A stretch of 64,000 nt of DNA, from contig PFSB01000006.1 of assembly GCA_002788855.1 (NCBI GenBank), positions 5,467 through 69,466 on the forward strand. Reading direction: 5' to 3'. The notes below the pieces were generated by a model. That model searched no databases. It was given only the letters and a program-made list of their open reading frames with translations, and was not told the origin of the DNA. The position numbers were made by a program, and so were the translations under genes. The stretch's first letter is position 1. The number at the start of each line of letters is the position of its first letter. This document shows positions 1 to 64,000 of the stretch, in pieces. The DNA comes from Candidatus Roizmanbacteria bacterium CG_4_9_14_0_2_um_filter_38_17. GTDB taxonomy: Bacteria > Patescibacteriota > Microgenomatia > GCA-00278855.

Positions 1-681
1 CCGTTGACACACGCAACGAATAAACATCTGTTGCCTGTCTATGACAAGCCGATGATTTTTTATCCCATACAGACGTTGGTAAATGCGGGGATTAAGGAGG
101 TTATGGTTGTAAGTTCTGGTCCACATGCTGGTCACTTTCTTAGAGTTCTTAAAAATGGACACGAGCTAGGGCTCAAGCATCTGGAATATGCTTATCAGGA
201 GAAACCAGATGGTGGAATAGCTGATGCATTGTCTTTGGCTGAAGACTTTGCGGAGAATGGCCCCTTGACCGTAATTTTAGGAGATAACACAACAGATGCA
301 GATATTTCAAAGCCGGTAAATGAATTTACAGACGGGGCTGTTGTTTTTTTAAAAGAAGTACCAGATCCCGAACGATATGGTGTTCCTCGGTTTGATGTTA
401 AGGATAAAGACACCATTGTAGAGATTATAGAGAAGCCCAAGGATCCACCTTCTAACTATTCAGTAACTGGATTGTATATCTATGATCGTGAAGTTTTTAA
501 CTTTATAAGAAACTGTAAGCCATCTAACAGGGGAGAATTGGAGATAACGGAGGTAAATAATGCCTATATCAAAGCAGGTAAGCTTAAATGGTCAGAGCTT
601 TCTGGTTACTGGTCGGATGCGGGGACATTTAAAAGCTTATATCAAGCAAATAGTTACTGGAAGAATAAGTCTAATGGATAA
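1..681 (+). CDS. rmlA: glucose-1-phosphate thymidylyltransferase (RmlA), 5'-truncated by window edge
   Basis: Translation has the LLPVYDKPMIFYP and EKPxxPxSNY motifs and overall RmlA-like sugar nucleotidyltransferase pattern. Window begins ~20 aa into the gene. Confidence 0.88.
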   Translation, partial: PLTHATNKHLLPVYDKPMIFYPIQTLVNAGIKEVMVVSSGPHAGHFLRVLKNGHELGLKHLEYAYQEKPDGGIADALSLAEDFAENGPLTVILGDNTTDADISKPVNEFTDGAVVFLKEVPDPERYGVPRFDVKDKDTIVEIIEKPKDPPSNYSVTGLYIYDREVFNFIRNCKPSNRGELEITEVNNAYIKAGKLKWSELSGYWSDAGTFKSLYQANSYWKNKSNG

Positions 682-1138
682 TACTAGTTCAGTTACAGAA
701 GTTAAAATAGAAGAAATCAAGAGGGTTTCGACCTTCGACGTCTCCTCCAAGGATAAAAATGGTTTTCTTATAGAGCTTCTTAAAGATGGAGAAAAGACAG
801 TTGCTTATTTAACTGCTGCCTCACCTGGTGCGTTTAAAGGTTATCATGAACACACTATTCGCGCCTCCCGCTATATCTGTCTTAAAGGAAAGATGAAGGT
901 CATACTGTACGTTGGCGGAGCCAATGGAGTACGTGAGGAGCATATTCTATCTTCAGATAATCCTCAGCGACTATTTATTCCTCCACATACTCCAACTGGG
1001 TTGGAGAATATCGGCGATGAAGAAGCGTGGCTTATTAATTTTCCAGACCCATTTTATGATCCAAGCCTAAAAGATGAGCAAATAGATTACACAAAAGAGG
1101 AGATGAAAAATATTAAAGGCAAGGCCTTTAATAAATAA
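674..1138 (+). CDS. cupin-fold NDP-sugar isomerase/epimerase, FdtA/WxcM-like (or RmlC-like)
   Basis: ATG at 674 overlaps the rmlA stop. The ~155 aa product has a cupin core (GYHEH...KMKVILYV) and an FdtA-like C-terminus (LFIPP...YDPxxDxIDY). The longer ORF call from 560 is probably an over-extension. Confidence 0.55.
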   Translation: MDNTSSVTEVKIEEIKRVSTFDVSSKDKNGFLIELLKDGEKTVAYLTAASPGAFKGYHEHTIRASRYICLKGKMKVILYVGGANGVREEHILSSDNPQRLFIPPHTPTGLENIGDEEAWLINFPDPFYDPSLKDEQIDYTKEEMKNIKGKAFNK

Positions 1139-1139
1139 T

Positions 1140-2135
1140 ATGAAATTACTTGTAACTGGCGGTGCAGGTTTTATAGGGTCAAACTTTATTCACTATTGGC
1201 TAAAAACTCATCCCGATGATCAGATAATTAATCTCGATAAGCTTACTTATGCTGGAAATTTGGCTAATCTAAAATCAGTTGAAAACAATCCTAATTACCA
1301 ATTTATTAAAGGAGATATTACAGATGCCCAAATTGTTGCAAAAGCAATGGGTGAGATAGATACTGTGGTCCATTTTGCTGCAGAGAGCCATGTAGATCGC
1401 TCAATTACTGGGCCAGCGGTATTTGTGCAGACTAATGTAGTGGGAACTCAGGTATTACTTGATGCTGCTGTAAAAGCGAAGATAAAACATTTCCATCATA
1501 TCTCGACAGATGAAGTATTTGGCTCATTAGAGCTAGGTGATAAATCAGAGTGGACGGAAAATTCACCTTACGCGCCTCGTAGTCCCTACTCCGCTTCTAA
1601 GGCAGCATCAGATCATCTAGTAAGAGCTTATCACGTGACTTATAATCTGCCCGTGACAATAACAAATTGTTCAAATAATTTTGGACCTTTCCACTATCCA
1701 GAAAAATTATTACCTCTAGCTATAACTAATATTTTAGAAGGTCGCCAAGTTCCAGTATATGGAGATGGACTATATGTAAGGGACTGGTTGTATGTCGCCG
1801 ACCACTGCCGGGCAATTGACGCAGTTCTTAATAGAGGAGAAGTTGGGGAAACGTATCTGGTTGGTGCGTACCACGACGAGATTAATAATCTAGATTTAAT
1901 CAAACTCGTTTTGAAGTTAATGGGGAAGTCTGAAGAAAAAATTGAATTTGTTAAGAACCGACCTGGCCACGATAGAAGATACGCATTTGACTGGAGTAAA
2001 ATTAAGAATGAACTAGATTGGAAGCCTAAATATGAGTTTGAAGAGGCGCTAAAGCTAACTATAGATTGGTATAAAAATAACGAAAATTGGTGGAAGCCTC
2101 TATTAACAACACCCGGTGTTAACACCGGGTGTTAA
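1140..2135 (+). CDS. rmlB: dTDP-glucose 4,6-dehydratase
   Basis: N-terminal TGGAGFIGSN Rossmann motif and YSASKAASD catalytic YxxxK; 331 aa, typical RmlB length. Confidence 0.93.
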   Translation: MKLLVTGGAGFIGSNFIHYWLKTHPDDQIINLDKLTYAGNLANLKSVENNPNYQFIKGDITDAQIVAKAMGEIDTVVHFAAESHVDRSITGPAVFVQTNVVGTQVLLDAAVKAKIKHFHHISTDEVFGSLELGDKSEWTENSPYAPRSPYSASKAASDHLVRAYHVTYNLPVTITNCSNNFGPFHYPEKLLPLAITNILEGRQVPVYGDGLYVRDWLYVADHCRAIDAVLNRGEVGETYLVGAYHDEINNLDLIKLVLKLMGKSEEKIEFVKNRPGHDRRYAFDWSKIKNELDWKPKYEFEEALKLTIDWYKNNENWWKPLLTTPGVNTGC

Positions 2136-2142
2136 TGTAAAA

Positions 2143-3012
2143 ATGAAGACTAAAATTCTCGGAACAGGACTATCTGGCTTGGTTGGAAGTAGAGTTGTTG
2201 AGTTGTTGCAAGATAAATATGACTTTGAAGATCTTAGTTTAGATACGGAAGTAGATATTACGGATATAGATCAGGTAGATGAAAGAATTGGAGCATCAGA
2301 CGCAAAGGTTGTGTTGCATATGGCTGCAATAACTAATGTTGATGCTTGTGAGAAAGAAAGAAATGACGGGGAAAATAGCTTAAGCTGGAGAGTAAACGTT
2401 ACTGGAACAGAAAATATAGTTAAAGCGGTCAAGGCAACTGGTAAGCGCATAATTCATATATCCACGGACTTTGTTTTTTCTGGCCTTGAGGATAGATATA
2501 CGGAAGAGTCTAAACCTAATCCTATTAACTGGTATGGTGAAACAAAGCTTAGGGCAGAAATGGTCGTTCAAGAAAAATTAACTGACTATGCCATATTGCG
2601 TCTATCTTTTCCTTACAGGGCTAAATTTGAGCGATCAGACGTGGTACGTTTCTTCCTAAATACACTAAAAGAAGGTAAATCGGTAGATGCTGTAAGTAAC
2701 TGGATGATCACACCAGGTTTTATAGATGATATGGCGAATGTGATTGAAGCATTTATTACTAATAATGAAGTGGGTATATTCCATAGCGTAGGATCAGACT
2801 CAATGACACCTTACGAAATGGCCACAGCCATTGCAGAATTGTTTGGATTTGACAAAACCCTGGTTCGCGCAGTAAAACTAGAGGATCTATTTCTCGGAAA
2901 GGCTCCCCGCCCGTTAAAGTTAGTTACAGATAATGGTAAAATAACTAGATTAGGTTTGCAGATGCAGACACTAGAAGATGGTCTTGGTATTATTAAGGAA
3001 CAATTAAAATGA
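2143..3012 (+). CDS. rmlD: dTDP-4-dehydrorhamnose reductase-like (RmlD family SDR)
   Basis: GTGLSGLVGSRV NAD-binding motif, STDFVFSG and YGETKL motifs of the RmlD family. The ORF extends to a GTG at 2116 inside the palindrome; ATG at 2143 is preferred. Confidence 0.72.
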   Translation: MKTKILGTGLSGLVGSRVVELLQDKYDFEDLSLDTEVDITDIDQVDERIGASDAKVVLHMAAITNVDACEKERNDGENSLSWRVNVTGTENIVKAVKATGKRIIHISTDFVFSGLEDRYTEESKPNPINWYGETKLRAEMVVQEKLTDYAILRLSFPYRAKFERSDVVRFFLNTLKEGKSVDAVSNWMITPGFIDDMANVIEAFITNNEVGIFHSVGSDSMTPYEMATAIAELFGFDKTLVRAVKLEDLFLGKAPRPLKLVTDNGKITRLGLQMQTLEDGLGIIKEQLK

Positions 3013-4304
3013 AATTAGCAGTTATTGGTCATGGTTATGTGGGTCTCGTTACAGCTACCGTATTTGCGGATTTAGGCAATGAGGTTATCTGTGTTGGGAG
3101 AACAAAAGCGAAAATTGATCAACTGAACAATGGAGTACCCACATTTTACGAACCTGGTTTAGAAGAGCTTCTAAAAAAGAACGTTCAGGCAAAACGAATA
3201 AGGTTTACATTGAACATGGAGGAAGGCGTGCCTGAAGCAGATGTGGTGTTTATAGCTGTAGGGACACCAAGTAAAGAAAATGGTGAAGCAGATTTAAGTC
3301 AGGTTTTTGCGGTAGCGGAAGATATTGGTAAACTTCTTTCTGGTCACACTGTCGTTGGTTGCAAGAGCACAGTTCCCGTAGGAACAAATTTTAAAGTAAG
3401 GAAAATATTGAAGAAGAATGCTAAGCCAGAAGCTCAGTATCAAATTGCATCTGTACCCGAATTTTTACGAGAGGGAACAGCAATATCTGACACTTTATAC
3501 CCTGATCGAGTAATTATTGGAACAGATTTTAAGCAAGCAGAAGACGTACTGATAAAATTGCATGACCCAATCGGAGGAGTGCGGGTCTTAACAGATATTG
3601 CCTCGGCTGAGCTTATTAAGTATGCTTCTAATTCGCTTTTAGCTACCAAAATATCTTTTGCTAACAGCATTGCTTTTGTAAGTGAGCTAGTTGGAGCGGA
3701 TGCAACAGAAGTTCTAAAAGGGGCAGGACTGGATGAGCGAATTGGAAAGCGCTTTTTGAATCCAGGACCTGGATATGGTGGAAGCTGTTTTCCTAAAGAT
3801 GTAAAGGCATTGATCTCTTTTTCAAAGAAAGCTGGTTATGATTTTAAGATTCTGGAGGCGGTTCACGAGGTAAATGAAGACGCGAAGAATCGAGTGGTTA
3901 AGAAAATTGAAGATATGCTTGGTTCACTAAAGGATAAAAGAATCGCCATTTTAGGATTAGCTTTTAAACCAGATACTGACGATATGCGTGATGCGCCGGC
4001 AATTCATGTTATATCTAAGTTGCTTAAAGAAGGAGCTAGTGTGATAGCTTTTGACCCCCAATCAGCTGAAAATGCAAAGAGAGTCTTGCCAGAAGCGACA
4101 ATTTATGCTAAAAATATCTTCTCAGCAGTTAAAAATGCTGATATAGTAGTAGTACTAACGGAATGGCGTGAGTTTTCTCAAGTGAGTCTGGCTAAGATAA
4201 AAGAGTTAGTTAGTCAGCCGAATATTGTAGATATGCGGAATGTTTTTAATCCAGCTGAAGCAAAGAAACTAGGGTTTAATTATATAGGTGTGGGCCGGAG
4301 GTAA
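3009..4304 (+). CDS. ugd: UDP-glucose 6-dehydrogenase (UDP-glucose/GDP-mannose dehydrogenase family)
   Basis: N-terminal IGHGYVGL NAD-binding motif and catalytic-Cys motif GGSCFPKD; 431 aa. ATGA overlap with the upstream gene. Confidence 0.9.
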   Translation: MKLAVIGHGYVGLVTATVFADLGNEVICVGRTKAKIDQLNNGVPTFYEPGLEELLKKNVQAKRIRFTLNMEEGVPEADVVFIAVGTPSKENGEADLSQVFAVAEDIGKLLSGHTVVGCKSTVPVGTNFKVRKILKKNAKPEAQYQIASVPEFLREGTAISDTLYPDRVIIGTDFKQAEDVLIKLHDPIGGVRVLTDIASAELIKYASNSLLATKISFANSIAFVSELVGADATEVLKGAGLDERIGKRFLNPGPGYGGSCFPKDVKALISFSKKAGYDFKILEAVHEVNEDAKNRVVKKIEDMLGSLKDKRIAILGLAFKPDTDDMRDAPAIHVISKLLKEGASVIAFDPQSAENAKRVLPEATIYAKNIFSAVKNADIVVVLTEWREFSQVSLAKIKELVSQPNIVDMRNVFNPAEAKKLGFNYIGVGRR

Positions 4305-4317
4305 TCCGTAGGTAGCA

Positions 4318-5280
4318 ATGAATAAAGCAAGAAAAGTTTTAATTACAGGAATTACAGGTTTTGCAGGTAGCCATCTTGCAGAGCTGTTGCTGGATAAAGG
4401 TTATGACGTAGTAGGTACAATTCGACCTAGAAGTAAAACCGAGCATATAGATCATATTAAGAATAAGCTTAAACTGTATGATGCGGATCTTTCTGATTCT
4501 CATAGTTTGCAGACAGTTTTTATGACGGTAAAGCCAGAGTATATCTTCCACTTAGCTGCACAGGCATTTGTGCCTACTTCCTGGAGTAGTCCAGCAACTA
4601 CGATGGAAATTAATGCGTCTGGTTCAATTCATTTGTTTGAAGCAATTAGACGCGCTAATATTGATCCCGTTGTGCAGATTGCGTGTTCTTCAGAGGAGTA
4701 TGGTTTGGTAAAACCCGATGAAGTGCCGATAACAGAAGAAAATCCACTTAGACCGCTTTCACCATATGCAGTTTCTAAGATAGCCATGGACTATCTTGGT
4801 TATCAGTATTTCAAAAGTTATGGCGTGAGAATTATTAGAACTCGTGGATTTAATCATACTGGCCCAAGACGCGGAGATGTCTATGTGTGTTCAACGTTTG
4901 CTAAGCAAATAGCTTTAATTGAAGCAGATAAACAGGGTCCAATAATGAAAGTTGGCAATATTGAATCATATCGTGATTTTACAGATGTGCGTGATATGGT
5001 AAAGGCGTATTTGTTAGCAGTAGAAAAGGGAGAGCCTGGAGAAGTGTACAACATTGCAACGGGTAAAACGTGGCAGATTAAGAAGGTGCTAGATATGTTA
5101 CTTGGTATGAGTAAAAAAGATATTAAGATTGAGGAAGATCCCGAGCGAATGAGACCATCGGATGTTGAAATCCTACAGGGCGATGCGACTAAATTTAAAA
5201 AGGCTACTGGCTGGGAGCCAAAGTATAAGTTTGAGCAAACACTAGAAGACCTACTTAATTACTGGCGGGAACGAGTGTGA
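4318..5280 (+). CDS. NAD-dependent NDP-sugar epimerase/dehydratase, GDP-4-keto-6-deoxy-D-mannose reductase (Rmd)-like
   Basis: ITGITGFAGSHLAE Rossmann motif, YAVSK catalytic motif and C-terminal pattern FNHTGP...RDFTDVRD...GEVYN...TGWEP resembling Rmd/GMD-family SDRs. No gmd is present in the window. Confidence 0.6.
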   Translation: MNKARKVLITGITGFAGSHLAELLLDKGYDVVGTIRPRSKTEHIDHIKNKLKLYDADLSDSHSLQTVFMTVKPEYIFHLAAQAFVPTSWSSPATTMEINASGSIHLFEAIRRANIDPVVQIACSSEEYGLVKPDEVPITEENPLRPLSPYAVSKIAMDYLGYQYFKSYGVRIIRTRGFNHTGPRRGDVYVCSTFAKQIALIEADKQGPIMKVGNIESYRDFTDVRDMVKAYLLAVEKGEPGEVYNIATGKTWQIKKVLDMLLGMSKKDIKIEEDPERMRPSDVEILQGDATKFKKATGWEPKYKFEQTLEDLLNYWRERV

Positions 5281-6380
5281 AAAAAAAACCGCGTGTAGTA
5301 TTTATCTTACCTACATATAACGAGGTTGATAATATTAGCTTAGTAATTGAGCAGCTCCAGAATGTCTTTACTTCTATTTCTAGTTATACTTTTTCAATTC
5401 TTGTAGTTGATGATAAATCACCTGATAATACAGCAGGAATTGTCAATAAGTTAGGAAAAAAGTACTCAAATATAGAGCTTATTACAGGGGAAAAACAAGG
5501 CCTGGGAATTGCATATATACGTGGTATGAAATATGCAGAATCCAAGCTTCACGCTGATATATTTTTTAGTATGGATTCAGATTTATCTCACGATCCTTCT
5601 TTAATACCTCAGTTTTTACGCAAGATTGAGCAAGGCTCAGATATTGTTGTTGGAGCTAGATATATACCAGGTGGGTCAATTCCAGCTGATTGGGCATGGC
5701 AGCGTAAGCTATTTTCGATATTTGGGAATTTAATAATTCGTTTTGGCCTCATGATTCCTTCCATTCATGATTGGAGTAGTGGATATAGGGCGATTAAGGT
5801 TGAAGTATTTAAGAACATAGTGGATGGTTTAGATAAGTATAAAGGCTACACATTTCAGATGGCATATTTACATAGAGCTCTTAATGCAAAGTACAAAGTT
5901 GGGGAAGTACCGTTAAATTTTGTAGATAGAAAGCACGGTGAGTCAAAATTCATTCCTCTTGAATATATCTCGAACGTGCTGTTGTATATCCTCTTAAATT
6001 CAAGTTTTGTAAAATTTGGAGTTGTTGGAGTTGTTGGTTTTACAGTTAACCTGATAGGGCTTGAAGTATTTTATCGATTGGGATTTCATCCTGGAATTGC
6101 AGCTGCATTTGGGGCAGAGTTTGCGATTGTTTCAAATTTTATGTTTAATAATTTTTGGAGTTTTTCACATAAGAGTATTAAGAGGGGCGACGGATTACGA
6201 ATGAAGTTTTTAAGGTTTAATGGAGTTGCTGTGGGGGCTATTGTGATTCAAGCTCTTATCGTTGGCATAGGCACCAACATGTTTGGAGTAGATACGAGGT
6301 TCCTATTTTTACTATTGTCTTTAATACTTATAGTTCCATATAGTTATGTTATGTATAACCGTATTATATGGAAAAGCTAA
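5277..6380 (+). CDS. polyprenol-phosphate sugar synthase: GT2 (Dpm1-like) domain fused to C-terminal GtrA-like membrane domain
   Basis: GTG start in a GTGA overlap. N-terminal LPTYNE...VVDDKSPDNT...DSDLSHDP GT-A/DPM1 pattern; C-terminal 4-TM segment with a GtrA-family signature (GVVGFTVNL...SNFMFNNFWSF). An A9 tract lies at codons 2-4. Confidence 0.82.
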   Translation: MKKKPRVVFILPTYNEVDNISLVIEQLQNVFTSISSYTFSILVVDDKSPDNTAGIVNKLGKKYSNIELITGEKQGLGIAYIRGMKYAESKLHADIFFSMDSDLSHDPSLIPQFLRKIEQGSDIVVGARYIPGGSIPADWAWQRKLFSIFGNLIIRFGLMIPSIHDWSSGYRAIKVEVFKNIVDGLDKYKGYTFQMAYLHRALNAKYKVGEVPLNFVDRKHGESKFIPLEYISNVLLYILLNSSFVKFGVVGVVGFTVNLIGLEVFYRLGFHPGIAAAFGAEFAIVSNFMFNNFWSFSHKSIKRGDGLRMKFLRFNGVAVGAIVIQALIVGIGTNMFGVDTRFLFLLLSLILIVPYSYVMYNRIIWKS

Positions 6381-6387
6381 TATAAGC

Positions 6388-7935
6388 ATGAGGGGTTTTG
6401 TTTATCGTCACTGGGGAACGATTGGTATTTTTGCTATTCTTTTCTTATCCGCTTATCTTCGTTTGTGGAACATAGGAGGTTACATGACCTTTTTAGGTGA
6501 TGAGGGGAGAGATGTTCTGGTGGTTAAGAGAATGATTGTAGACCATGATATTACTTTTTTGGGTCCAACAGCTTCTGTGGGAGGATTTTTCTTAGGTCCA
6601 ATCTATTATTATTTTATGGCTCCTTTCTTGTGGTTATGGAATCTTAATCCGGTTGGACCGGCTGTAATGGTAGCGCTATTTGGTGTGGCTACAATATATC
6701 TATTGTATCGAGTGGGAACTGATTTTGTGTCAAGATCTACTGGGTATATCGCGGCTTTGTTATATGCTATCGCGCCTCTTGTTGTTGCGCACTCGCGTTC
6801 GTCATGGAATCCTAACATTGTCCCTTTTTTTTCTTTGCTGTATATCTATTCACTGTGGAAAGCACAAGAGTCACGAAAGGTAAGGTGGTTGTTTGTAGCA
6901 GGGATTTCGTTTGGAGTAGGAATTCAGTTGCACTATCTCTTTCTATTCATGCTGCCTGTTTCATTAATATATCTCTATCTGTATCGGGAAAAAATGTTGT
7001 TTATAAAGTTACGTACCTTTGTTCTGGGTGTGATTCTTCCACTTATCCCGTTTATAGGATTTGAGTTTAAAAATAAACTTCCAAATACACAGACAATTTG
7101 GCACTATGTAACAACAGAAGGAGATGTGGGTCTGAGCTTATCTGGATCAATATTAACGATGAGAGACGTGTTGTTTCGTTCTTTTGCTAGAGTACTGTTT
7201 AACTTTCCTCCACCTGAACAGTTTTATAAGTACGAAGACTGGGTAATTACTGTCTGGAAAACTAGCGTTTGGTTAGTAGTTATTTTAAGCATATTTATGC
7301 TACTTAGATATGTCCGTATGCAGAAAAGTAAGCCCCATTTGCTAATGCTGTTGTGGATGGTATTTGGCTTGGGTCTATTTATGTTGTATCAAAAGAGTAT
7401 TTATGATTATTATTTTGTATTAGTTTTTCCCTTATTGTTTCTATTGGTTGCTAATTTATTGGTTGTGTTTTGGCAAAGGAAATTACTTAAGCCCATAGCT
7501 GCTATTGCATTGGCGCTATTAATCTGGATTAATTGGATGGGTCGACCATTTCAGTTTCCGCCTAATAATCAGTTTGATCAGGTATCGATGATTAGTCGCT
7601 CGATTTTTAATCATGCAGACGGTAAACCGTTTAACTTTGCGCTTATTACTGGTGGTAATTCAGACCATGCATATCGCTATTTATTTGAGATCTGGGGTAA
7701 TCCCTCAGTTACGATTGAATTCGATGAAGTTGACCCAGAGAGGAAGACTGTTACTGATCAGCTTTATGTGCTTTGCGAAACATTACCTTGTGAACCACTT
7801 GGTCATCCGTTATGGGAGATAGCTGGTTTTGGTAGGGCTCAAATTGATACGAGCTGGAAGGTTTCGTTTCTAGAAGTGTATAGACTTGTGCCGTATCAAG
7901 GAGAAGACTTTGCTACAGAGGATAATGTGCGATAA
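6388..7935 (+). CDS. polytopic membrane glycosyltransferase, GT-C fold candidate (DE-motif family, paralog of 15209 and 38765 genes)
   Basis: About 12 predicted TM segments. First extracytoplasmic loop carries FLGDEGRD (GT-C-like acidic motif). Paralogous to 15209..16474 and 38765..40243 through the first two helices. ORF call from 6346 overlaps the upstream gene; ATG 6388 is preferred. Confidence 0.5.
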   Translation: MRGFVYRHWGTIGIFAILFLSAYLRLWNIGGYMTFLGDEGRDVLVVKRMIVDHDITFLGPTASVGGFFLGPIYYYFMAPFLWLWNLNPVGPAVMVALFGVATIYLLYRVGTDFVSRSTGYIAALLYAIAPLVVAHSRSSWNPNIVPFFSLLYIYSLWKAQESRKVRWLFVAGISFGVGIQLHYLFLFMLPVSLIYLYLYREKMLFIKLRTFVLGVILPLIPFIGFEFKNKLPNTQTIWHYVTTEGDVGLSLSGSILTMRDVLFRSFARVLFNFPPPEQFYKYEDWVITVWKTSVWLVVILSIFMLLRYVRMQKSKPHLLMLLWMVFGLGLFMLYQKSIYDYYFVLVFPLLFLLVANLLVVFWQRKLLKPIAAIALALLIWINWMGRPFQFPPNNQFDQVSMISRSIFNHADGKPFNFALITGGNSDHAYRYLFEIWGNPSVTIEFDEVDPERKTVTDQLYVLCETLPCEPLGHPLWEIAGFGRAQIDTSWKVSFLEVYRLVPYQGEDFATEDNVR

Positions 7936-7944
7936 AATCAAGCT

Positions 7945-8703
7945 ATGCAACAAAAAGCGCCACAGTTATCGATTGTTATTCCTTGTTACAATGAAGAGCA
8001 GAATATTCGGTTTGGAGCTTTAGAAAAGGTAAACAATTATCTACAGAAGCAGACCCTATCCTGGGAAGTGTTGATAATTGATGACGGGTCACAAGATGCA
8101 ACTGCGGAGTTGGTACGGAAATACATAAAAAACAAGCCAAAATTCAAGCTAATTGAGCGAGTACATCAAGGTAAAGCACGTACAGTTGTTGCTGGTGTTA
8201 TGCGTGCAAAAGGTGACTATATACTGTTTTCTGATCTTGATGGATCTACGCCACTTGGCGAGGTAGAGAAGTTTTTACCATACTTTAGGAAAGGATACGA
8301 TATTGTAATTGGTTCGCGTAATCGCAAACGCGAAGGTGCGCCTTTTTTTAGAAGCTTAATGGGTCCTGGATTTGCGTTTATCCGCAGTAGTTTAATTGGT
8401 TTAAGCGATATTAACGATACTCAATGTGGTTTTAAGGCATTTAAGAAGGATGTAGCAATTACTCTTGTAAAAAAACTTAAGCTATATGGAGGTGACAAGG
8501 AGATTAAAGGGTCAAATGTTACTGCTGGATTTGACGTTGAGCTACTATTTATTGCCAGAAAGCTTGGATTTAAGATTAAAGAGGTTCAGGTTAAATGGCA
8601 CTATGTTGAGACGAGACGAGTAAGTCCTATTAGAGACTCCTGGAATGGGCTTAAGGACATTATGCGCATAAAATTATTTGATCTGCAGGGGAAATATCGT
8701 TAA
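7945..8703 (+). CDS. GT2 polyprenol-phosphate glycosyltransferase (Dpm1/Alg5-like)
   Basis: SIVIPCYNEE...IIDDGSQDAT...FSDLDGS...QCGFKAF motifs typical of dolichol/undecaprenol-phosphate hexose synthases. Confidence 0.8.
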   Translation: MQQKAPQLSIVIPCYNEEQNIRFGALEKVNNYLQKQTLSWEVLIIDDGSQDATAELVRKYIKNKPKFKLIERVHQGKARTVVAGVMRAKGDYILFSDLDGSTPLGEVEKFLPYFRKGYDIVIGSRNRKREGAPFFRSLMGPGFAFIRSSLIGLSDINDTQCGFKAFKKDVAITLVKKLKLYGGDKEIKGSNVTAGFDVELLFIARKLGFKIKEVQVKWHYVETRRVSPIRDSWNGLKDIMRIKLFDLQGKYR

Positions 8704-8706
8704 ACA

Positions 8707-9849
8707 ATGCGACCCGGAGTTAAGATCTTAGTTGCAAGTTATTTTATAACAGTTCTGCTGCTCTTTCTTTATTCCTTTACACAGATAGATCTAAATCTAA
8801 CACTCTCACGTGTGTCAATTTGGCAGGGCATACAGAAATGGTTTATGTATATTGGATATTATAAGCGCCCCTTGTCTACGGCTATATTTATTTTAATTCT
8901 TCTGGCACTATATACGCAATATACTTTATTCCTTCGGCTGTCCTTGTCTAAGTTTTTAAGTACGAAGCATCTATTTCATATTATTATCTTAACAGGGGTT
9001 GTGCTGCTTTTTTCTTTTCCTGCTTTTTCGCATGACATCTTTAACTATATGTTTAGTGCTAAAACAATTATTAAATATGGTCAGTTACCATACTTTGCTC
9101 CACCGATGAATTTTCCCGATGATCCATGGCTTAACTTTATGCGTTGGATACATATACCAGGAACCTACCCACCTCTCTGGATACTTTTGACCTTACCTAT
9201 GTATCTAATCAGCTTTAATAAAATTGTGCTACTCATAATTAATTTTAAGCTTCTGTCTGTAGCTGGATACCTGGGTTCAAGTTTTTTGATTGCAAAAATT
9301 ATGCAGCGGATAAATTATCGCTACTGGAAAGCGGCAGTAGTTTCTTTTGCGCTTAATCCACTTGTCATTATTGAGAGCTTAGTTAGTGGTCATAACGATG
9401 TGGTCATGGCATTTTGGATGTTGCTTTCGATATATCTCTGGCAGAAAAAAGAACGTCTCTTTGGTGTGTTTACACTTTCAATATCCGTGGGAATAAAATG
9501 GATGTCTGTCTTTTTGTTACCGCTTGCAGTGTTTGGACCTAGGAGACTATTATCCTTGGCATTGATGTTGTTGGGTTTGGGTTTGGTCTTAACAAGGCGA
9601 GAATTTTTGCCTTGGTACTGGATCTGGATTGCGCCGCTTATAAGTTTGAATGTAGACCGCAAATTTATCTTTATACCTGGGGTAGCTTTGTCTTTTGGAC
9701 TATTATTGCGTTATACCCCATTTCTTTATCTGGGGAACTGGGATCCGCCGGTGCCCACGATTAAATTCTGGGTTACTGTTATTCCATTGGTTACTTCAGC
9801 TATAATGGTTGTATTGTTTTATTATGTTCAAAGACATCCAAAAAAATAA
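8707..9849 (+). CDS. integral membrane protein, putative GT-C/GT87(DUF2029)-like glycosyltransferase (paralog of 54363 gene)
   Basis: Polytopic protein with conserved loop motif FSHDIFNY shared with paralog 54363..55487 (FSNDIFNY). Confidence 0.4.
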   Translation: MRPGVKILVASYFITVLLLFLYSFTQIDLNLTLSRVSIWQGIQKWFMYIGYYKRPLSTAIFILILLALYTQYTLFLRLSLSKFLSTKHLFHIIILTGVVLLFSFPAFSHDIFNYMFSAKTIIKYGQLPYFAPPMNFPDDPWLNFMRWIHIPGTYPPLWILLTLPMYLISFNKIVLLIINFKLLSVAGYLGSSFLIAKIMQRINYRYWKAAVVSFALNPLVIIESLVSGHNDVVMAFWMLLSIYLWQKKERLFGVFTLSISVGIKWMSVFLLPLAVFGPRRLLSLALMLLGLGLVLTRREFLPWYWIWIAPLISLNVDRKFIFIPGVALSFGLLLRYTPFLYLGNWDPPVPTIKFWVTVIPLVTSAIMVVLFYYVQRHPKK

Positions 9850-11332
9850 GACGTTTATTATAAGTATTGTTATTTTTCTGGTCTTGTATTTTGTTACACG
9901 ACTTATTAATTTAACAGCATTACCTATATTTACCGATGAGGCTATTTATATACGTTGGGCGCAGATTGCTAATCAAGATGCAAGTTGGCGATTTATCTCG
10001 CTAACTGACGGTAAACAACCTCTCTTTGTTTGGGGGGCCATGATAATGTTACGTTTTGTGAGTGATCCGGTCGTAGCTGGACGAGTAGTATCTGTATTTG
10101 CGGGAGCTGGGACACTAGTAGGAATTGGACTACTGGCTAGAGAACTTTTTAAGAATACGAGAACAGGTATAATCGCATCTTTCTTGTATTTAATCTATCC
10201 CTTTGGATTAATGTATGATCGAATGGCTCTCATGGATTCGATGGTGGCGATGTTTTCAGTTTGGTCACTGTATTTAGCTGTAATACTGGCTCGGCGTCCC
10301 AGATTGGATGTGTTGTTGTTGTTTGGCATGGTGCTGGGTGGAGCGACTCTGACTAAAACGAGCGGTTTCCTTAATATTTATCTGCTGCCAGTAACACTTT
10401 TACTATTTGATTGGCAAAAGAAAAATCGAAATATGCGACTTCTGACATGGTTTATATTTGCATTATTTGCGGTTTTTCTTTCCCAGGCATACTACAGTAT
10501 CCTGCGACTTTCACCTTGGTTTCATATGATAGCTCAGAAAGATACGACTTTTTTGTATACACTTACAGAGTGGAAAGAACATCCCTTCCGCTTTTTGTAT
10601 GGAAACCTAAGAGGAGAGCTTGATTGGGTTACACATTATATGACCTGGTCTCTTCTCCTACCAGTTATTGAAGCACTAGTTTTGTTCTGGAAAGAGACGA
10701 GGGTTAAGCTGTTACTTTTAATAATGTTTAGTGCTCCTTTGGTTGGATTGGCTCTATTTGGTAAAGTTCTTTATCCTCGTTTTGTCCTATTTATGACAAT
10801 GCCACTATTGGTTCTTGCAGCATGGAGCTTAAATTATATGACTGAGCGAATTAAACACAAAATGGTTCTAGTTCTGATATATGTGTTGTTGGTTAGCTAC
10901 TTAGTGTATTTTGACGCTAAGATATTGCTGAGTATTATTACGGCACCTTTGCCTAGATCTGACGCTGGTCAATATGTTAACGATTGGCCATCAGGTTGGG
11001 GAATTAGAGAGTCAGTGGACTTCTTAGCTAAAGAGGTTCAAGATAAAGAAATTACGGTGTTTACTGAGGGTAATTTTGGCTTATTACCGTATGGTATTGA
11101 GATTTATCTCGTAGATGATCCAAAACTTGAAATTATTGGAATGTGGCCTGTCCCAAGTGAATATACAGATCAGATGAAAGAAAAGATTGATCAAGAGCCA
11201 GTTTATTATATTTCGAATCGAGAGCAAGAGCTACCTTGGAAATGGAAAGCAGAGCTAATTGGTGAGTGGAATAAAGGCAGTAATACAACTCGCAAATTAA
11301 GGCTCTGGAAGCTTAAGGATAATGAATCGTAA
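9809..11332 (+). CDS. ArnT/PMT-like GT-C glycosyltransferase (COG1807-like)
   Basis: First loop has PIFTDEAIY (DE/DEx motif) followed by WRFISLTDGKQPL; 507 aa polytopic. Start could also be the ATG at 9824. Confidence 0.55.
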   Translation: MYCFIMFKDIQKNKTFIISIVIFLVLYFVTRLINLTALPIFTDEAIYIRWAQIANQDASWRFISLTDGKQPLFVWGAMIMLRFVSDPVVAGRVVSVFAGAGTLVGIGLLARELFKNTRTGIIASFLYLIYPFGLMYDRMALMDSMVAMFSVWSLYLAVILARRPRLDVLLLFGMVLGGATLTKTSGFLNIYLLPVTLLLFDWQKKNRNMRLLTWFIFALFAVFLSQAYYSILRLSPWFHMIAQKDTTFLYTLTEWKEHPFRFLYGNLRGELDWVTHYMTWSLLLPVIEALVLFWKETRVKLLLLIMFSAPLVGLALFGKVLYPRFVLFMTMPLLVLAAWSLNYMTERIKHKMVLVLIYVLLVSYLVYFDAKILLSIITAPLPRSDAGQYVNDWPSGWGIRESVDFLAKEVQDKEITVFTEGNFGLLPYGIEIYLVDDPKLEIIGMWPVPSEYTDQMKEKIDQEPVYYISNREQELPWKWKAELIGEWNKGSNTTRKLRLWKLKDNES

Positions 11333-12833
11333 GCAGTATTTCTTTTTAGCCTTTGTACTCATACTAGTAATTCCTCTTCTTCTGCCTTTGTTTAAAGTAG
11401 GATTTCCTGTTACGGACGATGCGGATTGGTTTATCATTCGTTTTACTGCTTTTTATCAAGCACTTTCTCAGGGGCATTTTCCTGTACGCTGGTTGGGTAG
11501 GCTGAACTTTAATTATGGTTATCCAGTTGCCAACTTTAATTATCCAGCATATATGTATGGGGCAGTGCTACCAAAGCTATTGGGATTTGGTTTTGTTACC
11601 TCCATTAAGTTAGTGCTAGGAGTTAGTGTAGCTTCTGCATCTGCATTTACCTATCTGTGGCTAAAGAGTATGTTTAACCGCACTTGCGCGCTTGTGGGAG
11701 CATTGGTATATGTTTATCATCCATATATCTTATTTGATCTTTATAGGAGAGGCTCCATAGGTGAGATTGTAGCTCTGGGGGTTGTGCCGTTTGTTCTTTG
11801 GTCAATTGAGCACAGAAGTAGGTTCTGGACAGCCATCGGCCTAGCTGCTCTAATAACATCTCATAATATTTTAGCTGTGTTATTTTTTCCAGCTTTAATA
11901 GTCTATATGTACATTCGTTCTAAATTTAGCAGAAGAGAGCTGATGCTAAATGTGCTTTTTGGATTAGGATTGTCAGCTTTTTTCTGGGTGCCAGCGATCT
12001 ATGACTTACAATATACAGTTTTTACTAGTACCACTGTTTCAGTATGGATGAATCATTTTGCTGATATTAAGCTGTTTGGATATCTAAATGTTGCGATTTT
12101 ATTGCTGTCCTTAGGAATTATCTTTAGATATCGTACTAAGCTGTCTATATTATCTTGGGGATTAGTGGCCCTTGGTCTTTTTCTTAGTACCTCATTAAGT
12201 AGTTTGGTTTGGACAGTGTTACCGGTAACCTTTGTTCAGTTTCCTTTTCGTATGCTTGCAGTTACGATACCCGGCTTAGCTTTGTTAGCTGCATATATTA
12301 ATGACAGATTACCAGGTAGATTAAGGAGAGGAGTGGGTGCTATATTGATAGTCTTATTATTAATAGTTGCCATTCCAGTATTGACAGCTGTAGAAATTGT
12401 AGATAAGGGAGAAGGATTTTATGCAACGAACGAATCATCATCAACGATAAAGAATGAATATATGCCGGTTTGGGTAGGGCAGGAGTTTATGGCTCACGCA
12501 GAGTACAAGGTTCAACTTATAGATGGTGGTGGAGAGATAATACCAATGCAGGAAAAGGGGCATCTAATAGAATTTATGGCAAATCTAGATGTTCCTAGTA
12601 TAGTAGAAATTAATTCAATATATTTTCCAGGTTGGATGGCTATCGAAGGTAGCGAAGAAATAGATATTCAGGTCTCAGAAAAAGGAACAATGAATATAGA
12701 GCTACCTGCAGGTCAGCATCGGGTTAAAGTAGTGTTCAAGGAAACAACACCACGAATGATTGCAGATCTTATTTCAGTTATTTCACTATTTGCATTAGCT
12801 GCATTGCAGTTTAAGTCATGGAAAGAAACTTAA
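11322..12833 (+). CDS. membrane protein, H/D-D-x3-H family GT-C candidate (paralog group B, 1 of 5)
   Basis: Conserved N-terminal loop VTDDADW...FPVRW...NYGYP...NFNYP and C-terminal YFPGW...Q/KHxV beta-rich domain. Shared with 12818, 27619, 51460 and 58325 genes. Confidence 0.5.
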   Translation: MNRKQYFFLAFVLILVIPLLLPLFKVGFPVTDDADWFIIRFTAFYQALSQGHFPVRWLGRLNFNYGYPVANFNYPAYMYGAVLPKLLGFGFVTSIKLVLGVSVASASAFTYLWLKSMFNRTCALVGALVYVYHPYILFDLYRRGSIGEIVALGVVPFVLWSIEHRSRFWTAIGLAALITSHNILAVLFFPALIVYMYIRSKFSRRELMLNVLFGLGLSAFFWVPAIYDLQYTVFTSTTVSVWMNHFADIKLFGYLNVAILLLSLGIIFRYRTKLSILSWGLVALGLFLSTSLSSLVWTVLPVTFVQFPFRMLAVTIPGLALLAAYINDRLPGRLRRGVGAILIVLLLIVAIPVLTAVEIVDKGEGFYATNESSSTIKNEYMPVWVGQEFMAHAEYKVQLIDGGGEIIPMQEKGHLIEFMANLDVPSIVEINSIYFPGWMAIEGSEEIDIQVSEKGTMNIELPAGQHRVKVVFKETTPRMIADLISVISLFALAALQFKSWKET

Positions 12834-14473
12834 CAAAATATATAGGTATTGTATTAGTATTGTTATCGTCTTTTTTTGCGATTAAATCCTTATTGGGATC
12901 TGGATATTTTCCAGTGCACGACAGTTTACAGGTCGAGCGAATTTATGAAATGGCAAGTGCAATAAAGGATGGTCAATTCCCAGTGCGTTGGGTGTACGAC
13001 TTGGGTTATGGTTATGGATACCCTTTGTTTAATTTTTATGGTCCTCTACCTTATTATATTGGGGCTTTTTTTAATATAGTTGGACTGAGCTTAGTAGTCT
13101 CTGCGAAGTTGATGTTTGGAATTGGTATCTTAATTTCAGGGATATCTATGTATCTATTGGGTAAAGAAATATGGGGGAAGGTAGGTGGTATTATTTCGGC
13201 TGTCTTATATGTATACCTACCCTATCACGCAGTTCAAATATACGTGCGTGGAGCAGTAGGGGAGTATTATGCCTATGCTTTATTACCGTTACTTGTGTTG
13301 AGTTTTTTGAAATTGAACAGCAAGCGGGTTGAAAAGTGGATCTTTATTGGTGGATTGACGTACTCGGGAATTATACTGTCGCACAATATCAGTGCGATGT
13401 TGATAACCATGCTTGTCCTTATATATATGTTTACTTATGGACTAATTGTTAGGCGTATAAACAAATCGCAAGTTACTGTATTATTAATAGGGTTATGCCT
13501 GTCTGCATTCTTCTGGATGCCGGCTGTTACGGAAAATAATTTTACTCAAGTTAATAAAGTAGTTGGTGGTGGTAGTTATTACGGTGATCATTTTGTGGAG
13601 CCGTGGCAGCTCTGGAGTTCTGTCTGGGGGTATGCTGGATCGGCACCTATGAGTGAGCAAGATGGAATGTCATTTAAGCTTGGTAAAGTGCACATAATAA
13701 CTGCTCTAGTGGCATTGGTATGGGTTTTATATAAGCGCGATAAGAAGTATTATCCTCTACTGGCTATTTTAACTTTGTTATTTATTGGCTCTGTGTTTAT
13801 GATGCTTCCAATCTCTAAAAATATCTGGGACAGGCTACCCCCTTTAAAATATGTGCAATTTCCTTGGCGTTTGTTAATGTATGCGGGTTTTGCCCTATCT
13901 GTAATAGCCGGAGGAGTTAGTATGGTGGTTCAAAAATATAGACTAGGGATGGTGCTGGTTGCGGTGATCTTTATATTAGTTACAGTAAATGTTCGAGCTT
14001 TACCCAAACTGGAATTATTACACTTTATGCCTAGTGAGTATTATTTATTAGACGATGAGGCAATAACTAGCGATCATAATTTGCGTTGGCTAAAGTCTGA
14101 AAAGTCAGATGAATACCTACCAAAATATTTCTTCCAGCCCCAGAGAGAAGAAGATATTTCATTAAGAAGAGTGAATTTTGATGCAGACATAACTGAAGAT
14201 CGATCAAATTTGCTTAAATTTAATATCACAGCTCTTGAAATTGCTGAAATATCAATGGATATAGCTTATTTTCCAGGTTGGAAAGGATATGTTGATGGAA
14301 AAGAGGTTCCTGTTAAAAGACTAACTCGTGGAATCAGTATTACTGTTCCAACTGGAGCTCATAATGTTATGTTAAGATTGGAAAATACTCCAGTCAGAAC
14401 ACTAGCAAATTTGACTTCAGTTATAAGCTTAGGAGTATTATTGGTCTTACTAGTTAAATATGCAAAATCATAA
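12818..14473 (+). CDS. membrane protein, H-D-x3-H family GT-C candidate (paralog group B, 2 of 5)
   Basis: FPVHDSLQVERIY...FPVRW...GYGYPLFNFYGPLPYY and C-terminal YFPGWKGYVDGKEV...GAHNV motifs. Confidence 0.5.
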   Translation: MERNLTKYIGIVLVLLSSFFAIKSLLGSGYFPVHDSLQVERIYEMASAIKDGQFPVRWVYDLGYGYGYPLFNFYGPLPYYIGAFFNIVGLSLVVSAKLMFGIGILISGISMYLLGKEIWGKVGGIISAVLYVYLPYHAVQIYVRGAVGEYYAYALLPLLVLSFLKLNSKRVEKWIFIGGLTYSGIILSHNISAMLITMLVLIYMFTYGLIVRRINKSQVTVLLIGLCLSAFFWMPAVTENNFTQVNKVVGGGSYYGDHFVEPWQLWSSVWGYAGSAPMSEQDGMSFKLGKVHIITALVALVWVLYKRDKKYYPLLAILTLLFIGSVFMMLPISKNIWDRLPPLKYVQFPWRLLMYAGFALSVIAGGVSMVVQKYRLGMVLVAVIFILVTVNVRALPKLELLHFMPSEYYLLDDEAITSDHNLRWLKSEKSDEYLPKYFFQPQREEDISLRRVNFDADITEDRSNLLKFNITALEIAEISMDIAYFPGWKGYVDGKEVPVKRLTRGISITVPTGAHNVMLRLENTPVRTLANLTSVISLGVLLVLLVKYAKS

Positions 14474-15203
14474 ACCTACTGTTGAAATAGTGTTACCTGT
14501 ATATAACGAAGAGGATGAGCTAGAAGCTCATACGCTTAAGCTTCGTAAGTTTGTAGATACTCAAACAAATTACAGCTGGGATATTACCATAGCTGACAAT
14601 GCCTCAAACGATAGCACGGCTTCTATTGGTGAGAAGTTAGCAAAAAAAAATGGTATTAATTACGTACGCATAGCCAAAAAAGGGAGAGGAAGAGCTGTTA
14701 AACAGCTCTGGCTTGAAAGCAAGGCAGATATAGTAATGTATATGGATATTGATTTATCTACAGATCTTAAGCATTTAACACCCCTAGTTAAGGCATTGAC
14801 GTCGGGTGCGGATATTGCGATTGGATCCCGTTTGCTGCCAGGTTCGGAAGTAGAAAAGCGCGAACTGAGACGAGAATTTATTTCTCGAGCATACAACCTA
14901 ATGATCAAGATCCTATTTATGACGCGTTTTTCGGATGCGCAGTGTGGATTTAAAGGTATGACAAAAAAGGCTACTATGGAGCTGATTCCTCATATAGAAG
15001 ATAATGACTGGTTTATGGATACAGAGCTTCTAGTCATTGCAGAAAAGAGTGGTTATAAGATATATGAAGAAGCTGTGCGTTGGGTAGATACTCCGGGTTC
15101 CACAGTTCGGGTACTGCCAACGGCAATGGGTGATATTAAGGGATTGGTTAGGTTATGGAAGACAAGACCTTGGAAGGTAATTAAAAAAATCAAATATTGT
15201 TAG
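14460..15203 (+). CDS. GT2 polyprenol-phosphate glycosyltransferase (Dpm1-like)
   Basis: LPVYNEEDEL...IADNASNDST...YMDIDLSTD...AQCGFKG motifs. Contains an in-frame A9 tract at 14642-14650. Confidence 0.8.
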   Translation: MQNHKPTVEIVLPVYNEEDELEAHTLKLRKFVDTQTNYSWDITIADNASNDSTASIGEKLAKKNGINYVRIAKKGRGRAVKQLWLESKADIVMYMDIDLSTDLKHLTPLVKALTSGADIAIGSRLLPGSEVEKRELRREFISRAYNLMIKILFMTRFSDAQCGFKGMTKKATMELIPHIEDNDWFMDTELLVIAEKSGYKIYEEAVRWVDTPGSTVRVLPTAMGDIKGLVRLWKTRPWKVIKKIKYC

Positions 15204-15208
15204 ACTAA

Positions 15209-16474
15209 ATGAATTTGCATAGACGTTTTAATAAGTATAAATATGGATTAATATTTCTTCTTTTAGCAGCTTTTCATATTTTTTTGCGTTTCTATGAGTT
15301 AGCTAAGCGTACGGAACTAGGCTGGGATCAGATGGATACAGCTTGGGCTGCTTTTAATCTTCTCGAAGGAAATAAATTATTAATAGAGGGAGTTCCAATA
15401 AAAGGCAATACATCTATGACAATGGGTCCGCTTTACTATTATTTAGCTGTTCCATTTTATAAGCTAACAAGCCTAGATCCAATTGCTGCAAGTATTTTTG
15501 CTGGAGTAGTCAGCATCGTAAGTATGTTTATTTTCTATTTAATATCTAAGAAAATCATGGGTAAGAAAGTTGCAAGTATAGCGCTAGCGATTTATGTATT
15601 TTCACCGATTATGGTTCAGTCAGAGCGAGTTCAAGCGGCTTATATCCTCATACCAATTATTTCGTATATAACTTTTTACTTTTTATATCGACTAGTAGTA
15701 AGTAAAAACAGTAAGTATTTAATCTGGCTTGCAGGGATTATTGGGTTTGGCTTTCACGTCCACTTTGTATCATTTTTCTATCCTTTTTTAGTTCTATTAA
15801 TGCTCCCATTTCTCCCGGATGTTAGAAAGGATTTATCCAAATATATTATATCTTTAATAATATTTCTGCTGTTTTTATCACCTATGCTCTATAGTGTATT
15901 TTTTAACTCGTCTGGTGGAGGTCAATTTCTTACATATTTTGGTACTTATTTTCACGGTTTTCACTTAAGAAGAGTCCTTCAAATTGCTCATGATGGATTT
16001 ATTAGTTTTGAGATGATTCTCCAATATAAGTTTTTTCCTCCACTGGTATATTTAGTACTACCCCTATTTGCTGGTATATATTATTTTACAAAGCCAAGCA
16101 AAAACTCATTATTATTGTCTTATCTAGCTATATTATGGGTTGTTATTCCGTGGTTATTTTTGTCTACCTATAGTGGAGAATTAACGCATTATTATTTTTC
16201 AGCTTCAAGGTACGTGGCGATATTAATAATCGCATATTTAATAAATTTTTTGCTTAATAGAGGCAATATAATTGTAAAATATGTGGTAGTGAGTTTTTGG
16301 GTCATATATATAATAAATAGTGTTCAGATATTTATTGGAGAACATGAAGGTAACTATATGCTAATTAAGGAGAAAACTGGGTTCTATGTAGATAGTGGCA
16401 AAGTGCTTGAATTCAAAGATAGAGATGCTGATTATTATTTCTACCATATAAAACAACTAAAAGCTAAAAAGTAG
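15209..16474 (+). CDS. polytopic membrane glycosyltransferase, GT-C candidate (DE-motif family paralog)
   Basis: GWDQMDTAWAA...MGPLYYYLAVPFY parallels the 6388 gene (LGDEGRD...GPIYYYFMAPF); ~11 TM. Confidence 0.45.
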   Translation: MNLHRRFNKYKYGLIFLLLAAFHIFLRFYELAKRTELGWDQMDTAWAAFNLLEGNKLLIEGVPIKGNTSMTMGPLYYYLAVPFYKLTSLDPIAASIFAGVVSIVSMFIFYLISKKIMGKKVASIALAIYVFSPIMVQSERVQAAYILIPIISYITFYFLYRLVVSKNSKYLIWLAGIIGFGFHVHFVSFFYPFLVLLMLPFLPDVRKDLSKYIISLIIFLLFLSPMLYSVFFNSSGGGQFLTYFGTYFHGFHLRRVLQIAHDGFISFEMILQYKFFPPLVYLVLPLFAGIYYFTKPSKNSLLLSYLAILWVVIPWLFLSTYSGELTHYYFSASRYVAILIIAYLINFLLNRGNIIVKYVVVSFWVIYIINSVQIFIGEHEGNYMLIKEKTGFYVDSGKVLEFKDRDADYYFYHIKQLKAKK

Positions 16475-16512
16475 CCACATGTGATTGTCCGGAAGCACAC
16501 AGGTTCAAATAT

Positions 16513-16540
16513 AAGTTCAAAGTAGTGATAAAATCAGTAC
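16513..16540 (+). promoter_or_regulatory. candidate sigma70-type promoter upstream of wzx-like gene
   Basis: One of the few real intergenic gaps (66 nt). TTCAAA, ~18 nt spacer, then TGATAAAAT (extended -10-like) ending ~8 nt before the ATG at 16541. Confidence 0.3.
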
Positions 16541-17995
16541 ATGGCTGAAATAGAGCTCCATGATGTCAAAAAAAGATCGGTTGCTGGTATTTTAGCTTTA
16601 ACCTCGCGAACAGGTCTACTGCAGCTTATATCTAGTGTTGGTTTCTTTTTATTGACGATTTATCTTGATCTGAGGTTATTCGGAGTATTTATCGTGGTGC
16701 AGGCAGCTTCTAGTTTTCTGAACTACTTTTCAGACATTGGCCTTGCTGGAGCATTAATTCAAAAGAAAGAGGCGTTAACTAAAGAAGATCTGGCAACGAC
16801 GTTTACAGTACAGCAGTTGATGGTATTGGGTGTTTCAACCATAGCTCTGCTGCTGTCTTCTTGGGTTGCCGGAATATATGGTCTTGATCAGCAAGGGGTA
16901 GTTCTATTTAGAGTGTTAGTTTTGGCATTTATTTTGTCATCGTTAAAGACAATTCCTTCTATTCTTCTAGAAAGAGATCTGAAGTTTAGTATATTGGTTA
17001 TTCCGCAGGTATTTGAGGTTGTCTCGTTTTATGTCATAGCGGTGTTATTAGCCTGGAAAGGGTTTGGGATTGAAAGCTTAACGTATGCGGTTTTAGGTAG
17101 AGCTATTGTTGGTTTGGTGATGATATATATTGTGTCACCCTGGATGCCGCGCTTTGGTATTAATTCAAAGGTTCTTAAGAAATTATTATCGTTTGGTATT
17201 CCTCTTCAGGCCAATAGTCTATTAGGACTTATAAAAGATGATTTATTTACGCTATATCTAGGGACTGTGTTGCCGCTTGAGCAGATTAGTTTAATTGGCT
17301 GGGCAAAGAAATGGGCAGATACACCATTGAGATTAATTATGGATAGTTTTATTCGAGTAACCTTTCCTACTTATTCTCGTCTGCAAGGTATGGCAGATAA
17401 GCTACGTAAGGGGATTAATAAGTCGATGTTTTTTTCTTCAATATTAATATTTCCGATGGCGATAGGACTTATATTACTGATGAAGCCATTAATATACGTA
17501 ATTCCTAAATATACTAAGTGGGAACCGGCACTTTTCTCTTTCTACTTGTTTGTTATTGCAGCGGTATTTGCTAGTATTTCAACTCCCTTAACTAATGCTT
17601 TAAATGCAGTTGGTAAAGTTACAGTAACATTAAAATTAATGATTCTCTGGACAGTGCTGACCTGGGGACTGGGTATACTATTAGTGAACATAATTGGGCT
17701 GGAAGGGGTGGCATTATCAGCAGTGTTGATTAGTCTTACTATCTATCTTGTAATTAAAGTTAGTAAGCAACATTTTACGTTTGATGTACTAGCTAATATT
17801 ACACCCGCATTATTATCTAGCATCGTGATGTTATTGGTTGGTCTGTTTTTACCAACTGCTCGTCACTATAGTATTGTTGGCTTAGTTAGCACGGGGTTAA
17901 TATTAATAGCTGTATATCTTATGATGCTGCGGTTGTTTTTTTGGGGTAAACTAAAGGCAGAGGTTGTGACTATAATTGGGATTATGAGGAGCTAA
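16541..17995 (+). CDS. Wzx-like oligo/polysaccharide flippase (MOP/PST family)
   Basis: 484 aa, ~12-14 TM. N-terminal region GILALTSRTGLLQLISSVGFFLL...FGVF...SDIGLAGALIQKKE is typical of polysaccharide biosynthesis protein/Wzx. Confidence 0.75.
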   Translation: MAEIELHDVKKRSVAGILALTSRTGLLQLISSVGFFLLTIYLDLRLFGVFIVVQAASSFLNYFSDIGLAGALIQKKEALTKEDLATTFTVQQLMVLGVSTIALLLSSWVAGIYGLDQQGVVLFRVLVLAFILSSLKTIPSILLERDLKFSILVIPQVFEVVSFYVIAVLLAWKGFGIESLTYAVLGRAIVGLVMIYIVSPWMPRFGINSKVLKKLLSFGIPLQANSLLGLIKDDLFTLYLGTVLPLEQISLIGWAKKWADTPLRLIMDSFIRVTFPTYSRLQGMADKLRKGINKSMFFSSILIFPMAIGLILLMKPLIYVIPKYTKWEPALFSFYLFVIAAVFASISTPLTNALNAVGKVTVTLKLMILWTVLTWGLGILLVNIIGLEGVALSAVLISLTIYLVIKVSKQHFTFDVLANITPALLSSIVMLLVGLFLPTARHYSIVGLVSTGLILIAVYLMMLRLFFWGKLKAEVVTIIGIMRS

Positions 17996-17996
17996 T

Positions 17997-18902
17997 ATGA
18001 ATAAAATATCAGTAGTTATTTCAGCTTACAATGAAGAAAAATTGCTTGAGGATTGTTTAAAATCTGTTACTTGGGCAGACCAGGTTATTGTTGTAGACAA
18101 TAACTCGACGGATGATACAGCCAAAATAGCCAAGAAGTATGCGGATGAAGTTTATTCTCGTCCTAATAACTTAATGCTCAATGTAAATAAGAATTATGGA
18201 TTTAGTAAAGCTACTGGTGATTGGATATTGAGCTTGGACGCTGATGAAAGAGCTACAGATGAGCTAAAAAAAGAGATTCTAAAAGAGTTACAAGTTACGA
18301 GTTACGAGTTACGAGGTGATGTTAGTGGTTACTGGATTCCCCGCAAGAACATTATTTTTGGTAAGTGGATACAACACACGGGTTGGTATCCAGACTACCA
18401 GCTAAGATTATTTCGTAGAGACAGAGGTAAGTTTGCCCAAAAGCATGTTCATGAGATGGTAGAGGTGAAAGGTAAAACAGAGCAGCTTAAAGGTCATATT
18501 CAGCACTATAACTACGAGACGGTAGACCAATTTTTTCAAAAGCTTTTGGTAGTGTATTCTCACAGCGAGGCAGATAATTTACTAAAGGATGGATATGTAT
18601 TTAACTGGAAGGACGCTATTATCATGCCGCTTCGTGAGTTTTTTAATCGTTATTTTGCGCATAAAGGATATCGTGATGGCTTACATGGGTTGATTTTATC
18701 TCTACTTATGAGTGTATATCATCTAGTGGTTTTTTTGAGATTATGGGAGCGCAAGAAGTATGTAGAGCAAGACGTTAACCTAGGTGAGGTTGCTTCGGAG
18801 GTTGGCGTGTATAGGCAAACATGGAAATATTGGGTGAAGCATGCAAAAGTTGATTTAGCTAATAACGGCGTTGCTAAGCTGGTAGCTAAATATTTTGGGT
18901 AA
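17997..18902 (+). CDS. GT2 family glycosyltransferase (soluble, WaaE/KdtX-like)
   Basis: ISVVISAYNEE...VIVVDNNSTDDT...LSLDADER motifs. Paralogous to the 20509 and 53133 genes. Contains an AGTTACR heptamer x4 repeat. Confidence 0.78.
   Translation: MNKISVVISAYNEEKLLEDCLKSVTWADQVIVVDNNSTDDTAKIAKKYADEVYSRPNNLMLNVNKNYGFSKATGDWILSLDADERATDELKKEILKELQVTSYELRGDVSGYWIPRKNIIFGKWIQHTGWYPDYQLRLFRRDRGKFAQKHVHEMVEVKGKTEQLKGHIQHYNYETVDQFFQKLLVVYSHSEADNLLKDGYVFNWKDAIIMPLREFFNRYFAHKGYRDGLHGLILSLLMSVYHLVVFLRLWERKKYVEQDVNLGEVASEVGVYRQTWKYWVKHAKVDLANNGVAKLVAKYFG
18287..18314 (+). repeat. heptanucleotide tandem repeat (GTTACAA)(GTTACGA)3 inside GT2 gene
   Basis: Read directly: ...gagttacaagttacgagttacgagttacgaggtg... 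Confidence 0.9.
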
Positions 18903-18908
18903 AGATAT

Positions 18909-19607
18909 ATGTCTAAATTTACATGGATAACTACATTTCTATCGGTAGTATTGGTATCTAACTTGGTGGTCCTGTATTATCTGAATTACCAGCTAAGAGA
19001 TGAACTTAATAAAGTTAAAGCAAGTTCTCAGGCTACTGTCAGTCAAGAAGTCGCTGAACCACTTCAAACGGTTAGTAGACCCACTCCAGATCCAGAAGCA
19101 GTAGCCTTTTATTCAGATTCTTGTAACCCGGCGTGCCAGGACCAGATTGATAATGTAAAAAAGGTCGTAGCTAGAATTACACCCCAGATAATAAAGGAAG
19201 CAGAAACTGCGGAGACTCAATCTTCAGCTACTAACAATGCAGCTAAGGAATACTCAGTTACTTTGGGTAAAGGAAGCTCTGATGCAAAGGACTGGGAAGA
19301 TGTACCAGGCGTAAATGCATATATAAATACCAATAACTATAGCGATATTAGCTTGGTTACATTCGAGGTGTCACTTAGAGTTCCTACGGCAAATGATGAG
19401 GTATTTGCACGGCTTTATAATGTAACAGACAGTGCGGCAGTTAAGTCTAGCGATGTAACAAGTGCCTATAATATAGATTCTATTCTATTACAGGCAAACA
19501 ATATTAATCTCAGTAGCGGGAATAAGCTGTATCAGCTTCAGATGAAAACTAGATTTGGGAGAGAATCATTAGCTGACTCTACTCGGATAAAGATATTTAC
19601 AAAATGA
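18909..19607 (+). CDS. hypothetical N-terminally anchored/secreted protein
   Basis: Single N-terminal TM (TWITTFLSVVLVSNLVVLYYL) followed by a Ser/Thr/Asn-rich hydrophilic domain with two Cys (CNPAC). No recognisable catalytic motif. Confidence 0.5.
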   Translation: MSKFTWITTFLSVVLVSNLVVLYYLNYQLRDELNKVKASSQATVSQEVAEPLQTVSRPTPDPEAVAFYSDSCNPACQDQIDNVKKVVARITPQIIKEAETAETQSSATNNAAKEYSVTLGKGSSDAKDWEDVPGVNAYINTNNYSDISLVTFEVSLRVPTANDEVFARLYNVTDSAAVKSSDVTSAYNIDSILLQANNINLSSGNKLYQLQMKTRFGRESLADSTRIKIFTK

Positions 19608-20521
19608 AGAGAGTCGCAATTATAATCGTAAACTACAATGGTTGGCAAGATACCATTGATTGTCTTAAGTCTATATCCCATCTCAATTTGCCAGATATTA
19701 AGTTACACACAGTTGTTATAGACAACGATTCCTCTAACGATTCGTATGATCAACTAACCGAATTTATTACCAAAGAAGAAGAATTAGTAAATGTTGAATT
19801 AGTTAAACTATCTAGTAACTTAGGGTTTAGCGGAGGAACTAACGTAGGCATTAAAAGTGCGATAGCACAAGACGATGACTACATCATGCTTTTAAACAAT
19901 GACACCACAGTAGACCTTGATCTAGTTACAGAGCTGGTAAAAGCAGCTAATAAGAAAGCAGGTATAGTGGTACCTAAAATATATTTTGCTAAGGGCTATG
20001 AATACCACAAGGGGCGATATACAAAAGCAGAGCAAGGTAAAGTTATCTGGTATGCGGGAGGACAGATAGACTGGAATAATATGTATGCCAGTCATCGCGG
20101 AGTGGATGAGGTAGACAAAGGGCAATACGACGTTAAAGAGCAGACAGAGTTTGCATCTGGATGCTGTATGTTGGTAAGTCGTGAGGTGTTTGAGGAAGTT
20201 GGCTATTTAGACGATGACCTCTTTTTATACCTAGAAGATCTAGATTTTTGTTTGCGTTCTATAAAAGAGGGATATGAGATAATTTATAAGCCCAAAGCTA
20301 TGGTTTGGCATAAGAATGCGTCTTCGTCAGATAAACCTGGATCTAAGTTGCATCAATACTATTTAACAAGAAACCGTTTAATAGTGGGAATGCGTTATGC
20401 TCCAATAAGAACCAGAGTAGCTCTACTTAAAGAAAGTCTTAAGTTTTTTCAAAAAGGTGGAGTTTTAAGAAAAGCAGTGCGAGATTATTACTTATACAAC
20501 TGGGGAAAATGGGAAAACTAA
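19604..20521 (+). CDS. GT2 family glycosyltransferase (rhamnosyl/hexosyltransferase-like, WbbL-type)
   Basis: IIIVNYNGWQDT...VIDNDSSNDS...LLNNDTTVD DXD-containing GT-A pattern. Confidence 0.75.
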   Translation: MKRVAIIIVNYNGWQDTIDCLKSISHLNLPDIKLHTVVIDNDSSNDSYDQLTEFITKEEELVNVELVKLSSNLGFSGGTNVGIKSAIAQDDDYIMLLNNDTTVDLDLVTELVKAANKKAGIVVPKIYFAKGYEYHKGRYTKAEQGKVIWYAGGQIDWNNMYASHRGVDEVDKGQYDVKEQTEFASGCCMLVSREVFEEVGYLDDDLFLYLEDLDFCLRSIKEGYEIIYKPKAMVWHKNASSSDKPGSKLHQYYLTRNRLIVGMRYAPIRTRVALLKESLKFFQKGGVLRKAVRDYYLYNWGKWEN

Positions 20522-21240
20522 GTGCCATAATTATTACTAGAAACGAAGAAAATAATATAGCTGATGTTATTAAAAACGTTAGCTTTGCAGACGAGGTTAT
20601 TGTTGTAGATAATTTATCAGCTGATAAAACAGTAGATATTGCAAAAAATGCGGGAGCTATTGTTTATAGTCAGAAGTTTAGTAATTTTGCCCAGCAAAGA
20701 GATTTTGCACATAATAAGGCAACAAAAAAATGGTTGCTTTATATTGATGCAGACGAAAGGTTGTCAAATGAGCTTGTGCAGGAAATTTCAAATATTCAAG
20801 ATGTGTATGGGGGATACATCTTAAGAAGAAGAAACTTTTATCTAGGTAAACATGAGTGGCCATTTATTGAGGAAATTCCAAGACTGTTTTTAAAAGCTAA
20901 ATTGCGAGGGTGGAGGGGAAAAATTCATGAGACCGCAATTTTTGAAGGAAAAATAGGAATTTTAAACTCCTATCTAAACCATTATACACATAAAAATTTA
21001 AGTTCAATGATTAAAAAAACGAACGAATGGTCGGATGTTGAAGCAGGGTTGTTATTTAAATCAGGTCATCCTCAGATGAGCTGGTGGAGGTTTTTAAGGA
21101 TAATGCTGACAAAATTCAGAGACTCTTATTTTATACAAGGAGGTTGGAAGGTTGGTGCCATCGGTTTTATCGAAAGCATGTATCAGGCTTATAGTTACTT
21201 TGTAGTTTATGCTAAATTATGGGAATTACAAAGAAAATAA
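20509..21240 (+). CDS. GT2 family glycosyltransferase (paralog of 17997 and 53133 genes)
   Basis: SAIIITRNEENNI...VIVVDNLSADKT...LYIDADERLS motifs. Confidence 0.78.
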   Translation: MGKLSAIIITRNEENNIADVIKNVSFADEVIVVDNLSADKTVDIAKNAGAIVYSQKFSNFAQQRDFAHNKATKKWLLYIDADERLSNELVQEISNIQDVYGGYILRRRNFYLGKHEWPFIEEIPRLFLKAKLRGWRGKIHETAIFEGKIGILNSYLNHYTHKNLSSMIKKTNEWSDVEAGLLFKSGHPQMSWWRFLRIMLTKFRDSYFIQGGWKVGAIGFIESMYQAYSYFVVYAKLWELQRK

Positions 21241-23489
21241 TTCGTAGATATTGGCCGGTTATATGGATTGTTGTTTTATGGCTAATATTTTCACAGCCGT
21301 ATTTACTTAAAGGTTTAGCACCTTTTCCATCGGGTTATCTGGTGAATTTTTTCTCTCCTTGGAATAATTATTTTGGATTTCCGTTTGGAAATAATGCGAT
21401 GCCAGATGTTATATCACAGCTCTATCCCTGGAAGACTGTTGTAATAGAAAGCTGGAAATTTGGCCAGATTCCGTTTTGGAATCCTTATCAGTTTGCGGGT
21501 AACCCTCAGTTAGCGAATGTTCAGTCAGCAGTATTTACACCGTTAAATATGCTCTTTTTTGTACTACCATTTGTCCATGCCTGGAGCATCTTAATTCTTC
21601 TGCAGCCGCTGCTTGCAGGATTATTTACTTATCTGTTTGTGCGTAAGCTGAAAGTGAGTAGAGCTGCAGCTGTATTAAGCGCCATATCATTTATGTTTGC
21701 TGGTTTCATAACGGTATGGATGGCTTATGGGACACTTGCTTACGCAATTCTATATTTTCCCCTTGTGCTTTATGGAATTGAACGCTATCGTAGCAAGCCA
21801 GATCTTGCTGCAAAGTTAATTGTTGTATTTAGTATTCCGCTATCACTATTTTCTGGACACTTTCAAACAAGTATTTACATGCTACTTGCTGGAGCTTCAT
21901 ATGGAGTGTATTCTTTTTGGCTAAATAAGAGAAAGCTTTTAAGTTTGTCGATGTTATTCTTAGTAGGTCTTATCATATCTCTGCCTCAGCTTATTCCAGC
22001 GATTCAGTTTTATCAGCAGTCTGTACGAAGTGGATTGTACGAAGTGGGAGAAGTTATTCCTTGGAGTTATCTAATAACTGTTCTAGCGCCAGATTTTTAT
22101 GGCAACCCGGTTACTCGTAATGATTGGTTTGGACACTACGCTGAGTGGTCGAGTTTTGCGGGAGTGATTCCGGTAATGTTGGCTATTTTTGTATTATTTT
22201 TGGATAGAAAATCTAGCAAAGTAAGGTTTTTTGGTGTGCTAGCAGCATTTTCCCTACTATTGGCTTACCAGACGCCCTTGATTGATCTGTTGGCTAAGCT
22301 GAAAATTCCTGTGCTGGCTACTAGTGCAGCGTCGCGCATTATTGTTTTATTTAGTTTTGGAATAGCGGTACTATCCGGATTTGGCTTAGACAGACTTATA
22401 GTGGTGTGGAGCAAGCATAGGATAACAAAAAAGATGATGCTTTTTTTTGGAGTGTGGATAGTTCTTGTAATTGGTGCATGGGGGATGCTTCTTAGTAATA
22501 ATCTTTTCTTTCTTGAGAAAGCTGGGATGCAAGAATTTTCTATAGCCAAACGCAATTTTATTCTTCCAACGTTTTTTATATTTAGTGGAATAGTAGTGAT
22601 ATTTTTAGGTTACTTCGTAAAGAAAGAAATATACATAAAGCTGTTGATACTAGGTTTGTTGGTTGTTGTTTCTTTTGATGTGCTTAGGTTTAGTACAAAA
22701 TGGATGCCGTTTGATCTAATAGAAAATATGTATCCAGAAAATGGGGCGCTTACATATTTACAAAAGAATGTTGGAAATTATAGAGTGTTTGGAAATTTTG
22801 GCAATGAAGGACAGACACCATTTAAACTTCAAGGAATTGAAGGATATGATCCGCTGTATGTTAGTCGCTATGGAGAGTTTGTTTCTGCAGCTGGTGATGG
22901 TCATCTTCGGGGTGTGGATCGATCAGTGGTTCTTATGAACAAAAATGGGGAGTATACAAAGAGTATGCTTGATCTACTGGGGGTTAAATATTACCTTCAG
23001 TCTAAAGGCGATGGGAGAAATATCTGGGTGTTTCCATTCTGGGAATATCCAGAAAGTTTTGGTTCAGCAGTTTGGAGTGATGAAAAATATGAGATCTATG
23101 AAAATACCACTGCGTACCCTAGAGCTTATGTAGTACATGACTATATCGTAGCAGATAGCGATCAGGAAGTTATAGATAGTATATTGGCCGATGATACAGA
23201 CTTAAGAGAAACAGCTATTCTCGAAGAGAAACCACAGGATGCCATAGAGCCGTGCAAAGGAGAAGACAAGGTAGCTATTGTTAACTATTCAGCCAATAGG
23301 ATCGAGCTTGATGTGTCTACGGATTGTCCAGGATTACTGTTCATGTCTGATAATTACTATCCGGGTTGGAATGTATATCTCGATGGAACTAAGTCGAATA
23401 TATATCGTGCAAATTATACGTTTAGAGCTGTGGTGGTCCCGGAAGGTGATCACAAGGTGATTTTTAAATATGAAAATTGGTATTTCTAG
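21219..23489 (+). CDS. YfhO-like GT-C membrane glycosyltransferase (paralog 1 of 4)
   Basis: 756 aa polytopic. N-terminal PFP...LYPWK...FWNPYQFAGNPQLANVQSAVFTPLN. C-terminal LSDNYYPGWNVYLDG...YRANYTFRAVVVPEGDHKVIFKYE, as in the Firmicute YfhO/GtlB family. Confidence 0.65.
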   Translation: MGITKKIIRRYWPVIWIVVLWLIFSQPYLLKGLAPFPSGYLVNFFSPWNNYFGFPFGNNAMPDVISQLYPWKTVVIESWKFGQIPFWNPYQFAGNPQLANVQSAVFTPLNMLFFVLPFVHAWSILILLQPLLAGLFTYLFVRKLKVSRAAAVLSAISFMFAGFITVWMAYGTLAYAILYFPLVLYGIERYRSKPDLAAKLIVVFSIPLSLFSGHFQTSIYMLLAGASYGVYSFWLNKRKLLSLSMLFLVGLIISLPQLIPAIQFYQQSVRSGLYEVGEVIPWSYLITVLAPDFYGNPVTRNDWFGHYAEWSSFAGVIPVMLAIFVLFLDRKSSKVRFFGVLAAFSLLLAYQTPLIDLLAKLKIPVLATSAASRIIVLFSFGIAVLSGFGLDRLIVVWSKHRITKKMMLFFGVWIVLVIGAWGMLLSNNLFFLEKAGMQEFSIAKRNFILPTFFIFSGIVVIFLGYFVKKEIYIKLLILGLLVVVSFDVLRFSTKWMPFDLIENMYPENGALTYLQKNVGNYRVFGNFGNEGQTPFKLQGIEGYDPLYVSRYGEFVSAAGDGHLRGVDRSVVLMNKNGEYTKSMLDLLGVKYYLQSKGDGRNIWVFPFWEYPESFGSAVWSDEKYEIYENTTAYPRAYVVHDYIVADSDQEVIDSILADDTDLRETAILEEKPQDAIEPCKGEDKVAIVNYSANRIELDVSTDCPGLLFMSDNYYPGWNVYLDGTKSNIYRANYTFRAVVVPEGDHKVIFKYENWYF

Positions 23490-24504
23490 TCCATATCTAG
23501 ATAGTCTAGCTGGGGGTGAGAGATATATGCTCACCATAGCTTCTTGTTTGTCAAAAAAGCATAGAGTTGATGTTTTCTGGCCAAACATGGATATTATTGA
23601 AAGGGCTAAAAAAAGATTCAATCTGGATCTAGACGGTGTTTCTGTTAACGCCTCGATGCAGATAGGTAAGATTAGTCGTATTAAGCATACTTTTAAATAC
23701 GATGTAATTATTTACCTTTCAGATGGTAGCGTCCCGATTAGCTTAGCTAAGCACAATATACTTCATTTTCAGGTTCCTTTCACAAGCGTAAACGGGAGGA
23801 GCTTATCTAACCAGCTTAAGCTTAAGAGATTTAATCATTTTGTCTGTAATTCAGAATTTACAAAAAAATATATAGATCAAGAATTTGCAGTAAATAGCAG
23901 TGTTATATATCCTCCAGTCAATACAACAGAGTTTAAGGCGGGTAAAAAACAGAATACTATCTTAACTGTGGGAAGATTTCATCCGCTCAAAAAGCAAGAT
24001 GTGCTTATAGATACCTTTATTTCCATACAAGAAAAGTTAGGTGATTGGCAATTTGTAATAGCTGGGGGATTACTTGAGCAAGACAAGAGTTATTACCAGG
24101 CGCTTGTGGCAAAGTGTGTGGGTAATAATATTAAGCTATTGCCTAATATCAGCCATGAGGATTTAACTCGGCTATATGAAGAGACTAAGATCTACTGGCA
24201 TGGAACGGGTTATGGTGAAAAAAACCCAGAGAATATGGAGCACTTTGGAATAACAACAGTTGAGGCAATGGCGTCTGGTTGTATTCCGGTAGCTTTCAAA
24301 GGCGGTGGACAGAAAGAAATTATTAATGACAAGATAGGTGGTTATCTCTGGGATACTACAGATGAGTTAGTAAAATATACACAAGAGCTAGCTGGTTCAA
24401 CTGAATTATGGGAAAAACTTTCAAAGCAATCAAAGCAAGATGCAGTAAAATATTCTGAGGCAGAATTTTGTAAAAATTGGCAGGAGCTAATAGAAAGGCT
24501 ATGA
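23470..24504 (+). CDS. GT4 family glycosyltransferase (GT-B, retaining)
   Basis: C-terminal GT4 signature VGRFHPLKKQD...ETKIYWHGTGYGE...FGITTVEAMASGCIPVA...GG..EII. Confidence 0.8.
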   Translation: MKIGISSPYLDSLAGGERYMLTIASCLSKKHRVDVFWPNMDIIERAKKRFNLDLDGVSVNASMQIGKISRIKHTFKYDVIIYLSDGSVPISLAKHNILHFQVPFTSVNGRSLSNQLKLKRFNHFVCNSEFTKKYIDQEFAVNSSVIYPPVNTTEFKAGKKQNTILTVGRFHPLKKQDVLIDTFISIQEKLGDWQFVIAGGLLEQDKSYYQALVAKCVGNNIKLLPNISHEDLTRLYEETKIYWHGTGYGEKNPENMEHFGITTVEAMASGCIPVAFKGGGQKEIINDKIGGYLWDTTDELVKYTQELAGSTELWEKLSKQSKQDAVKYSEAEFCKNWQELIERL

Positions 24505-26720
24505 AAAGATACTTATTCCCATTGCTATTAGGGTTAATAGTAGTAGTTTTTTTTGCAAAAACTATTTTTCAAGGATTATTGCCTATTCCAGCAGATACTA
24601 TAGTCGGCTTGTATCATCCATTTCGAGATGCTGTTTTTCAGGAATATCCTAACGGGATTCCTTACAAGAATTTTTTAATAACTGATCCAGTTCGTCAGCA
24701 GTATCCTTGGCGAGAATTAGCTGTGTCGATTATGAAACAAGGTGAGTTACCGCTTTGGAATCCATATCAATTTGCGGGTACTCCACTTCTTGGTAATCTA
24801 CAGTCAGCAGCCCTATATCCCTTGAATATATTGTACTGGTTAATGCCATTTCAAATGACGTGGACAGTGCTGGTTATACTACAGCCACTTCTTGCTTTGT
24901 TATTTATGTACCTATATCTAAAAGAAATGAAACTATTTAAGCTACCTGCGACATTTGGTGCTGTAATATTTGCTTTTAGTGGGTTTTTCGTTGCTTGGCT
25001 AGAGTGGAACACTATTTTACACGTAATTTTATGGTTGCCATTATTATTGCTGGCGCTTGAAAAACTAAGAGTTAAATTGAGTCTTCTTTGGAGTACTATT
25101 TTTATTTTTGCTCTTTCTTCAAGTTTTCTTGCAGGGCATTTACAGGTCTTCTTCTATGTATCTTTGGTTCTTATGGCTTATTTAGTTACTATTTTGTATA
25201 GAAGTAAATCTAAGGGTAAGTTGGTGTTGCTACTTTCTGCTCTTTGCTCACTGTTTGCTGTAGTAACGTCTCTACAGTGGATTCAATTTGTAAAATTTTA
25301 CCTGCAGTCAGCGCGTGAAATTGATCAAGTATTATGGCAAAAGGAAGGCTGGTTTATACCAGCTAAGCATCTAGTTCAGTTTTTTGCTCCAGATTTTTTT
25401 GGCAATCCAGCAACCTTGAATTACTGGGGAGTTTGGAATTATGGTGAATTTATTGGGTATGTAGGAATAGCCGGCTTTGTATTTGCCCTTCTTGCAATTA
25501 TATACAGGAGAGATAGGAAGACATTCTTCTATATTGGATTATTAATCGGATCTATATTATTTGCTACAAATAATGTTATTGCTCAGTTACCTTTTAGGAT
25601 GGGTTTGCCACTAATTGGAACTAGTCAGCCGACCAGATTATTGGCCATAGTAGATTTTTCATTAGCGGTGCTAGCTGCACTTGGACTAGATTATTTTTTA
25701 CGTAGACAGCTAAATATAAAAAAGATAAGCACAGTATTAGTATTGTTTTTGAGCTTATTTATTGCATTATGGATATATACTGATACAGGTAGTGTAGAGC
25801 TTGCAGTAGCAAAACGTAATTTAATTTTACCAACAGGACTATTTATTATTACTGTTATCTTATTACTTAGTGCAATAGCTAGTAGAAATAAAAAGATTTT
25901 TTTGTTTACTGTTTACTGTTTACTGTTTACTGTAGTCTTTGACCTATTTCGGTTTGGCTGGAAATTCACTCCTTTTGTAGCTAGTGACTATCTCTTTCCT
26001 TCTACCAAAACCATTGAGTTTTTGCAGGAGCAAGAGGGGGTGTTTAGAATTATGGCGGCTGATAGGCGAATCTTGCCATCGAACTTTTCAACTTTCTATA
26101 GATTACAGGATGTTGGAGGATACGACCCACTATATCTTAAGAATTATGGAGAATTGGTGAGTGCCTGGGAGAAGAATAAACCAGACGCTTCCTTATTAGA
26201 GTTTAATCGCATATTATCACCTCAAAACTATGAGAGTAAGTTAGCGGATTTATTGAATGTGAAGTACATTCTTAGTTTAGATGAGTTAAGTTCATCAAAG
26301 CTAGTAGAAGTCTTTTCTGAAGGGCAAACCAAGGTGTATGAAAATATAGAAGTTTATCCACGGGTCTTTTTGGTATCCTCAGTTTTAAAAGTCAATAGTA
26401 AACAAGAGGCTATTAATAAAATATTTGAAGAGGGTCTGGATCTAGGTACTCAAGCAGTTGTATATGAAGATCTTAAGCTGGCTAATACGCCCTTAGTCAG
26501 ATCTGAGAACGTAAAGCTACTTAGCTATAGCCCTAATTCAGTTGTGGCGGAGACTGTGACTGAAGAGGAGCACTTATTGGTATTGAGCGATGTATATTAC
26601 CCTGAATGGAGTGTTTTTGTCGATGGAGTTTCAAAGGATATCATTGAAGTAGATTATGCTTTGCGCGGTGTGGTTGTACCTTCTGGAAAGCATAAAGTTG
26701 AATTTAAGATTAGAATATAA
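24501..26720 (+). CDS. YfhO-like GT-C membrane glycosyltransferase (paralog 2 of 4)
   Basis: QYPWRE...LWNPYQFAGTPLLGNLQSAALYPLN N-terminal block; C-terminal LSDVYYPEWSVFVDG...GKHKVEFK. Contains the (GTTTACT)4 repeat. ATG 24501 (ATGA overlap) is preferred over the ORF call at 24477. Confidence 0.65.
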   Translation: MKRYLFPLLLGLIVVVFFAKTIFQGLLPIPADTIVGLYHPFRDAVFQEYPNGIPYKNFLITDPVRQQYPWRELAVSIMKQGELPLWNPYQFAGTPLLGNLQSAALYPLNILYWLMPFQMTWTVLVILQPLLALLFMYLYLKEMKLFKLPATFGAVIFAFSGFFVAWLEWNTILHVILWLPLLLLALEKLRVKLSLLWSTIFIFALSSSFLAGHLQVFFYVSLVLMAYLVTILYRSKSKGKLVLLLSALCSLFAVVTSLQWIQFVKFYLQSAREIDQVLWQKEGWFIPAKHLVQFFAPDFFGNPATLNYWGVWNYGEFIGYVGIAGFVFALLAIIYRRDRKTFFYIGLLIGSILFATNNVIAQLPFRMGLPLIGTSQPTRLLAIVDFSLAVLAALGLDYFLRRQLNIKKISTVLVLFLSLFIALWIYTDTGSVELAVAKRNLILPTGLFIITVILLLSAIASRNKKIFLFTVYCLLFTVVFDLFRFGWKFTPFVASDYLFPSTKTIEFLQEQEGVFRIMAADRRILPSNFSTFYRLQDVGGYDPLYLKNYGELVSAWEKNKPDASLLEFNRILSPQNYESKLADLLNVKYILSLDELSSSKLVEVFSEGQTKVYENIEVYPRVFLVSSVLKVNSKQEAINKIFEEGLDLGTQAVVYEDLKLANTPLVRSENVKLLSYSPNSVVAETVTEEEHLLVLSDVYYPEWSVFVDGVSKDIIEVDYALRGVVVPSGKHKVEFKIRI
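25904..25931 (+). repeat. perfect heptanucleotide tandem repeat (GTTTACT)4 preceded by a T7 tract, inside YfhO-like gene
   Basis: Read directly: gatttttttGTTTACTGTTTACTGTTTACTGTTTACTgtag. Unit length is not a multiple of 3. Confidence 0.95.
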
Positions 26721-26726
26721 TAAAGA

Positions 26727-27656
26727 ATGGCTAAATTAAAATCACTGGTCTCGATTGTTATTCCAAACTACAATGGTGAAGAATTACTTAAGCAGAATTT
26801 GCCGAAGATTGCTCAAGCAGCATTAGCATATGACAGTACTATTGAAATAATAGTAGTTGATGATGCTTCCATAGATAACTCTGTTACCCAAATTGAGAGC
26901 CAGCGTTCAAAAGTTAAAAACATAAAGCTAGTTAGGCACGAGAAAAATAGAGGATTTTCTGTTGCAGTAAATACTGGTGTTGCAAATGCTAGAGGAGATA
27001 TTGTTGTTTTACTTAATTCAGACGTTAGCCCGGAGTTTAATTTTCTAGAGCCACTAATATCCCATTTTACTGATGAGAAAATTTTTGCGGTTGGATGCCT
27101 AGACAAGAGCATCGAAGGAAATAAAACCATAGAGAGAGGTCGAGGTATTGGTTGGTGGGAAAGGGGGATGGTTGTGCATAAAAGAGGAGAAGTGAACAAG
27201 GCAGATACATTCTGGGTATCTGGTGGTTCAGGCGCGTTTCGTAAATATATCTGGGATAAGCTTGGAGGAATGGATGAGCTATATAAGCCATTCTACTGGG
27301 AAGATATTGATCTTTCTTACAGGGCTCGTAAAGCTGGGTATAAATTATTGTTTGAATCAAAGAGCGTGGTTACTCATGCTCACTCTGATGGAACAATTAA
27401 ATCTAATTTCAGCGATGAAGAAATTAAATCAATAGCTTATAGAAATCAGCTATTGTTTGTCTGGAAAAATATAACAGATCTGCAACTTACAATTAGTCAC
27501 ATAGTTTGGCTTCCCTATCACTTTTTAGCAACCATCGCGAGAGGCGATTTTGCATTTAGTTATGGCTTTGTACTGGCGCTATTTAGATTGGGAATTGTTA
27601 GTAGACAGAGAAGTAATTATGTATATAATGATAAAAAAATTCTTAACAAAACATAG
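26727..27656 (+). CDS. GT2 family glycosyltransferase
   Basis: VSIVIPNYNGEELL...IIVVDDASIDNS...VLLNSDV GT-A pattern. Confidence 0.78.
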   Translation: MAKLKSLVSIVIPNYNGEELLKQNLPKIAQAALAYDSTIEIIVVDDASIDNSVTQIESQRSKVKNIKLVRHEKNRGFSVAVNTGVANARGDIVVLLNSDVSPEFNFLEPLISHFTDEKIFAVGCLDKSIEGNKTIERGRGIGWWERGMVVHKRGEVNKADTFWVSGGSGAFRKYIWDKLGGMDELYKPFYWEDIDLSYRARKAGYKLLFESKSVVTHAHSDGTIKSNFSDEEIKSIAYRNQLLFVWKNITDLQLTISHIVWLPYHFLATIARGDFAFSYGFVLALFRLGIVSRQRSNYVYNDKKILNKT

Positions 27657-29289
27657 CTATTTACTCGGAGTTATAGTTCTTTCTATGCTGCCACTTTTAA
27701 GCTTGTTTATAACAGATAAGCTTGTCCATACCCATGATGGTCTGGTGCATTTGCCACGCATGGCTGCTTACTATAAAGCTCTCTTAGATGGACAAATACC
27801 ACCACGTTTTGCAGGGGATCTTAATTATGGATATGGTATGCCGCTATTTATTTTCATTTATCAATTTCCATATATAGTTTCATCACTATTGATAGCGCTC
27901 GGGAGTTCGTTGGTTGGAGCTTTTAAGGTAACCTTATCTTTGAGCTATATTTTTTCGGGTATATTCATGTGGTTATTTGCTAGGGAGTTTTTTAAGAGTG
28001 ACAAGAAAGCTCTATTGGTAACCGTTTTTTATCAGTTTAATACTTTTCGATTCGTTGAGCTTCTGGTTAGAGGAAGTTTTGGAGAAGTATATACGTATAC
28101 TTTTTTACCGTTAGTTTTATATGGCTTAGTTAGATTATTTAAAAAAATTAACTTTACCAATATTGTCTTAACCTCAGTAGCAGTAGCGCTCCTGATAATC
28201 TCGCATAACTCGGTCAGTTTGTTGTTTTTTGGTGTTGCAGTATTGTTCTTAATCTTATTTGGCAAAAATAAGAGAAATATTACTTGGGGAGCTGCTTCAC
28301 TTTTGCTTGGAATGGGTCTATCTGCGTACTACTGGGTGTCTGCGATGGCAGAGCATAAATATACGTATGGAGATCTATTTATGCAGAGTATATATCTGGA
28401 GCATTTCCCTCCATTTTTACAACTTCTTGTACCGAATCTTACAAATATACAGTTTCTCCAGACAGGGGGAATTGTAACCCAGCTGGGTTTAATGCAGTTG
28501 GTTGTGTTGTTTGTTGCGTTTGGGGTAGCTTACTCAGCATTAAAGAAAGGTAAGAAGCTTAGTAGAGTCATAGTCTTTGGATTTCTAATTGTATTTGGAG
28601 CACTATTTTTTATGCAGCCAGTGTCAAAGCCATTGTGGGAACGAATAAGCCTACTTCGCCAATTTCAGTTTCCTTGGCGTTTTCTTTCGCTAATGACTTT
28701 TGCTATTGCAATGATGGCGCCGGTTTTATTGAAATTTAGTGTTGTCAAAAATAAAGCTGTATACACTAGTATAATTTTATTGACTATTGTTACATCTGTC
28801 TATTACTGGTTGCCTAGCTTGGGTCTAGATACCATCAAGGAGGAGGGCTATTGGAATTTTCCTAAGACTACAACCTACTGGGGTGAAACAGATGTAATAT
28901 GGTCTGAGGGACCGGCAAGTTCTTACCCAGCTTCTCCGGTTGAGATAGTAGCGGGAGATGCTAGTGTCTCAAACTATGTTAAGAAATCTAATGTGCATAC
29001 ATATGTTGTTGAAGTCTCTCAGGAGAGTATGTTAGTTGATCATACGCAGTATTTTCCTGGTTGGAGGGTGCTAGTAGATGGAAAAAAAAGAGATATAGAA
29101 TTTCAAGATTTTAGCTGGAAGGGACAAATCACTTATAGTGTTCCCGAGGGTAAGCATAAAGTTGAAGTTAGATTTGGAGAGAGTAAGGTGAGGTATATAG
29201 CAGATATGATTACGGTCTTAAGTTTTGTTGTAATTATTATTGTTGGGATTTTTAGAAAGAAGGTTTTTAAATGGTTCGCAAAGAAATAA
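27619..29289 (+). CDS. membrane protein, H-D-x3-H family GT-C candidate (paralog group B, 3 of 5)
   Basis: LVHTHDGLVHLPRMA...IPPRF...NYGYGMPLFIFIYQFPY and C-terminal YFPGWRVLVDGKKRD...GKHKVEV. Start chosen at ATG 27619; the ORF call from TTG 27550 overlaps the upstream gene. Confidence 0.5.
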   Translation: MYIMIKKFLTKHSYLLGVIVLSMLPLLSLFITDKLVHTHDGLVHLPRMAAYYKALLDGQIPPRFAGDLNYGYGMPLFIFIYQFPYIVSSLLIALGSSLVGAFKVTLSLSYIFSGIFMWLFAREFFKSDKKALLVTVFYQFNTFRFVELLVRGSFGEVYTYTFLPLVLYGLVRLFKKINFTNIVLTSVAVALLIISHNSVSLLFFGVAVLFLILFGKNKRNITWGAASLLLGMGLSAYYWVSAMAEHKYTYGDLFMQSIYLEHFPPFLQLLVPNLTNIQFLQTGGIVTQLGLMQLVVLFVAFGVAYSALKKGKKLSRVIVFGFLIVFGALFFMQPVSKPLWERISLLRQFQFPWRFLSLMTFAIAMMAPVLLKFSVVKNKAVYTSIILLTIVTSVYYWLPSLGLDTIKEEGYWNFPKTTTYWGETDVIWSEGPASSYPASPVEIVAGDASVSNYVKKSNVHTYVVEVSQESMLVDHTQYFPGWRVLVDGKKRDIEFQDFSWKGQITYSVPEGKHKVEVRFGESKVRYIADMITVLSFVVIIIVGIFRKKVFKWFAKK

Positions 29290-31613
29290 TCTTAGCTCTA
29301 TTCCTATTTGGGGGGTTAGCTGCAATATTTTTCTATAAACTTATAGCATTAGGTCTCGTGCCTTTTCCTGGAGATCTATTAATAGCTGAGTATAATCCCT
29401 GGAGAAGGTATAGTTTCTTAGGATATGTTCCAGGATCATTTCCGACAAAGTTCCAGTACTTTGATACCCTAAAACAGCTATATCCCTGGAAGACATTTGT
29501 AGTTGACCAGTTGAAGCAAGGAGCAATTCCTCTCTGGAATCCCCATAATTTTTCTGGACAGCCACTGCTAGCTAATTTTCAATCGGCAGTTTTCTATCCT
29601 CTTAACATCTTTTACTTTATTTTTCCGCAGCTTTCTGCCTGGAGCTTGTTAGTTATGCTACAGCCCTTATTAGCTAACTGGTTTATGTATCTATATGCTA
29701 GAAAAGTAGGTTTAAAGGTTACAGGAGCAGTGTTAGCGAGTTTATCCTTTGCTTACTCTCAGTTTGCGATCGTGTGGCTTGAATACAACACTATTATTCA
29801 GGTTATGTTATGGTTGCCGCTTCTGCTTTTAGCAGTTGAGCATTTGCTGCAGAAAATGACAATCAGATGGATGTTCTTATTTGTGCTAGGTATAATATCT
29901 GCGCTTTTTGCGGGCCATATCCAGGTTTTAGGCTACGTATTGAGTTTTGTACTCATATACTCAATATATCGTGCAAAGTTACTGCATAAAATAAGAAGAT
30001 TTTGGTTTATAGCGTGGTTTATCGTCCTTTCAGTAGGCATTGGAGCAGTTCAGCTTTTGCCGGGTATTGAGTTAATAGGACTGTCTGCAAGGAGTATACT
30101 TGAATACAATTTTCTAGTAGACAAGATACTGGTTCAGCCCTATCAGCTTTTAATGCTATTTATTCCAGATATTTACGGAAACCCGGCTACAGCAAATTAT
30201 GTTATTTCTGATACATACATCGGTAAAGCCTTGTCCATAGGTTTTGTGGCAATATTGTTTGTATTAGTTTCATTTAGTCAGATTAGAAAATCTCACTTAG
30301 TAAGGCTTTATGCAGTAGTAGCGCTGGTGATAGGAATTATGCTTACTGCTAATCCTTTATCTAGAATTATTTATATGCTTCCACTACCTCTTATTTCGAG
30401 TAGCAGTCCAACTTTGATGGGTTTCATATTAGCATTTAGTTTAAGTATCTTGGCAGGTATGGGTTTAGATCACTGGCAAAAGAAACATTATAGATATGTA
30501 GTCCCAGCGATACTTATAGTAGGAGTGGCTTGGTTATTGTACTTCTCTGATGTGCTACCCATAAACAGGAGTAGTGTAATTTTGACCAGTTTGTTGTTAG
30601 TAGCAAGTTTGCCACTTCTATATATTTCAACACTAAAAGGAAAGATAGCTTATCTAGGAATATACGCACTTATATTTCTGCAATTTTCTGAGCGCTGGTA
30701 CTCATTTCGTAAATTTAATTCGTTTGTACCCAAGGAAGTGGTTTATCCGGATACAGAAATTGTAGATTTTCTTAAAGTAAATGCTGGTATAGATAGGGTT
30801 TGGGGATATGGTTCTGCAGCTATTGATGCCAATTTTGCAACACAGCTTAAGCTTTATTCACCCGAAGGATACGATCCGCTTTATCCACAAAGATATGGGG
30901 AGTTTATAGCGTTAACAAAGCAAGGAAAACTACAGCAAAAATTTGATCGCACCAACCGTACAGATGCAGTTATTGCCACAGCTTATAGTCTAGAGGATTT
31001 AAAAGAAAATGAATATCGTTTAAAAGTTCTTGATGTTCTGGGGGTTAAATATATCTTAGATAGAATAGATAACCCAAGTTATGTTAGTGAGTTTCCAAGT
31101 TACCGTCTTGAGCAGGTATATGATATTGACGGTTGGAAGATATTTGTTAACAAAATGGCGGTTCCCAGATTGCAGTTAGTCTTTGATTATCTAGTTTTTA
31201 ATTCTGCGACAGAGTTTGAGCAGCTCTTTTTTAGTGAAGACTATAGTCCACGAGAGACGGTGCTACTGGAGCAAGATCTTGATCTGGATTTTAGCTGTGA
31301 GGATAAGCAGTATAATCTAGAATTACTTGATTATCTGGCAAATGAAGTTGCGGTGCAGCTAGATACAAATTGTGAGGCAATACTTGTGTTATCAGATAAT
31401 TATTACCCAGGTTGGAATGCATACATAGATGGAGAGAAAACTAAGATTTATAGAGCAAACTATACATTTCGGGCAGTTGTTGTACCAGGTGGCAGCCATG
31501 AGATATATTTCAAGTACGAGCCGGATAGTTTTAGGTATGGTGTGATAATCAGTATAGCTAGTGTACTGATCATGGGTGTAACCATTATAATGATAAAAAG
31601 ACGTGAAAAATAA
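29271..31613 (+). CDS. YfhO-like GT-C membrane glycosyltransferase (paralog 3 of 4)
   Basis: LYPWKTFVVDQLKQGAIPLWNPHNFSGQPLLANFQSAVFYPLN; C-terminal LSDNYYPGWNAYIDGEKTKIYRANYTFRAVVVPGGSHEIYFKYEP. Confidence 0.65.
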   Translation: MVRKEIILALFLFGGLAAIFFYKLIALGLVPFPGDLLIAEYNPWRRYSFLGYVPGSFPTKFQYFDTLKQLYPWKTFVVDQLKQGAIPLWNPHNFSGQPLLANFQSAVFYPLNIFYFIFPQLSAWSLLVMLQPLLANWFMYLYARKVGLKVTGAVLASLSFAYSQFAIVWLEYNTIIQVMLWLPLLLLAVEHLLQKMTIRWMFLFVLGIISALFAGHIQVLGYVLSFVLIYSIYRAKLLHKIRRFWFIAWFIVLSVGIGAVQLLPGIELIGLSARSILEYNFLVDKILVQPYQLLMLFIPDIYGNPATANYVISDTYIGKALSIGFVAILFVLVSFSQIRKSHLVRLYAVVALVIGIMLTANPLSRIIYMLPLPLISSSSPTLMGFILAFSLSILAGMGLDHWQKKHYRYVVPAILIVGVAWLLYFSDVLPINRSSVILTSLLLVASLPLLYISTLKGKIAYLGIYALIFLQFSERWYSFRKFNSFVPKEVVYPDTEIVDFLKVNAGIDRVWGYGSAAIDANFATQLKLYSPEGYDPLYPQRYGEFIALTKQGKLQQKFDRTNRTDAVIATAYSLEDLKENEYRLKVLDVLGVKYILDRIDNPSYVSEFPSYRLEQVYDIDGWKIFVNKMAVPRLQLVFDYLVFNSATEFEQLFFSEDYSPRETVLLEQDLDLDFSCEDKQYNLELLDYLANEVAVQLDTNCEAILVLSDNYYPGWNAYIDGEKTKIYRANYTFRAVVVPGGSHEIYFKYEPDSFRYGVIISIASVLIMGVTIIMIKRREK

Positions 31614-33252
31614 AGTTACACTTTTAGTATTGGGGATAATATTGTTGCTGGGGATTGGTTTGAGAGTTTATAGAGTAACCGATGTTCCACCAGGAGTAAA
31701 TCGTGACGAAGCTTCGATAGGGTACAACGCGTATTCCTTGCTTCAGACAGGTAAAGATGAATATGGAGAGTTGTTACCTTTATCATTCCAATCATTTGGT
31801 GATTGGAAGCTTCCTTTATATATCTACCTAACTATTTTGCCTGTAAAAATGTTAGGTATGAATGAGCTGTCAGTCAGATTAGTATCTATACTTGCAGGAA
31901 GTACGTCAATAATATTGACCTGCTTGTTGGTAAAAAAGTTATTTAATAGAAAAAATTTAGCTTTGCTCTCTGCCTTACTTTTGGCAATATCTCCTTGGCA
32001 TCTGCACTTGTCTAGAGTAGAGTCAGAATCTAACTTGGCTGTTATGTTAGTTACTTTGGCGGTCTATTTTTTCTTTAAGGCACTGGGAGGCCAGCGCAAA
32101 CTTCTTATCTTATCTGGGTTAGGTTTTGCTCTTACATATTATAGCTATCATGGAAACCATCTCTTTACTAGTTTATTAGTGCTTACTATTTTGGGCTTAT
32201 TTTACAAAAGCATTCCTCGTACAAAAGTGTCTGTTGTTGCAGGGCTATTGTTTTTAGGGGCGGCGGGTTTTATTTTTAGTAAAACCTTATTTTCAGCTAA
32301 TACTACCAAGCTTTCCGGAATAAGTATATTTGGTGATCCCACAGTTGTTCATAGTCAAATAGAACAACCAAGAGTGCTGAATCATGATTCATCTTCTCTT
32401 ACAGCAAAAATTGCTCACAACCGTTTAGTTTTTGCTCTTGAGCGTTTTGGACAGAATTATTTAAATTCTTTTTCTCCTAGTTTTTTGTTTATTAACGGTG
32501 GATCTAATATGGCTCATAACATTCCAAATTTCGGAAATATGTATATTATAGAAGCTCCATTTTTATTATTAGGAGTTGTTTACTTAATAGGACGAGTTGC
32601 CAAGCAAGGAAAAAATAGAAAAAGATATGGGCTGGTTCTATTATGGCTACTAATTGCTCCTATAGCAGCAAGCATAACTAAGGACGCTCCCCACACTAAT
32701 CGTATGTTTGCTGTTTTTCCTGTAATGCCAATTATTACAGCTATGGGAATACTATATTTAATGGATACATTAAATAATAACATTCAGTTACGTAAAGTAA
32801 TACTCTTAACTCTAGTGGTGGGGTACAGCTTGAATATAATGCTATATTTTGAACGCTACTATGTTCATTTTCCTCAATCTACAGGGATAGAGTGGGGATA
32901 TGCGCATCATCAACTTGTTGATCTATTAGATAATGATGAGTATATGGATAAGCAGGTTATCATGTCTCAACCGGAAGCCTCGCCATATATATTTTTAGAT
33001 TTTTACTCAGAATATGATCCAGATTTGTACCAGAAAAAGGTAAATCGGTACGAGCCTACGGATGATGCATTTGTACACGTTAAGAGTTTTGGTAGATATG
33101 AGTTTCGTGAGATAAACTGGGCGGAAGATCTTGCAAGAAAGAACACTATATTAGTGGATATTCCAGCTAACGTGCCTGATTCAGTGGATGTGACTTCTTC
33201 AGTACTTCTTCCAAATAGTAGCTTAGGATTTGAAGTTGTTGTAACAGAATGA
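31603..33252 (+). CDS. PMT_2/ArnT-like GT-C glycosyltransferase (COG1807-like; paralog 1 of 4)
   Basis: GLRVYRVTDVPPGVNRDEASIGYNAYSLLQTGKDEYG...FGDWKLPLYIY...LPVKMLG. Conserved block shared with the 41438, 46874 and 48474 genes; RDE/WDE acidic motif in loop 1. Confidence 0.6.
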   Translation: MKNKVTLLVLGIILLLGIGLRVYRVTDVPPGVNRDEASIGYNAYSLLQTGKDEYGELLPLSFQSFGDWKLPLYIYLTILPVKMLGMNELSVRLVSILAGSTSIILTCLLVKKLFNRKNLALLSALLLAISPWHLHLSRVESESNLAVMLVTLAVYFFFKALGGQRKLLILSGLGFALTYYSYHGNHLFTSLLVLTILGLFYKSIPRTKVSVVAGLLFLGAAGFIFSKTLFSANTTKLSGISIFGDPTVVHSQIEQPRVLNHDSSSLTAKIAHNRLVFALERFGQNYLNSFSPSFLFINGGSNMAHNIPNFGNMYIIEAPFLLLGVVYLIGRVAKQGKNRKRYGLVLLWLLIAPIAASITKDAPHTNRMFAVFPVMPIITAMGILYLMDTLNNNIQLRKVILLTLVVGYSLNIMLYFERYYVHFPQSTGIEWGYAHHQLVDLLDNDEYMDKQVIMSQPEASPYIFLDFYSEYDPDLYQKKVNRYEPTDDAFVHVKSFGRYEFREINWAEDLARKNTILVDIPANVPDSVDVTSSVLLPNSSLGFEVVVTE

Positions 33253-34958
33253 GAAGCAAACTTATCATTGGAGTATTTGCTATTGTGTTTTCACTGACAA
33301 TGCTTCGAAGTGGCTGGTACTTAGAAAATGGTTATAGATTAATAGGAGTGAATGCGAGTGATGGTATCTGGAATTTAGCTCTTATTTCAGAACTTATGAA
33401 TAGTTTTCCACCTGAGCACCCGGGTTTTGCTGGAGAACTGCTTAAGGGTTATCATTTCTTTTACCATATACTCTTGGCTGGAATAGCTAAGGTGACAAGT
33501 ATTCCAACAACTAGTCTCTATTTTCACATATTTCCACTTATTATTTCGTATCTCTGGGGGTATGGTGTTTATAGGGTTGTAGTTAAGCTATATAAGAATA
33601 AAAAAGCTGGATTATGGTCAGCTTTCTTTTCTTTATTTGGCGGGAGTTTTGCATTCTTATTACCATTGGTCTGGAAGCAGGATTTGAGCATAAATAGTGG
33701 TTTTGGAATATGTCAGCCTCTGGGATGTTCACTAGTAAACCCCGCCTTTGCAAGTTCTATAGTTTTGGTTATCTGGTCATATTATTTCTTGATTGAGTAC
33801 CTACGGACTAATAAAAAGAAATGGGCGATTTGGCTAATAGTAGCTACTGGTATAAGCGTTGGCTTTAAGGTTTATGCAGGCATGATATTAATGGGAGCCT
33901 TGGCTGTTGCAGCTGTCTGGAGGGCTTGGTCACAGCGCAAGTTTGATTTGCTGATAATATTTGGTTTAGCATTGCTTATGGCTATGGCGGTATTCTTCCC
34001 TTTTAATGCTAATTATGGATTTCTTCTTTTTCAACCTTTGTGGCCACCACATATCACAATGCAGGGACCGCTAGGATTTACTAGGTGGAGAGTTTTGTGG
34101 GAGTTAGCCGAATATACGCATAACTGGTGGGGGATTATTAAATTGGAGATCTGGGCGAACGGGGTATTTTTCTTGGGAAACATGGGCACTAGGCTGCTGG
34201 CAATATTTGCACTAGGAACATTTATTAAGAGAGGTATTTTAAAAGTAGATGCGATTTTTTATCTGGCAATGTTGGGTGTTTCGTATTTAATTCCAATGTT
34301 TTTTCTCCAACCAGCAGGTGGAGTATTTAATATGGTACAGATGTATTGGTATTTCTTGTTCTTAGTATCTATTTTAGTCGGTCCAGGAATAGTTAGTCTA
34401 ATGAGTAAGGTTAATAACAGATTTTATAGAATATTAATTTATTTACTAATTGTTATTATCACTTTACCTTCCAGCGTAACTGATTTGCAGATTTTACTTA
34501 CTGACAAGGGTAGAGTTATAGATAATAGCCAATTGGAAGTTCTGGAGTTTTTTCGTGAGCATGGAGAATATAACCAGACCGTGCTTCAGTTGCCAGAGCT
34601 GCGGCAGAAATATACAAAAGAAGAATTATATGGATGGTTCACATCAAGATCTAGTGCTATTATTCCTTCTCTTGGGGGAAAGAGAGTATATGCAGTAAAT
34701 GAGGGTGTAACATTTCCAGATCTTGATATAAATAAGAGGTTGGCACTAATTATGCGGTTTTTGTTACCAGAAAAAGTATGTAATAAGACAAATTGGGATA
34801 AATTAGTATGTCAGGATGCTTTAAACGATGCTTATAATATGCTACAATCGGAGGATATACACTTTATTTATTCAAAAGAGGATAGGTTTTGGCTAGACTA
34901 TTGGGATAAAATAAACGTTGTCTATAAAGGTGAGGGGGGGAGTATATATGGTATCTAA
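33249..34958 (+). CDS. polytopic membrane protein, putative GT-C (paralog of 55468 gene)
   Basis: 569 aa, >12 TM. Loop motif FPPEHPGFAGE...YHFFYH parallels FPPELPFFASK...YHYLFD in 55468..57081. Confidence 0.4.
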   Translation: MRSKLIIGVFAIVFSLTMLRSGWYLENGYRLIGVNASDGIWNLALISELMNSFPPEHPGFAGELLKGYHFFYHILLAGIAKVTSIPTTSLYFHIFPLIISYLWGYGVYRVVVKLYKNKKAGLWSAFFSLFGGSFAFLLPLVWKQDLSINSGFGICQPLGCSLVNPAFASSIVLVIWSYYFLIEYLRTNKKKWAIWLIVATGISVGFKVYAGMILMGALAVAAVWRAWSQRKFDLLIIFGLALLMAMAVFFPFNANYGFLLFQPLWPPHITMQGPLGFTRWRVLWELAEYTHNWWGIIKLEIWANGVFFLGNMGTRLLAIFALGTFIKRGILKVDAIFYLAMLGVSYLIPMFFLQPAGGVFNMVQMYWYFLFLVSILVGPGIVSLMSKVNNRFYRILIYLLIVIITLPSSVTDLQILLTDKGRVIDNSQLEVLEFFREHGEYNQTVLQLPELRQKYTKEELYGWFTSRSSAIIPSLGGKRVYAVNEGVTFPDLDINKRLALIMRFLLPEKVCNKTNWDKLVCQDALNDAYNMLQSEDIHFIYSKEDRFWLDYWDKINVVYKGEGGSIYGI

Positions 34959-35610
34959 TCACGAAATTACACTAGATGATTTACAGGACATTTGGCAGCA
35001 ACCAGGGCCTGATTATTATCAGCGAGGAGTTAAGGAGAATATATTACAAAAGATTTGGCATTACGGTAAGCTGAGAGCTATTTTATCTTTGATAAATAAA
35101 TCCGATGTTAATCCTAGTGCTATATTAGACGTGGGTTGTGCTAGTGGTTGGTTTTTATCACAAATGGCTGTAAAGTATCCAAAGGCTAGTTGCACTGGAA
35201 TTGATGTATATAAAGATGGAGTTGAATATGGTAAGAAAAAATATAAAAAACTAAACCTAACTGTGAGTGATGCGCATAAGATGCCCTTTGAGAAGGATTC
35301 GTTCGATACTGTTGTTTGCGCAGAGGTGCTTGAGCACGTGGTTAACCCACGAGAGGTGCTAAAAGAAATAAGAAGAGTATTAAAAAAAGAAGGTGTAGCT
35401 GTTATTGAAATGGACACTGGTAACTTACTCTTTAAGCTAGTTTGGCACTGGTGGACTAATCTAAGACATGGAGTATGGGAGAATGCCCATATTCAAGAAT
35501 TTAATACAGAGATATTAAAGAACATGATTGAAGGTGAAGGGTTCAATATTGTGGAGCAAAAGTTTTTTAACTATACTATGGCGGTAGCATTTTTAGTTCA
35601 AAAGACATAA
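34948..35610 (+). CDS. class I SAM-dependent methyltransferase
   Basis: LDVGCASGWF (motif I), DTVVCAEVLEHV (motif II-like) and LKKEGVAVI. Strong RBS GAGGGGGGG 8 nt upstream of ATG 34948. Confidence 0.8.
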   Translation: MVSNHEITLDDLQDIWQQPGPDYYQRGVKENILQKIWHYGKLRAILSLINKSDVNPSAILDVGCASGWFLSQMAVKYPKASCTGIDVYKDGVEYGKKKYKKLNLTVSDAHKMPFEKDSFDTVVCAEVLEHVVNPREVLKEIRRVLKKEGVAVIEMDTGNLLFKLVWHWWTNLRHGVWENAHIQEFNTEILKNMIEGEGFNIVEQKFFNYTMAVAFLVQKT

Positions 35611-35611
35611 T

Positions 35612-38059
35612 TTGAAGATTAAAATACAGAGTGTCTTTGTGCTTATTTTACTGTCGGTACTATCGGTTTTCCTGTTTCGGAATTATTTCTTTAAGGGTCA
35701 GGTTCCCTTTCCATCAAATCTTTTGGTTGCATATCATTCTCCTTGGGCCGATTATGAGTGGGAGGGATATCCAAATGGACCTCCTAATAAACCGATTGGC
35801 TTTGATAACCTAAAACTTTTCTATCCGTTTCGTAAATTTACGACAGAACAGCTGGCGCAGGGCCACATTCCGCTCTGGAACCCGTATGTATTTTCTGGCA
35901 ATATACATTTAGCTACTTATCAGTCGGCCGTTTTATATCCTCTAAATGTTTTGTACTTTGTGTTACCTCAGATAGACGCTTGGTCGCTTTTGATTATTGC
36001 GCAGTCCATCATCGCAGGTATCTTTACATATCTTTTCTTAAAGAAATTATCGCTGTCATTTAAATCCAGTCTTTTTGGGGCAGTGTTATTTGCATATTCA
36101 GGTTGGATGACTGTATGGAGTCAGGAATCACTTGTAATTGAGCACACGGCGCTTTGGTTGCCGATGATCTTATATTCTATTGAAAGACTATTTAGTAAAT
36201 ACTCATATGCTAATTGGCTGCTTCTCGTGTTGGGGCTATCATTATCCATACTGGCGGGATTTCTACAGATGAGTATTTATAGTTTTACTATAGCAGGGTT
36301 GTGGATTTTGTATAGATGGAAAAATAAAGACCGTCGACAGCTAAAACAGCTATACCCATTTATCTTTGGTCTGCTGGTAGCGATTTTGCTGGTGGGTATT
36401 CATCTTGTTCCAGCTATTGAGGCATTTTTTGGTTCTCCTCGAGGACAGGTGGATGCAAAATTCTTATTTGATGATTACTTAGCGAAGCCGTGGCATCTAC
36501 TTACATTTTTAATTCCAGACTTCTGGGGTAACCCCGGAGCATACAATTATTTTGGAAAGGGTTTTTACCATGAAAGTGTGATCTATTTTGGGATACCTGG
36601 ATTTATGCTTGCCCTATATGCTTTGTTTAGTGAAAGTGTATCTTTAAAGATCAATAAGATGGCTTTTTTTAAGTGGGTAGGTATAACTGCTTTGTTGCTT
36701 GGGTTTTCACCAGTAGGATGGCTTCTATACTATTCAAGATTGCCAATATTATCTGTGATTATGCCTTCGCGTATATTTATTATTGCTGTCTTTTCTCTGT
36801 CTGTGTTGTCAGCCTATGGGATGGAAAAGTTTTTGAGCGAAAAATGGAATAAGAAAGTGTGGCTAGGAATTATCATGGTTTTTGCATCTATATTTGCTAT
36901 TTCCTGGGGGGTTATTGGATTGGCAAAAATGGCAAATATATCTGACTATGTCTATAAATGGTACTTTCCGTATTTAAAAGCTATTAATGATCCCTTTGGA
37001 AATTTTGCAACAGTTTCATATAGGAATACAATATTGTCTTCACTGCTTTTTGGTGTGACAGTTATTGGGATATTTATGGGAGGGATTAAGAAATATTCAA
37101 TAAGTAAATTATCTTATTATGTGCTAATTGTAATTTCTCTAGTATCATCTTTCTATTTTGCAAATAAGTATCTCTATTTTTCTGAGCGTAAATTTGTGTT
37201 TCCACAGGTTCCTGTTCTTACTAAGCTGCAAGAGATAGCAGGATTAAATAGAGTCTGGGGATATGGAAACGGATATATTGAGAAAAATATGCTTATGTAT
37301 TATGGTCTTTATTCACCCGAAGGTTACGATGCCTTATTTCCTCAAGAATATGGGGAATTACTATTCTCTCAGGAAGTACAAGGTTCAATCACTAAGCAAA
37401 TTCTTCGAACTGACGCTAATATTAGACAGGCATCTGAACATGAAGCAGTTCTAGGTAATCCGTATCGGACTAAGCTTCTATCTCTCTTGGGAGTTAAATA
37501 TATTCTAGAAGCAAAAGAGGGAGAAGGTAAGGACTGGAATACAACTGAAGAACGTTTCCCAGCTGAGAGTTTTAAACTAGAATGGGAGGATGACAAGTAT
37601 CGCATCTATCAAAACCTAGACTCACTACCTCGTTCATTTTTGGTTAATGACTATGTAGTACTAAAAGATAAACAAGAGATAGCAGACACGTTGTTTAGTG
37701 AAACCTTTGATCTATCCAAAACGGTAATTGTTGAAGAAGAGCTATCCTTTGACCGATCTCAAAACTGTGCTGTGGGCACATCAAAAATAACATCATATAC
37801 CCCTAATAGGGTAGAGATAGAAACAGATTCAAGGTGCCCAGCTATCCTGTTCTTATCTGATAACTACTATCCTGGTTGGAATGCATACATAGACGAAGAG
37901 AAAACTAAGATTTATAGGAGTGATTATAGTTTTAGAGCAGTAACAGTTCCTGAAGGAATACATAAAGTACAGTTTAAGTATGAGCCACTGTCGTTTAAAT
38001 TGGGTATCTTGCTAACTTCGCTTGGATTTATTTCTTTATTAGTTATAATTAGAAGGTGA
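35612..38059 (+). CDS. YfhO-like GT-C membrane glycosyltransferase (paralog 4 of 4)
   Basis: FYPFRKF...IPLWNPYVFSGNIHLATYQSAVLYPLN; C-terminal LSDNYYPGWNAYIDEEKTKIYRSDYSFRAVTVPEGIHKVQFKYEP; 815 aa. Confidence 0.65.
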   Translation: MKIKIQSVFVLILLSVLSVFLFRNYFFKGQVPFPSNLLVAYHSPWADYEWEGYPNGPPNKPIGFDNLKLFYPFRKFTTEQLAQGHIPLWNPYVFSGNIHLATYQSAVLYPLNVLYFVLPQIDAWSLLIIAQSIIAGIFTYLFLKKLSLSFKSSLFGAVLFAYSGWMTVWSQESLVIEHTALWLPMILYSIERLFSKYSYANWLLLVLGLSLSILAGFLQMSIYSFTIAGLWILYRWKNKDRRQLKQLYPFIFGLLVAILLVGIHLVPAIEAFFGSPRGQVDAKFLFDDYLAKPWHLLTFLIPDFWGNPGAYNYFGKGFYHESVIYFGIPGFMLALYALFSESVSLKINKMAFFKWVGITALLLGFSPVGWLLYYSRLPILSVIMPSRIFIIAVFSLSVLSAYGMEKFLSEKWNKKVWLGIIMVFASIFAISWGVIGLAKMANISDYVYKWYFPYLKAINDPFGNFATVSYRNTILSSLLFGVTVIGIFMGGIKKYSISKLSYYVLIVISLVSSFYFANKYLYFSERKFVFPQVPVLTKLQEIAGLNRVWGYGNGYIEKNMLMYYGLYSPEGYDALFPQEYGELLFSQEVQGSITKQILRTDANIRQASEHEAVLGNPYRTKLLSLLGVKYILEAKEGEGKDWNTTEERFPAESFKLEWEDDKYRIYQNLDSLPRSFLVNDYVVLKDKQEIADTLFSETFDLSKTVIVEEELSFDRSQNCAVGTSKITSYTPNRVEIETDSRCPAILFLSDNYYPGWNAYIDEEKTKIYRSDYSFRAVTVPEGIHKVQFKYEPLSFKLGILLTSLGFISLLVIIRR

Positions 38060-38772
38060 AAGTATCTATTATTGTTCCTGTATACAATGAAGAAAAGACG
38101 ATTTGTAAGGTTCTGTCGAGATTGCAAAAGTTAGGTAAACAAGACTTTAGTTATGAGATTATTGTAGTTGACGATGGATCTACTGATACTAGTGTATTGG
38201 AAATCAAAAAATCTAAATTACAAATTCCAAAGCTTAAAGTAGTATCTCATAGAAAAAATAAGGGGAAGGGGATGGCGGTGCGAACAGGTATTAAGCATGC
38301 AACGGGTGATTATGTAGTTATTCAGGATGCTGATCTGGAATACGATCCGCAAGATATACCTAGACTAGTTAAAGTCCTAGGCGTGGCTGGGGTTGATGTT
38401 GTATATGGCACAAGGTTGGATCGCTTGCCAAACTTGCGACGTGATGAGCGTGTTCCGCTTTTTCTATTACATTTTTTTGGTAACCGATTTCTAAGTTTAG
38501 TTACCAGTATACTTTATGGTCAGTGGATAACTGATATGGAAACCTGCTATAAGTTGTTTCCACGTAAGGCTCTTACAAATATTAGGCTTGAGGCGAAGGG
38601 GTTTGAGTTTGAGCCAGAGATAACGGCAAAGTTATTAAAAAAAGGTTTTCATATTTATGAAATACCTATTAAGACAAATCCACGAGGATATGACGATGGA
38701 AAGAAGCTTGATACTATTCGTGATGGAGTTCGCGCATTGTGGACGTTGATAAAATATCGAATATATGACTAA
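38056..38772 (+). CDS. GT2 polyprenol-phosphate glycosyltransferase (Dpm1-like)
   Basis: VSIIVPVYNEEKTI...IIVVDDGSTDTS...VIQDADLEYDP motifs; ATGA/GTGA-type overlap with the upstream gene. Confidence 0.8.
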   Translation: MKVSIIVPVYNEEKTICKVLSRLQKLGKQDFSYEIIVVDDGSTDTSVLEIKKSKLQIPKLKVVSHRKNKGKGMAVRTGIKHATGDYVVIQDADLEYDPQDIPRLVKVLGVAGVDVVYGTRLDRLPNLRRDERVPLFLLHFFGNRFLSLVTSILYGQWITDMETCYKLFPRKALTNIRLEAKGFEFEPEITAKLLKKGFHIYEIPIKTNPRGYDDGKKLDTIRDGVRALWTLIKYRIYD

Positions 38773-40243
38773 CATTATTAGAAAGTTGCGAAGGAATTGG
38801 TATTTGATATCTATTTTGTTGATTTTATTACTGGCGTTCTTCTTGCGATTTTATAATTTTGAGAGCCGTTGGGTGTTGGCTCAAGATCAATCTCATAATG
38901 CATTAGTAGCTCGGTACGCTTTGCAGACTGGACAGATTCCTCTTGTTGGTCCTTTTTCATCAGCTGGACCATTTCAGACTGGCGGTGAGTGGTATTGGTT
39001 GGTTATGATTTCGACAGCCATATATCCTTTTTCTGTGATTACTCCCTGGATTATGTCAGTTGTATTAAGTCTGGTGTTTGTTTTGTTAATACTACATGTG
39101 GGTCGTGAGCTAATAGATAGAAAATTTGGTTTGATACTTGGGATATTAGCTGCAGTTTCGACGACACAGCTTGAACAGCCAGCCAATTTAACAAACCAGT
39201 CTCCACAAGCATTTTTTAGCCTTATTGTGTTATGGATGAGTATTAAATATATTAGGAATAAGAGGAGTAAATATTTGTTTGTGCTTGGTTTATGCGCCAG
39301 CTTAGCTGCTACAGTACATTTACAAGGGGCAGCATTATTTGCAATACCGATCGTAACATTTCTTGTTGTGGGTTTGCCGAGTTTACGGTCTTTACTCTAT
39401 TTGGCGATTGGTTCATTTATTCCCTTAGTGCCTCTACTGATATTTGATTTGCAGAATGATTTTGTAAACAGCAAAGGTATATCAAGTTACTATTTAGTTG
39501 AGCAGTATAGAATATCATATGAGATGTTGGGAAGAAGGTGGTTGACCTATGTTTTGCAATTCTGGCCAGAACAGTGGTCTTACATTATAGGCGGTTTCTT
39601 AGCGTTTGGTTATATTGTTCCAGGACTGATAGTATTGGCAACTATATATAAAGCTGTTACGAAAAAGCTCAGTAAAGAATGGCTAGTAATGATTATATCA
39701 ACGGGTGTAATGATAGTAGCTCTGCGTTATGTTCGTACACCAATATTTACAAGTTATATTATGTTTCTTAATCCGTTTGTGATTATCCTAACAGGATGGA
39801 TTGTGTATTTAACATATAAGATTAAACCCTATTTAGCTGTTATTTTATTAATACTGATTGTTATTGGGAGTCTGTGGAATAGTAAGGCAGCATTGCAGGG
39901 TGGGCTAACTCATTCATATTATGAGTCTAAATATTGGGAGAAGGTGCTGGAAGAGAAATATCCAGGTCAAAAGTTTGCTATACACGATTATAAGTTTGAT
40001 ACTGATGGTCGCGCATCCTCTTTTGCATTAGTTCTTTTTGTAGATGGATTAGTTTCTGATGATGGGGTCAAAATTGGTGTAGCCAAGGGAGAGAATAAGT
40101 TGGGTATTGTTATCAATAAGAGTTTCGGGTATGTAATTGTAGATATTAATGAGGTTAAAGTAGAAGGAGATGACTGGGGATTTATTAATCCTAGTCGTCA
40201 TTATGATGCATCACAGAATTGGTATCAAAATAAATCCGACTGA
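38765..40243 (+). CDS. polytopic membrane glycosyltransferase, GT-C candidate (DE-motif family paralog)
   Basis: RFYNFESRWVLAQDQSHNALVA...GPFQTGGEWYWLVM parallels the 6388 and 15209 genes. Confidence 0.45.
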   Translation: MTNIIRKLRRNWYLISILLILLLAFFLRFYNFESRWVLAQDQSHNALVARYALQTGQIPLVGPFSSAGPFQTGGEWYWLVMISTAIYPFSVITPWIMSVVLSLVFVLLILHVGRELIDRKFGLILGILAAVSTTQLEQPANLTNQSPQAFFSLIVLWMSIKYIRNKRSKYLFVLGLCASLAATVHLQGAALFAIPIVTFLVVGLPSLRSLLYLAIGSFIPLVPLLIFDLQNDFVNSKGISSYYLVEQYRISYEMLGRRWLTYVLQFWPEQWSYIIGGFLAFGYIVPGLIVLATIYKAVTKKLSKEWLVMIISTGVMIVALRYVRTPIFTSYIMFLNPFVIILTGWIVYLTYKIKPYLAVILLILIVIGSLWNSKAALQGGLTHSYYESKYWEKVLEEKYPGQKFAIHDYKFDTDGRASSFALVLFVDGLVSDDGVKIGVAKGENKLGIVINKSFGYVIVDINEVKVEGDDWGFINPSRHYDASQNWYQNKSD

Positions 40244-41441
40244 TGATATGGGTGCGATAATATTATTTGCATTGGTTACCCCAGTTTTGATGACATATGG
40301 CTTGAGTACGGGAAATACTCCTTATTGGTTGTTTGGGCTTATTTTTCTTCTTTTGGGAATAAACCTGTTTTTACGTAAAGATAAACATAGAATAATACTT
40401 ACCTGGAGTGTGATTTTAATAACAGTCGGGTCAGTCTTTTTTTCATCTGTAATAGTTCGGTCTCAGGTTGCTCCAGTGCATGGTGTGCACGATATAATTT
40501 TGCAGCTTGAGGCGGCTACAAGGTATCTTACTAAAGGAGTAAATCCTTATGTAGCAGATTATTTTGGTACAGCACTTGAAGAGTGGTACTACTCGGATAC
40601 AGCTATCAATCCAGCGTTATACCATTTCGTGATGCCACCTTTTTATCTACTGTCGTTTATCCCTTTCTACTTCTTTGGTGCTCACTTTTTTAGTATTGTT
40701 GATGGTAGATTGCCGCTATTTTTTGCGTTTGTTGGAATTTTGTGGATATTGAATAAGATTGTTCCTAAAGAAGATAGAGCTCTTGCTTTGGGATTATTTG
40801 CATTTAATCCTGCAACCTTAAGCTTTTTTCTGGAAGGTAGGAGTGATATTCAGATGTTTTGGTGGTTGCTCCTCTCTTTGTATGTTCTGGGTCGTAAGCA
40901 ATTTGTTTGGTCCGGGATATTAATGGGGTTGGCTTTTGCTACTAAGCAGTCTGCTTGGCCTATATTTCCTCTTTATGTTGCATATCTGTATTTCTCTACA
41001 ACAAAATCTTCACTGATTAAGGGAGTTTTTTCGTTTACCGTTGCCTTTGGTTTAGTAACATTACCGTTTTTACTGTGGGATGCGCGAGCATTTTTTGATT
41101 CAACAATACTTTATTTAAATGGATCGCTGCCAACTAGTTATCCTATATCTGGTTACGGAATAGGAATGATGCTTAATCAGTTTGGATTAATAAAAGATCT
41201 ACAGGGGTACTTTCCATTCTGGATATACCAGTTGATATTTGGGCTACCCGTGTTAGTTTACTTGATCAATTATTTACGGAAAAAACCTACGGTGCGCAAT
41301 TTATTATTCTCCTATGGCATATTTCTCTTTGTTTTTTGGTATATGTCTCGATACTTTAATAATAGTCATGTAGGATTTTTAACATCTGTCTTTGTGGTGT
41401 CATATTTCTGGCCACAGGGTGGGGGGTCAAAAAAACAATGA
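40170..41441 (+). CDS. polytopic membrane protein, unknown (possible GT-C)
   Basis: ~11 TM, no soluble domain; true start probably near 40248 (MGAIILFALV...). Confidence 0.4.
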   Translation: MTGDLLILVVIMMHHRIGIKINPTDDMGAIILFALVTPVLMTYGLSTGNTPYWLFGLIFLLLGINLFLRKDKHRIILTWSVILITVGSVFFSSVIVRSQVAPVHGVHDIILQLEAATRYLTKGVNPYVADYFGTALEEWYYSDTAINPALYHFVMPPFYLLSFIPFYFFGAHFFSIVDGRLPLFFAFVGILWILNKIVPKEDRALALGLFAFNPATLSFFLEGRSDIQMFWWLLLSLYVLGRKQFVWSGILMGLAFATKQSAWPIFPLYVAYLYFSTTKSSLIKGVFSFTVAFGLVTLPFLLWDARAFFDSTILYLNGSLPTSYPISGYGIGMMLNQFGLIKDLQGYFPFWIYQLIFGLPVLVYLINYLRKKPTVRNLLFSYGIFLFVFWYMSRYFNNSHVGFLTSVFVVSYFWPQGGGSKKQ

Positions 41442-43147
41442 AGAACTGGATATTATTAGGATTAATAATCGTTCTGGCTTTGACTTTGCGTGTGGTGAAT
41501 TTGGGAGAAATACCTTCGTTTCATTCTGACGAAGTTGATTTTACCTACAATGCTTATTCTCTTCTGCTAACCGGTAGAGATCAATCGGGTAAACTACTAC
41601 CTCTAGCTACAACTTCAGTGGGTGATTTTAGGCCAGCGGCATACACCTATTTTGCAATATTACCTGTTAAATTGTTGGGTGCGACCGAGTTTGCTGGTAG
41701 GTTGCCATCAGCAATCTTAGGATCTCTATCTGTACTAGTTCTGTATTTATTGTCAAAAAGATTACTCAAGAGTCGAAGAGTTGGTTTTATTTCGTGTGTG
41801 CTATTGGGGTTTTCGTTTTGGCATATTAATCTTTCGAGGGAGGCAAGTGAAAAAGTTATGGCTATGTTTTTTGTTTTAGCTGGCTTGTTGTTTATGTATC
41901 GCTATGTAATCAAGACGAAATTAACAAATTTATTTCTTGCTTTTATTTTCTTGATGCTATCAATTCACTCGTACTATTCACCTCGTCCTTTTCTTCTTTT
42001 ATTATTACCGGTTGTGTATTTACTTTATCAGAAAGTTTTAAAGGGAAAGCAAAAAATAGTATTAGCAACAGCAATGGGGCTATTTATGTTAGCTATTTTA
42101 TATTTTACGTTTTTCTTTGGGCAGAGTAGCGAGAGAATAGGCCAGCTAAATATATTTAACCATCCATACACAGTTGCTTTATTGGGAGAGCAGATCCGTG
42201 AAGAAGGTAATACAGCTAATGTCTATGCAACTCGTTTTTATCATAATAAACTTGTAAACTTTGGATTCACTATTGGCCAGAACTATCTGGATTATTTTTC
42301 ACCTAGATATTTGTTTCTTCAAGGAGGTTTTCCAAATAGAGTTAAAATTCCAGCAGTAGGATTGCTTAATTTAGCTGAGTTGCCACTTCTTGTATACGGA
42401 ATATTTGCTCTAGCTCAGAGGTATTTTAAGTATAAAAATAAGGAAATATTGTTGGTATTTTTCTGGCTTGTGTTGGCTCCACTTTCGCCAGCTTTGACTT
42501 TTGATGAAATACCAAATGTGTACCGGACGCTGTTAATGTTGCCTCCTTTATTAATAATAATTGCTGCTGGGGTTAGTGAGTTAATACAGATGTTGGTTTC
42601 AGTTAGATGTGGGAAAGTCATTATTACTGTGGTAGCAATATTCTATTGCTGGAATTTATTATTCTTTATTCATCAATACCATACACATTTTGAGATACAT
42701 CAGTCACAGTATCGTAATTATGCACAAAAGGAGTTGGGGTTATTCTTAAAAGAAATAGAAGGTGAATATGAAACCATATACATTAGTAAGGGATACAGTG
42801 GTGCAGATCAAGTAATTCGTTATTATTTTGGATATAGTCCAGAACAGTATCAAGCAGAAGGCTCACCAAGGGATGAAGACTATGAGGGCTTTGGAAAAAT
42901 TGTCTATGTGCCTATGCCGTGTGCTTATCCAGAGCTTATTGGAAAAAAGATACCTCAGATAGGAAAAAACTATTTATATGTTAATCGGGCTGATTGTCAA
43001 CGTGAGTACGAGCAGTATCGAATATCAACAATTACATGGAGAGACAACTCACCTGCATATAGGGTAATTTCACCAGGCGTGCTATCTGAACATCCTGCTC
43101 TTGATGAGACCCAGTTGATGGAGGACGTAAAGAAGGAAGCAGAATAA
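41438..43147 (+). CDS. PMT_2/ArnT-like GT-C glycosyltransferase (paralog 2 of 4)
   Basis: LRVVNLGEIPSFHSDEVDFTYNAYSLLLTGRDQSGKLLPL...GDFRPAAYTYFAILPVKLLG. Confidence 0.6.
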   Translation: MKNWILLGLIIVLALTLRVVNLGEIPSFHSDEVDFTYNAYSLLLTGRDQSGKLLPLATTSVGDFRPAAYTYFAILPVKLLGATEFAGRLPSAILGSLSVLVLYLLSKRLLKSRRVGFISCVLLGFSFWHINLSREASEKVMAMFFVLAGLLFMYRYVIKTKLTNLFLAFIFLMLSIHSYYSPRPFLLLLLPVVYLLYQKVLKGKQKIVLATAMGLFMLAILYFTFFFGQSSERIGQLNIFNHPYTVALLGEQIREEGNTANVYATRFYHNKLVNFGFTIGQNYLDYFSPRYLFLQGGFPNRVKIPAVGLLNLAELPLLVYGIFALAQRYFKYKNKEILLVFFWLVLAPLSPALTFDEIPNVYRTLLMLPPLLIIIAAGVSELIQMLVSVRCGKVIITVVAIFYCWNLLFFIHQYHTHFEIHQSQYRNYAQKELGLFLKEIEGEYETIYISKGYSGADQVIRYYFGYSPEQYQAEGSPRDEDYEGFGKIVYVPMPCAYPELIGKKIPQIGKNYLYVNRADCQREYEQYRISTITWRDNSPAYRVISPGVLSEHPALDETQLMEDVKKEAE

Positions 43148-43825
43148 TGTATCTAGTACGTATTTGATTCCTTTCCAGCCACCGATGGATGAAGCCTCCT
43201 TAAAATAACGAACAGGAACAGGAGTTTCTCCTACTTTGAATCCATATGAAACCGCAGAAAAGATAAATTGTTGGTCAAATACGAAATTGTTTGAAAATCG
43301 CTGAAAAGGTATTACCTCTAAGGCTTTAGAAGAATAAGCTCGAAAACCGCTTAAGTGCTCTGAAAGATTCGTACCAAGGATTATATTAGCGATAGTTGTT
43401 AATATGCGATTTCCAAGGTATTTGATTGGTGGCATGCCTCCGGCGAGCGTCTCTTGACGTGTTCTGATTCTCGATCCTAGCATAACGTCGTATTCACCTT
43501 TAAGAATAGGTTCTACAAGTGCTGGTATTTTAGTTCCATCGTATTGGTAATCTGGGTGGAGCATGATTATTATGTCTGCATTGCTTTTTTGAGCTTCCCA
43601 ATAGCAAGTTTTTTGATTTCCTCCGTAGCCTACATTCTGCTTATGTACAAATGTTTTAATTCCTAGTTTTTTAGCTTCAATTGCTGTTCTATCTCCCGAG
43701 GCATCATCGACTAATATTATTTCGGAAATAAGATTTTTTGGTAAATCTTTAAATGTTTTTTCTAGAGTTTTCTCCGCGTAATATGCTGGCATTACAACAA
43801 CGATTTTGGGATTTGAGTCAGGCAT
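43082..43825 (-). CDS. GT2 polyprenol-phosphate glycosyltransferase (Dpm1-like), minus strand
   Basis: IVVVMPAYYAEKTL...ILVDDASGDRT...HPDYQYD motifs. Its 3' end overlaps the 3' end of the convergent 41438 gene by 66 nt. Confidence 0.78.
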   Translation of the reverse strand: MPDSNPKIVVVMPAYYAEKTLEKTFKDLPKNLISEIILVDDASGDRTAIEAKKLGIKTFVHKQNVGYGGNQKTCYWEAQKSNADIIIMLHPDYQYDGTKIPALVEPILKGEYDVMLGSRIRTRQETLAGGMPPIKYLGNRILTTIANIILGTNLSEHLSGFRAYSSKALEVIPFQRFSNNFVFDQQFIFSAVSYGFKVGETPVPVRYFKEASSIGGWKGIKYVLDTLFCFLLYVLHQLGLIKSRMFR

Positions 43826-43927
43826 AGTAATATCTATTATATCCTATTTCCTATCTTACTTGATTATGAGTGACTTAATACGTATCATGTCTTAATAATA
43901 TGAGATTATTATACCTCTTCATCTAAG

Positions 43928-45309
43928 ATGAAATACTATATTAATTATATAATTAAAAATCTGCACTATATATTCTTGCTTGGCTATACAGCTGCGGGGG
44001 TACTGGTTTCTCTGTTTAGATATTGGCAGTTTGAGACATTTTATTATGATTTTGGAATATATGATCAAGCCATCTGGAGAGTGTCTCGATTTCAGCCGCC
44101 TATAATCGACCATTTCGTTCGTACAGGTCAATGGATTTTTGCTGACCATTTTACTCCCAGTCTCTTTTTGCTTTCATCCTTGTATTGGATTACATCAAGA
44201 GCAGAAATTCAACTCATTGCTCAAGTTGTTGCTGTTAGTTTAAGTGGGTGGGTTTTATATAAGATTGGTATTAGTGTTTTGAAAGACCGGTTTATATCTT
44301 TTGCAATAATGGTTTCTTATCTACTATTTGTTGGTCTACAGAATGCGCTTATAACAGATATTCATCCGGATGTGTTTGCGACTTTACCATTTATGCTAAC
44401 GGTGTACTTGTTTGTACGTAATAAAAAGCGTTCTTACTACCTATGGTTACTAATATTTTTAGGTTTTAAGGAGAACTTTTTTTTTGGTAAGTGCTGGGCT
44501 GGCGATATTTATCTGGTTTGTGAATAAAAAATGGAGAAAAATAAGCTTAATAACCTTAGTAATACCATTATTATGGGGGTGGTTGAGTATTAAAATTATT
44601 ATTCCATATTTTGCAGGAGATTTGTACCAGTATGCTCCCACGGATTTGGGATCGATGCTGAGAGATTTAACTTTTCTAATTGATCATCCAATTAAACGCA
44701 AAACTTTATTTGATAGTTTTTTGAGTTTTGGATTCCTTCCTCTATTGTTTCCACCTGCGTATCCGCTTATATTACAAGACTTGAGTGTGAGATTTTTTCC
44801 ACAGTTTTCATATTTAAGGTGGGGGATGAGTATACATTATAGTGTACAACTTGCCGGGATAATGGGTGTGTCTAGTATCTATGCATGCTTAAGATTTGGT
44901 AAAAAAAGCTCGACTATATTACGGAATTGTGTTGGTTATTGTTGCATTATTTATGCACCAGTTTTATTTACATGGACCACTAGCACTTGCATATAATCGT
45001 GCATTTTATCTTCATACAAAAAACCTTCATTTTCTAGAGGAATTGGTAAATAAAGTGCCTAAAGATGCCTCTGTGATGACGCAGAACAATCTGGCTGTGC
45101 GTTTTACTCATCAGGATGTAATGCTCTTAAGAGATAACTATGAGGTTTATAATCCTGATTATATTGTTCTTGATCTAAGGGATGAGCAAAATCCTAATGT
45201 GTTTTTTGGGCTTAAAGATAAAGATAGCTTGCTAACTTTCTTGCTAAGAGATAAAAACTATGAGGCTATATTTCAGACTGAATATCAGTATGTCTTTCAA
45301 AAAAAGTAA
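43928..45309 (+). pseudogene. polytopic membrane protein gene split into three reading frames at T9 (44477-44485) and A7 (44901-44907) homopolymers
   Basis: Three consecutive same-strand ORFs (43928-44527, 44484-44996, 44896-45309) in frames 2, 0 and 1 abut exactly at homopolymer tracts. Concatenated they give a ~460 aa multi-TM protein with a C-terminal soluble domain. Confidence 0.55.
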
Positions 45310-45323
45310 GCCTTCTTAAGGCT
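45309..45323. terminator. weak bidirectional hairpin between convergent genes
   Basis: AGCCTTcttAAGGCT (6-bp stem) spans the stop codons of the convergent genes. It is preceded by A7 on plus (T7 for the minus transcript) and followed by GTTTATAT. Confidence 0.3.
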
Positions 45324-46902
45324 GTTTATATAGTAGTTCTTTAGCTTGCCCCCATTGTTTATCTGTTATCTCAGGTAGTTTCTGCTTATTTATATACAAG
45401 CAGGTGGGTTTGTCATCGGTTGAAATAAGCTGTTGGTATTCTTTGAGTATGTCTTTAGATAAAGATCCAAGAGCTATGCGTTCATCAGGACAAGATCCAT
45501 AGTAGAAATCTGGTGGATTATCTTTAAACATTTTCATGCGGGTGTTAGAGTACTTGGCAAAGTTAGGCATAGCTGAGGTATACCAAGAGTATTTATATGC
45601 CGATAGTCTTTGTGCCTGCCAGTAGATAAGATCGTCAAATCCGTCTAAGAAGAGAGTATCATCTGGATCTGAAAGAACCTTAACTACTTCTCCAACCTGC
45701 ATTTCGTTTCCAAAGTTGTTAACCAACATTTCATGTTGATTTAATTGCTCATGGATATAGGAACGTGGAGAGATAAGAATATAGCCAATAAGACTAATTA
45801 GTACTATTGCAAAAAGAGCAGTAATTTTATAGTTTTTATGTTGAAATTGATCTTGCAACATAAGGAAGATTGAGAATAGAAACACCCCAAGCCAAGGAGC
45901 CATGTGAAAAGCGCCGTAAAAAACATCTCCAGGCTCAACAAGTCGTAAATTTGCTAGTCCTAGAATCGCTAGTAGAGCTATAACGGATTTATACTGTTTT
46001 TGCTTAACTGTAATTATAAGCAAGACTACAAATACCCCGCTTAGTACTATTAGGGTATGTCTGAAAATGTTCCACTCACCGCTTAAAAAGATATATAGGG
46101 GATAAATAAATGACTTTATCATGTCTCTACCAAATTCAAAAAATCCTGTGTTGATGGTATATATGTTAAAGATATATTCTTGAACTGGATGAATTAGGAT
46201 AGTAGCAAGACTTAATAGTAAAAAAGTTATTAGTGAAATTTGTTTTACTTTAGAAAAAGGCTTACCAAGAACAATTAGACCAAAGCTTGCTAGAGTTGAT
46301 AGTAGAAAAGGAATACGCGTAAAGATAATAAACCAGCTACAAATAGCACTAACTACGTAATCTACTTTGTATATCTTCTTATTTTGATATTTATATATTA
46401 CAATCCCCACAAGATAAGCCAAGGGATAGACAATTAACCCCTCTCCTAAAAATCTCTCTCCAAACAAGTAGAATTTAAGTAGCTCATATAGAAACACAAA
46501 TCCTATGCCAAAAAAACCAAAACGAAGTAGTAGTAATAAGTTTGCGGTGAAACTAAAAAGAAGTACAAATTGACGATGGCGAAGTAGTAGTTCGAAAATA
46601 TTAGTAGGCTGAGTAAATAGCTGAATAAGATAACTAATGTAAGCCATTAGTGGCTGGTGATTAAAAAAGATTTGGGAGTACAATTGCTTGCCGTTTAAGA
46701 TGAAGTATCCGCCTAAGTAGTTAAAGCAGTCGTCAAAACAGCCAAATGCAGCAATTCTAGGGATATATAGTTTGTAAAGAAAAATGTACCAGGTAACCAA
46801 TATTAGCGTCACAATAACTAAATAAGGGAGTTTTTTTGTGTACATGATATGATTATAAGGTATATTCAAGGTTATGAGAAAGCTATTTGTACTTATATTC
46901 AT
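45316..46902 (-). CDS. polytopic membrane protein, unknown (possible GT-C), minus strand
   Basis: ~13 TM; start probably MYTKK near 46854, leaving ~20 nt to the divergent 46874 gene. Confidence 0.4.
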   Translation of the reverse strand: MNISTNSFLITLNIPYNHIMYTKKLPYLVIVTLILVTWYIFLYKLYIPRIAAFGCFDDCFNYLGGYFILNGKQLYSQIFFNHQPLMAYISYLIQLFTQPTNIFELLLRHRQFVLLFSFTANLLLLLRFGFFGIGFVFLYELLKFYLFGERFLGEGLIVYPLAYLVGIVIYKYQNKKIYKVDYVVSAICSWFIIFTRIPFLLSTLASFGLIVLGKPFSKVKQISLITFLLLSLATILIHPVQEYIFNIYTINTGFFEFGRDMIKSFIYPLYIFLSGEWNIFRHTLIVLSGVFVVLLIITVKQKQYKSVIALLAILGLANLRLVEPGDVFYGAFHMAPWLGVFLFSIFLMLQDQFQHKNYKITALFAIVLISLIGYILISPRSYIHEQLNQHEMLVNNFGNEMQVGEVVKVLSDPDDTLFLDGFDDLIYWQAQRLSAYKYSWYTSAMPNFAKYSNTRMKMFKDNPPDFYYGSCPDERIALGSLSKDILKEYQQLISTDDKPTCLYINKQKLPEITDKQWGQAKELLYKQP

Positions 46903-48481
46903 ACTGGGTCTTAGTTTACGGCTATATCAGCTGGGTTCAAATCCAGTGTCTTTGGCGTGGGATGAGGCTGCCTGGGGATATAATGCTTATTCCTTAGGGA
47001 TAGATGGTAGGGATGAGTTTGGTGCACTACTATCAATGAGTTACCTTGAGTCATTCGGAGACTTTAAGCCACCCTTATATGCGTATCTTACAGTGTTACC
47101 AGTTAAACTACTGGGCTTAAACGAACTAGCGACCCGAATTCCTTCAGCTGTTATCGGTAGCTTAACTATTATAGCTGTGTATTTTCTAACAAAAGAGATC
47201 TTTAGATCAAGTCAAAAAAGATCACACTATGCTTTAGCTACAAGTTTTCTTTTGGCCATAAGCCCTTGGCATATTAATTTATCCAGAGCAGCTTTTGAAG
47301 CCAACGTTGCTCAGCTGTTGATAATAATGGGAGTTTTCTTTTTTTTCTTCTTTATTAGAGGTAAACCGAAGTTACTAGTACTGTCTGCCTTGTTTTTTGT
47401 ATTTTCTTTGTATACCTTTAATACAGCGCGTGTTTTTGTACCCTTATTGGTTCTAGCATTAACTATATTTAATTACCGGATATTATTAAAATACCGAAGA
47501 TGGGTGTTAATAGCTACGGTTATTGGTATCTTAATTAGTATTCCATTGTTAAGATTTATGTTAACTCCTCAGTCGAAACTGCGTTATCACGAGGTGAATA
47601 TTTTTTCTGATGCGGGAGTTGTAGAGCTGGCAAATAGGGAAATAGCTAATGACGGAAATACGATTGTTTCGCGAGTGATACATAATCGCAGGTTTGGCTA
47701 TGCTCGATCATATATGAAGCACTACATGGATCACTTCAATCCAGAGTTTTTATTCATTAGGGGAGATGGAAACCCTAAGTTCTCAATACAGGATGTTGGT
47801 CAGCTGTATTTATGGGAGTTACCGTTCTTAGTTGGAGGAATACTACTGCTTATTAGAAAGAAAGAGGGAAATTGGTGGATTGTACCAGCATGGCTACTTT
47901 TGGGGATTCTGCCAGCAGCTACCGCACGTGAGACACCACATGCGTTGAGAATAGAGACGACTCTTCCTATGTGGCAGATTTTTACAGCGTATGGTTTGGT
48001 GACTTTAGTTTCTTGCGTGAAGCGTCAAAAGTTAAAGGTTGTTGCTATGAGTGTTATAGCTCTAGCAATTGCGGCAAATGGAACATACTACTTACATGGG
48101 TACTATAGACACTATCCAGTTGAGTATGCGCATGAGTGGCAGTATGGATACCAAGAGATGTTCGCGTATACAGAGCTTGTTAAAGGTAATTACGATAAGA
48201 TTATAGTTACAGAACTTCTAGGAAGACCGTATATCTACAATCTGTTCTATTCTAAGATAGATCCTAAATCATTTAGAGAACAAGCAATTGTTGAACGAGA
48301 GGCACTTGGATTCGTGACTGTTAAAGAATTTGATAAATATATTTTTACAAAAGAGCCAAGTAGATATATTGAAGGCAATCTACTTTATGTAAATATACCT
48401 ACTAATGTTCCTAAATCTGCTGTAGTTAAGAAGATTGTTGAGTTGCCTAATGGCAGTGGGGCATTTGTGATATATGAATAA
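46874..48481 (+). CDS. PMT_2/ArnT-like GT-C glycosyltransferase (paralog 3 of 4)
   Basis: LRLYQLGSNPVSLAWDEAAWGYNAYSLGIDGRDEFG...FGDFKPPLYAYLTVLPVKLLG. Confidence 0.6.
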   Translation: MRKLFVLIFILGLSLRLYQLGSNPVSLAWDEAAWGYNAYSLGIDGRDEFGALLSMSYLESFGDFKPPLYAYLTVLPVKLLGLNELATRIPSAVIGSLTIIAVYFLTKEIFRSSQKRSHYALATSFLLAISPWHINLSRAAFEANVAQLLIIMGVFFFFFFIRGKPKLLVLSALFFVFSLYTFNTARVFVPLLVLALTIFNYRILLKYRRWVLIATVIGILISIPLLRFMLTPQSKLRYHEVNIFSDAGVVELANREIANDGNTIVSRVIHNRRFGYARSYMKHYMDHFNPEFLFIRGDGNPKFSIQDVGQLYLWELPFLVGGILLLIRKKEGNWWIVPAWLLLGILPAATARETPHALRIETTLPMWQIFTAYGLVTLVSCVKRQKLKVVAMSVIALAIAANGTYYLHGYYRHYPVEYAHEWQYGYQEMFAYTELVKGNYDKIIVTELLGRPYIYNLFYSKIDPKSFREQAIVEREALGFVTVKEFDKYIFTKEPSRYIEGNLLYVNIPTNVPKSAVVKKIVELPNGSGAFVIYE

Positions 48482-50138
48482 AAGAATAGTTATATTGTTG
48501 GTTATTACAATAATCTCGGTATCGTTGCGGTTTTGGCAGCTAGGCCAGGTGCCACCGTCACCAGACTGGGATGAAGCAGCCTTGGGATATAACGCCTATT
48601 CAATATTGGAGACGGGTAGAGATGAGTATGGGACCTTATTGCCTGTGATTTTGCGTTCCTTTGATGATTATAAGCCAGCTTTATATGGGTACTTAGTAGT
48701 ATCATCGGTGGCGCTGTTTGGTCTTAATGTTTGGGCGGTGCGACTACCCTCTGCATTAATAGGATCTTTGACGGTAGTTATGTCGTATTTCTTGGTTATT
48801 GAGCTTTTCAGACTAGGAGGTAGACAGAAGCAGAGGAAGTTAGCTTATTTAACGGCATTTCTGTTGGCGATTAGCCCCTGGCATTTGCAGTTTTCGCGTA
48901 TAGCGTTTGAGTCTAACGTAGGATTAGCTTTTAACATATTTGCACTTTGGTCCTTTTTAGTAGGGTTGCGTAAACAGATGTTTTTATTTGTTTCAGCTAT
49001 ATTTTTTGCCTTAAGCTTGTATGTTTATCAGAGTGAGAAGGTTTTTGTACCGATGCTACTATTAGTTCTTTTAATAGTATTTTTTGAAAAACTATGGAAA
49101 ATAAAAGGGAAAGTGGTACTAGTTATTGGAGCTCTTCTAATATCTTCTGCTCCTTTTATATATGCAACATTTTCTAACCCAGATGCGCTACTTAGAGCAA
49201 AGGGAGTAAGCGTTTTTGCTGATCAAACACCCTTTTTGGAGACCACAGTAGAAAGACTTATCAGAGATAGGGAGTCTGGGGATTATCTAGGTGTGGTGTT
49301 GGATAATCGTCGAGTAAAATACTCGTTCGAGTTTGCTAAGGGATACTTGTCTCATTTTGATCTAAACTGGTTATTTATTGCTGGTGACCAACCACGTCAT
49401 CAGCCATCTGGTTTTGGGCATTTGTATCTTATGGAGCTACCGTTTATGCTGGCTGGTATTTATGGACTTGTATTTGGGAATTTTTCTCGTAGGACAAAAA
49501 AGCTAATATTTGCGTGGTTCCTCATAACTCCCTTACCCGCTGCTTTTACTACCGGAGTTCCACATCCAATCCGTACACTTAACTTCCTTCCCTTATTCCA
49601 GATATTTACTGCACTAGGATTATTAGTTTTTATAAAAACAATTTTCAATTTTCAATTTTCAATTTTCAATTTCAAGGTTAAATATTTAGTGTTCCTATTG
49701 AGTTTTTTATTTATAATATTCAATTTTCTGTACTATTTTAATCAGTATTTTGTTCAACAGAACTATTTCCTTTCCCAGGTTTGGCAGTATGGATATAAAG
49801 AGGTAGTTGTAGCTGTAGAGGAGGTACAGGATAAATATTCAACGATAGTCGTAACAAATAAGCCTCATCTTGATCAGTCATATATATTTTTCTTGTTTTA
49901 TACGAAGTATAATCCTGCTATGTATCAGGCGGGAGGAGGGACTGTTACAGGAGGATTTGCTGAAACACATACTGGTTTTGGTAAATATGATTTTAGACCA
50001 ATTAACTGGAATGAAGAAGTAAAAGACGGCAGTACATTATATATTGGAAGACCAGAAGATTTTCCAGGGGATGTCAAAGTACTAAAAGAGATTAATTTTC
50101 TCGATGGGACACCTGCTATAAAGATTGTGGAGGGTTAA
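48474..50138 (+). CDS. PMT_2/ArnT-like GT-C glycosyltransferase (paralog 4 of 4)
   Basis: LRFWQLGQVPPSPDWDEAALGYNAYSILETGRDEYG...FDDYKPALYGY. Contains the (CAATTTT)4 repeat. Confidence 0.6.
   Translation: MNKRIVILLVITIISVSLRFWQLGQVPPSPDWDEAALGYNAYSILETGRDEYGTLLPVILRSFDDYKPALYGYLVVSSVALFGLNVWAVRLPSALIGSLTVVMSYFLVIELFRLGGRQKQRKLAYLTAFLLAISPWHLQFSRIAFESNVGLAFNIFALWSFLVGLRKQMFLFVSAIFFALSLYVYQSEKVFVPMLLLVLLIVFFEKLWKIKGKVVLVIGALLISSAPFIYATFSNPDALLRAKGVSVFADQTPFLETTVERLIRDRESGDYLGVVLDNRRVKYSFEFAKGYLSHFDLNWLFIAGDQPRHQPSGFGHLYLMELPFMLAGIYGLVFGNFSRRTKKLIFAWFLITPLPAAFTTGVPHPIRTLNFLPLFQIFTALGLLVFIKTIFNFQFSIFNFKVKYLVFLLSFLFIIFNFLYYFNQYFVQQNYFLSQVWQYGYKEVVVAVEEVQDKYSTIVVTNKPHLDQSYIFFLFYTKYNPAMYQAGGGTVTGGFAETHTGFGKYDFRPINWNEEVKDGSTLYIGRPEDFPGDVKVLKEINFLDGTPAIKIVEG
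49639..49675 (+). repeat. heptanucleotide tandem repeat (CAATTTT)4 plus one degenerate copy (CAATTTC) inside PMT_2-like gene
   Basis: Read directly: aaaaCAATTTTCAATTTTCAATTTTCAATTTTCAATTTCaagg. Confidence 0.95.
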
Positions 50139-51438
50139 AAGTTTTATAGAAATCTTTTGGGACGTAGCTATTTAATAATATTTCTTCGTACTCGGGTAAA
50201 TCTTTGTATTTATCATAAATTTGATTTGTCCGTTTTTCAGTAACGGCAAATATAGTTCCATAATCACCTTTAATCTCTTGCTTGTTTCTGAGAAGATCGA
50301 AGAATACAAGGTTATACCAGATTGAAATACTGATTAATAAAACTAGGACTACTATGGAAGAGTATTTAATAGCCAAGTGCTTGTTTTTTATTAGCCAAGC
50401 AAATGCAGTTCCCAATAAAAGGGCTAAGAATGGGATGAGAGTTACAAAGTAATGCATGTGGGGAACTACTTTGGAAACGAAATAGATTGCTGGGAGCAAA
50501 ATACAGATCCAGACTAGAATTTTAAGCTTAGGGAACTGCTTTAGAAATAAGAACCCCCCTAGGGGAATTAATAGATATTCAAAATAGAAGATTCGACGGA
50601 GACTAAACAGAAGAGGGTAAGAATTTGCCATAGTTAACACATCCTCGCCTAGAATGAAGCGAAAACCACCTTGACTCATGATTTGTAGAGGTCGGAAAAA
50701 GAGAATAAGGTCATAGTTCTCACTAAATCTTTGACTAGCCGCAGTGTACGATGCACACGCAGGGCAGCTATTTCCTAGTTGGAATATAAGATAGGGTATT
50801 AATGGAAGTAGTCCAAGAACAATTCCTATAGCTGAATATTTAATACTAACTTTTCTCTGTTGCACAATAATAAGTAAGCTTACTATCGCTACAAAGTATA
50901 GACTTGGTTGGTGTAGTTGAATTAGTAGTAGAGAGATAAAAGCATAAAGAATCCAGTATCGTGGTTTTTTCTCTTTTACTATTTTGTGAACACTTAATAT
51001 TAATGGAACCATCAAAGGCAAAATGAAGTCCTGTGCCCAAACCTTACGAGAGTAAATAATTGCCCAGGGTGAGAGTGCAATGAATATGCAAGAAATTAAA
51101 GCAGATTTAAACCCATAATAGTGTCTATATACCAAGTATAATAAGCCAATGGTAACTGAATTTAATAGCCCAATCAGCAGTGAAACTATTTTGGGGTTTG
51201 TGCTAATTAAAGCGAACGGGAATAGGATATAATTTAGAAGTGGAGGGTTAACGATTCCAATGCTGGATATTGTTCCTCCAGGAGGCAATGAGTGGCCAAA
51301 TACGGGGCGAGCAGCAAGATAGAGGTTGATTGCTTCATCGCCTTTAAACTCTATTAAATCGAGATTAGTAATACGAAATATAGCAGCTACGAGAGATACA
51401 AAGAGAAAGCTGAGTAATATTTTGTATTTTTGCATCAT
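50116..51438 (-). CDS. ArnT-like GT-C glycosyltransferase candidate, minus strand
   Basis: Loop 1 EFKGDEAINLY (DE motif) after TM1; 440 aa, ~11 TM. 3' end overlaps the convergent 48474 gene by 23 nt. Confidence 0.5.
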   Translation of the reverse strand: MMQKYKILLSFLFVSLVAAIFRITNLDLIEFKGDEAINLYLAARPVFGHSLPPGGTISSIGIVNPPLLNYILFPFALISTNPKIVSLLIGLLNSVTIGLLYLVYRHYYGFKSALISCIFIALSPWAIIYSRKVWAQDFILPLMVPLILSVHKIVKEKKPRYWILYAFISLLLIQLHQPSLYFVAIVSLLIIVQQRKVSIKYSAIGIVLGLLPLIPYLIFQLGNSCPACASYTAASQRFSENYDLILFFRPLQIMSQGGFRFILGEDVLTMANSYPLLFSLRRIFYFEYLLIPLGGFLFLKQFPKLKILVWICILLPAIYFVSKVVPHMHYFVTLIPFLALLLGTAFAWLIKNKHLAIKYSSIVVLVLLISISIWYNLVFFDLLRNKQEIKGDYGTIFAVTEKRTNQIYDKYKDLPEYEEILLNSYVPKDFYKTFNPPQSL

Positions 51439-51459
51439 TAAAATGATAACATAGGCTAA

Positions 51460-53148
51460 ATGAAGAAAAATAGATCTATAATCTTACTACTAATATTTGC
51501 AATCCTTCCTCTGTTTAGCTTATTTCATTCTGGAATGTTTGTCGGACACGATACTCAACTACATGTTGCTAGAATTGCACACTTTTATAAAAGCCTAAAT
51601 GAAGGAATATTAATTCCTCGCTGGGGAGGGGATCTGAACTTAGGTTATGGACACCCAGCTTTTATATTTTATTATTCTCTGACATCCTATGTTGCTTCGG
51701 CGTTTCACTTTTTGGGCTTTTCACTCGTGTTTTCAACTAAGCTTGTGTACGGCCTAGGATTTATGGGTAGTGGCTTGGCAATGTATCTATGGGTGAGACA
51801 GTTATTTAGAGGTAAGGAGGGCCTGCCCGCCGATGAGGCGGGTTTGATTAGTGGGCTATTGTATATGTATGCACCGTATAGATTTGTTGATCTTTATATA
51901 AGAGGGGCAATTGGGGAAAACTTCTTTTTTATCTGGCCTCCTCTTGTACTATACTTTTTAACAAAACTACAAAGAGGTTATAAATTTAAGCATGTACTGG
52001 GAGCTTCTCTTTCACTCACTGCCTTGATTCTATCTCACAACGCCTCCAGTCTTATGTTTTTACCCTTTATTGGCCTATATGGACTGCTACTGGTTCAGAA
52101 AGCTAAGAATAAGATAATGTTTATCGCACACCAGCTATTAGTAGCTGGATTAGGTTTTGGAGTAAGTGCTTTCTTCTGGATACCTGCTTTGTTTGAGAGC
52201 AAGTACACACTGCAGAACGTTATTATGGGAGATGGGATATTTAAGCATTTTGAGCCTTTTTCAAGACTTCTTTATTCTCCTTGGAATCTAGGAGGGACTG
52301 GACAGTTTAGTATCCAGGTCGGAATTATCCAGTGGCTGGTTATGTTGTTAGTAACGTTTATGCTGTTAAAAAGATTCCGTGGTCTATCTTCTACCAAAGG
52401 TCCGGTAAATGATAAATTACTAGTTATTCTTTCATATATAACTTTCTGGGTTGCAATATTAATGATATTGCCTGCATCTAAGCCGGTCTATGAAATAATA
52501 ACCATCTTTAAGAAATTTCAGTTTCCTTGGAGATGGCTATCTTTAGCTATTTTTCCAGCAGCACTACTCTCTGGATATCTCGTACGTATTTTACCCAAAA
52601 AATACTCTTTATTTATTATCTATTGTTTATTGTTTACTGTTCCACTACTGACTGTTAATATGTGGAAGGTGCGTGACTATGACTATAGCCCAGATAGCTT
52701 CTATCTAGATGAGTATAAGGGAACCACTGATTCATCGGGAGAGAATTCACCAGTGTGGTCCATTAGATTTATGGAGCAAACGCCAAAAGCTAACATAGAG
52801 GTTGTTGAGGGTGAAGGTGAAGTACAGGATAAGAAACATAGCTCAATACTGCATGAGTATGAAGTAACGGCTGTAGACGACAAAGTTAGGGTACTTGATA
52901 ACACGCTGTATTTTCCAGGTTGGAGTGTGTATGTGGATGGGAGTAAGCTATTTCTGCATGATGTGTGGTGGCAGGATCCAAATTACAGAGGGCTTATTAC
53001 ATTTTTTGTTCAGAAGGGTCAGCATGAGATAATTGTTAAGTTTGAAAGAACAAAAATACGCTTATTAGCAGAGATTATTTCGCTGGTTAGTATCGGTCTG
53101 TTAGTTAGCTTACCAATGTTTTATAAAGTTCTATGGTCAAAAAAGTAA
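51460..53148 (+). CDS. membrane protein, H-D-x3-H family GT-C candidate (paralog group B, 4 of 5)
   Basis: MFVGHDTQLHVARIA...IPRWGGDLNLGYGHPAFIFYYSL; C-terminal YFPGWSVYVDGSK...GQHEIIVKFERTKIR. Confidence 0.5.
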   Translation: MKKNRSIILLLIFAILPLFSLFHSGMFVGHDTQLHVARIAHFYKSLNEGILIPRWGGDLNLGYGHPAFIFYYSLTSYVASAFHFLGFSLVFSTKLVYGLGFMGSGLAMYLWVRQLFRGKEGLPADEAGLISGLLYMYAPYRFVDLYIRGAIGENFFFIWPPLVLYFLTKLQRGYKFKHVLGASLSLTALILSHNASSLMFLPFIGLYGLLLVQKAKNKIMFIAHQLLVAGLGFGVSAFFWIPALFESKYTLQNVIMGDGIFKHFEPFSRLLYSPWNLGGTGQFSIQVGIIQWLVMLLVTFMLLKRFRGLSSTKGPVNDKLLVILSYITFWVAILMILPASKPVYEIITIFKKFQFPWRWLSLAIFPAALLSGYLVRILPKKYSLFIIYCLLFTVPLLTVNMWKVRDYDYSPDSFYLDEYKGTTDSSGENSPVWSIRFMEQTPKANIEVVEGEGEVQDKKHSSILHEYEVTAVDDKVRVLDNTLYFPGWSVYVDGSKLFLHDVWWQDPNYRGLITFFVQKGQHEIIVKFERTKIRLLAEIISLVSIGLLVSLPMFYKVLWSKK

Positions 53149-53894
53149 CTATATCTGTTGCAATTGCAGTCTATAATGAGGAGAGCAATCTAGCTAGGTG
53201 CTTGAAGTCTGTCAAAGACTGGGTGGATGAAATTGTGGTGGTTGATGGGGGGTCTAGTGATAAAACAGTAGAGATTGCTGAGTCATTTAATGCAATAGTT
53301 ATACATACAGATAATCCCCAGATATTTCATGTTAATAAGCAAAAAGCGATTGATGCGTGTAAGGGGATCTGGATATTGCAGCTAGACGCTGATGAGGTTG
53401 TCACAGCTGAACTTAAATCAGAAATATTAGAAAAAGTAGAAACAGGAGTAGATGGATACTGGATCCCGCGTAAAAATTATTTTTTAGGTCACTGGCTAAA
53501 AAAAGGAGGGGTATATCCTGAATATACGCTTCGATTATATCGAAATGGTAAAGGAAGATTGCCATGTAAAACAGTGCACGAACAGGCGCAAGTCGATGGG
53601 GAGGTGGGATATCTTAAAAGCGACCTGTTACACTACCCATACGCAAATTTTGCGGGGTATCTGGCAAAAGCAGAAGCATACACAAGTCTAACAGCCAGGC
53701 TATGGAAAGATCAGAGTATAAAGATAAATCCCATTACTACCATAAAGTATATGATTGCTATGCCTATCTATACTTTTTTTAACATCTATATTCGTCATTT
53801 GGGAGTGTTGGATTTATTTCCAGGTTTTGTCTGGGCGCTATACTCTGCGTTACATTTTCCCCAAGCATATATTAAACTCTGGAGAAATAAATGA
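53133..53894 (+). CDS. GT2 family glycosyltransferase (paralog of 17997 and 20509 genes)
   Basis: ISVAIAVYNEESNL...IVVVDGGSSDKT...LQLDADEVVT motifs. Confidence 0.78.
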   Translation: MVKKVTISVAIAVYNEESNLARCLKSVKDWVDEIVVVDGGSSDKTVEIAESFNAIVIHTDNPQIFHVNKQKAIDACKGIWILQLDADEVVTAELKSEILEKVETGVDGYWIPRKNYFLGHWLKKGGVYPEYTLRLYRNGKGRLPCKTVHEQAQVDGEVGYLKSDLLHYPYANFAGYLAKAEAYTSLTARLWKDQSIKINPITTIKYMIAMPIYTFFNIYIRHLGVLDLFPGFVWALYSALHFPQAYIKLWRNK

Positions 53895-54382
53895 AATATT
53901 TAGTCATTATACTCATCACGATATGCGCGATTATGCATAGCCCTGTTGCGTATGCCGCTGATTATATTCTTCCTTACCCTTCTTATATGCCTGGTCATAA
54001 GTTATATAAACTGGAGCAAATCTGGGACAGTGCTCAAAAATATTGGCATTTTGGAGATATTGTTAAATTCAAGTATTACCAGGGCTTAGCAGATAAGAAA
54101 TTGGTAGAGGCAAAGGTCTTATTTGAGCACGAGCAGTATCTGCTGGCAGTTGATGCAATTTGGATATCTAATGATAGCTTGGTTAAAGCAGGGGAACATC
54201 TTGGGATTGCAATTAAATCTGGTAAGCAACTAAGTAATAAAGCGGAAATTTATAAGCAAGCTTTAGATAAGCACAAAGAAGAAAGAATAAAACTGAGAGA
54301 GGAGTTGCCGGAAGTCATTATCTGGGAAGATGAAAATAATCCGCCGGTTATGCTAAATATATATGAAGAATTACGTATATAA
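53891..54382 (+). CDS. hypothetical secreted protein
   Basis: Signal peptide MKYLVIILITICAIMHSPVAYA followed by a ~140 aa hydrophilic domain; no recognisable motif. Confidence 0.5.
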   Translation: MKYLVIILITICAIMHSPVAYAADYILPYPSYMPGHKLYKLEQIWDSAQKYWHFGDIVKFKYYQGLADKKLVEAKVLFEHEQYLLAVDAIWISNDSLVKAGEHLGIAIKSGKQLSNKAEIYKQALDKHKEERIKLREELPEVIIWEDENNPPVMLNIYEELRI

Positions 54383-55487
54383 AATATACTTTCTCGTATT
54401 GATAGCTGTAGTTGTATTTAGCTACGGGTTTGTTGATATTAATTTTCCATACCAGAGCTTGGATTTTTTGCATTCTCTAGTCTACGAACAGCGAGTTCTT
54501 TCAACCACAATATATGTAGGTATTATTATGTCTATGTTTGTTATTTATGCTTTGTTGCTAAGTAAAGCAAAAAAGATAAATAGTAGTACTGTTTGGAAAC
54601 TAGTATGGCTCTCTGCGGGAATATTACTGCTTGCTTATCCTGCATTTTCAAATGATATTTTTAACTATATTGCTACAGCTAAGGTCACTTATTTGTATGG
54701 AGAAAATCCCTATTTGGTGATGCCGATAGAGATAGAGAACGAGCCGATGCTTATGTTTATGCATGCAGCAAATAAGTTTGCCTTGTATGGACTAAGCTGG
54801 ATTACATTATCTGCAATACCACATTTTCTTGGATTAAATAATTTACTTCTGACGATGCTCACATTTAAGCTGTTTATTGCTGCTTTTTATATCGGACTCT
54901 GTCTAGTGATCTGGAGATTATCTAGTAAAAATAAGTATTCGCTAATCTTTTTTGCATTAAATCCATTGGTTTTGTTAGAAACGTTTGTTGGGGTTCATAA
55001 CGATGTAGTTGCGATGTTTTTCGCTCTACTTTCGTACTATCTTTTACAAAAGAAGCGTTTGTTCCTCTCGCTCTTAATACTAGTAATATCTATATTTATT
55101 AAATACGCTACTATGTTTCTGCTACCTGTGTATATCTTTGCTTTTGTATTAACCTTAAAAAAGGAAAGCATAAACTGGGATAGGATCTGGAGTTGGTCGG
55201 CAATATCTATGTTTGCTATATTTATGCTTTCGCCACTTCGAGAAGAGATGTATTCGTGGTACTTTATCTGGCCAATTAGCTTTATTGCACTACTAAATTT
55301 CAAAAAAAGGTCTATTGGGCTAGTTACTACTGTATTTTCTTTTGGCTTGTTACTCAGATTCGTGCCATTTATTTATACTAGAGAGTGGGGAGGTATTACT
55401 CCACTGGTGAAAACGCTAGTAACGCTTGTTCCCCCTATTATTGCGCTTATTTATACATACTTGAGAAATGCAGTTAAAAAAACATAG
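54363..55487 (+). CDS. integral membrane protein, putative GT-C/GT87-like (paralog of 8707 gene)
   Basis: FSNDIFNYIATAKV...GENPY parallels FSHDIFNYMFSAKT...GQLPY of 8707..9849. Same length and TM layout. Confidence 0.4.
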   Translation: MKNYVYKIYFLVLIAVVVFSYGFVDINFPYQSLDFLHSLVYEQRVLSTTIYVGIIMSMFVIYALLLSKAKKINSSTVWKLVWLSAGILLLAYPAFSNDIFNYIATAKVTYLYGENPYLVMPIEIENEPMLMFMHAANKFALYGLSWITLSAIPHFLGLNNLLLTMLTFKLFIAAFYIGLCLVIWRLSSKNKYSLIFFALNPLVLLETFVGVHNDVVAMFFALLSYYLLQKKRLFLSLLILVISIFIKYATMFLLPVYIFAFVLTLKKESINWDRIWSWSAISMFAIFMLSPLREEMYSWYFIWPISFIALLNFKKRSIGLVTTVFSFGLLLRFVPFIYTREWGGITPLVKTLVTLVPPIIALIYTYLRNAVKKT

Positions 55488-57081
55488 GTTTGATCTGTTT
55501 TTACTACTTATGTTCGGATTATTTTCGTGGTGGCTGTTTGATAAATCATTTGGTTACGACGGGATTTCGAGTACATTTAGAATAGCACGTCATCAAGTTG
55601 GCGACTTTGCCCTTCATTTGTCTCTTATTCGTTCTTTTTCATGGGGGAACAATTTTCCACCGGAGCTTCCCTTTTTTGCCAGTAAGCCCTTACCATATCA
55701 CTATTTATTTGATTTATCAGTTGGGTTGCTTGAAAGAGCTGGAGTTAGAATAGATATGGCTTTTAACGGACTAAGTATTTTATTTTTTTCTGGTCTTTTA
55801 TTTCTCATATATAAACTACCTCAGGTAATTTTTACTAAAAGTAAATTGTTGGGTTTACTATCTTTAGCTCTATTTTTAGGTAATAGTAGTTTAACTTTTA
55901 TTACATATATTGTTCAGAACGGATTGTCTTTAGGTAAATTATGGTTACAGCCCGATTATTTACATATGGGCCCACTTGATGGATCTTTGATATCAACTTT
56001 TTTTACATTAAATGTGTATCTAAATCAGCGCCACCTTGTTGCTGGACTTTTCATGGTTCTATTTGTGATTTATTTATTATTGGTATCACACTCCAGGAAT
56101 GTCAACCTTGCACATTCCTGGAATGGGTTTAGGTTTATGCTTCTTTTAGGTGTGTTATTGGGAGTTTCGTCTTTAATTCATACACTGGTGATGGTTTCTG
56201 CGTCAATTTTTATTTTCGGATTTTTGGTGTTGGAGAAAAGGTTTCGTGAAATGCTAATTCTTCTTACGCCAGTGGTATTGATTCTGGGAATAAGAATTAT
56301 TCCGGTATTGGGTCAGAATCTAGGTCATGCTTGGATTAATCCTGGTTTTCATGCCGAAAAACCATTAACTTTATTTAATTTTGCTAAATATTGGTTTGTT
56401 AACTTGGGTGTCGGGACTTTAACAATACCTCTAGGATTTTATTTAGCAAACAGAAAGCAAAAAATACTGTTTATGGGCATAGGATTACTGTTTATTATTG
56501 GAAACATATTTCAGCTGGGATTTCGTATTGACCATAATCACAGCATATTTAATTTCGTATTTATATTTACTAATATGCTTAGTGCTTACTTCGTGTATAA
56601 AGTATGGCAAGGTGGAATTTTAAGAAAATTTGTTTCAATTGTTATTGTATTTTTGTTAACTATATCTGGATTGATTAACTTAATGGCTGTTAAAAATGAC
56701 TTTCATTTAGAAATTGCTGATGCACCAAAAGATATGCTTATAGCTTGGGTAAGAGACAATACTGCTCCTGATTCTGTGTTTTTGGCGCCAAGTGAACAAT
56801 TTGATCCAGTGACGCTAGCTGGACGTAAGAATTATTTAGGTAACAGCTATTATTTAGAAGTTATGGGTTATGATTATAGGGATCGAAAGAAAACTGTGCA
56901 AGATTATTTTGAAGCAGATAATATCACCATATTGGAACAGATAAAACAAAGCGGCATAGACTATGTATTGGTTCCAGTAGTACCTCTAGTTGATTTCAAA
57001 TATGAAGTATCGCCCCTGTTTTGGGAGGAAAATGTGAAACTTGTATATGAGGATAATAAACAGAGGCTGTATAAGCTATGA
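55468..57081 (+). CDS. polytopic membrane protein, putative GT-C (paralog of 33249 gene)
   Basis: See 33249. Contains the CATTCC(T)GGAATG palindromic motif at 56083-56125. Confidence 0.4.
   Translation: MQLKKHRFDLFLLLMFGLFSWWLFDKSFGYDGISSTFRIARHQVGDFALHLSLIRSFSWGNNFPPELPFFASKPLPYHYLFDLSVGLLERAGVRIDMAFNGLSILFFSGLLFLIYKLPQVIFTKSKLLGLLSLALFLGNSSLTFITYIVQNGLSLGKLWLQPDYLHMGPLDGSLISTFFTLNVYLNQRHLVAGLFMVLFVIYLLLVSHSRNVNLAHSWNGFRFMLLLGVLLGVSSLIHTLVMVSASIFIFGFLVLEKRFREMLILLTPVVLILGIRIIPVLGQNLGHAWINPGFHAEKPLTLFNFAKYWFVNLGVGTLTIPLGFYLANRKQKILFMGIGLLFIIGNIFQLGFRIDHNHSIFNFVFIFTNMLSAYFVYKVWQGGILRKFVSIVIVFLLTISGLINLMAVKNDFHLEIADAPKDMLIAWVRDNTAPDSVFLAPSEQFDPVTLAGRKNYLGNSYYLEVMGYDYRDRKKTVQDYFEADNITILEQIKQSGIDYVLVPVVPLVDFKYEVSPLFWEENVKLVYEDNKQRLYKL
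56083..56125. repeat. copy A of composite palindrome-containing short repeat (GTATCACAYTCCAGGAATGT / CTTGCACATTCCWGGAATG)
   Basis: 19/20 nt match to 58236-58255; contains inverted repeat CCAGGAATGT-N9-ACATTCCTGG. Confidence 0.7.
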
Positions 57082-58328
57082 AGTTTAAATTAGCGCCATT
57101 ATTAATATTTCTTACAGTTTTTATTGTCTATTTTGGGTTGGGGACAAAATGGACGTTTGAGTCATTATGGGCACTGGATTATTTCAATAATCTAGCGGAA
57201 TCACTATTACAAGGGAAATTGAATATTTCAGAACCAGGAAGTACTTATGACTTAGTGCTATTCCAGGGAGGTTGGTATCTGCCCTGGGGAGCTTTAGTGG
57301 GGTTGTTATTTATCCCCATGCAGTTAATAAAAGGGGGTTACGTTCCGTCTATATATTTAAATGTTCTTATATCGAGTTTGGATGTTGTATTGTTCTATCT
57401 GATTCTAAAGCGCTTTAGAAGAAGCTATTTTCCAGAGTTGGATAAAGTAGCTATCTGGCTAGCAACTGCTTTATTTGCATTTGGTACTACGCATTTTTAT
57501 GTTGGTACTTTGGGAAGCTCCTGGCATACAGATCAGATGATATCTAGTTTTTTTGGTACCGCTGGGATATATATGATTCTGCATGACAAGCGCGGGTTCA
57601 AAGATTATCTATTAGCAAGTATCTGTTTTAGCATCTCGCTTATAGGCAAAGGGACCATTATTATGTTGGGTACTTTGCCAGCGATACTTTATTTCTGGGA
57701 TTTGTATCAAGGTCAGATGAAATTTAAACTAGGTCGTTTTATATTGCTGATTATGCCTGTGGCATTATTTTCGGTTCTGTTTTTGTCTCATAATTATTTG
57801 CGATTTGGCGATCCTCTTGAATACGGTTATTCATATATTAAAGAAGCTCCATACTTAGAGCAGAGGAGGGTGGAACATGATGCTTTTTCGCTGAAGCATG
57901 TTTCTTATAATTTGCACTATATGTTACTTGAAGCACCGAGGTTTAGCTGGAATGAAGGGATTAAAATGGATATTAACTTAAAAGGTAACTCAATATTGTT
58001 ATTAACCCCCTCACTATTTTTTATGTTTCTAGCTCATCCGTTTCGTAGGTTTAAGAACAAGGAATTTAGAGCTGTGCTATCTGCCCTGTGGATAACGATG
58101 TTGTTTACTATTTTACCCAGTCTAATGGTCTATAGCACTGGCTGGATGCAGTTTGGCTATCGATACAGCTTGGATATAACTGCCATATTAGTTTTACTAT
58201 CTATTGTAGGCTTGCAAAGCACATTCCAGGAATGTGTATCACATTCCAGGAATGTGTCAATACTATATAGCTTAGGGATAATGGCAGCAGTATATATGCA
58301 CTACCTTGGAATCACAGCACTCCAATGA
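57078..58328 (+). CDS. polytopic membrane protein, unknown (possible GT-C)
   Basis: ~11 TM; C-terminal region carries tandem 20-nt palindromic repeats. Confidence 0.4.
   Translation: MKFKLAPLLIFLTVFIVYFGLGTKWTFESLWALDYFNNLAESLLQGKLNISEPGSTYDLVLFQGGWYLPWGALVGLLFIPMQLIKGGYVPSIYLNVLISSLDVVLFYLILKRFRRSYFPELDKVAIWLATALFAFGTTHFYVGTLGSSWHTDQMISSFFGTAGIYMILHDKRGFKDYLLASICFSISLIGKGTIIMLGTLPAILYFWDLYQGQMKFKLGRFILLIMPVALFSVLFLSHNYLRFGDPLEYGYSYIKEAPYLEQRRVEHDAFSLKHVSYNLHYMLLEAPRFSWNEGIKMDINLKGNSILLLTPSLFFMFLAHPFRRFKNKEFRAVLSALWITMLFTILPSLMVYSTGWMQFGYRYSLDITAILVLLSIVGLQSTFQECVSHSRNVSILYSLGIMAAVYMHYLGITALQ
58211..58260. repeat. copy B of composite repeat: tandem 20-mers CACATTCCAGGAATGTGT(AT/CA), each a 17-nt palindrome
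   Basis: Read directly: cttgcaaagCACATTCCAGGAATGTGTATCACATTCCAGGAATGTGTCAA. Confidence 0.85.
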
Positions 58329-59704
58329 AGCAAAAAATTATTAAATATTTTCCGCTTATCATTGTCTTACTTTTTGCTATTTTTGTATCAAGACATTTAT
58401 TATTACCCGGATTTGTTCCTACGCATGATGGGGAGTATCATATTATCCGTTTCTGGCAGTTTGATAAGGTTATACGCTCAGGTAACCTATTCCCGCTCTG
58501 GGCACCTGACCTGGATTTTGGTAAAGGTGTACCTATCTTCGCATACTTTTACCCACTGCCTAACTATATAGCTGAAGTATTTATTCTTCTGGGATTTTCG
58601 TATGTAAAAAGCCTGCATTTGGTATTGGCCAGTGGCTTAGTTTTCTCTGCAGTCTCTTTTTATCTATGGACTAGGACTTTATTTGGTCGATGGGCAGGGC
58701 TTGTGGGGGCAGTATTTTATACTTTGGCGCCTTATCATTTGGTCGATGTATTTGTGCGTGGTTCGGTTGGGGAAGTATGGTCGCTTGCACTAGCTCCTCT
58801 ATGTTTATTTTTTACAACCAAACTTGTAACTAATCGTAAGTATGTAGTGTTAAATAGTATATTCCTTTACCTGCTTTTGCTATCACACAATATATTAGGT
58901 CCTGTATTTTTTGTATTTTGCCTTGTCTATGGATTACTATTTTTACACAAAGCTAAAAAGACAAAACCCACTCCTGGAGTGGGTTTCTTGTTGTTGCTTA
59001 GCTATTTTCTGGGTTTTATTTTATCTTTGTATTTCTGGTTACCAATAATTTTAGATCGAAGCTATGTTACCGGACTTGAAACTGTAAATATTATTGATCA
59101 CTTTCCAGAAATTTATAAACTTATTTTTCCCTCCTGGGGTACGGGGTTTTCAGGGAGAGGATATAGTGCAGATCAAATGAGCTTTCAAATTGGAATTGCA
59201 CATATTCTTGCATTCGTGGCTGTGATATTGCTACTCATTAAAAAGAAACTCAAAAGCTCTCTAGTTAAGTATATGTTAATTTCTTTTCTTATCTCCGTAT
59301 GGTTAATGCTTGATGTTTCATCTTTTATTTGGCAAAAAATAACATGGATGAGCTATTTTCAGTTTCCCTGGAGGTTGTTGTCTGTGGTAATTATTACAAC
59401 TTCATTTATGGCTGGATATGTATCTCGTAGATCAAGAATTATTTCTGCTGTGCTGATAATTATGGCAGTATTATTATATTTACCCTATACTAGGCCGGTT
59501 GTTTATGAGCCAAGGGATGACTCATTTTATTTAAGTAATCCAACCTGGACAGAAGGTACAGCTACAACAGGGAATGTTTTTAGGGCTAAATCTGAAAGTA
59601 GAGATCAAATAAATAATTCTTTAGCAAGGACATCTGGGAGTATAATTTCGATAATTGGTTTGTTAACGTTAATACTAATTAAAGTTAAGAACAATGAAAT
59701 ATAA
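58325..59704 (+). CDS. membrane protein, H-D-x3-H family GT-C candidate (paralog group B, 5 of 5)
   Basis: FVPTHDGEYHIIRF...LFPLWAPDLDFGKGVPIFAYFYPLPNY. Confidence 0.5.
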   Translation: MKQKIIKYFPLIIVLLFAIFVSRHLLLPGFVPTHDGEYHIIRFWQFDKVIRSGNLFPLWAPDLDFGKGVPIFAYFYPLPNYIAEVFILLGFSYVKSLHLVLASGLVFSAVSFYLWTRTLFGRWAGLVGAVFYTLAPYHLVDVFVRGSVGEVWSLALAPLCLFFTTKLVTNRKYVVLNSIFLYLLLLSHNILGPVFFVFCLVYGLLFLHKAKKTKPTPGVGFLLLLSYFLGFILSLYFWLPIILDRSYVTGLETVNIIDHFPEIYKLIFPSWGTGFSGRGYSADQMSFQIGIAHILAFVAVILLLIKKKLKSSLVKYMLISFLISVWLMLDVSSFIWQKITWMSYFQFPWRLLSVVIITTSFMAGYVSRRSRIISAVLIIMAVLLYLPYTRPVVYEPRDDSFYLSNPTWTEGTATTGNVFRAKSESRDQINNSLARTSGSIISIIGLLTLILIKVKNNEI

Positions 59705-60794
59705 GATAATAACTGCTATTTTAATGCTGCTCATGCTAGCTGGTTTAATAAGGGAAATAAGCCAGATAAATTTTAGATCAGAGTATAAAACAGATGTTTA
59801 TAAAAAAGTATATGAACAGTCACAGTATAGGAACGGACAGGGGTTAATAGGGGATCATATAGTTTATCTATATGCGGCTGGCTCACTTATGGAGGGAGGA
59901 AATCCGCTTAAAATTAATCCTGAAGTTCCACCTCTAGGGGAATACATGATTGGGCTATCTATCTTGTTATTTAACAATCCTAATTACACTGTCGTTGCTG
60001 CATCAATTCTTATTCTTTTTGCTTTGTTTTTATTGGGTAATAAGCTGTATAAGAAGCCAGCGCTTGCTCTAATACCCGTCTCACTATTTGGACTGGAACG
60101 TCTGTTTTTGGATCAGCTTAAATTACCTCTTCTGGATATAATTCAATTACCGTTTATATTATTAGCCTTTTACTTTTTCTTTTGCTCAGTTACCACAAAT
60201 CAAAAACGATACTATTTAGCGACTGGTCTGGTGCTGGGATTTGTTATTGGTATTAAAGTTATGATTACGGGGGTTTTAATGGTTATTGCTTGGATGGTTT
60301 ACTTATTTATAGCTCGCAATTGGAGGAGTATCAGAGACTTAGTGTTTTTAACGTTACCAACAGCCTTTGCAGTTCTTGTAGTGTCTTATCTAAGAATATT
60401 TATCTATGGAGTTAGCTTCTGGTATTTTCTCTTAGTACAAAAATGGGTATTGTTGTATCAGCAAGGTAAGATTCAGTACCCTTTTTCTGCCTGGAAATTG
60501 CTTTTGTTTAACCAGTGGCAAGCTTGGTGGGGAGATTACAGTATTTTGCATACAGTAGATTGGCGCATAACCTGGCCTATTATTACTCTGATGAGCTTTT
60601 TCTTTATCTTGTATAAGCTGGTCAAAAAGGAGACTTGGAGTGAAATGGAGGGGATAATTACAGCATGGGTAGTAGTGTTTAGTGGTTTTATCTCACTAGG
60701 AACTATCAGCACGCGCCACCTTCTGCCTTTCTTGCCTTTTCTTTATTTGTTGAGCTTTAAATTCATCTATAGGTTTATAGATAAGCATAAGTGA
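59694..60794 (+). CDS. polytopic membrane protein, unknown
   Basis: 366 aa, ~9 TM, no soluble domain. Confidence 0.4.
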   Translation: MKYKIITAILMLLMLAGLIREISQINFRSEYKTDVYKKVYEQSQYRNGQGLIGDHIVYLYAAGSLMEGGNPLKINPEVPPLGEYMIGLSILLFNNPNYTVVAASILILFALFLLGNKLYKKPALALIPVSLFGLERLFLDQLKLPLLDIIQLPFILLAFYFFFCSVTTNQKRYYLATGLVLGFVIGIKVMITGVLMVIAWMVYLFIARNWRSIRDLVFLTLPTAFAVLVVSYLRIFIYGVSFWYFLLVQKWVLLYQQGKIQYPFSAWKLLLFNQWQAWWGDYSILHTVDWRITWPIITLMSFFFILYKLVKKETWSEMEGIITAWVVVFSGFISLGTISTRHLLPFLPFLYLLSFKFIYRFIDKHK

Positions 60795-60828
60795 GTATCT
60801 CCTCCCTATTTTTTGGTAAAATGAATGG

Positions 60829-61887
60829 ATGTCGAAGATTGCTATTTCTACATCTGCTTTAAAGACGGGTTACCGTTTTCAGGGCACAGGTAACTATATT
60901 AGCCATCTGGTAGATGGACTTAAAGAGTTAAACGACGGGAATAAATACTATCCGTATACGCAAGATGAAAAATGTCCTGCTGTAGACATTGTCCACATTC
61001 CTTACTTTTCGCCATTTATGGTAACTTTGCCTTATATAAAGCCGGCAAAAAAGCTTATAGTGACAGTTCATGATTTAACTCCTGTGGTTTATGATAACTT
61101 TTTCTCTGCCGGGGTTCGAGGAAAATATAATTGGTATCTACAGAAGTTTTTATTGAAGCACAATATTGACCATGTGTTGGCTGATTCAAGTTCTTCAAAA
61201 GATGAAGTCTTGAGTCACTTAAACCTTGAGAATGATAAGGTCTCGGTAGTATATCTAGCAGCGGACCGCAGGTATACTAAGCTACAGGATAAACCCAAGG
61301 TATTAGCAAATATGCAGAAGAAATACAATCTACCTGAGAAGTTTGTGCTTTATGTAGGCGATGTGCTCTGGAGTAAAAACCTACCGTCATTAATAGAGGC
61401 AGTTAAAGAGATTAACGTGACGCTTGTGTTAGTAGGCAAGCAGTTTGTCGACGAAGCAATCGATCTTGCTCATCCCTGGAATATTGATCTAGCTAAAGTG
61501 AGACAGGTTATAAAAGGAGATAGACGTTATATAACATTAGGATTTGTTCCAGATGAGGATCTAGTTGAGCTATACAATGTTGCTACGCTGTATTGTCAGC
61601 CTTCCCACAGCGAGGGATTTGGAATTCCGGTGTTAGAAGCAATGAGTTGTGGATGTCCTGTGGTTGTATCGGACGCAGGCTCTCTGCCAGAGGTAGCGGG
61701 TGAAGCAGGAGTATATGTAGATCCAGCGGACGTACGAAGCATTGCCGATGGGATTGGTGAACTATACTTTAATCAGAAAAAGAATGAAATACATAGAGTA
61801 AAAGCCCTAGAACAAGCACAGAAATTTAGCTGGGAAAAGACCGTAAACCAAACAGTTGCTATTTATAATAAATTAATAGATGCGTGA
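60829..61887 (+). CDS. GT4 family glycosyltransferase (GT-B)
   Basis: FVLYVGDVLWSKNLPSLIEA...EGFGIPVLEAMSCGCPVVVSDAGSLPEVAG GT4 signature; a TAAAAT -10-like element sits in the 34-nt upstream gap. Confidence 0.8.
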   Translation: MSKIAISTSALKTGYRFQGTGNYISHLVDGLKELNDGNKYYPYTQDEKCPAVDIVHIPYFSPFMVTLPYIKPAKKLIVTVHDLTPVVYDNFFSAGVRGKYNWYLQKFLLKHNIDHVLADSSSSKDEVLSHLNLENDKVSVVYLAADRRYTKLQDKPKVLANMQKKYNLPEKFVLYVGDVLWSKNLPSLIEAVKEINVTLVLVGKQFVDEAIDLAHPWNIDLAKVRQVIKGDRRYITLGFVPDEDLVELYNVATLYCQPSHSEGFGIPVLEAMSCGCPVVVSDAGSLPEVAGEAGVYVDPADVRSIADGIGELYFNQKKNEIHRVKALEQAQKFSWEKTVNQTVAIYNKLIDA

Positions 61888-63142
61888 AAGACTTCATAGG
61901 AGCCTAGCTAACCCTCTACTAACTGGAAGTTTTCTGGTTAGCGTGGGACTTACTGTTGGTAACATATTTAATTATCTCTACCATGTAAGCATGGGTAGAA
62001 TGCTTACCCCAGCACATTACGGCGTGCTGACGGCTTTAATTTCTTTTATGAGTATCTTTGGTGTGTTTGCCGCAACAATGACAACAGTTGTGGCTAAATT
62101 TGTCTCTAAGTATAGGGTACAGGATAATAGTAGTGATATTGCTCATCTACTTAGACAGCTAATTAGACGTATCGGGTTGCTAGTATTGGTGGTGGTTGTT
62201 TTATCACAGTTTATTGTTGCACCAATTGCGTCTTTCTTGCACATAGAAGATGGTATTTTAATTAATCTAACAATCGTAGGAATATTACTTGCCATATTGG
62301 TTGCAATTAACAGTGGGGCGTTACAAGGGCTTTTGAAGTTTAAAATTATGGCGCTCTTTGGAGCCAGTGGAAGCATTTTGCGGCTGGTACTGGCATTGAC
62401 ACTTGTATATTTAGGTTTTGGGTTAAGGGGTGCGGCAGTTGGTTTTTTTCTCGCATATCTTATTCCATATTTACTAACTTTTTTCCCACTTGGTAGTTAT
62501 ATTTTTCGGAAAGAAAGCCGTAAACAGATTCAATATGGACCTCTTATAAAATATTCGCTACCTTCATTCGTAGCCCTGGTTGGCTTAAGTATGCTTTTGA
62601 GTATGGATATTATTTTAGTAAAGCATTTTTTCACAGATACTGATGCAGGTCGCTATTCAGCTCTTTCGGTGATAGGAAGAGTTATCTTTTTTGCCACTAG
62701 TTCAATTAGTATGGTTATGTTTCCCATCATTGCGGGCAAGTTTGAGCAAGGAAAAGATCATACTAAGACATTTTTAGTGAGTCTATTATTGGTTTTTGGA
62801 GCTGGCTCGTTTGCGACTCTTGTGTACTTTATATTTCCACAGGCTTTAATTCAGCTGTTCTATAACAATCCAAGCTATCTTGTGGAGATGCATAATCTGG
62901 GTCTAATGGGATTATTCTTTTTTATATATAGCTTAGTGGCGCTTTTTATCCAGTATTATCTGTCTATTTCGCGCACGAAAATAGTGTTAACTTCTGTAGT
63001 AGCTAGCATATTGCAGGTGATATTGATCTGGAATTTTCACATAAGCCTAAGACACGTTATAATATCTTCAATAACCGCTGAGGGCCTACTATTAATATTG
63101 CTAGTAGGATACTATCTAGTTAGGGTTCATAATGAAAAATAA
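61880..63142 (+). CDS. Wzx-like oligosaccharide flippase (MOP superfamily)
   Basis: 420 aa, 12+ TM; N-terminal LLTGSFLVSVGLTVGNIFNYLYHVSMGRMLTPAHYG typical of PST/Wzx family proteins. Confidence 0.7.
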   Translation: MRERLHRSLANPLLTGSFLVSVGLTVGNIFNYLYHVSMGRMLTPAHYGVLTALISFMSIFGVFAATMTTVVAKFVSKYRVQDNSSDIAHLLRQLIRRIGLLVLVVVVLSQFIVAPIASFLHIEDGILINLTIVGILLAILVAINSGALQGLLKFKIMALFGASGSILRLVLALTLVYLGFGLRGAAVGFFLAYLIPYLLTFFPLGSYIFRKESRKQIQYGPLIKYSLPSFVALVGLSMLLSMDIILVKHFFTDTDAGRYSALSVIGRVIFFATSSISMVMFPIIAGKFEQGKDHTKTFLVSLLLVFGAGSFATLVYFIFPQALIQLFYNNPSYLVEMHNLGLMGLFFFIYSLVALFIQYYLSISRTKIVLTSVVASILQVILIWNFHISLRHVIISSITAEGLLLILLVGYYLVRVHNEK

Positions 63143-63929
63143 CAAACTCTCCATTATTGTCCCAGCCTATCGACAAGGTGATACTTTAGTTAAGAACATA
63201 CGAAAAATTACATCTGTTCTTGAAGAAGTAGCGCCAAATGCCTATGAGGTTATTGTTGTTGAAGATGGTAAACTAGATAATTCGTTTGAGTTATTAGAAA
63301 AGGCGAATATTCCTCACGTTAAAATAGCAGGTTACGGCAGTAATCATGGTAAAGGTTACGCTGTCCGTTATGGTATGGCGCGAAGTACAGGTGATATTAT
63401 TGGCTTTATTGATGCTGGTGCGGATTTAGATCCAAAGGGGCTAAAGATACTTCTTGTGCATATGGAGTGGTATGGGGCAGATATTATCGTGGGAAGTAAG
63501 TGGCATCCTGTTTCTAGGGTAAAGTATCCTTGGTGGAGAAAAATTATTTCTAAAGTATATGGACTCTATGTAAAACTTCTTTTTGGACTAGATATTAGCG
63601 ATACTCAGTTAGGTATGAAGTTTTTTCGTAGAGAAGTACTGGAGAAAGTACTTCCAAGGTTGTTAGTAAAGAAGTATGCAATGGATATTGAGCTTCTAGC
63701 AGTGGCAAACAGGGTAGGATTTACCCGGATTTATGAAGCGCCAATAGAGCTTGATTGGAGCCAAATAGATAGTCAGATCTCAAAGAATATATATAGGTCG
63801 ATCTGGGATATGGCTTTGGATACGCTTGCCGTATTCTATAGACTTAAGATCCTTCATTACTATGATGATTCTAGTAAGCGCAAATGGCGTTATGATAAAG
63901 ATCTTCAAATGAAGGTAAATATAGGATGA
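63132..63929 (+). CDS. GT2 polyprenol-phosphate glycosyltransferase (Dpm1-like)
   Basis: LSIIVPAYRQGDTL...VIVVEDGKLDNS...GFIDAGADLDP motifs. Confidence 0.75.
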   Translation: MKNNKLSIIVPAYRQGDTLVKNIRKITSVLEEVAPNAYEVIVVEDGKLDNSFELLEKANIPHVKIAGYGSNHGKGYAVRYGMARSTGDIIGFIDAGADLDPKGLKILLVHMEWYGADIIVGSKWHPVSRVKYPWWRKIISKVYGLYVKLLFGLDISDTQLGMKFFRREVLEKVLPRLLVKKYAMDIELLAVANRVGFTRIYEAPIELDWSQIDSQISKNIYRSIWDMALDTLAVFYRLKILHYYDDSSKRKWRYDKDLQMKVNIG

Positions 63930-64000
63930 AGGTTCATTTCATAATCTTGATGTTTGTGATTTGGAGGGTTAGTCTTGAGTTCTGGCGATGGGTTGGTGAG
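63926..64000 (+). CDS. 5' end of a further membrane protein gene running off the window
   Basis: ATG at 63926 in an ATGA overlap with the preceding stop; translation MKVHFIILMFVIWRVSLEFWRW is hydrophobic. Confidence 0.35.
   Translation, partial: MKVHFIILMFVIWRVSLEFWRWVGE

Follow-up and report, generated by a model that had tools for sequence, protein, structure and literature searches.

A Conserved GT-C Glycosyltransferase Array in Microgenomatia Suggests an Elaborate Envelope Glycan

Introduction

Why would a groundwater bacterium with a tiny genome, Candidatus Roizmanbacteria (Patescibacteria, class Microgenomatia), carry a cluster of about 71 kb and about 60 genes that is dominated by membrane glycosyltransferases? 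The 64-kb stretch of DNA analyzed here (the window) is the central part of this cluster, whose limits lie at about −44 and +71,080 in window coordinates. At the 5′ end the limit coincides with the window's first base, except that RmlA starts ~44 bp upstream (as taken from the upstream context in locus L007), and at the other end the cluster extends ~7.1 kb beyond the window. A first-pass annotation of the sequence proposed a supercluster of ~25 GT-C-type enzymes in tandem three-component modules that decorate an acceptor combinatorially.

Results and Discussion

The supercluster itself is borne out, with 26 intact GT-C genes and one frameshifted copy together occupying 65% of the window (Table 1). 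Coding sequence makes up 99.5% of the window (53 ORFs, all but three on the plus strand) and only four intergenic gaps exceed 20 bp, a tight packing that is operon-like. The other components are six Dpm1-like GT2 enzymes, five further GT2 enzymes, two GT4 enzymes, two Wzx/MOP flippases, one GtrA domain, one methyltransferase, and an NDP-sugar module. The last of these had been predicted as a dedicated module, and profile and PDB matches place it at 4-5280. Its RmlA reaches 207 bits against TIGR01207, which is under the cutoff because the sequence is truncated.

Table 1. Features of the window, named in the text by start position.
Position	Strand	Assignment	Evidence
4..681	+	RmlA glucose-1-phosphate thymidylyltransferase; first gene of cluster	PF00483 E 6e-44
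560..1138	+	Cupin, RmlC/WxcM-like; start probably near 674	Weak FdtA and Polysacc_synt_C matches; 154 aa in other assemblies
1140..2135	+	RmlB dTDP-glucose 4,6-dehydratase	TIGR01181 494.6 bits (over 365 cutoff)
2116..3012	+	RmlD-like dTDP-4-dehydrorhamnose reductase	PF04321 E 8e-51; TIGR01214 159 bits (under cutoff)
3009..4304	+	UDP-glucose 6-dehydrogenase	Three UDPG_MGDP_dh domains; TIGR03026 460 bits (over cutoff)
4318..5280	+	GDP-6-deoxyhexose reductase/dehydratase-like SDR (Rmd/GMD-like)	Top PDB match 2pk3 (GDP-6-deoxy-D-lyxo-4-hexulose reductase), E 3.6e-81
5277..6380	+	Dpm1-like GT2 fused to GtrA flippase-type domain	PF00535 E 6e-25; PF04138 E 7e-16
6346..7935	+	GT-C PMT_2; conserved D52-E53	PF13231 50.5 bits
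7945..8703	+	Dpm1-like GT2 (polyprenyl-phosphate sugar synthase type)	PF00535 E 1.5e-28
8707..9849	+	GT-C MptA/B-like; SxDxFNY motif	PF26314 precomputed match; weak GT87; 31% identity to 54363
9809..11332	+	GT-C PMT_2/PMT; conserved D43-E44	PF13231 41.8 bits; PF02366 33.1 bits
11322..12833	+	GT-C PTPS_related paralog	Paralogy to 12818, 27550, 51460, 58325 (E 1e-35 to 1e-47); alignment
12818..14473	+	GT-C PTPS_related	PF10131 48 bits
14460..15203	+	Dpm1-like GT2	PF00535; NCBIfam matches
15209..16474	+	GT-C PMT_2	PF13231 42.8 bits
16541..17995	+	Wzx/MOP flippase	PF13440 E 1.6e-46
17997..18902	+	GT2 family B (GmaR/SunS-like)	Top PDB match GmaR 22ao, E 7.7e-17
18909..19607	+	232-aa protein, N-terminal membrane anchor	One TM segment; S/T/N-rich ectodomain
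19604..20521	+	GT2 (soluble type)	PF00535; PF13641
20509..21240	+	GT2 family B	31% identity to 17997
21219..23489	+	GT-C YfhO	PF09586 91.9 bits
23470..24504	+	GT4	PF00534 E 3e-26
24477..26720	+	GT-C YfhO	PF09586 63.1 bits
26727..27656	+	GT2 (soluble type)	PF00535 E 2e-30
27550..29289	+	GT-C PTPS_related paralog	34% identity to 51460, E 5e-86
29271..31613	+	GT-C YfhO	PF09586 92.2 bits
31603..33252	+	GT-C PMT_2 subfamily A; conserved D35-E36	PF13231 47.4 bits
33249..34958	+	GT-C, no Pfam model ("FPP" motif)	AlphaFold2 pLDDT 90.8; Foldseek
34918..35610	+	SAM-dependent methyltransferase	PF08241 E 5e-24
35612..38059	+	GT-C YfhO	PF09586 89.7 bits
38056..38772	+	Dpm1-like GT2	Top PDB matches DPMS 5mlz, then ArnC, GtrB
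38765..40243	+	GT-C PMT_2	PF13231 30.4 bits
40170..41441	+	GT-C, distant MptA/B-like	No match of its own in Pfam search; hhalign to MptAB family 96.9% probability
41438..43147	+	GT-C PMT_2 subfamily A	PF13231 47.7 bits; PF02366 42.9 bits
43082..43825	-	Dpm1-like GT2; one C-terminal TM segment	PF00535
43928..45309	+	DUF2079 (GT-C-like) pseudogene	Three reading frames; PF09852 on 3/3 fragments
45316..46902	-	GT-C, no Pfam model; FGCFDDCFN motif; start probably 46845	AlphaFold2 model; GT-C structure matches
46874..48481	+	GT-C PMT_2 subfamily A	PF13231 42.4 bits
48474..50138	+	GT-C PMT_2 subfamily A	PF13231 40.7 bits
50116..51438	-	GT-C PMT_2	PF13231 34.7 bits
51460..53148	+	GT-C PTPS_related	PF10131 36.1 bits
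53133..53894	+	GT2 family B	38% identity to 17997
53891..54382	+	DUF5667 membrane-anchored helical protein	PF18915 E 1e-5
54363..55487	+	GT-C MptA/B-like	PF26314 precomputed match; 31% identity to 8707
55468..57081	+	GT-C, superfamily of 33249	hhalign to 33249 family; weak Dpy19 match
57078..58328	+	GT-C candidate, no Pfam model	Homologs, hhalign, conserved residues
58325..59704	+	GT-C PTPS_related, lacks C-terminal domain	PF10131 31.6 bits; alignment
59694..60794	+	GT-C PMT_2 (short form)	PF13231 36 bits
60829..61887	+	GT4	PF00534 E 7e-29
61880..63142	+	Wzx/MOP flippase	PF01943 41 bits
63132..63929	+	Dpm1-like GT2	PF00535

Both Pfam profiles and structure matches (Foldseek) identify the large membrane proteins as GT-C enzymes rather than transporters. 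Seventeen exceed Pfam gathering scores, including all four YfhO proteins (PF09586) and all ten PMT_2 proteins, whereas PTPS_related contributes three of its five members in this way and the other two are placed by paralogy (E 1e-39 to 1e-86). Three MptA/B-like proteins, four proteins without a Pfam model, and the DUF2079 pseudogene complete the tally, and the window's GT-Cs span at least eight sequence families. The families that had been recognized by motif are recovered: the "H-D" family is PTPS_related (conserved D35), the "DE" family is PMT_2, the "FSxDIFNY" family is 8707 and 54363, and the "FPPE" family is 33249 and 55468. The YfhO count of four is also confirmed; the PMT_2/ArnT-like family is present as claimed, but with ten members rather than 4-6.

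Relationships among these families are detectable by hhalign (YfhO-PTPS 99.7% probability, PMT_2a-PTPS 96.5%), and an Asp or Asp-Glu after TM1 is conserved in the families checked for loop-1 acidic residues. AlphaFold2 models of 33249 and 45316 (pLDDT 91) have only GT-C proteins as top structure matches. For 33249, GT-C proteins make up all of the top 32 PDB matches by Foldseek, including STT3/AglB/PglB (E 6e-10) and AftA (TM-score 0.54), and its family aligns over full length with that of 55468 (99.7% probability, E 1.6e-26). The 57078 protein is a probable GT-C, judging from conserved D34 and D58 and a 90% hhalign probability against PMT_2 subfamily A; none of its more than 210 homologs has a Pfam domain.

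All nine GT2 genes listed earlier as polyprenol-phosphate-sugar synthase types match PF00535 over the gathering score. Six of them (5277, 7945, 14460, 38056, 43082, and 63132), those singled out earlier as Dpm1-like, form one paralog group, with polyprenyl-phosphate glycosyltransferases as their top matches in NCBIfam and the PDB. By sequence, these short proteins are DPMS/ArnC/GtrB-like, predicted polyprenyl-phosphate sugar synthases. For example, 38056 aligns along its entire length with Pyrococcus furiosus DPMS (5mlz), covering the whole catalytic domain (E 1.6e-19). The top NCBIfam matches of 7945 are PgfS, ArnC, and dolichyl-P hexose transferase, and those of 43082 are AglJ, dolichyl-P hexose transferase, and PpgS. 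All six score far under NCBIfam equivalog cutoffs, and in five the TM segments seen in GtrB and CsbB are missing. The remaining three (17997, 20509, and 53133) instead resemble GmaR and SunS-type protein glycosyltransferases, and we have dropped their Dpm1-like designation. The two Wzx, two GT4, and two further GT2 genes (19604 and 26727) noted previously are present.

Each Dpm1-like gene was thought to sit immediately upstream of a GT-C gene. This adjacency is real except at 43082, a minus-strand gene that converges on 41438 and diverges from the DUF2079 pseudogene, and is therefore not upstream of an intact GT-C gene. A partner for 63132 exists, but it is a 335-aa PIG-V-like protein just past the window end (loci L010-L012). 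Likewise, only three modules show the three-component arrangement with a recognizable flippase, namely 5277 (carrying the only GtrA domain at the locus) with 6346; 14460 with 15209 and Wzx 16541; and Wzx 61880 with 63132 and the downstream GT-C. Elsewhere, GT-C genes occur in runs without their own synthase or flippase. Overall there are 26 GT-Cs for six donor synthases, or about four each. Characterized organisms have just 1-3 GT2/GT-C pairs per genome (PMC8035078). An array of the kind described here has apparently not been reported.

We compared 79 loci from metagenome-assembled genomes of Levy-, Gottesman-, Roizman-, Chisholm-, Collier-, and Woesebacteria. Most of these loci have 5-11 GT-C genes per ~21 kb, and their gene order matches that of the window. 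Identity to collinear orthologs in Gottesman-, Levy-, and other Roizmanbacteria is 33-64%, against 23-39% between paralogs within the window, and every paralog is closer to a collinear ortholog elsewhere in Microgenomatia than to the other window copies. The duplications are therefore ancient, and the array is a conserved trait of class Microgenomatia rather than an isolated case or the product of recent tandem duplication. Dozens of assemblies from the same population carry identical proteins.

From the ratio of about four GT-Cs per synthase and the conserved orthologs in distant relatives, we infer a fixed multistep assembly. Our slightly favored reading is that this conserved collinear locus builds an envelope glycan, with the GT-Cs working as a fixed series of extracytoplasmic assembly and branching steps, perhaps akin to that for mycobacterial LM/LAM/arabinogalactan. 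The first six genes would provide dTDP-L-rhamnose, UDP-glucuronate, and a GDP-6-deoxyhexose. At the cytoplasmic face, the six anciently diverged synthases would each load one sugar onto polyprenyl phosphate. The GtrA domain of 5277, and probably also the two Wzx/MOP proteins, would flip these lipid-linked monosaccharides, and the 26 GT-Cs would each use these carriers to add a sugar to an acceptor beyond the membrane. A lipid-linked primer or backbone may come from the soluble GT2 and GT4 enzymes together with a Wzx flippase. Searches of the window, its flanks, and the clusters of relatives found no acceptor, initiating phosphoglycosyltransferase, polymerase, ligase, or polyprenyl-phosphate synthase. 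Candidates for the presumed product, one complex conserved glycoconjugate, are a lipoglycan, a wall polysaccharide, and a major surface-protein glycan.

The GT-Cs might instead be interchangeable enzymes for combinatorial single-sugar decoration, as first proposed. GT-C content does differ by lineage: 15209 is missing from Gottesmanbacteria loci, and Levybacteria loci have extra YfhO/PTPS/PMT_2 insertions. In addition, the DUF2079 member is a fixed pseudogene with identical fragmentation in six independent assemblies. Some GT-Cs may therefore be dispensable decorators. However, deep conservation of the array disfavors combinatorial decoration as its general role, and having 6 synthases for 26 GT-Cs is at least equally compatible with stepwise extracytoplasmic assembly, so we consider decoration the less likely explanation. 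Because the array is conserved class-wide, these "minimal" bacteria probably make an elaborate, hitherto uncharacterized sugar coat.

Two anchored proteins lie among the glycosyltransferase genes. The 18909 protein, which gave no match in the Pfam search, is a possible acceptor or accessory protein. The order 53133-53891-54363, with the DUF5667 gene in the middle, is retained in six other loci (L081, L066, L051, L070, L084, and L060).

Inventory and packing of the locus

A Pfam scan of every open reading frame (ORF) in the window, combined with an all-against-all BLASTP comparison and, for some proteins, profile-profile comparison and structure prediction, identifies 26 intact genes for GT-C-type proteins (polytopic membrane glycosyltransferases). 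They total 41.8 kb, which is 65% of the window, and one further member is a pseudogene. The inventory offered by the first-pass annotation, which was made from the sequence alone, is borne out by these searches with only small corrections. Four groups that it had delineated by motif are real: the "H-D" proteins are PTPS_related members with an invariant Asp after the first transmembrane (TM) helix, the "DE" proteins belong to PMT_2, the "FSxDIFNY" motif marks 8707 and 54363 (S108-x-D110-x-F-N-Y), and the "FPPE" motif marks 33249 and 55468. The loop-1 Asp-Glu pair is kept in PMT_2 subfamily A and in 6346, 9809 and 50116, and is replaced by D-Q in 15209.

Features of the glycosylation locus. Single numbers are gene starts in the window, and a trailing minus marks a minus-strand gene.
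Feature	Position	Strand	Basis or remark
YfhO (PF09586), four genes	21219, 24477, 29271, 35612		91.9, 63.1, 92.2 and 89.7 bits, respectively; gathering threshold 28.5
PTPS_related, five genes	11322, 12818, 27550, 51460, 58325		Three above the gathering score; two by paralogy, E 1e-39 to 1e-86
PMT_2 (PF13231; ArnT/PMT-like, GT39/GT83-type), ten genes	Next two rows		30-50 bits; threshold 26.1
PMT_2, tight subfamily A	31603, 41438, 46874, 48474		30-38% identical
PMT_2, six looser members	6346, 9809, 15209, 38765, 50116-, 59694
MptA/B-like, three genes	8707, 54363, 40170		Precomputed PF26314 matches for 8707 and 54363; hhalign 96.9% for 40170
No Pfam family, four genes	33249, 45316-, 55468, 57078
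DUF2079 (GT-C-like) pseudogene	43928-45309	+	Three overlapping frames: 43928-44527, 44484-44996, 44896-45309
DPMS-like GT2 synthases, six genes	5277, 7945, 14460, 38056, 43082-, 63132		43082- spans 43082-43825
Second GT2 family, three genes	17997-18902, 20509-21240, 53133-53894
Flippase-bearing module (one of only three)	5277 (GT2-GtrA), 6346
Flippase-bearing module	14460, 15209, 16541 (Wzx)
Flippase-bearing module	61880 (Wzx), 63132, next GT-C
S/T/N-rich membrane-anchored protein	18909-19607		232 aa
DUF5667 protein	53891-54382
RmlA	Begins about 44 bp before the window		First gene of the cluster
Upstream of the cluster			TsaD, CAP-domain protein, small ORFs
Downstream part of the cluster	Beyond the window end		335-aa PIG-V-like membrane protein, second DUF5667 protein, two GT4, epimerase, DegT aminotransferase, GT2

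The DUF2079 gene is fragmented in all six of the independent assemblies examined, into a 199-aa piece plus a remainder of 126 aa or of 170 + 118 aa. Because the same fragments recur in six assemblies, an assembly error is ruled out, and the gene is a fixed pseudogene. It adjoins, in divergent orientation, the only DPMS-like (dolichyl-phosphate mannose synthase-like) GT2 gene on the minus strand.

Non-coding sequence is scarce: ORFs take up 99.5% of the window, no more than four gaps are longer than 20 bp, and only three genes are on the minus strand. The G+C content runs from 0.34 to 0.40, GC skew is positive throughout, and scans of the window for tRNAs and Rfam families returned no element. 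Given the start of the cluster upstream of the window and its extension of about 7.1 kb beyond the window end, the locus spans about 71 kb and about 60 genes. The same contig is found in many JGI, ENA and Logan assemblies, as well as in PCTA01000017.1 (GCA_002786635.1, 76.5 kb), where the window corresponds to bases ~5,498-69,497, and GCA_009992065.1. In NCBI and UniRef its proteins carry the names Candidatus Roizmanbacteria bacterium or Candidatus Microgenomates. In one assembly (JGI 3300025034; locus L010, 19245-20711), the final gene of the cluster is immediately followed by an IS66-family transposase, about 8.5 kb past the window end.

GT-C proteins without a Pfam family

The four proteins that lack a Pfam family were resolved only by profile-profile comparison and structure prediction. 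Family HMMs built from window paralogs and relatives gave no match to any of them, profiles A2 (the 33249-family alignment), A3 and A4 returned nothing meaningful against PDB sequences, and neither 33249 nor 55468 has a sequence-level PDB match. We recognized a GT-C fold as seven to thirteen TM helices in the GT-C arrangement, judged by structural similarity to solved GT-C enzymes. For 33249, all 72 homologs are unannotated proteins of Patescibacteria, and an AlphaFold2 model built from their alignment has a pLDDT of 90.8. When this model was compared with the PDB by Foldseek, the best 32 matches were all GT-C enzymes, led by STT3/AglB/PglB (E 6e-10 to 1e-6) and followed by DPY19, AftA (TM-score 0.54), ArnT, Pmt4, Emb, AftD and AftB. 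An assignment of 33249 and 55468 as oligosaccharyltransferases, for which we looked for the WWDxG motif in the C-terminal extracytoplasmic domain, was rejected because a WWDYG-like motif occurs in 0 of 40 sequences of A2 and 0 of 31 of A5 (the 55468-family alignment).

The 55468 family is very large, with 1,625 representative clusters (50% identity) at E <= 1e-3, and its profile aligns over the full length with the 33249 family (hhalign 99.7%, E 1.6e-26). Three of the 31 sampled homologs in A5 carry a fused GT2 domain, and others carry NHL or beta-propeller fusions; the GT2 fusion links the family to lipid-sugar donors by an independent line. Protein 57078, with more than 210 homologs, has no Pfam match and aligns with PMT_2 (subfamily A) at an hhalign value of only 90%, and is probably a GT-C as well. 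An invariant acidic residue in loop 1, after TM1, is present in each case: D38 in the 33249 family, D38-D39 in 45316, D34 and D58 in 57078, and D46 in 55468. Overall, at least three GT-C families that are absent from Pfam, and that appear to be undescribed, are present at this locus. The large membrane proteins did not emerge from the profile and structure searches as transporters or unrelated DUFs, which the first-pass annotation had named as the result that would count against it.

Donor synthases, flippases and sugar supply

Six short GT2 proteins (the DPMS-like synthases in the table) form one loose paralog group whose members are 24-31% identical. Protein 38056 aligns end to end (match over residues 1-233) with the catalytic domain of the dolichyl-phosphate mannose synthase of Pyrococcus furiosus (5mlz, E 1.6e-19), and then with ArnC and GtrB. 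Across the group, the top-ranking NCBIfam models all describe polyprenyl-phosphate glycosyltransferases (PgfS, AglJ, dolichyl-P hexose transferase, ArnC and PpgS), and the scores fall so far below the equivalog cutoffs that the sugars are not nameable from sequence. Synthase 5277 carries a C-terminal GtrA domain, and the other five are missing the TM hairpin of GtrB/CsbB. The second GT2 family had also been taken for Dpm1-like, which proved incorrect; its members are closest to Listeria GmaR (PDB 22ao, E 7.7e-17) and to SunS. GmaR is a flagellin O-GlcNAc transferase and the SunS-type enzymes are peptide glycosyltransferases, and the resemblance hints that this family may glycosylate proteins or peptides in the cytoplasm instead of making lipid-linked sugars.

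Synthases directly precede a GT-C gene in five pairs: 5277/6346, 7945/8707, 14460/15209, 38056/38765, and 63132 with the next gene beyond the window. The expectation that every synthase sits upstream of a GT-C thus fails only for 43082-, which is on the minus strand, converges with 41438, diverges from the DUF2079 pseudogene and has no GT-C directly downstream. These five pairs favor the model in the first-pass annotation, wherein cytoplasmic GT2 and GT4 enzymes build a polymer or a glycoprotein glycan, Wzx flips it, and many independent three-component modules of the GtrABC or CsbB/GtcA/YfhO type then decorate it heavily and combinatorially with single sugars. Three of the modules do contain a flippase, and enzymes known to decorate LTA, WTA and rhamnan are found in the YfhO and PMT_2 families (PMC8035078). 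However, six synthases must serve 26 GT-Cs, and GT-C genes also stand in long runs without a synthase (21219-35612, 46874-51460 and 54363-59694). The candidate flippases for the six synthases amount to a single GtrA domain, the one on 5277, and a pair of Wzx/MOP proteins that may serve them. Because of these few flippases, the orientation of 43082- and the synthase-free runs, the description of the locus as a tandem array of three-component modules is only partly accurate: it holds for the three flippase-bearing modules and not for the long GT-C runs.

Among the sugar-supply genes, a supply of dTDP-rhamnose is predicted from RmlA, RmlB (which exceeds its equivalog cutoff), a cupin and an RmlD-like protein, and the set also includes a UDP-glucose dehydrogenase. 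The co-occurrence of Ugd, an SDR, DegT, GT2 and PMT_2 led us to consider the Arn (L-Ara4N) pathway. Both this and a UDP-xylose pathway via SDR 4318 were rejected, since 4318 is Rmd/GMD-like, matching 2pk3 (GDP-6-deoxy-lyxo-4-hexulose reductase, E 3.6e-81) and GDP-mannose dehydratases, and it scores 50.7 bits against the ArnA-type model, whose cutoff is 294.

Candidate acceptors

The window, its flanks and the unassigned ORFs of relatives' clusters yielded neither a convincing acceptor nor an initiating phosphoglycosyltransferase, a polymerase or a ligase. The search of flanks and relatives' ORFs gave only choline-kinase-like, RDD, PIG-V-like GT-C, methyltransferase, UDP-GlcNAc 2-epimerase, HAD hydrolase and EamA transporter proteins. 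The only candidates within the locus for an acceptor or accessory role are 18909 and the DUF5667 protein 53891. The former has one N-terminal TM helix, an S/T/N-rich ectodomain and no Pfam match, and shows weak conservation at the corresponding place in L023, L030, L033 and L068 (loci from other genomes); it is possibly a glycosylation acceptor or an accessory protein. DUF5667 proteins combine an N-terminal anchor with a K/E-rich helical domain, and 53891 always lies between GT2 53133 and MptA/B-like 54363, a synteny kept in at least six other Microgenomatia loci. A second DUF5667 copy (203 aa, minus strand) is encoded about 1 kb past the window end (L010-L012). DUF5667 proteins could be scaffolds, chain-length factors or acceptors.

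The presence of these two conserved membrane-anchored proteins inside the cluster is one of several reasons to ask whether most of the GT-Cs are instead PMT/DPY19/STT3-like protein glycosyltransferases that carry out O-, C- or N-glycosylation of many secreted or surface proteins (S-layer, pili, adhesins), with the paralogs differing in protein substrate. The ten PMT_2/PMT matches, the placement of the 33249 model nearest to STT3/AglB/PglB and DPY19, and the resemblance of the second GT2 family to GmaR and SunS are all in keeping with such a role. Yet the WWDYG-type motif is absent from the 33249 and 55468 families, Pfam scans detected no MIR domains in the PMT_2 proteins, and no S/T-rich candidate substrate is encoded nearby, apart from 18909, which qualifies weakly. 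The characterized mycobacterial relatives of the MptA/B-like proteins act mostly on glycopolymers or lipids, which we also count against protein glycosylation. The same is true of characterized bacterial relatives of PMT_2 and YfhO (PMC8035078). On balance, we regard a predominant role in protein glycosylation as unlikely.

Conservation in relatives

Using the PTPS_related alignment as a pattern, we scanned one genome per species, called ORFs in the resulting loci and matched them to the window proteins. The scan yielded 79 loci, all from Patescibacteria metagenome-assembled genomes (MAGs), mostly Levy-, Gottesman-, Roizman-, Chisholm-, Collier- and Woesebacteria. Most of these loci of about 21 kb contain 5-11 GT-C genes and no more than four DPMS-like GT2 genes, and most also contain Wzx, the other two GT2 types and GT4. 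The stretch 1140-24504 of the window corresponds gene for gene to Gottesmanbacteria loci L027, L035 and L088, minus 15209 and 18909. The gene order of 46874-63929 is largely that of Roizmanbacteria locus L081, and also of L066, L070, L051 and L084, each without a few of the window genes. The Gottesmanbacteria contig MFJV01000001.1 (1.02 Mb) carries two adjoining loci that together cover 45 kb, with 15 GT-C genes in all.

Nearly every paralogous gene of the window has a best cross-genome match at 33-64% identity, versus 23-39% for its best paralog within the window, with bit scores about twice as high. The duplications are thus older than the split of these lineages, which makes the array an ancient, conserved trait of the class Microgenomatia. 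A recent tandem duplication was rejected on the same grounds, given that the paralogs are only 23-39% identical and the cross-genome orthologs are closer.

Such depth counts against the combinatorial decoration model, because ancient paralogs with collinear orthologs in class-level relatives differ from known decoration modules, which are typically variable between strains or serotypes and often phage-borne (PMC11127046). In favor of decoration are lineage-specific gains and losses of GT-C genes together with the one pseudogene. Modular variation is indeed seen: 15209 is missing from the Gottesmanbacteria loci, and Levybacteria loci L013 and L036 have YfhO, PTPS and PMT_2 insertions. In view of the shared synthases and this conservation, we consider decoration by independent modules somewhat unlikely as the main function.

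The same variation could be read as the mark of a diversification island for surface antigens or for phage or host receptors, in which GT-C paralogs are swapped, inactivated or phase-varied. Rearranged or inserted GT-C genes between lineages, the fixed DUF2079 pseudogene and the IS66 transposase at the downstream edge in one assembly would fit. However, the window proteins are identical in dozens of samples and assemblies of the population, collinearity runs deep among orthologs that are 40-64% identical, only 1 of the 27 members has decayed, and the tRNA and Rfam scans of the window were empty. We give this reading very little credence. Decoration, protein glycosylation and antigenic diversification are not mutually exclusive, and each keeps some probability.

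The loci of relatives also have genes that the window lacks (L039 12214-13209 on the minus strand, L075 11491-12970 and L060 19206-21011). Their products include a choline/ethanolamine-kinase-like protein, a HAD hydrolase accompanied by an EamA transporter, a methyltransferase and a UDP-GlcNAc 2-epimerase, suggesting that individual lineages add groups other than sugars, such as phosphocholine, as well as further sugars.

Comparison with known systems

The general mechanism is very probably extracytoplasmic, lipid-carrier-dependent glycosylation, and our confidence comes from a parts list that matches known logic (PMC8035078, PMC11127046). As in the three-component systems (GtrA/GtrB/Gtr*, CsbB/GtcA/YfhO, GtlA/GtlB, GacI/J/K/L and ArnC/ArnEF/ArnT), a GT2 synthase adjoins a GT-C, GtrA and Wzx flippases are present, and the YfhO, PMT_2 and GtrA Pfam families are held in common. 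The TM-less synthases and Wzx proteins resemble the GacI/K/L layout of S. pyogenes, where a TM-less GacI is used with a Wzx flippase (PMC8035078; PMC11127046). However, characterized genomes have one to three GT-A/GT-C pairs, with three each in B. subtilis and L. lactis (PMC8035078), and variants with multiple GT-Cs receive only passing mention (PMC11127046). Known pairs are usually scattered or serotype-specific, whereas here 26 GT-Cs and six synthases are contiguous, most of the GT-Cs lack a dedicated synthase or flippase, and conservation is at the class level rather than strain-variable.

We favor the interpretation that the GT-Cs would act in a fixed series of steps that assembles and branches a complex, conserved glycoconjugate, similar to the lines that make mycobacterial LM, LAM and arabinogalactan. 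This interpretation draws on the sharing of six donor synthases by 26 GT-Cs, on the conservation of each individual paralog, in order, over deep time, and on the MptA/B-like members and the Aft-like proteins among the nearest structural neighbors. The mycobacterial pathways use Ppm1 and DPA donors and the GT-Cs PimE, MptA/B/C, EmbA/B/C and AftA-D, whose genes are dispersed over a 4.4-Mb genome. Here, as in mycobacteria, many GT-Cs would draw on few polyprenyl-phosphate sugar donors in elongating and branching a complex envelope glycan outside the membrane; 8707 and 54363 belong to the MptA/B family, and AftA and AftB rank high among the structures that match the new families. In contrast, the Microgenomatia locus is a single operon-like array in a genome that is probably near 1 Mb, the sequence identity is remote, and giant enzymes of the Emb or AftD type, DPPR synthase and PIM anchor genes were not seen at the locus.

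Likenesses extend to the dolichol-phosphate pathways of eukaryotes and archaea. For the synthases, the nearest matches are P. furiosus DPMS, archaeal AglJ and dolichyl-P hexose transferase; ALG3/9/12, Pmt4, DPY19 and STT3 are matched by the GT-C models; and a PIG-V-like gene lies just downstream. The locus is bacterial, however, and has no oligosaccharyltransferase motif, and the likeness is at the fold level only.

Perhaps Microgenomatia, as ultrasmall and presumably host-dependent cells with genomes near 1 Mb, commit about 5-7% of the genome to one ancient operon-like locus, in which at least 26 GT-Cs, supplied by six synthases, assemble the major envelope glycoconjugate of the lineage almost wholly outside the membrane. 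It would then be an independent counterpart of LAM and arabinogalactan and the densest known GT-C locus, with at least three families founding new CAZy families. We offer this extended proposal as tentative.

Glycosylation in Patescibacteria

To our knowledge, the envelope of CPR/Patescibacteria is essentially uncharacterized. One survey found glycan-biosynthesis genes besides those for peptidoglycan and LPS to be "almost missing" in these organisms (PMC7137472), a verdict that rests on KEGG-type annotation, which is blind to the proteins of this locus. Another study counted 20 glycosyltransferases in a Parcubacterium and called the CPR envelope unclear (PMC5220378). In the full-text literature covered, mostly outside subscription journals, we found no description of GT-C-rich loci in CPR, Patescibacteria or Microgenomates. 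Thus the parts are familiar, and their scale, packing and lineage-wide conservation appear undescribed.

The Microgenomatia locus is the opposite of "almost missing", being a very large, conserved and tightly packed investment in extracytoplasmic glycosylation. In an organism presumed to live on other cells or to rely on them, the product would be a leading candidate for the surface layer behind attachment, host recognition or phage defense. At least three of the GT-C families at the locus are unclassified, and one of these comprises more than 1,600 representative clusters. The locus further provides six anciently diverged DPMS-like synthases, and it is a natural system in which to ask how many GT-Cs a few lipid-linked donors can serve.

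Gene calls and record titles

Many of the plainly Microgenomatia-like MAGs recovered in the scan (binchicken and SRP co-assemblies) are titled "uncultured Gammaproteobacteria bacterium", which looks like a placeholder or mislabel. Several longest-ORF starts are probably too far upstream, namely those of 45316-46902 (minus), 560-1138 (plus) and 27550-29289 (plus). Calls in other assemblies give 509 aa for 45316- (start 46845), 154 aa for 560 (start about 674) and 553-556 aa for 27550, and several apparent gene overlaps are consequently artefacts of these early starts.

What the first reader, a model, noticed from the sequence alone, without database searches (positions are those of the whole stretch)
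25897..25932. Perfect heptanucleotide repeat (GTTTACT)x4 plus T7 tract inside a YfhO-like glycosyltransferase gene: candidate slipped-strand phase-variation switch
A 7-nt unit repeated four times perfectly (28 nt) is very unlikely by chance in 64 kb. Gain or loss of one unit shifts the reading frame, because 7 is not divisible by 3; this is the classic contingency-locus mechanism of ON/OFF switching of surface-glycan genes. Here it would truncate the enzyme before its last TM helix and C-terminal YYPEW domain. Phase variation by heptamer repeats in a CPR-like glycosylation island would be new.
Basis: seen in the sequence. Interest (0 to 1): 0.75.

Follow-up and report, generated by a model that had tools for sequence, protein, structure and literature searches.

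The report
Slip-prone heptamer repeat in glycosyltransferase gene
A perfect 7-base repeat sits in frame inside a surface-sugar enzyme gene of an uncultivated groundwater bacterium; it belongs to a widespread, previously undescribed class of such repeats that can knock the gene out by slipping, although here every available copy is in the 'on' state.

Summary
The repeat is real: T7 (25897-25903) followed by (GTTTACT)x4 (25904-31), 4.4 perfect copies, far beyond chance. It encodes the last transmembrane helix of a YfhO-type GT-C glycosyltransferase. Gain or loss of 1-2 units hits a stop at once.

All close relatives (over 30 contig records from several samples) carry exactly 4 in-frame copies. 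None of 171 heptamer-type arrays in about 80 related genomes is out of frame.

The repeat is not an oddity, though. In 1.4 Mb of Microgenomates glycosylation genes, perfect arrays of at least 3 copies are almost all heptamers (33, against 0.05 expected). They recur at fixed sites.

At this exact site, orthologs of about 50% identity carry different homogenised units in the same register (TGTTTAC, TGTTATT, TGCTTGT). That is concerted evolution of the DNA repeat, not of the peptide. One related strain has lost 2 units there and is frameshifted, a natural OFF allele.

Best reading: a slippage-active frameshift site that switches rarely and is mostly ON. Whether the switching is selected is not shown. 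Heptamer phase variation of glycosyltransferases is already known (Neisseria pglE). I found no report of it in CPR bacteria.

The parts
24477..26720 (+). YfhO-type GT-C glycosyltransferase gene. It is 747 aa from the TTG start; the ATG at 24501 gives the 739-aa form seen in most records.
   Evidence: ORF. Pfam YfhO E=2.4e-17. AF2 model pLDDT 84.7, pTM 0.86. The best PDB fold matches are all GT-C enzymes: AftD, STT3, ArnT, PglB, Emb.
25903..25933 (+). Perfect heptanucleotide array: TGTTTAC x4.4, which is GTTTACT x4 at 25904-25931. It encodes LFTVYCLLFTV (aa 476-486).
25897..25903 (+). T7 tract directly 5' of the array. It is probably a decayed fifth unit (ATTTTTT) and is not notable on its own.
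   Evidence: The window has 48 A/T runs of 7 or more. Phased print.
25890..25967 (+). Coding region of the last transmembrane helix (aa 472-497), which contains the array. A soluble C-terminal domain of about 250 aa follows.
   Evidence: Hydropathy. AF2 secondary structure H472-497, followed by a beta-rich domain.
25933..25942 (+). Out-of-frame stop codons directly after the array: TAG 25933-35 and TGA 25940-42. They terminate both shifted frames.
25230..25264 (+). Degenerate heptamer array in the same gene (CTACTTT CTGCTCT TTGCTCA CTGTTTG CTGTAGT), in the TM helix before the conserved QW. Many orthologs have perfect arrays at this site.
   Evidence: Perfect arrays at this site in L003, L017, L024 and L018 and in about 25 of 120 orthologous proteins.
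18285..18315 (+). Heptamer array GAGTTAC x4.4 (91% match; perfect over 18293-18315) in GT2 gene 17997-18902. It lies in the loop before GYWIPRKN.
   Evidence: The L003 allele is 6 aa shorter and locally unrelated. Six genomes have arrays at the same site.
49639..49672 (+). Perfect heptamer array CAATTTT x4.9 in PMT_2-family GT-C gene 48474-50138.
   Evidence: The identical protein is on 17+ contigs. Orthologs differ here by indels of 5-8 aa.
52612..52641 (+). Imperfect heptamer array (82% match) in PTPS_related GT-C gene 51460-53148. It encodes LFIIYCLLFTV with the same TTTACTG-type unit as the array under study.
38208..38242 (+). Decayed heptamer array after the DDGSTD motif of GT2 gene 38056-38772. 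Syntenic orthologs in other genomes carry perfect arrays at this site.

Best explanation
The (GTTTACT)x4 tract is an old tandem DNA repeat that still slips. It is embedded, in frame, in the last transmembrane helix of a YfhO-type GT-C glycosyltransferase.

It is one member of a class of short (3 to 5.6 unit) heptanucleotide arrays found across the lineage. These arrays sit at fixed, structurally tolerant positions of GT2, YfhO and PMT_2-type glycosyltransferase genes in Microgenomates (CPR) bacteria.

Proposed mechanism: slipped-strand misalignment, and probably conversion within the array, keeps the units identical. Any gain or loss of 1 or 2 units shifts the frame and runs into TAG or TGA directly after the array. 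This removes part of the last TM helix and the C-terminal domain of about 250 aa, giving a null allele. A further slip that restores the frame can reverse it.

The tract is therefore a frameshift ON/OFF site with a low switching rate and a strong bias towards ON in nature.

Shown: the repeat itself, the in-silico consequences of slippage, the class-wide enrichment, the concerted evolution, and one natural 2-unit frameshift allele at the orthologous site.

Inferred: that slippage occurs at measurable frequency in this population, that it is reversible, and that it has any adaptive value.
For: Repeat and its consequences.

Enrichment specific to period 7:
- 33 perfect arrays in coding sequence, against 0.05 per codon shuffle; no arrays of period 3, 6 or 9.
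- Among TRF arrays scoring 50 or more, periods 7, 14 and 21 dominate (45, 25 and 14).

Arrays recur at homologous sites in different genomes.

At the exact site of this finding, phased against the conserved Asp codon:
- the window has TGTTTAC x4;
- L094 has TGTTATT x4.9;
- L095 has TGCTTGT x5.3;
- L016, L007 and L003 have degenerate versions.
Substitutions shared by all units of an array indicate homogenisation after the lineages diverged.

Higher-order a-b-a-b-a arrays that are 100% perfect show slippage after mutation.

Natural length variants:
- L096 has a 14-nt (2-unit) loss at the orthologous array, which splits the gene into 511-aa and 223-aa ORFs.
- P0273/L097 has an exact 21-nt (7-aa) in-frame loss in another YfhO array.

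Of 137 YfhO-like genes examined, only two are internally disrupted, and the one that is frameshifted is frameshifted at the array.

Gene context: a 53-ORF glycosylation island. Array-bearing genes are 62/65 glycosyltransferases, against about 83/119 in the background.
Against: - At this locus every available record has exactly 4 copies. This covers the cluster members P0121-P0125, P0001 and P0004; P0122 on at least 24 contigs from several samples; L002 and L004; and the JGI flank-and-gap scan, which found only 89-nt spacings.
- No OFF state was found among 171 arrays in about 80 species representatives. However, that test misses OFF alleles whose array has contracted below detection, as in L096.
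- Four units is short for a fast switch, and arrays never exceed about 5.6 units in about 260 orthologous proteins and 1.5 Mb of DNA. This looks like selection against high mutability.
- Homogenisation could proceed by conversion that leaves length unchanged, without any OFF intermediates.
- L096 was found by looking specifically in clusters of array-bearing proteins, so its frequency cannot be estimated.
- Reads were not available, so heterogeneity within the population is untested.
Confidence: 0.55

Rival explanations
1. Mutational by-product, not used as a switch. Heptamer-biased slippage or conversion creates and homogenises arrays wherever the protein tolerates any hydrophobic or polar filler. 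Only in-frame lengths survive. Frameshift variants are ordinary deleterious mutations that are purged. The arrays persist because their mutational load is negligible.
For: - The ON length is fixed in more than 30 records and in all species representatives.
- There is a strict ceiling of about 5.6 units.
- Arrays replace an existing helix without changing segment length: the DDGSTD-to-NxGKG distance is 23 aa with or without an array. They sit mid-gene rather than near the 5' end.
- Heptameric SSRs are over-represented in many bacteria for unknown reasons, with a preference for four units in Xanthomonas and Nostoc (PMC4692102).
Against: - Repeat structure is conserved across orthologs of about 50% identity while the peptide is not.
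- Triplet-compatible arrays, which would be harmless, are completely absent.
- Arrays are enriched in GT2, YfhO and PMT_2 genes relative to GT1, flippase and other genes of the same loci (OR about 9, p=2e-5, a rough test).
- An OFF allele reached consensus level in one natural sample.
Confidence: 0.33
2. The repeat is an inert relic or a protein-level requirement: a fixed TM-helix coding sequence that happens to be periodic, with no appreciable slippage.
For: The peptide motif Y-x-L-L-x-T is shared with a 58%-identical ortholog (L007), and the copy number is invariant among close relatives.
Against: - More distant orthologs have different peptides (LFVICYLLFVI, LVACCLLLVACC), but each is encoded by its own perfect heptamer array in the same register.
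- Most orthologs have ordinary non-periodic helices at this site.
- Chance is excluded.
- Unit-number variants exist at orthologous and paralogous arrays.
Confidence: 0.05
3. The periodic sequence serves another nucleic-acid-level function, for example a protein- or RNA-binding site, DNA structure or translational pausing. On this view the frameshift potential is incidental.
For: Array length clusters narrowly at 31-39 nt, and a limited vocabulary of units recurs across genes and genomes: AATATCA, AAATTTC, AATCTCA, ATTGGRA, TTTACTN.
Against: - There is no common consensus between arrays in TM and loop positions.
- The units are what an AT-rich genome allows if all three frames must be free of stops (my inference).
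- The window has no Rfam match.
- No structure or binding test was run.
Confidence: 0.05

Closest known systems
SSR contingency loci in glycosyltransferase genes of host-adapted bacteria, for example Neisseria meningitidis pglE (heptanucleotide repeat; PMC7157529), H. influenzae LOS genes (PMC2651432) and Pasteurella multocida GT genes (PMC9176279)
   Same: A non-triplet tandem repeat lies inside the ORF of a surface-glycan glycosyltransferase. A unit change shifts the frame and truncates the enzyme. Many paralogous glycan genes in one island carry such tracts. The organism has a small genome and a lifestyle dependent on other cells.
   Different: There are only 4 units here (at most 5.6 in the class), against typically 6-40. 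No copy-number variation was found among available strains at this locus. OFF alleles are rare (1-2 of 137 genes) rather than making up about half. The arrays sit mid-gene in TM helices or loops, at positions conserved across a phylum-level group. The organism is an uncultivated groundwater CPR bacterium, and switching has not been measured.
Heptanucleotide SSRs of Haemophilus influenzae: hmw1A/hmw2A promoters, intragenic (AATTTTG)14 in hmw1A, and (AACAACC)n in a TonB-dependent receptor gene (PMC2651432)
   Same: The unit is 7 nt, A/T-rich units are similar (AATTTTG against CAATTTT/AATTTTC here), and there are intragenic cases with frameshifted alleles among strains.
   Different: The Haemophilus tracts have 6-38 units and differ between almost every strain. 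Most act on promoters.
Over-represented heptameric repeats of bacterial genomes: GGGNATC in Xanthomonas/Nostoc (PMC4692102), cyanobacterial STRR (as cited there), and TAACTGA repeats of Beggiatoaceae (PMC4679880)
   Same: The 7-nt period is strongly over-represented across a lineage while other periods are not. There is a marked preference for about four units.
   Different: Those repeats are mainly intergenic, have one consensus unit per genome, and are G-rich (G-quadruplex) or proposed RNA-level regulators. They are under-represented in coding sequence. The arrays here are coding, in frame, on the sense strand, A/T-rich, and have many different units.

Membership tests
SSR contingency locus (slipped-strand phase variation) | Perfect tandem repeat, with a unit length not divisible by 3, inside the ORF | tested here: met
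   25903-25933, period 7, 4.4 copies, 100% match.
SSR contingency locus (slipped-strand phase variation) | Gain or loss of a unit abolishes the full-length product | tested here: met
   In silico, changes of 1-2 units in either direction give 483 or 490 aa instead of 747, with stops directly after the array.
SSR contingency locus (slipped-strand phase variation) | Repeat number differs among strains or assemblies at this locus | tested here: not met
   All close relatives have 4 copies: L002, L004, P0121-P0125, and P0122 on at least 24 contigs. The JGI flank-and-gap scan found only the 89-nt spacing.
SSR contingency locus (slipped-strand phase variation) | Repeat-number variants, including out-of-frame ones, at orthologous tracts in related organisms | tested here: met
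   L096 has lost 14 nt at the orthologous array, and the gene is split into 511-aa and 223-aa ORFs. L097 has lost 21 nt in frame at another YfhO array. These are single cases only.
SSR contingency locus (slipped-strand phase variation) | ON and OFF states are both common among genomes | tested here: not met
   0 of 171 arrays are out of frame. Only 2 of 137 YfhO-like genes are disrupted, one by the array.
SSR contingency locus (slipped-strand phase variation) | High-frequency, reversible switching within a clonal population | not testable with these tools
   This needs read-level data or culture. Neither was available.
SSR contingency locus (slipped-strand phase variation) | Association with genes for surface structures | tested here: met
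   62 of 65 array-bearing genes are GT2, YfhO, PMT_2 or a similar family. The window is a glycosylation island. The background is also rich in glycosyltransferases.
YfhO / GT-C fold glycosyltransferase | Sequence match to the family model above its curated threshold | tested here: met
   Pfam PF09586, 63.1 bits against a cut-off of 28.5.
YfhO / GT-C fold glycosyltransferase | Polytopic N-terminal membrane domain plus a soluble C-terminal domain, with GT-C fold similarity | tested here: met
   About 13 hydrophobic helices, the last at 472-497, followed by a beta-rich domain. The top Foldseek PDB hits are AftD, STT3, ArnT, PglB and Emb (E down to 5e-6).
YfhO / GT-C fold glycosyltransferase | Lipid-linked sugar transferase activity | not testable with these tools
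   This would need a biochemical assay.
Genome-wide over-represented heptameric repeats (STRR / GGGNATC type) | 7-nt unit, over-represented relative to other periods, about 4 units preferred | tested here: met
   Compared with PMC4692102.
Genome-wide over-represented heptameric repeats (STRR / GGGNATC type) | Intergenic location with one consensus, G-rich unit per genome | tested here: not met
   69 of 81 arrays lie wholly inside genes. In every perfect array checked, the only long open frame across the array is on the array's strand. The units are diverse and A/T-rich.

The most novel reading that the evidence does not exclude
Microgenomates (CPR) bacteria maintain a lineage-wide 'phasome'. 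On this reading, dozens of surface-glycan glycosyltransferase genes per genome each carry a short heptanucleotide array at a conserved position. Selection preserves the repeat structure, and hence the mutability, rather than the encoded peptide. Populations can then reversibly switch individual glycan-modifying enzymes off and on, for example under phage or host pressure. This would be the first contingency-locus system described in an uncultivated, non-pathogenic episymbiont radiation, and one that runs on unusually short 7-nt arrays.
Probability: 0.33. Interest if true: 0.8.

Novelty: new variant of a known kind. Interest (0 to 1): 0.62.

Why it matters
CPR/Patescibacteria have tiny genomes, few regulators and very large, fast-evolving glycosylation islands. 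How they vary their surface is unknown. If these heptamer arrays are reversible frameshift sites, they give a concrete, testable mechanism for surface-glycan variation in this radiation. The test needs only existing metagenomic reads: count repeat-length variants.

Whatever their function, the pattern is an unusually clean case of concerted evolution inside coding sequence. It combines a more than 600-fold excess specific to period 7, positions conserved across orthologs of about 50% identity, units homogenised within each species, and a hard ceiling of about 5.6 units.

It also bears on the long-noted but unexplained over-representation of heptameric repeats in bacteria. In practice, these sites are likely places for frameshifts, contig breaks and mis-annotation in CPR MAGs.

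Tried and rejected
1. Chance or low-complexity origin. Rejected by codon shuffles and by the spectrum of repeat periods.

2. The T7 tract as a second switch. Rejected: the window has 48 comparable A/T runs, and the L003-type allele has no T7 at that position.

3. Assembly collapse of a longer repeat. Rejected by inference: arrays of 29-39 nt are shorter than the final assembly k-mers. The same lengths appear in differently named and labelled assemblies (k141_, NODE_, scaffold records), including two records titled as chromosomes, CP066685.1 and OY970292.1.

4. An apparent OFF allele in L024. Rejected: the two array copies flank a run of N, which is a masking or scaffold artefact.

5. Six apparent 'restorable' frameshifts (L011, L012, L014, L015, L017, L084). 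Rejected as OFF states: these arrays lie across the stop of a GT2 gene and the start of the next YfhO gene, so any shift fuses two intact genes.

6. The split YfhO gene in L006. This is a nonsense substitution, not slippage.

7. Length differences of 7-8 aa in clusters P0131 and P0019. These are alternative start codons, not array changes.

8. Arrays as insertions of +21 nt relative to orthologs. Not generally true: the DDGSTD-to-NxGKG distance is 23 aa with or without an array, and TM-site arrays align without gaps. Loop-site arrays do show indels of 5-8 aa.

9. The JGI metagenome flank-and-gap scan found only two contigs, both with the standard spacing.

10. Literature searches for heptanucleotide or SSR terms together with CPR or Patescibacteria terms found nothing.

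11. The test of gene-class specificity is weak, because every locus fetched is itself a glycosylation island.
Full report
OBSERVATION. The sequence at 25897-25933 reads TTTTTTT GTTTACT GTTTACT GTTTACT GTTTACT GT. Tandem Repeats Finder gives 25903-25933, period 7, 4.4 copies, 100% matches. My own scan for perfect repeats agrees. The tract lies in ORF 24477-26720 (+), which matches Pfam YfhO (63 bits, cut-off 28.5).

An AlphaFold2 model built with 34 homologs (pLDDT 84.7, pTM 0.86) shows a polytopic membrane domain whose last helix is residues 472-497. A beta-rich C-terminal domain follows. The best PDB fold matches are all GT-C glycosyltransferases: AftD, STT3, ArnT, PglB and Emb. The array encodes residues 476-486 (LFTVYCLLFTV), so it encodes most of the last TM helix rather than lying before it.

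Removing or adding one or two units gives products of 483 or 490 aa. This is because TAG (25933-35) and TGA (25940-42) lie directly after the array in the two other frames. The T7 tract is not special: the window has 48 A/T runs of 7 or more.

ORIGIN AND CONTEXT. The window is part of PCTA01000017.1 of GCA_002786635.1. The records that carry this protein name it Candidatus Roizmanbacteria, of the Microgenomates/CPR group. Of 53 ORFs, 11 match GT2, 10 match PMT_2, at least 4 match YfhO, 3 match PTPS_related and 2 match GT1. The rest include flippases and genes for rhamnose and UDP-glucose-dehydrogenase sugar-nucleotide synthesis. The window has no tRNA gene and no Rfam match.

THE REPEAT IS ONE OF A CLASS. 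In the window, the only perfect tandem repeats of at least 3 copies and any unit of 2-12 nt are heptamers. Each lies in a different glycosyltransferase gene:
- 18293-18315, in a GT2 gene;
- 25903-25933, in the YfhO-type gene;
- 49639-49672, in a PMT_2 gene;
- an imperfect fourth at 52612-52641, in a PTPS_related gene. It encodes LFIIYCLLFTV with the same TTTACTG-type unit.

I fetched 80 loci (1.44 Mb) around YfhO orthologs from species-representative genomes. Their record titles name Levybacteria/Levyibacteriota, Gottesmanbacteria, Roizmanbacteria, Patescibacteria or Microgenomates. Many others carry the title 'uncultured Gammaproteobacteria', which looks like a mislabel. In these loci, perfect repeats of at least 3 copies are distributed as follows: period 7, 34; period 4, 10; period 6, 2; period 3, 1.

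Within coding sequence there are 33 heptamer arrays, against 0.05 per codon shuffle, and essentially nothing at any other period. With TRF at score 50 or more, periods 7, 14 and 21 dominate (45, 25 and 14). The period-14 arrays are perfect a-b-a-b-a alternations of two heptamers that differ by one base. That pattern is what slippage after a point mutation produces.

Array lengths are multimodal: about 19-20, 24-25, 31-33 (the main mode) and 37-39 nt, with none longer. In about 260 orthologous proteins, the longest peptide with 7-aa periodicity is 13 aa, which is at most 5.6 units.

Sixty-nine of the 81 arrays lie wholly inside genes. In every perfect array checked, the only long open frame across the array is on the array's strand. 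Sixty-two of 65 array-bearing genes are GT2, YfhO, PMT_2 or a similar family, against about 83 of 119 randomly chosen genes from the same loci. Fisher's test gives OR 9, p=2e-5. This test is rough, because gene length and spurious ORFs were not controlled.

CONSERVED POSITIONS AND CONCERTED EVOLUTION. Arrays recur at the same protein positions in different genomes:
- after the DDGSTD motif of small GT2 enzymes;
- before GYWIPRKN in another GT2 family;
- at about aa 120 of PMT_2-type enzymes;
- in YfhO at about aa 196, about aa 250 and about aa 475;
- across the GT2-stop/YfhO-start junction.

In the syntenic GT2 of about 238 aa, the distance from DDGSTD to NxGKG is 23 aa whether the segment is an ordinary helix, a perfect array or a decayed array. 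The arrays therefore replace sequence rather than lengthen it.

At the exact site of this finding, I phased the heptamers against the invariant Asp codon of the FDLFRFGWKF motif. The window has TGTTTAC x4. L094 (P0076, about 50% identical) has TGTTATT x4.9. L095 (P0019) has TGCTTGT x5.3. L016, L007 and the 86%-identical L003-type allele have degenerate versions in the same register and of the same length. The peptides differ (LFTVYCLLFTV, LFVICYLLFVI, LVACCLLLVACC).

So substitutions have spread to all units within each lineage. The DNA repeat is what is conserved, not the helix sequence. Most orthologs (more than 60 of 74) have no periodicity at this site, so arrays are also lost.

IS IT A SWITCH? 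EVIDENCE AGAINST. Every close relative has exactly four copies:
- L002 (99% identical protein);
- L004, a mosaic allele from the same JGI sample as a window-type contig;
- cluster members P0121-P0125 and P0001;
- P0122, which is carried on at least 24 contigs from JGI 3300025150, 3300007987, 3300007988, ENA ERZ27293362 and other samples.

A scan of JGI metagenome contigs with both flanks and a variable gap found two contigs, both with the standard 89-nt spacing. The CAATTTT x4.9 gene is likewise identical on 17+ contigs.

I tested 171 heptamer-type arrays for whether a change of 7 or 14 nt in either direction would restore a longer ORF. None is a true OFF allele. The L024 hit is a run of N flanked by duplicated array copies. 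Six others are arrays that span a gene junction. In classical phasomes a large share of tracts is OFF in any given genome (my background knowledge).

EVIDENCE FOR. The OFF test misses arrays that have contracted below detection, so I also inspected 90%-identity protein clusters of array-bearing orthologs. Two variants emerged.

The first is P0280, 511 aa, in the cluster of the 761-aa P0061. It ends ...KVWINTLFVICC FRSFQIRLEIYALCSF. Its contig L096 reads TTATTTG TTATTTG TTG TTTTCGAT, where the related L094 has TTATTTG x4.9 before TTTGAT. From codon counts of the P0061 protein, the L096 tract is 14 nt (two units) shorter than in its in-frame cluster relatives. The rest of the gene continues in another frame and is called as a separate 223-aa YfhO ORF. 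This is a natural frameshift allele at the site orthologous to the finding, at consensus level in one metagenome.

The second is P0273/L097, which lacks exactly 7 aa (21 nt) of the LFIILNS-LFIIL repeat present in its 742-aa relatives.

In addition, two NCBI partial proteins start in or just after that array (P0262, P0264), and contig L012 ends inside an array. These are weak hints of heterogeneity within populations.

Of 137 YfhO-like genes in all loci, only L096 (array frameshift) and L006 (a nonsense substitution) are internally disrupted.

INTERPRETATION. The tract is best described as a slippage-active array embedded in frame. It can generate null alleles, and in a relative it demonstrably has. 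In nature it sits almost always in the ON length.

Two readings remain close. In the first, it is a low-rate contingency switch maintained because reversible loss of individual glycan enzymes is useful. In the second, it is a nearly neutral product of heptamer-biased slippage at permissive sites.

The points in favour of selection are:
- the exclusive non-triplet periodicity;
- conservation of repeat structure over peptide;
- the bias towards glycosyltransferase genes;
- an organism profile (small genome, few regulators, a lifestyle dependent on other cells) that matches where phase variation is usually found, as stated in the abstract of PMC11475388 shown.

The points against are:
- the short arrays with a length ceiling;
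- the mid-gene positions;
- the near absence of OFF alleles;
- the invariance at this locus.

I put about 0.55 on 'it works as a reversible frameshift site whose variants occur and can become dominant'. Adaptive value is unproven. I put about 0.33 on 'by-product, not used'.

COMPARISON WITH WHAT IS KNOWN. Heptanucleotide-repeat phase variation of a glycosyltransferase is established for Neisseria pglE (PMC7157529). Heptanucleotide SSRs, including intragenic ones with frameshifted alleles, are described in H. influenzae (PMC2651432).

Over-representation of heptameric repeats in bacteria, and a preference for four units, has been reported for intergenic, G-rich repeats in Xanthomonas and Nostoc (PMC4692102). 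The arrays here differ in being coding, in frame, A/T-rich and diverse in unit.

Full-text searches combining SSR, heptanucleotide or phase-variation terms with CPR, Patescibacteria or Microgenomates terms returned nothing relevant. The class-wide pattern therefore appears to be undescribed in the library I could search.

LIMITS. No reads could be examined. All the loci fetched are glycosylation islands, so gene-class specificity is only weakly tested. The OFF and in-frame variants are single cases found by targeted inspection. The caps on cluster and contig look-ups were exhausted.

Noticed in passing
L011 4980-5009, L012 3632-3685, L014 2940-2969, L015 5194-5228, L017 6174-6220, L084 6397-6425: Degenerate heptamer arrays (AAATCAA/CTCAAAA type) lie exactly across the stop codon of a GT2 gene (tail ...YARLWEMQ...) and the overlapping start of the downstream YfhO gene. 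A 7-nt deletion or a 14-nt insertion would fuse the two genes into one ORF of about 1030 aa. This could affect translational coupling or create fusion proteins.
   Followed up: partly
L007 about 2170-2222 and about 5450-5501; window 25903-25933 against 52612-52641; L024 1159-1183 against 10710-10748: Different genes in the same genome carry the same array unit. Two YfhO paralogs of L007 both encode KKLLHI(T/A)HYALLITI; the corresponding paralogs in the window are only about 33% identical. In the window, the YfhO and PTPS_related genes share TTTACTG-type units. In L024, a second gene and the YfhO gene share TTTTATC. This suggests arrays are exchanged or converted between genes.
   Followed up: partly
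L004 (Ga0210057_1060385) against the window; L003 10708-10775 against L009: The alleles of this gene are mosaics. P0004 is identical to the window protein through the middle of the gene, including the array, but diverges at both ends. L003 differs from its near-identical relative L009 by a patch of about 65 nt that contains a perfect TTTACTC x4.4 array. This points to frequent recombination between alleles.
   Followed up: partly
L006 1172-1507 and 1526-3391: The orthologous YfhO gene is split by a nonsense substitution (TAT to TAG) within a small cluster of point differences. The cause is not a repeat change, so this is a second, independent way in which the gene is found inactivated.
   Followed up: yes
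window 58220-58257: A perfect 20-nt direct repeat x1.9 (CACATTCCAGGAATGTGTAT). Each copy contains the palindrome CACATTCC/GGAATGTG. It lies near the junction of ORFs 57078-58328 and 58325-59704.
   Followed up: no
L041 14772-14891 and 3728-3807: A perfect 39-nt tandem repeat x3.1, and a related 39-nt x2.1 repeat about 11 kb away in the same locus. These are the highest-scoring tandem repeats in the whole data set and are unrelated to the heptamer class.
   Followed up: no
L024 1159-1338; L012 12314-12342; proteins P0262, P0264: Assemblies tend to break at arrays. A run of N is flanked on both sides by the same CTTTTAT array. One contig ends inside an AATTTCC array. Two partial NCBI proteins begin in or just after the LFIILNS array. 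This may reflect repeat-length heterogeneity in the sequenced populations.
   Followed up: partly
L011-L014, L017, L021, L023, L024 and many others (record titles): Many species-representative MAG records that carry these Microgenomates-type glycosylation islands are titled 'uncultured Gammaproteobacteria bacterium'. This looks like a systematic taxonomic mislabel of the deposited records.
   Followed up: no
window 48474-50138 and orthologs (alignment A3, columns 420-440): The loop that holds the CAATTTT array varies among orthologs by 5, 7 or 8 aa. Several orthologs carry NIKYQIS-like peptides there (ISKIKYQIA...), the same peptide type that AATATCA arrays encode in unrelated GT2 genes.
   Followed up: partly

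What the first reader, a model, noticed from the sequence alone, without database searches (positions are those of the whole stretch)
43928..45309. Membrane-protein gene broken into three frames exactly at T9 and A7 homopolymers
ORFs 43928-44527, 44484-44996 and 44896-45309 are consecutive, same strand and in frames 2, 0, 1. Each junction coincides with a homopolymer (T9 at 44477-44485, A7 at 44901-44907). Other long tracts (A9 at 5280-5288, A9 at 14642-14650) leave their genes intact, so a generic homopolymer sequencing artefact is less likely than real frameshifts: either a decaying paralog or a homopolymer-based phase-variable gene currently OFF.
Basis: seen in the sequence. Interest (0 to 1): 0.65.

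Follow-up and report, generated by a model that had tools for sequence, protein, structure and literature searches.

The report
Recently broken membrane glycosyltransferase gene
One membrane sugar-transferase gene in an uncultured groundwater bacterium has been knocked out by single extra bases in a run of T and a run of A; the breaks are real, but this looks like an ordinary young dead gene, not an on/off switch.

Summary
ORFs 43928-44527, 44484-44996 and 44896-45309 are three pieces of one gene. Removing one T from T9 (44477-44485) and one A from A7 (44901-44907) restores a 459-aa ORF. It matches Pfam DUF2079 in one stretch (E 6e-37), and its predicted fold resembles GT-C membrane glycosyltransferases.

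A 98%-identical allele from other metagenomes carries T8 and A6 and is intact. The only two indels between the alleles lie in these tracts.

The breaks are not sequencing errors. T9/A7 recurs, base for base, in 13 contigs fetched from about 13 data sets and several assembly pipelines; ORF1 is indexed in 49 collection blocks.

State follows lineage. All 15 contigs of the window's allele are out of frame and all 9 of the other allele are in frame. No in-frame product of the window's allele exists among about 15 billion proteins. The window's allele also has replacements at conserved positions (P84S, S213P, L161).

Best reading: a young pseudogene, fixed in its population, made by slipped-strand +1 insertions, within a large array of GT-C and GT2 genes. 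Two single-contig variants (T9/A6; T8 plus an extra G) suggest tract instability, but neither is in frame. Phase variation and rescue by slippage are not excluded without reads or RNA.

The parts
43928..45309 (+). Whole frameshifted DUF2079 (GT-C-like membrane glycosyltransferase) gene. It would be 459 aa after removing one T and one A.
   Evidence: Pfam PF09852, 128 bits, one stretch; the 119 listed homologs apart from its own intact allele are single proteins of 440-497 aa covering 94-100% of the query; AF2 pLDDT 84; top 21 PDB matches all GT-C enzymes.
43928..44527 (+). Fragment 1: native residues 1-185, then 14 out-of-frame residues (FGKCWAGDIYLVCE) and a stop.
   Evidence: It holds the family-invariant D41 and the A72-D73-H74 motif. 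It is recorded as a 199-aa protein (P0121) under NCBI accessions whose source names include 'hypothetical protein' and 'DUF2079 domain-containing protein'.
44477..44485 (+). T9 tract = first lesion. It is T8 (codons TTT TTT TTG, FFL) in the intact allele.
44484..44996 (+). Fragment 2: native residues 186-326, then an out-of-frame tail. It has a TTG start 10 nt after AAGGAG (44468-44473), which is simply the conserved K181-E182 codons.
44901..44907 (+). A7 tract = second lesion. It is A6 (AAA AAA, KK) in the intact allele and in one contig of the window's own allele (L011).
44896..45309 (+). Fragment 3: native residues 327-459, starting at 44908. No Shine-Dalgarno-like sequence precedes either candidate start (TTG 44896, ATG 44953).
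44177..44179 (+). Codon 84, TCC (Ser). It is Pro in 48 of 48 homologs and in the intact allele.
44408..44410 (+). Codon 161, TTG (Leu). Homologs have Ala 39, Ser 7, Met 2 and never Leu; the intact allele has Ser.
44565..44567 (+). Codon 213, CCA (Pro). It is Ser in 46 of 48 homologs and in the intact allele.
44679..44747 (+). Patch holding 11 of the 24 differing codons, 10 of them synonymous. Probably a small imported recombination tract.

Best explanation
This is a young pseudogene that is fixed in its population. The ancestral gene encoded a 459-aa polytopic membrane protein of family DUF2079 with a GT-C-type glycosyltransferase fold. It sat in a large cell-surface glycosylation gene array of a Candidatus Roizmanbacteria / Microgenomates bacterium. 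The ancestor carried two mutation-prone runs: T8 (codons FFL) and A6 (codons KK). Slipped-strand mispairing during replication added one base to each, giving T9 and A7. Each insertion shifts the frame by +1 and brings up a stop within 14-30 codons. Shown here: the lesions, their exact position relative to an intact allele, their recurrence across independent assemblies, and the complete association of state with lineage. Inferred: the slippage mechanism, loss of function, and the order of events. T9 probably came first and A7 later, because one contig has T9 with A6. The loss may be neutral, given many related GT-C genes nearby, or it may be selected as a change of surface glycan. The data do not separate these two.
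For: (1) Removing one T and one A restores a single DUF2079 ORF.
(2) An intact allele with T8/A6 differs by only 26 substitutions, and its only two gaps lie in these tracts.
(3) T9/A7 is identical in 13 fetched contigs from about 13 data sets (JGI, NCBI, ENA, Logan) with several contig-naming styles. The ORF1 protein is indexed in 49 blocks of the collection.
(4) State follows lineage: 15 of 15 contigs of the window's allele are out of frame, and 9 of 9 distinct contigs of the sister allele are in frame.
(5) Exact look-ups found none of the alternative tract-length products tested (T8/A6, T8/A7, T8/A8, T8/A5, T7, T10, T11/A6, T11/A7, an A8 form of ORF2) among about 15 billion proteins.
(6) There are two separate inactivating lesions.
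(7) The window's allele has derived replacements at conserved positions: P84S (48/48 Pro), S213P (46/48 Ser) and L161 (0/48 Leu).
(8) The frameshift is not conserved in homologs. Apart from P0001, the gene's own intact allele, the 119 listed homologs are single proteins of 440-497 aa.
(9) No other gene in the window is split at a homopolymer. The seven other merge candidates lie at gene junctions: for five the downstream ORF carries its own domain hit beginning at or near the start of the profile, and for the other two (27633, 55476) Pfam was uninformative.
Against: Only consensus assemblies were available, not reads, so minority in-frame cells within a sample cannot be excluded. Two single-contig variants of the window's allele show the region is not completely static: L011 (T9/A6) and L012 (T8 plus an extra G 17 nt downstream, with A7). 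The gene is unusually well preserved for a pseudogene: dS to the intact allele is 0.026-0.064, against 0.39 and 0.62 for the flanking genes. That means the lesions are very young, and there has been little time for decay to show. dN/dS is 0.12 overall and 0.27 outside the recombined patch, against 0.03 and 0.17 in the flanks. This rests on 7 non-synonymous and 6 synonymous codons, so it is not decisive.
Confidence: 0.72

Rival explanations
1. Phase-variable (contingency) gene caught in the OFF state. Under this reading, the lengths of the T and A tracts switch reversibly at high frequency, turning a surface-glycan transferase on and off in subpopulations.
For: The lesions are in simple repeats. 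The gene is a glycosyltransferase in a surface-glycosylation cluster, which is the classic target class; phase-variable glycosyltransferase genes are described in Pasteurella (PMC9176279) and homopolymeric-tract phase variation in Campylobacter (PMC8355987), both listed. Tract length does differ in two contigs of the same allele: A6 in L011 and T8 in L012.
Against: No ON form of this allele and no OFF form of the sister allele was found. Two lesions must both revert to give ON. The single T8 variant carries a new +1 nearby and remains OFF. A/T runs of 8 or more are not enriched in the window: 8 observed against 14.3 +/- 3.8 expected. The T8 tract is not conserved in homologs, where ENFFL is replaced by ESTFLL and similar. 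There are replacements at conserved residues.
Confidence: 0.13
2. The gene is still functional despite the frameshifts. Either RNA polymerase slippage or ribosomal frameshifting on U9 and A7 restores the frame, or the three pieces are made separately and assemble in the membrane.
For: Runs of A or T are known slippage sites, with error rates rising exponentially with run length (PMC5574713). Almost every native residue is still encoded in one of the three frames. Fragment 2 happens to have AAGGAG 10 nt before its TTG start. The nucleotide sequence is very well preserved.
Against: A +1 DNA insertion needs a 1-nt deletion or a 2-nt insertion in the RNA. In E. coli and Buchnera, slippage in homopolymers is mostly single-base insertion, deletions in runs are rare, and no case of a restored reading frame was seen (PMC5574713). 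Two independent rescues would be needed per molecule, one of them at a run of only 7. No rare or stop codon follows either run to drive a +1 ribosomal shift (sequence). The frameshift is absent from every homolog, unlike programmed frameshifts. Fragment 3 has no ribosome-binding site.
Confidence: 0.07
3. Homopolymer sequencing or assembly artefact; the real genome has T8 and A6.
For: Both lesions are in homopolymers, the usual site of indel errors. L012 shows an odd compensating pair of indels that could be a local consensus error.
Against: The same T9/A7 occurs in about 13 data sets with different contig-naming styles (NODE_, k141_, Logan, JGI, GenBank). Contigs with the same naming styles (k141_, Logan, JGI) resolve T8/A6 in the sister allele.
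Confidence: 0.02
4. Three independent, separately conserved small genes.
For: Gene callers annotate them separately.
Against: The pieces are consecutive segments of one Pfam domain. Every homolog is one protein. In the precomputed Pfam table, fragments 2 and 3 have no family of their own.
Confidence: 0.01

Closest known systems
Slipped-strand frameshift pseudogenes at poly(A)/poly(T) tracts in AT-rich, small-genome bacteria (e.g. Buchnera, Blochmannia; PMC5574713, PMC3017870 listed)
   Same: The genome is AT-rich (37% G+C). There is a single-base insertion in a run of A or T inside a coding region. The flanking sequence is intact. The gene is otherwise well preserved.
   Different: Here the lesions are demonstrably young: an intact allele with dS 0.03-0.06 exists. 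They are population-specific. Two lie in one gene. The organism is a free-living or episymbiotic groundwater Patescibacterium rather than an insect endosymbiont.
Homopolymer-driven phase-variable glycosyltransferase genes (Campylobacter, Neisseria, Haemophilus, Pasteurella; PMC8355987, PMC5084427, PMC9176279 listed)
   Same: A surface-glycan transferase is interrupted at a homopolymer inside the ORF. Some tract-length variation is seen between contigs.
   Different: Those loci usually have one long tract, and ON and OFF states are mixed within a lineage. Poly-G/C is the tract type stated for Campylobacter and for the Neisseria haemoglobin receptors in the abstracts. Here the tracts are A/T runs of ordinary length for the genome, there are two lesions, and no ON state was observed in the lineage.
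GT-C fold lipid-linked-sugar glycosyltransferases (ALG12, ALG9, STT3/PglB, DPY19, ArnT, EmbC, Pmt4)
   Same: The repaired protein's AF2 model hits only these enzymes in its top 21 PDB matches, with probability 0.99-1.00 and TM about 0.4-0.5 for the top 18. It has many TM helices. Acidic residues D41 and D73 are invariant, in non-helical segments that follow the first N-terminal helices.
   Different: There is no detectable sequence similarity to any solved structure. Identity in the structural alignments is 8-16%. DUF2079 has no experimentally described member that I could find: no paper in the library contains the name.

Membership tests
Pfam DUF2079 (PF09852) | Score above the curated gathering threshold over most of the profile. 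| tested here: met
   The repaired protein scores 128.3 bits against a cut-off of 28.2, with one stretch covering profile positions 1-427 of 459.
GT-C fold glycosyltransferase | Polytopic membrane fold similar to solved GT-C enzymes. | tested here: met
   AF2 model: pLDDT 84, pTM 0.84. The top 21 Foldseek PDB hits are all GT-C enzymes, E down to 5e-6, TM 0.32-0.51. The similarity is moderate.
GT-C fold glycosyltransferase | Conserved acidic residue(s) in the first extracytoplasmic loop. | tested here: inconclusive
   D41 and D73 are invariant in 50 sequences, and both lie in non-helical segments after the N-terminal helices: helices at 2-29, 44-53 and 77-87. Membrane topology and a catalytic role were not tested.
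GT-C fold glycosyltransferase | Uses a polyprenyl-phosphate-linked sugar donor. | not testable with these tools
   The only evidence is context: a GT2 gene (43082-43825) lies next to it and PMT_2 genes surround it.
Pseudogene (recent) | Reading frame disrupted relative to intact close orthologs. | tested here: met
Pseudogene (recent) | Lesion is the consensus across the population, not a one-off. | tested here: met
   13 fetched contigs carry T9/A7. All 15 of 15 contigs of this allele are out of frame. ORF1 is indexed in 49 blocks.
Pseudogene (recent) | Relaxed selection. | tested here: inconclusive
   Three derived replacements lie at conserved sites. dN/dS is 0.27 outside the patch against 0.03 and 0.17 in the flanks, but only 13 codons differ there.
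Pseudogene (recent) | No functional product. | not testable with these tools
   This needs RNA or protein data.
Phase-variable contingency locus | Simple repeat inside the ORF whose length sets the frame. | tested here: met
   T8/T9 and A6/A7.
Phase-variable contingency locus | Both ON and OFF states occur within one lineage. | tested here: not met
   At the level of assemblies there is no ON form of the window's allele and no OFF form of the sister allele. Read-level heterogeneity was not testable.
Phase-variable contingency locus | Tract longer or more frequent than composition predicts, and conserved among relatives. | tested here: not met
   A/T runs of 8 or more: 8 observed against 14.3 +/- 3.8 expected. 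The FFL and KK codons are not conserved in homologs.
Programmed frameshift / programmed transcriptional slippage | The frameshift is conserved among homologs. | tested here: not met
   All listed homologs are single-frame proteins, and the closest allele is in frame.

The most novel reading that the evidence does not exclude
The T and A tracts act as a real ON/OFF switch of a surface-glycan GT-C transferase in a Candidate Phyla Radiation bacterium. In that case the population is held OFF at this site, and the two rare variants (T9/A6, and T8 plus a new +1) are traces of ongoing switching under selection for loss. I found no paper linking homopolymer contingency loci to this group in one literature search.
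Probability: 0.1. Interest if true: 0.6.

Novelty: new member of a known kind. Interest (0 to 1): 0.25.

Why it matters
The main value is for annotation. In the NCBI records two of the pieces appear as separate proteins (199 and 170 aa), under source names that include 'hypothetical protein' and 'DUF2079 domain-containing protein'. They should be read as one frameshifted gene. It is also a clean, datable example of gene loss in an uncultured small-genome bacterium. An intact allele differing at only about 2% of bases exists, and the lesions sit at the two most slippage-prone runs of the gene. The gene belongs to a very large array of surface-glycosylation genes that seems to exchange gene-sized segments between strains. 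If the loss were shown to be selected or reversible, it would bear on how these bacteria vary their surface. As it stands, this is an ordinary pseudogene.

Tried and rejected
- NCBIfam scan of the repaired protein: no family.
- PDB sequence search with a 50-sequence profile: nothing at E <= 1.
- Literature search for 'DUF2079': no paper.
- Search for phase variation together with Candidate Phyla Radiation: none of the listed papers contains the latter term.
- Both scans of GTDB representative genomes found nothing, so the organism's name rests on the source names.
- The JGI metagenome scan with an exact 35-mer returned only one contig, carrying the intact allele, so it was useless as a population survey. 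The survey was done through exact-protein look-ups instead.
- A screen for other homopolymer frameshifts in the window gave seven further 'merges'. All lie at gene junctions. For five the downstream ORF carries its own domain hit beginning at or near the start of the profile; for the other two (27633, 55476) Pfam gave no family for the relevant ORF or it was not scanned, so those two rest on ORF size and position alone.
- tBLASTn for a second DUF2079 copy in the window found none, so 'paralog' is not supported.
- A search for papers on Roizmanbacteria and Crystal Geyser did not identify the source of the sample. My belief that the broken allele comes from Crystal Geyser and the intact one from the Rifle aquifer rests only on my memory of accession and naming styles and is untested.

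Full report
**What is there**

The window has three consecutive + strand ORFs: 43928-44527 (199 aa), 44484-44996 (170 aa) and 44896-45309 (137 aa). They are in frames 2, 0 and 1. A run of nine T occupies 44477-44485 and a run of seven A occupies 44901-44907. The stretches in which each frame change must lie are 44463-44527 and 44893-44996, and each contains its run.

Deleting one T and one A gives one 459-aa ORF. It matches Pfam DUF2079 (PF09852) in a single stretch, residues 31-420 on profile positions 1-427 of 459, at 128 bits and E 5.9e-37. tBLASTn of the repaired protein back onto the window shows the three pieces end to end, with no second copy.

**What the gene is**

The 120 best database matches are P0001, the gene's own intact allele (459 aa, 98% identical), and 119 homologs at 47-56% identity. 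Several are named by their sources as DUF2079 proteins of Gottesmanbacteria, Levybacteria or the Patescibacteria group.

The fragments themselves are in public records. The names listed for the 199-aa piece (NCN58329.1, PIP61742.1, PJC32050.1, UniRef100_A0A2H0BVN0) include 'hypothetical protein COW99_02585 [Candidatus Roizmanbacteria bacterium ...]' and 'DUF2079 domain-containing protein [Candidatus Microgenomates bacterium]'. The 170-aa piece (NCN58328.1) is listed as a hypothetical protein of Candidatus Microgenomates bacterium.

No paper in the library mentions DUF2079, and no solved structure is detectable by sequence. An AlphaFold2 model of the repaired protein, built on a 50-sequence alignment, has mean pLDDT 84 and pTM 0.84. 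Its 21 best Foldseek matches in the PDB are all GT-C-fold glycosyltransferases that use lipid-linked sugars: ALG12, STT3/OST, DPY19, ALG9, PglB, ArnT, ALG3, EmbC and Pmt4. E-values reach 5e-6, and TM-scores are about 0.4-0.5 for the top 18 hits and 0.32-0.39 for the remaining three.

D41 and the A72-D73-H74 motif are invariant. They lie in non-helical segments that follow the N-terminal helices, which is the region where GT-C enzymes carry their catalytic acidic residues. That last point is established knowledge of the fold; topology was not tested here.

The neighbourhood fits this reading. A GT2 gene lies immediately upstream on the other strand. PMT/PMT_2 and PTPS_related membrane proteins lie on both sides. 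More GT2 genes and a methyltransferase occur further along. Almost all are on one strand across the 64 kb.

**The lesions are real and are +1 insertions**

Four contigs from other data sets (L007-L010) carry an identical intact 1380-nt gene. Against the window it shows 26 mismatches and two gaps over 1382 aligned positions (97.97% identity). The two gaps are one T fewer (T8) and one A fewer (A6). Five further loci with intact variants also have T8/A6.

The broken version, by contrast, is identical base for base in L001-L006 and L014-L017. It is identical at both tracts in L018-L020. These come from:
- JGI samples 3300025150, 3300007987 and 3300025034
- GenBank assemblies GCA_002786635.1 and GCA_009992065.1
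- ENA assemblies ERZ17912254 (NODE_ naming) and ERZ27293400/359/413/355 (k141_ naming)
- Logan assemblies of SRR6051699, SRR6050960 and SRR6471176

The ORF1 protein is indexed in 49 blocks of the collection. Contigs with the same naming styles (k141_, Logan, JGI) resolve T8/A6 in the sister allele. A homopolymer sequencing or assembly error is therefore excluded for practical purposes.

**Switch or dead gene?**

I could not look at reads, so I surveyed assemblies and exact proteins.

- *State follows lineage.* Among fetched loci, 13 of the window's allele are T9/A7, one is T9/A6 (L011) and one is T8 with an extra G 17 nt downstream plus A7 (L012). All 15 are out of frame. All 10 loci of the sister allele are T8/A6 and in frame; these are 9 distinct contigs, because L013 and L021 are the same record.
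- *No other states in the cluster.* The 90%-identity cluster around the intact protein has 13 distinct sequences: eight intact forms and five fragment sequences, of which only P0132 (the A6 form) and P0129 (the T8+G form) come from variant contigs.
- *No ON form anywhere.* Exact look-ups tested the products expected from the window's allele with T8/A6 (the ON form), T8/A7, T8/A8, T8/A5, T7, T10, T11/A6 and T11/A7, and an A8 form of ORF2. None is present among about 15 billion proteins.
- *Two lesions.* Both must revert to give ON.
- *Damage at conserved residues.* Against 48 homologs, the window's allele has derived residues at conserved positions: Ser84 (Pro in 48/48), Pro213 (Ser in 46/48) and Leu161 (Ala, Ser or Met; never Leu). 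The sister allele has one comparable departure, Leu264 (Phe in 47/48). One short contig of the broken allele even has H146R at an invariant His. That could also be an error in a 1-kb contig.
- *Tracts are unremarkable.* A/T runs of 8 or more number 8, against 14.3 +/- 3.8 expected from a first-order Markov model. The FFL and KK codons that create them are not conserved in homologs.

Together these points favour one historical inactivation that is fixed in this population, not frequent switching.

**Residual instability**

L011 differs from the window only by A6 across 2.9 kb. L012 differs only by T8 plus the inserted G across 6.6 kb. If both are real, deriving the three haplotypes from a T8/A6 ancestor needs at least four events or recombination, so at least one tract has changed more than once. 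That is what slippage-prone runs in a gene no longer under selection would show. It is also the only hint in favour of switching. L012 could be a local consensus error. This needs reads.

**Rescue by slippage**

A +1 DNA insertion must be undone by a 1-nt deletion or a 2-nt insertion in the RNA, or by a +1 ribosomal shift, and this must happen at both sites in the same molecule. In E. coli and Buchnera, transcription errors in A/T runs are mostly single-base insertions. Deletions in runs are rare, and no restored reading frame was observed (PMC5574713). No stop or obviously slow codon follows either run. No homolog shares the frameshift. Fragment 2 has a fortuitous AAGGAG 10 nt before its TTG start, but fragment 3 has nothing comparable. 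I rate functional rescue or a functional three-piece protein as unlikely.

**Age and context**

Synonymous divergence between the window's gene and the intact allele is 0.064, or 0.026 without codons 249-275. The GT2 gene just upstream has dS 0.39 and the convergent downstream gene has dS 0.62 on the same contigs. The drop in divergence coincides with the gene borders.

The identical intact gene also sits in a different upstream context in L007, with no GT2 gene and only 33 nt shared. P0128 has a different N-terminal 30 residues on an otherwise near-identical protein. The gene has therefore recently been exchanged between fairly divergent strains, and the lesions arose after that exchange.

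dN/dS is 0.12 overall and 0.27 outside the patch, against 0.03 and 0.17 for the flanks. With 13 differing codons this is not decisive.

The broken and intact alleles come from non-overlapping sets of samples. My guess at which sites these are rests only on memory of naming styles.

**Other checks**

A screen for homopolymers whose +/-1 correction would fuse long ORFs found seven more cases. All lie at gene junctions. For five of them (9840, 20444, 34934, 41421/41429, 53139) the downstream ORF carries its own domain hit beginning at or near the start of the profile. For 27633 and 55476 the relevant ORFs gave no Pfam family or were not scanned, so I treat them as junctions on size and position alone. 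The DUF2079 gene is therefore the only gene with a demonstrated homopolymer frameshift in this window.

**Verdict**

It was created by single-base slippage insertions in T8 and A6. It is a new instance of a well-known kind of event. Phase variation (about 0.13) and rescue (about 0.07) remain possible until read pile-ups and expression data are examined.

Noticed in passing
window 43850-45350 compared with L008, L009, L013: The DUF2079 gene is about 99% identical to the sister strain (dS 0.026-0.064). The GT2 gene just upstream has dS 0.39 and the convergent downstream gene has dS 0.62. The change in divergence falls at the gene borders, which suggests a recent gene-sized recombination or transfer between divergent strains.
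   Followed up: partly
L007:1-2212: L007 carries the identical intact DUF2079 gene, but only 33 nt upstream are shared with the other intact-allele contigs. A 572-aa + strand gene lies directly upstream and the GT2 gene is absent. This is a structural variant of the cluster.
   Followed up: partly
window 44679-44747: 11 of the 24 codons that differ from the intact allele are packed into codons 251-273, and 10 of them are synonymous. This looks like a small patch imported from a third lineage.
   Followed up: no
L012:3001-3600 (JGI 3300025005, 164-kb contig): This contig is identical to the window over 6.6 kb, except for T8 instead of T9 and an extra G 17 nt downstream (GCTGGGCTGGCG becomes GCTGGGCTGGGCG). 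The gene remains frameshifted with the same 199-aa ORF length. It could be an independent null allele, a reversion followed by a new lesion, or a consensus error.
   Followed up: partly
L011:775-2155 (JGI 3300004214, 2.9-kb contig): This is the window's allele with T9 but A6, otherwise identical. It shows the second lesion is polymorphic, or arose later than the first.
   Followed up: partly
window 44364 (L020:291): A 1-kb MEGAHIT contig of the broken allele has A>G, changing the family-invariant His146 to Arg. It may be a minor variant or an error.
   Followed up: no
window 1-64000: The whole window is a dense, almost unidirectional array of glycosylation genes. It holds many 420-580-aa membrane proteins (PMT/PMT_2, PTPS_related, DUF2079, and several with no Pfam match), several GT2 genes and a SAM methyltransferase (34918-35610).
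   Followed up: partly
window 45310-45325: The DUF2079 gene and the convergent 528-aa gene end 6 nt apart. A short inverted repeat GCCTTCTTAAGGC lies over the junction and may be a shared terminator hairpin (read from the sequence).
   Followed up: no
window 41224-41265 (L003:324-338): The GenBank assembly GCA_002786635.1 has a 15-N scaffold gap where the window has 42 bases.
   Followed up: yes
window, all A/T runs: Runs of 6 or more A/T are more frequent than a first-order Markov model predicts (168 vs 119 +/- 10). Runs of 8 or more are fewer (8 vs 14.3 +/- 3.8). This is consistent with selection against the most slippage-prone tracts.
   Followed up: no
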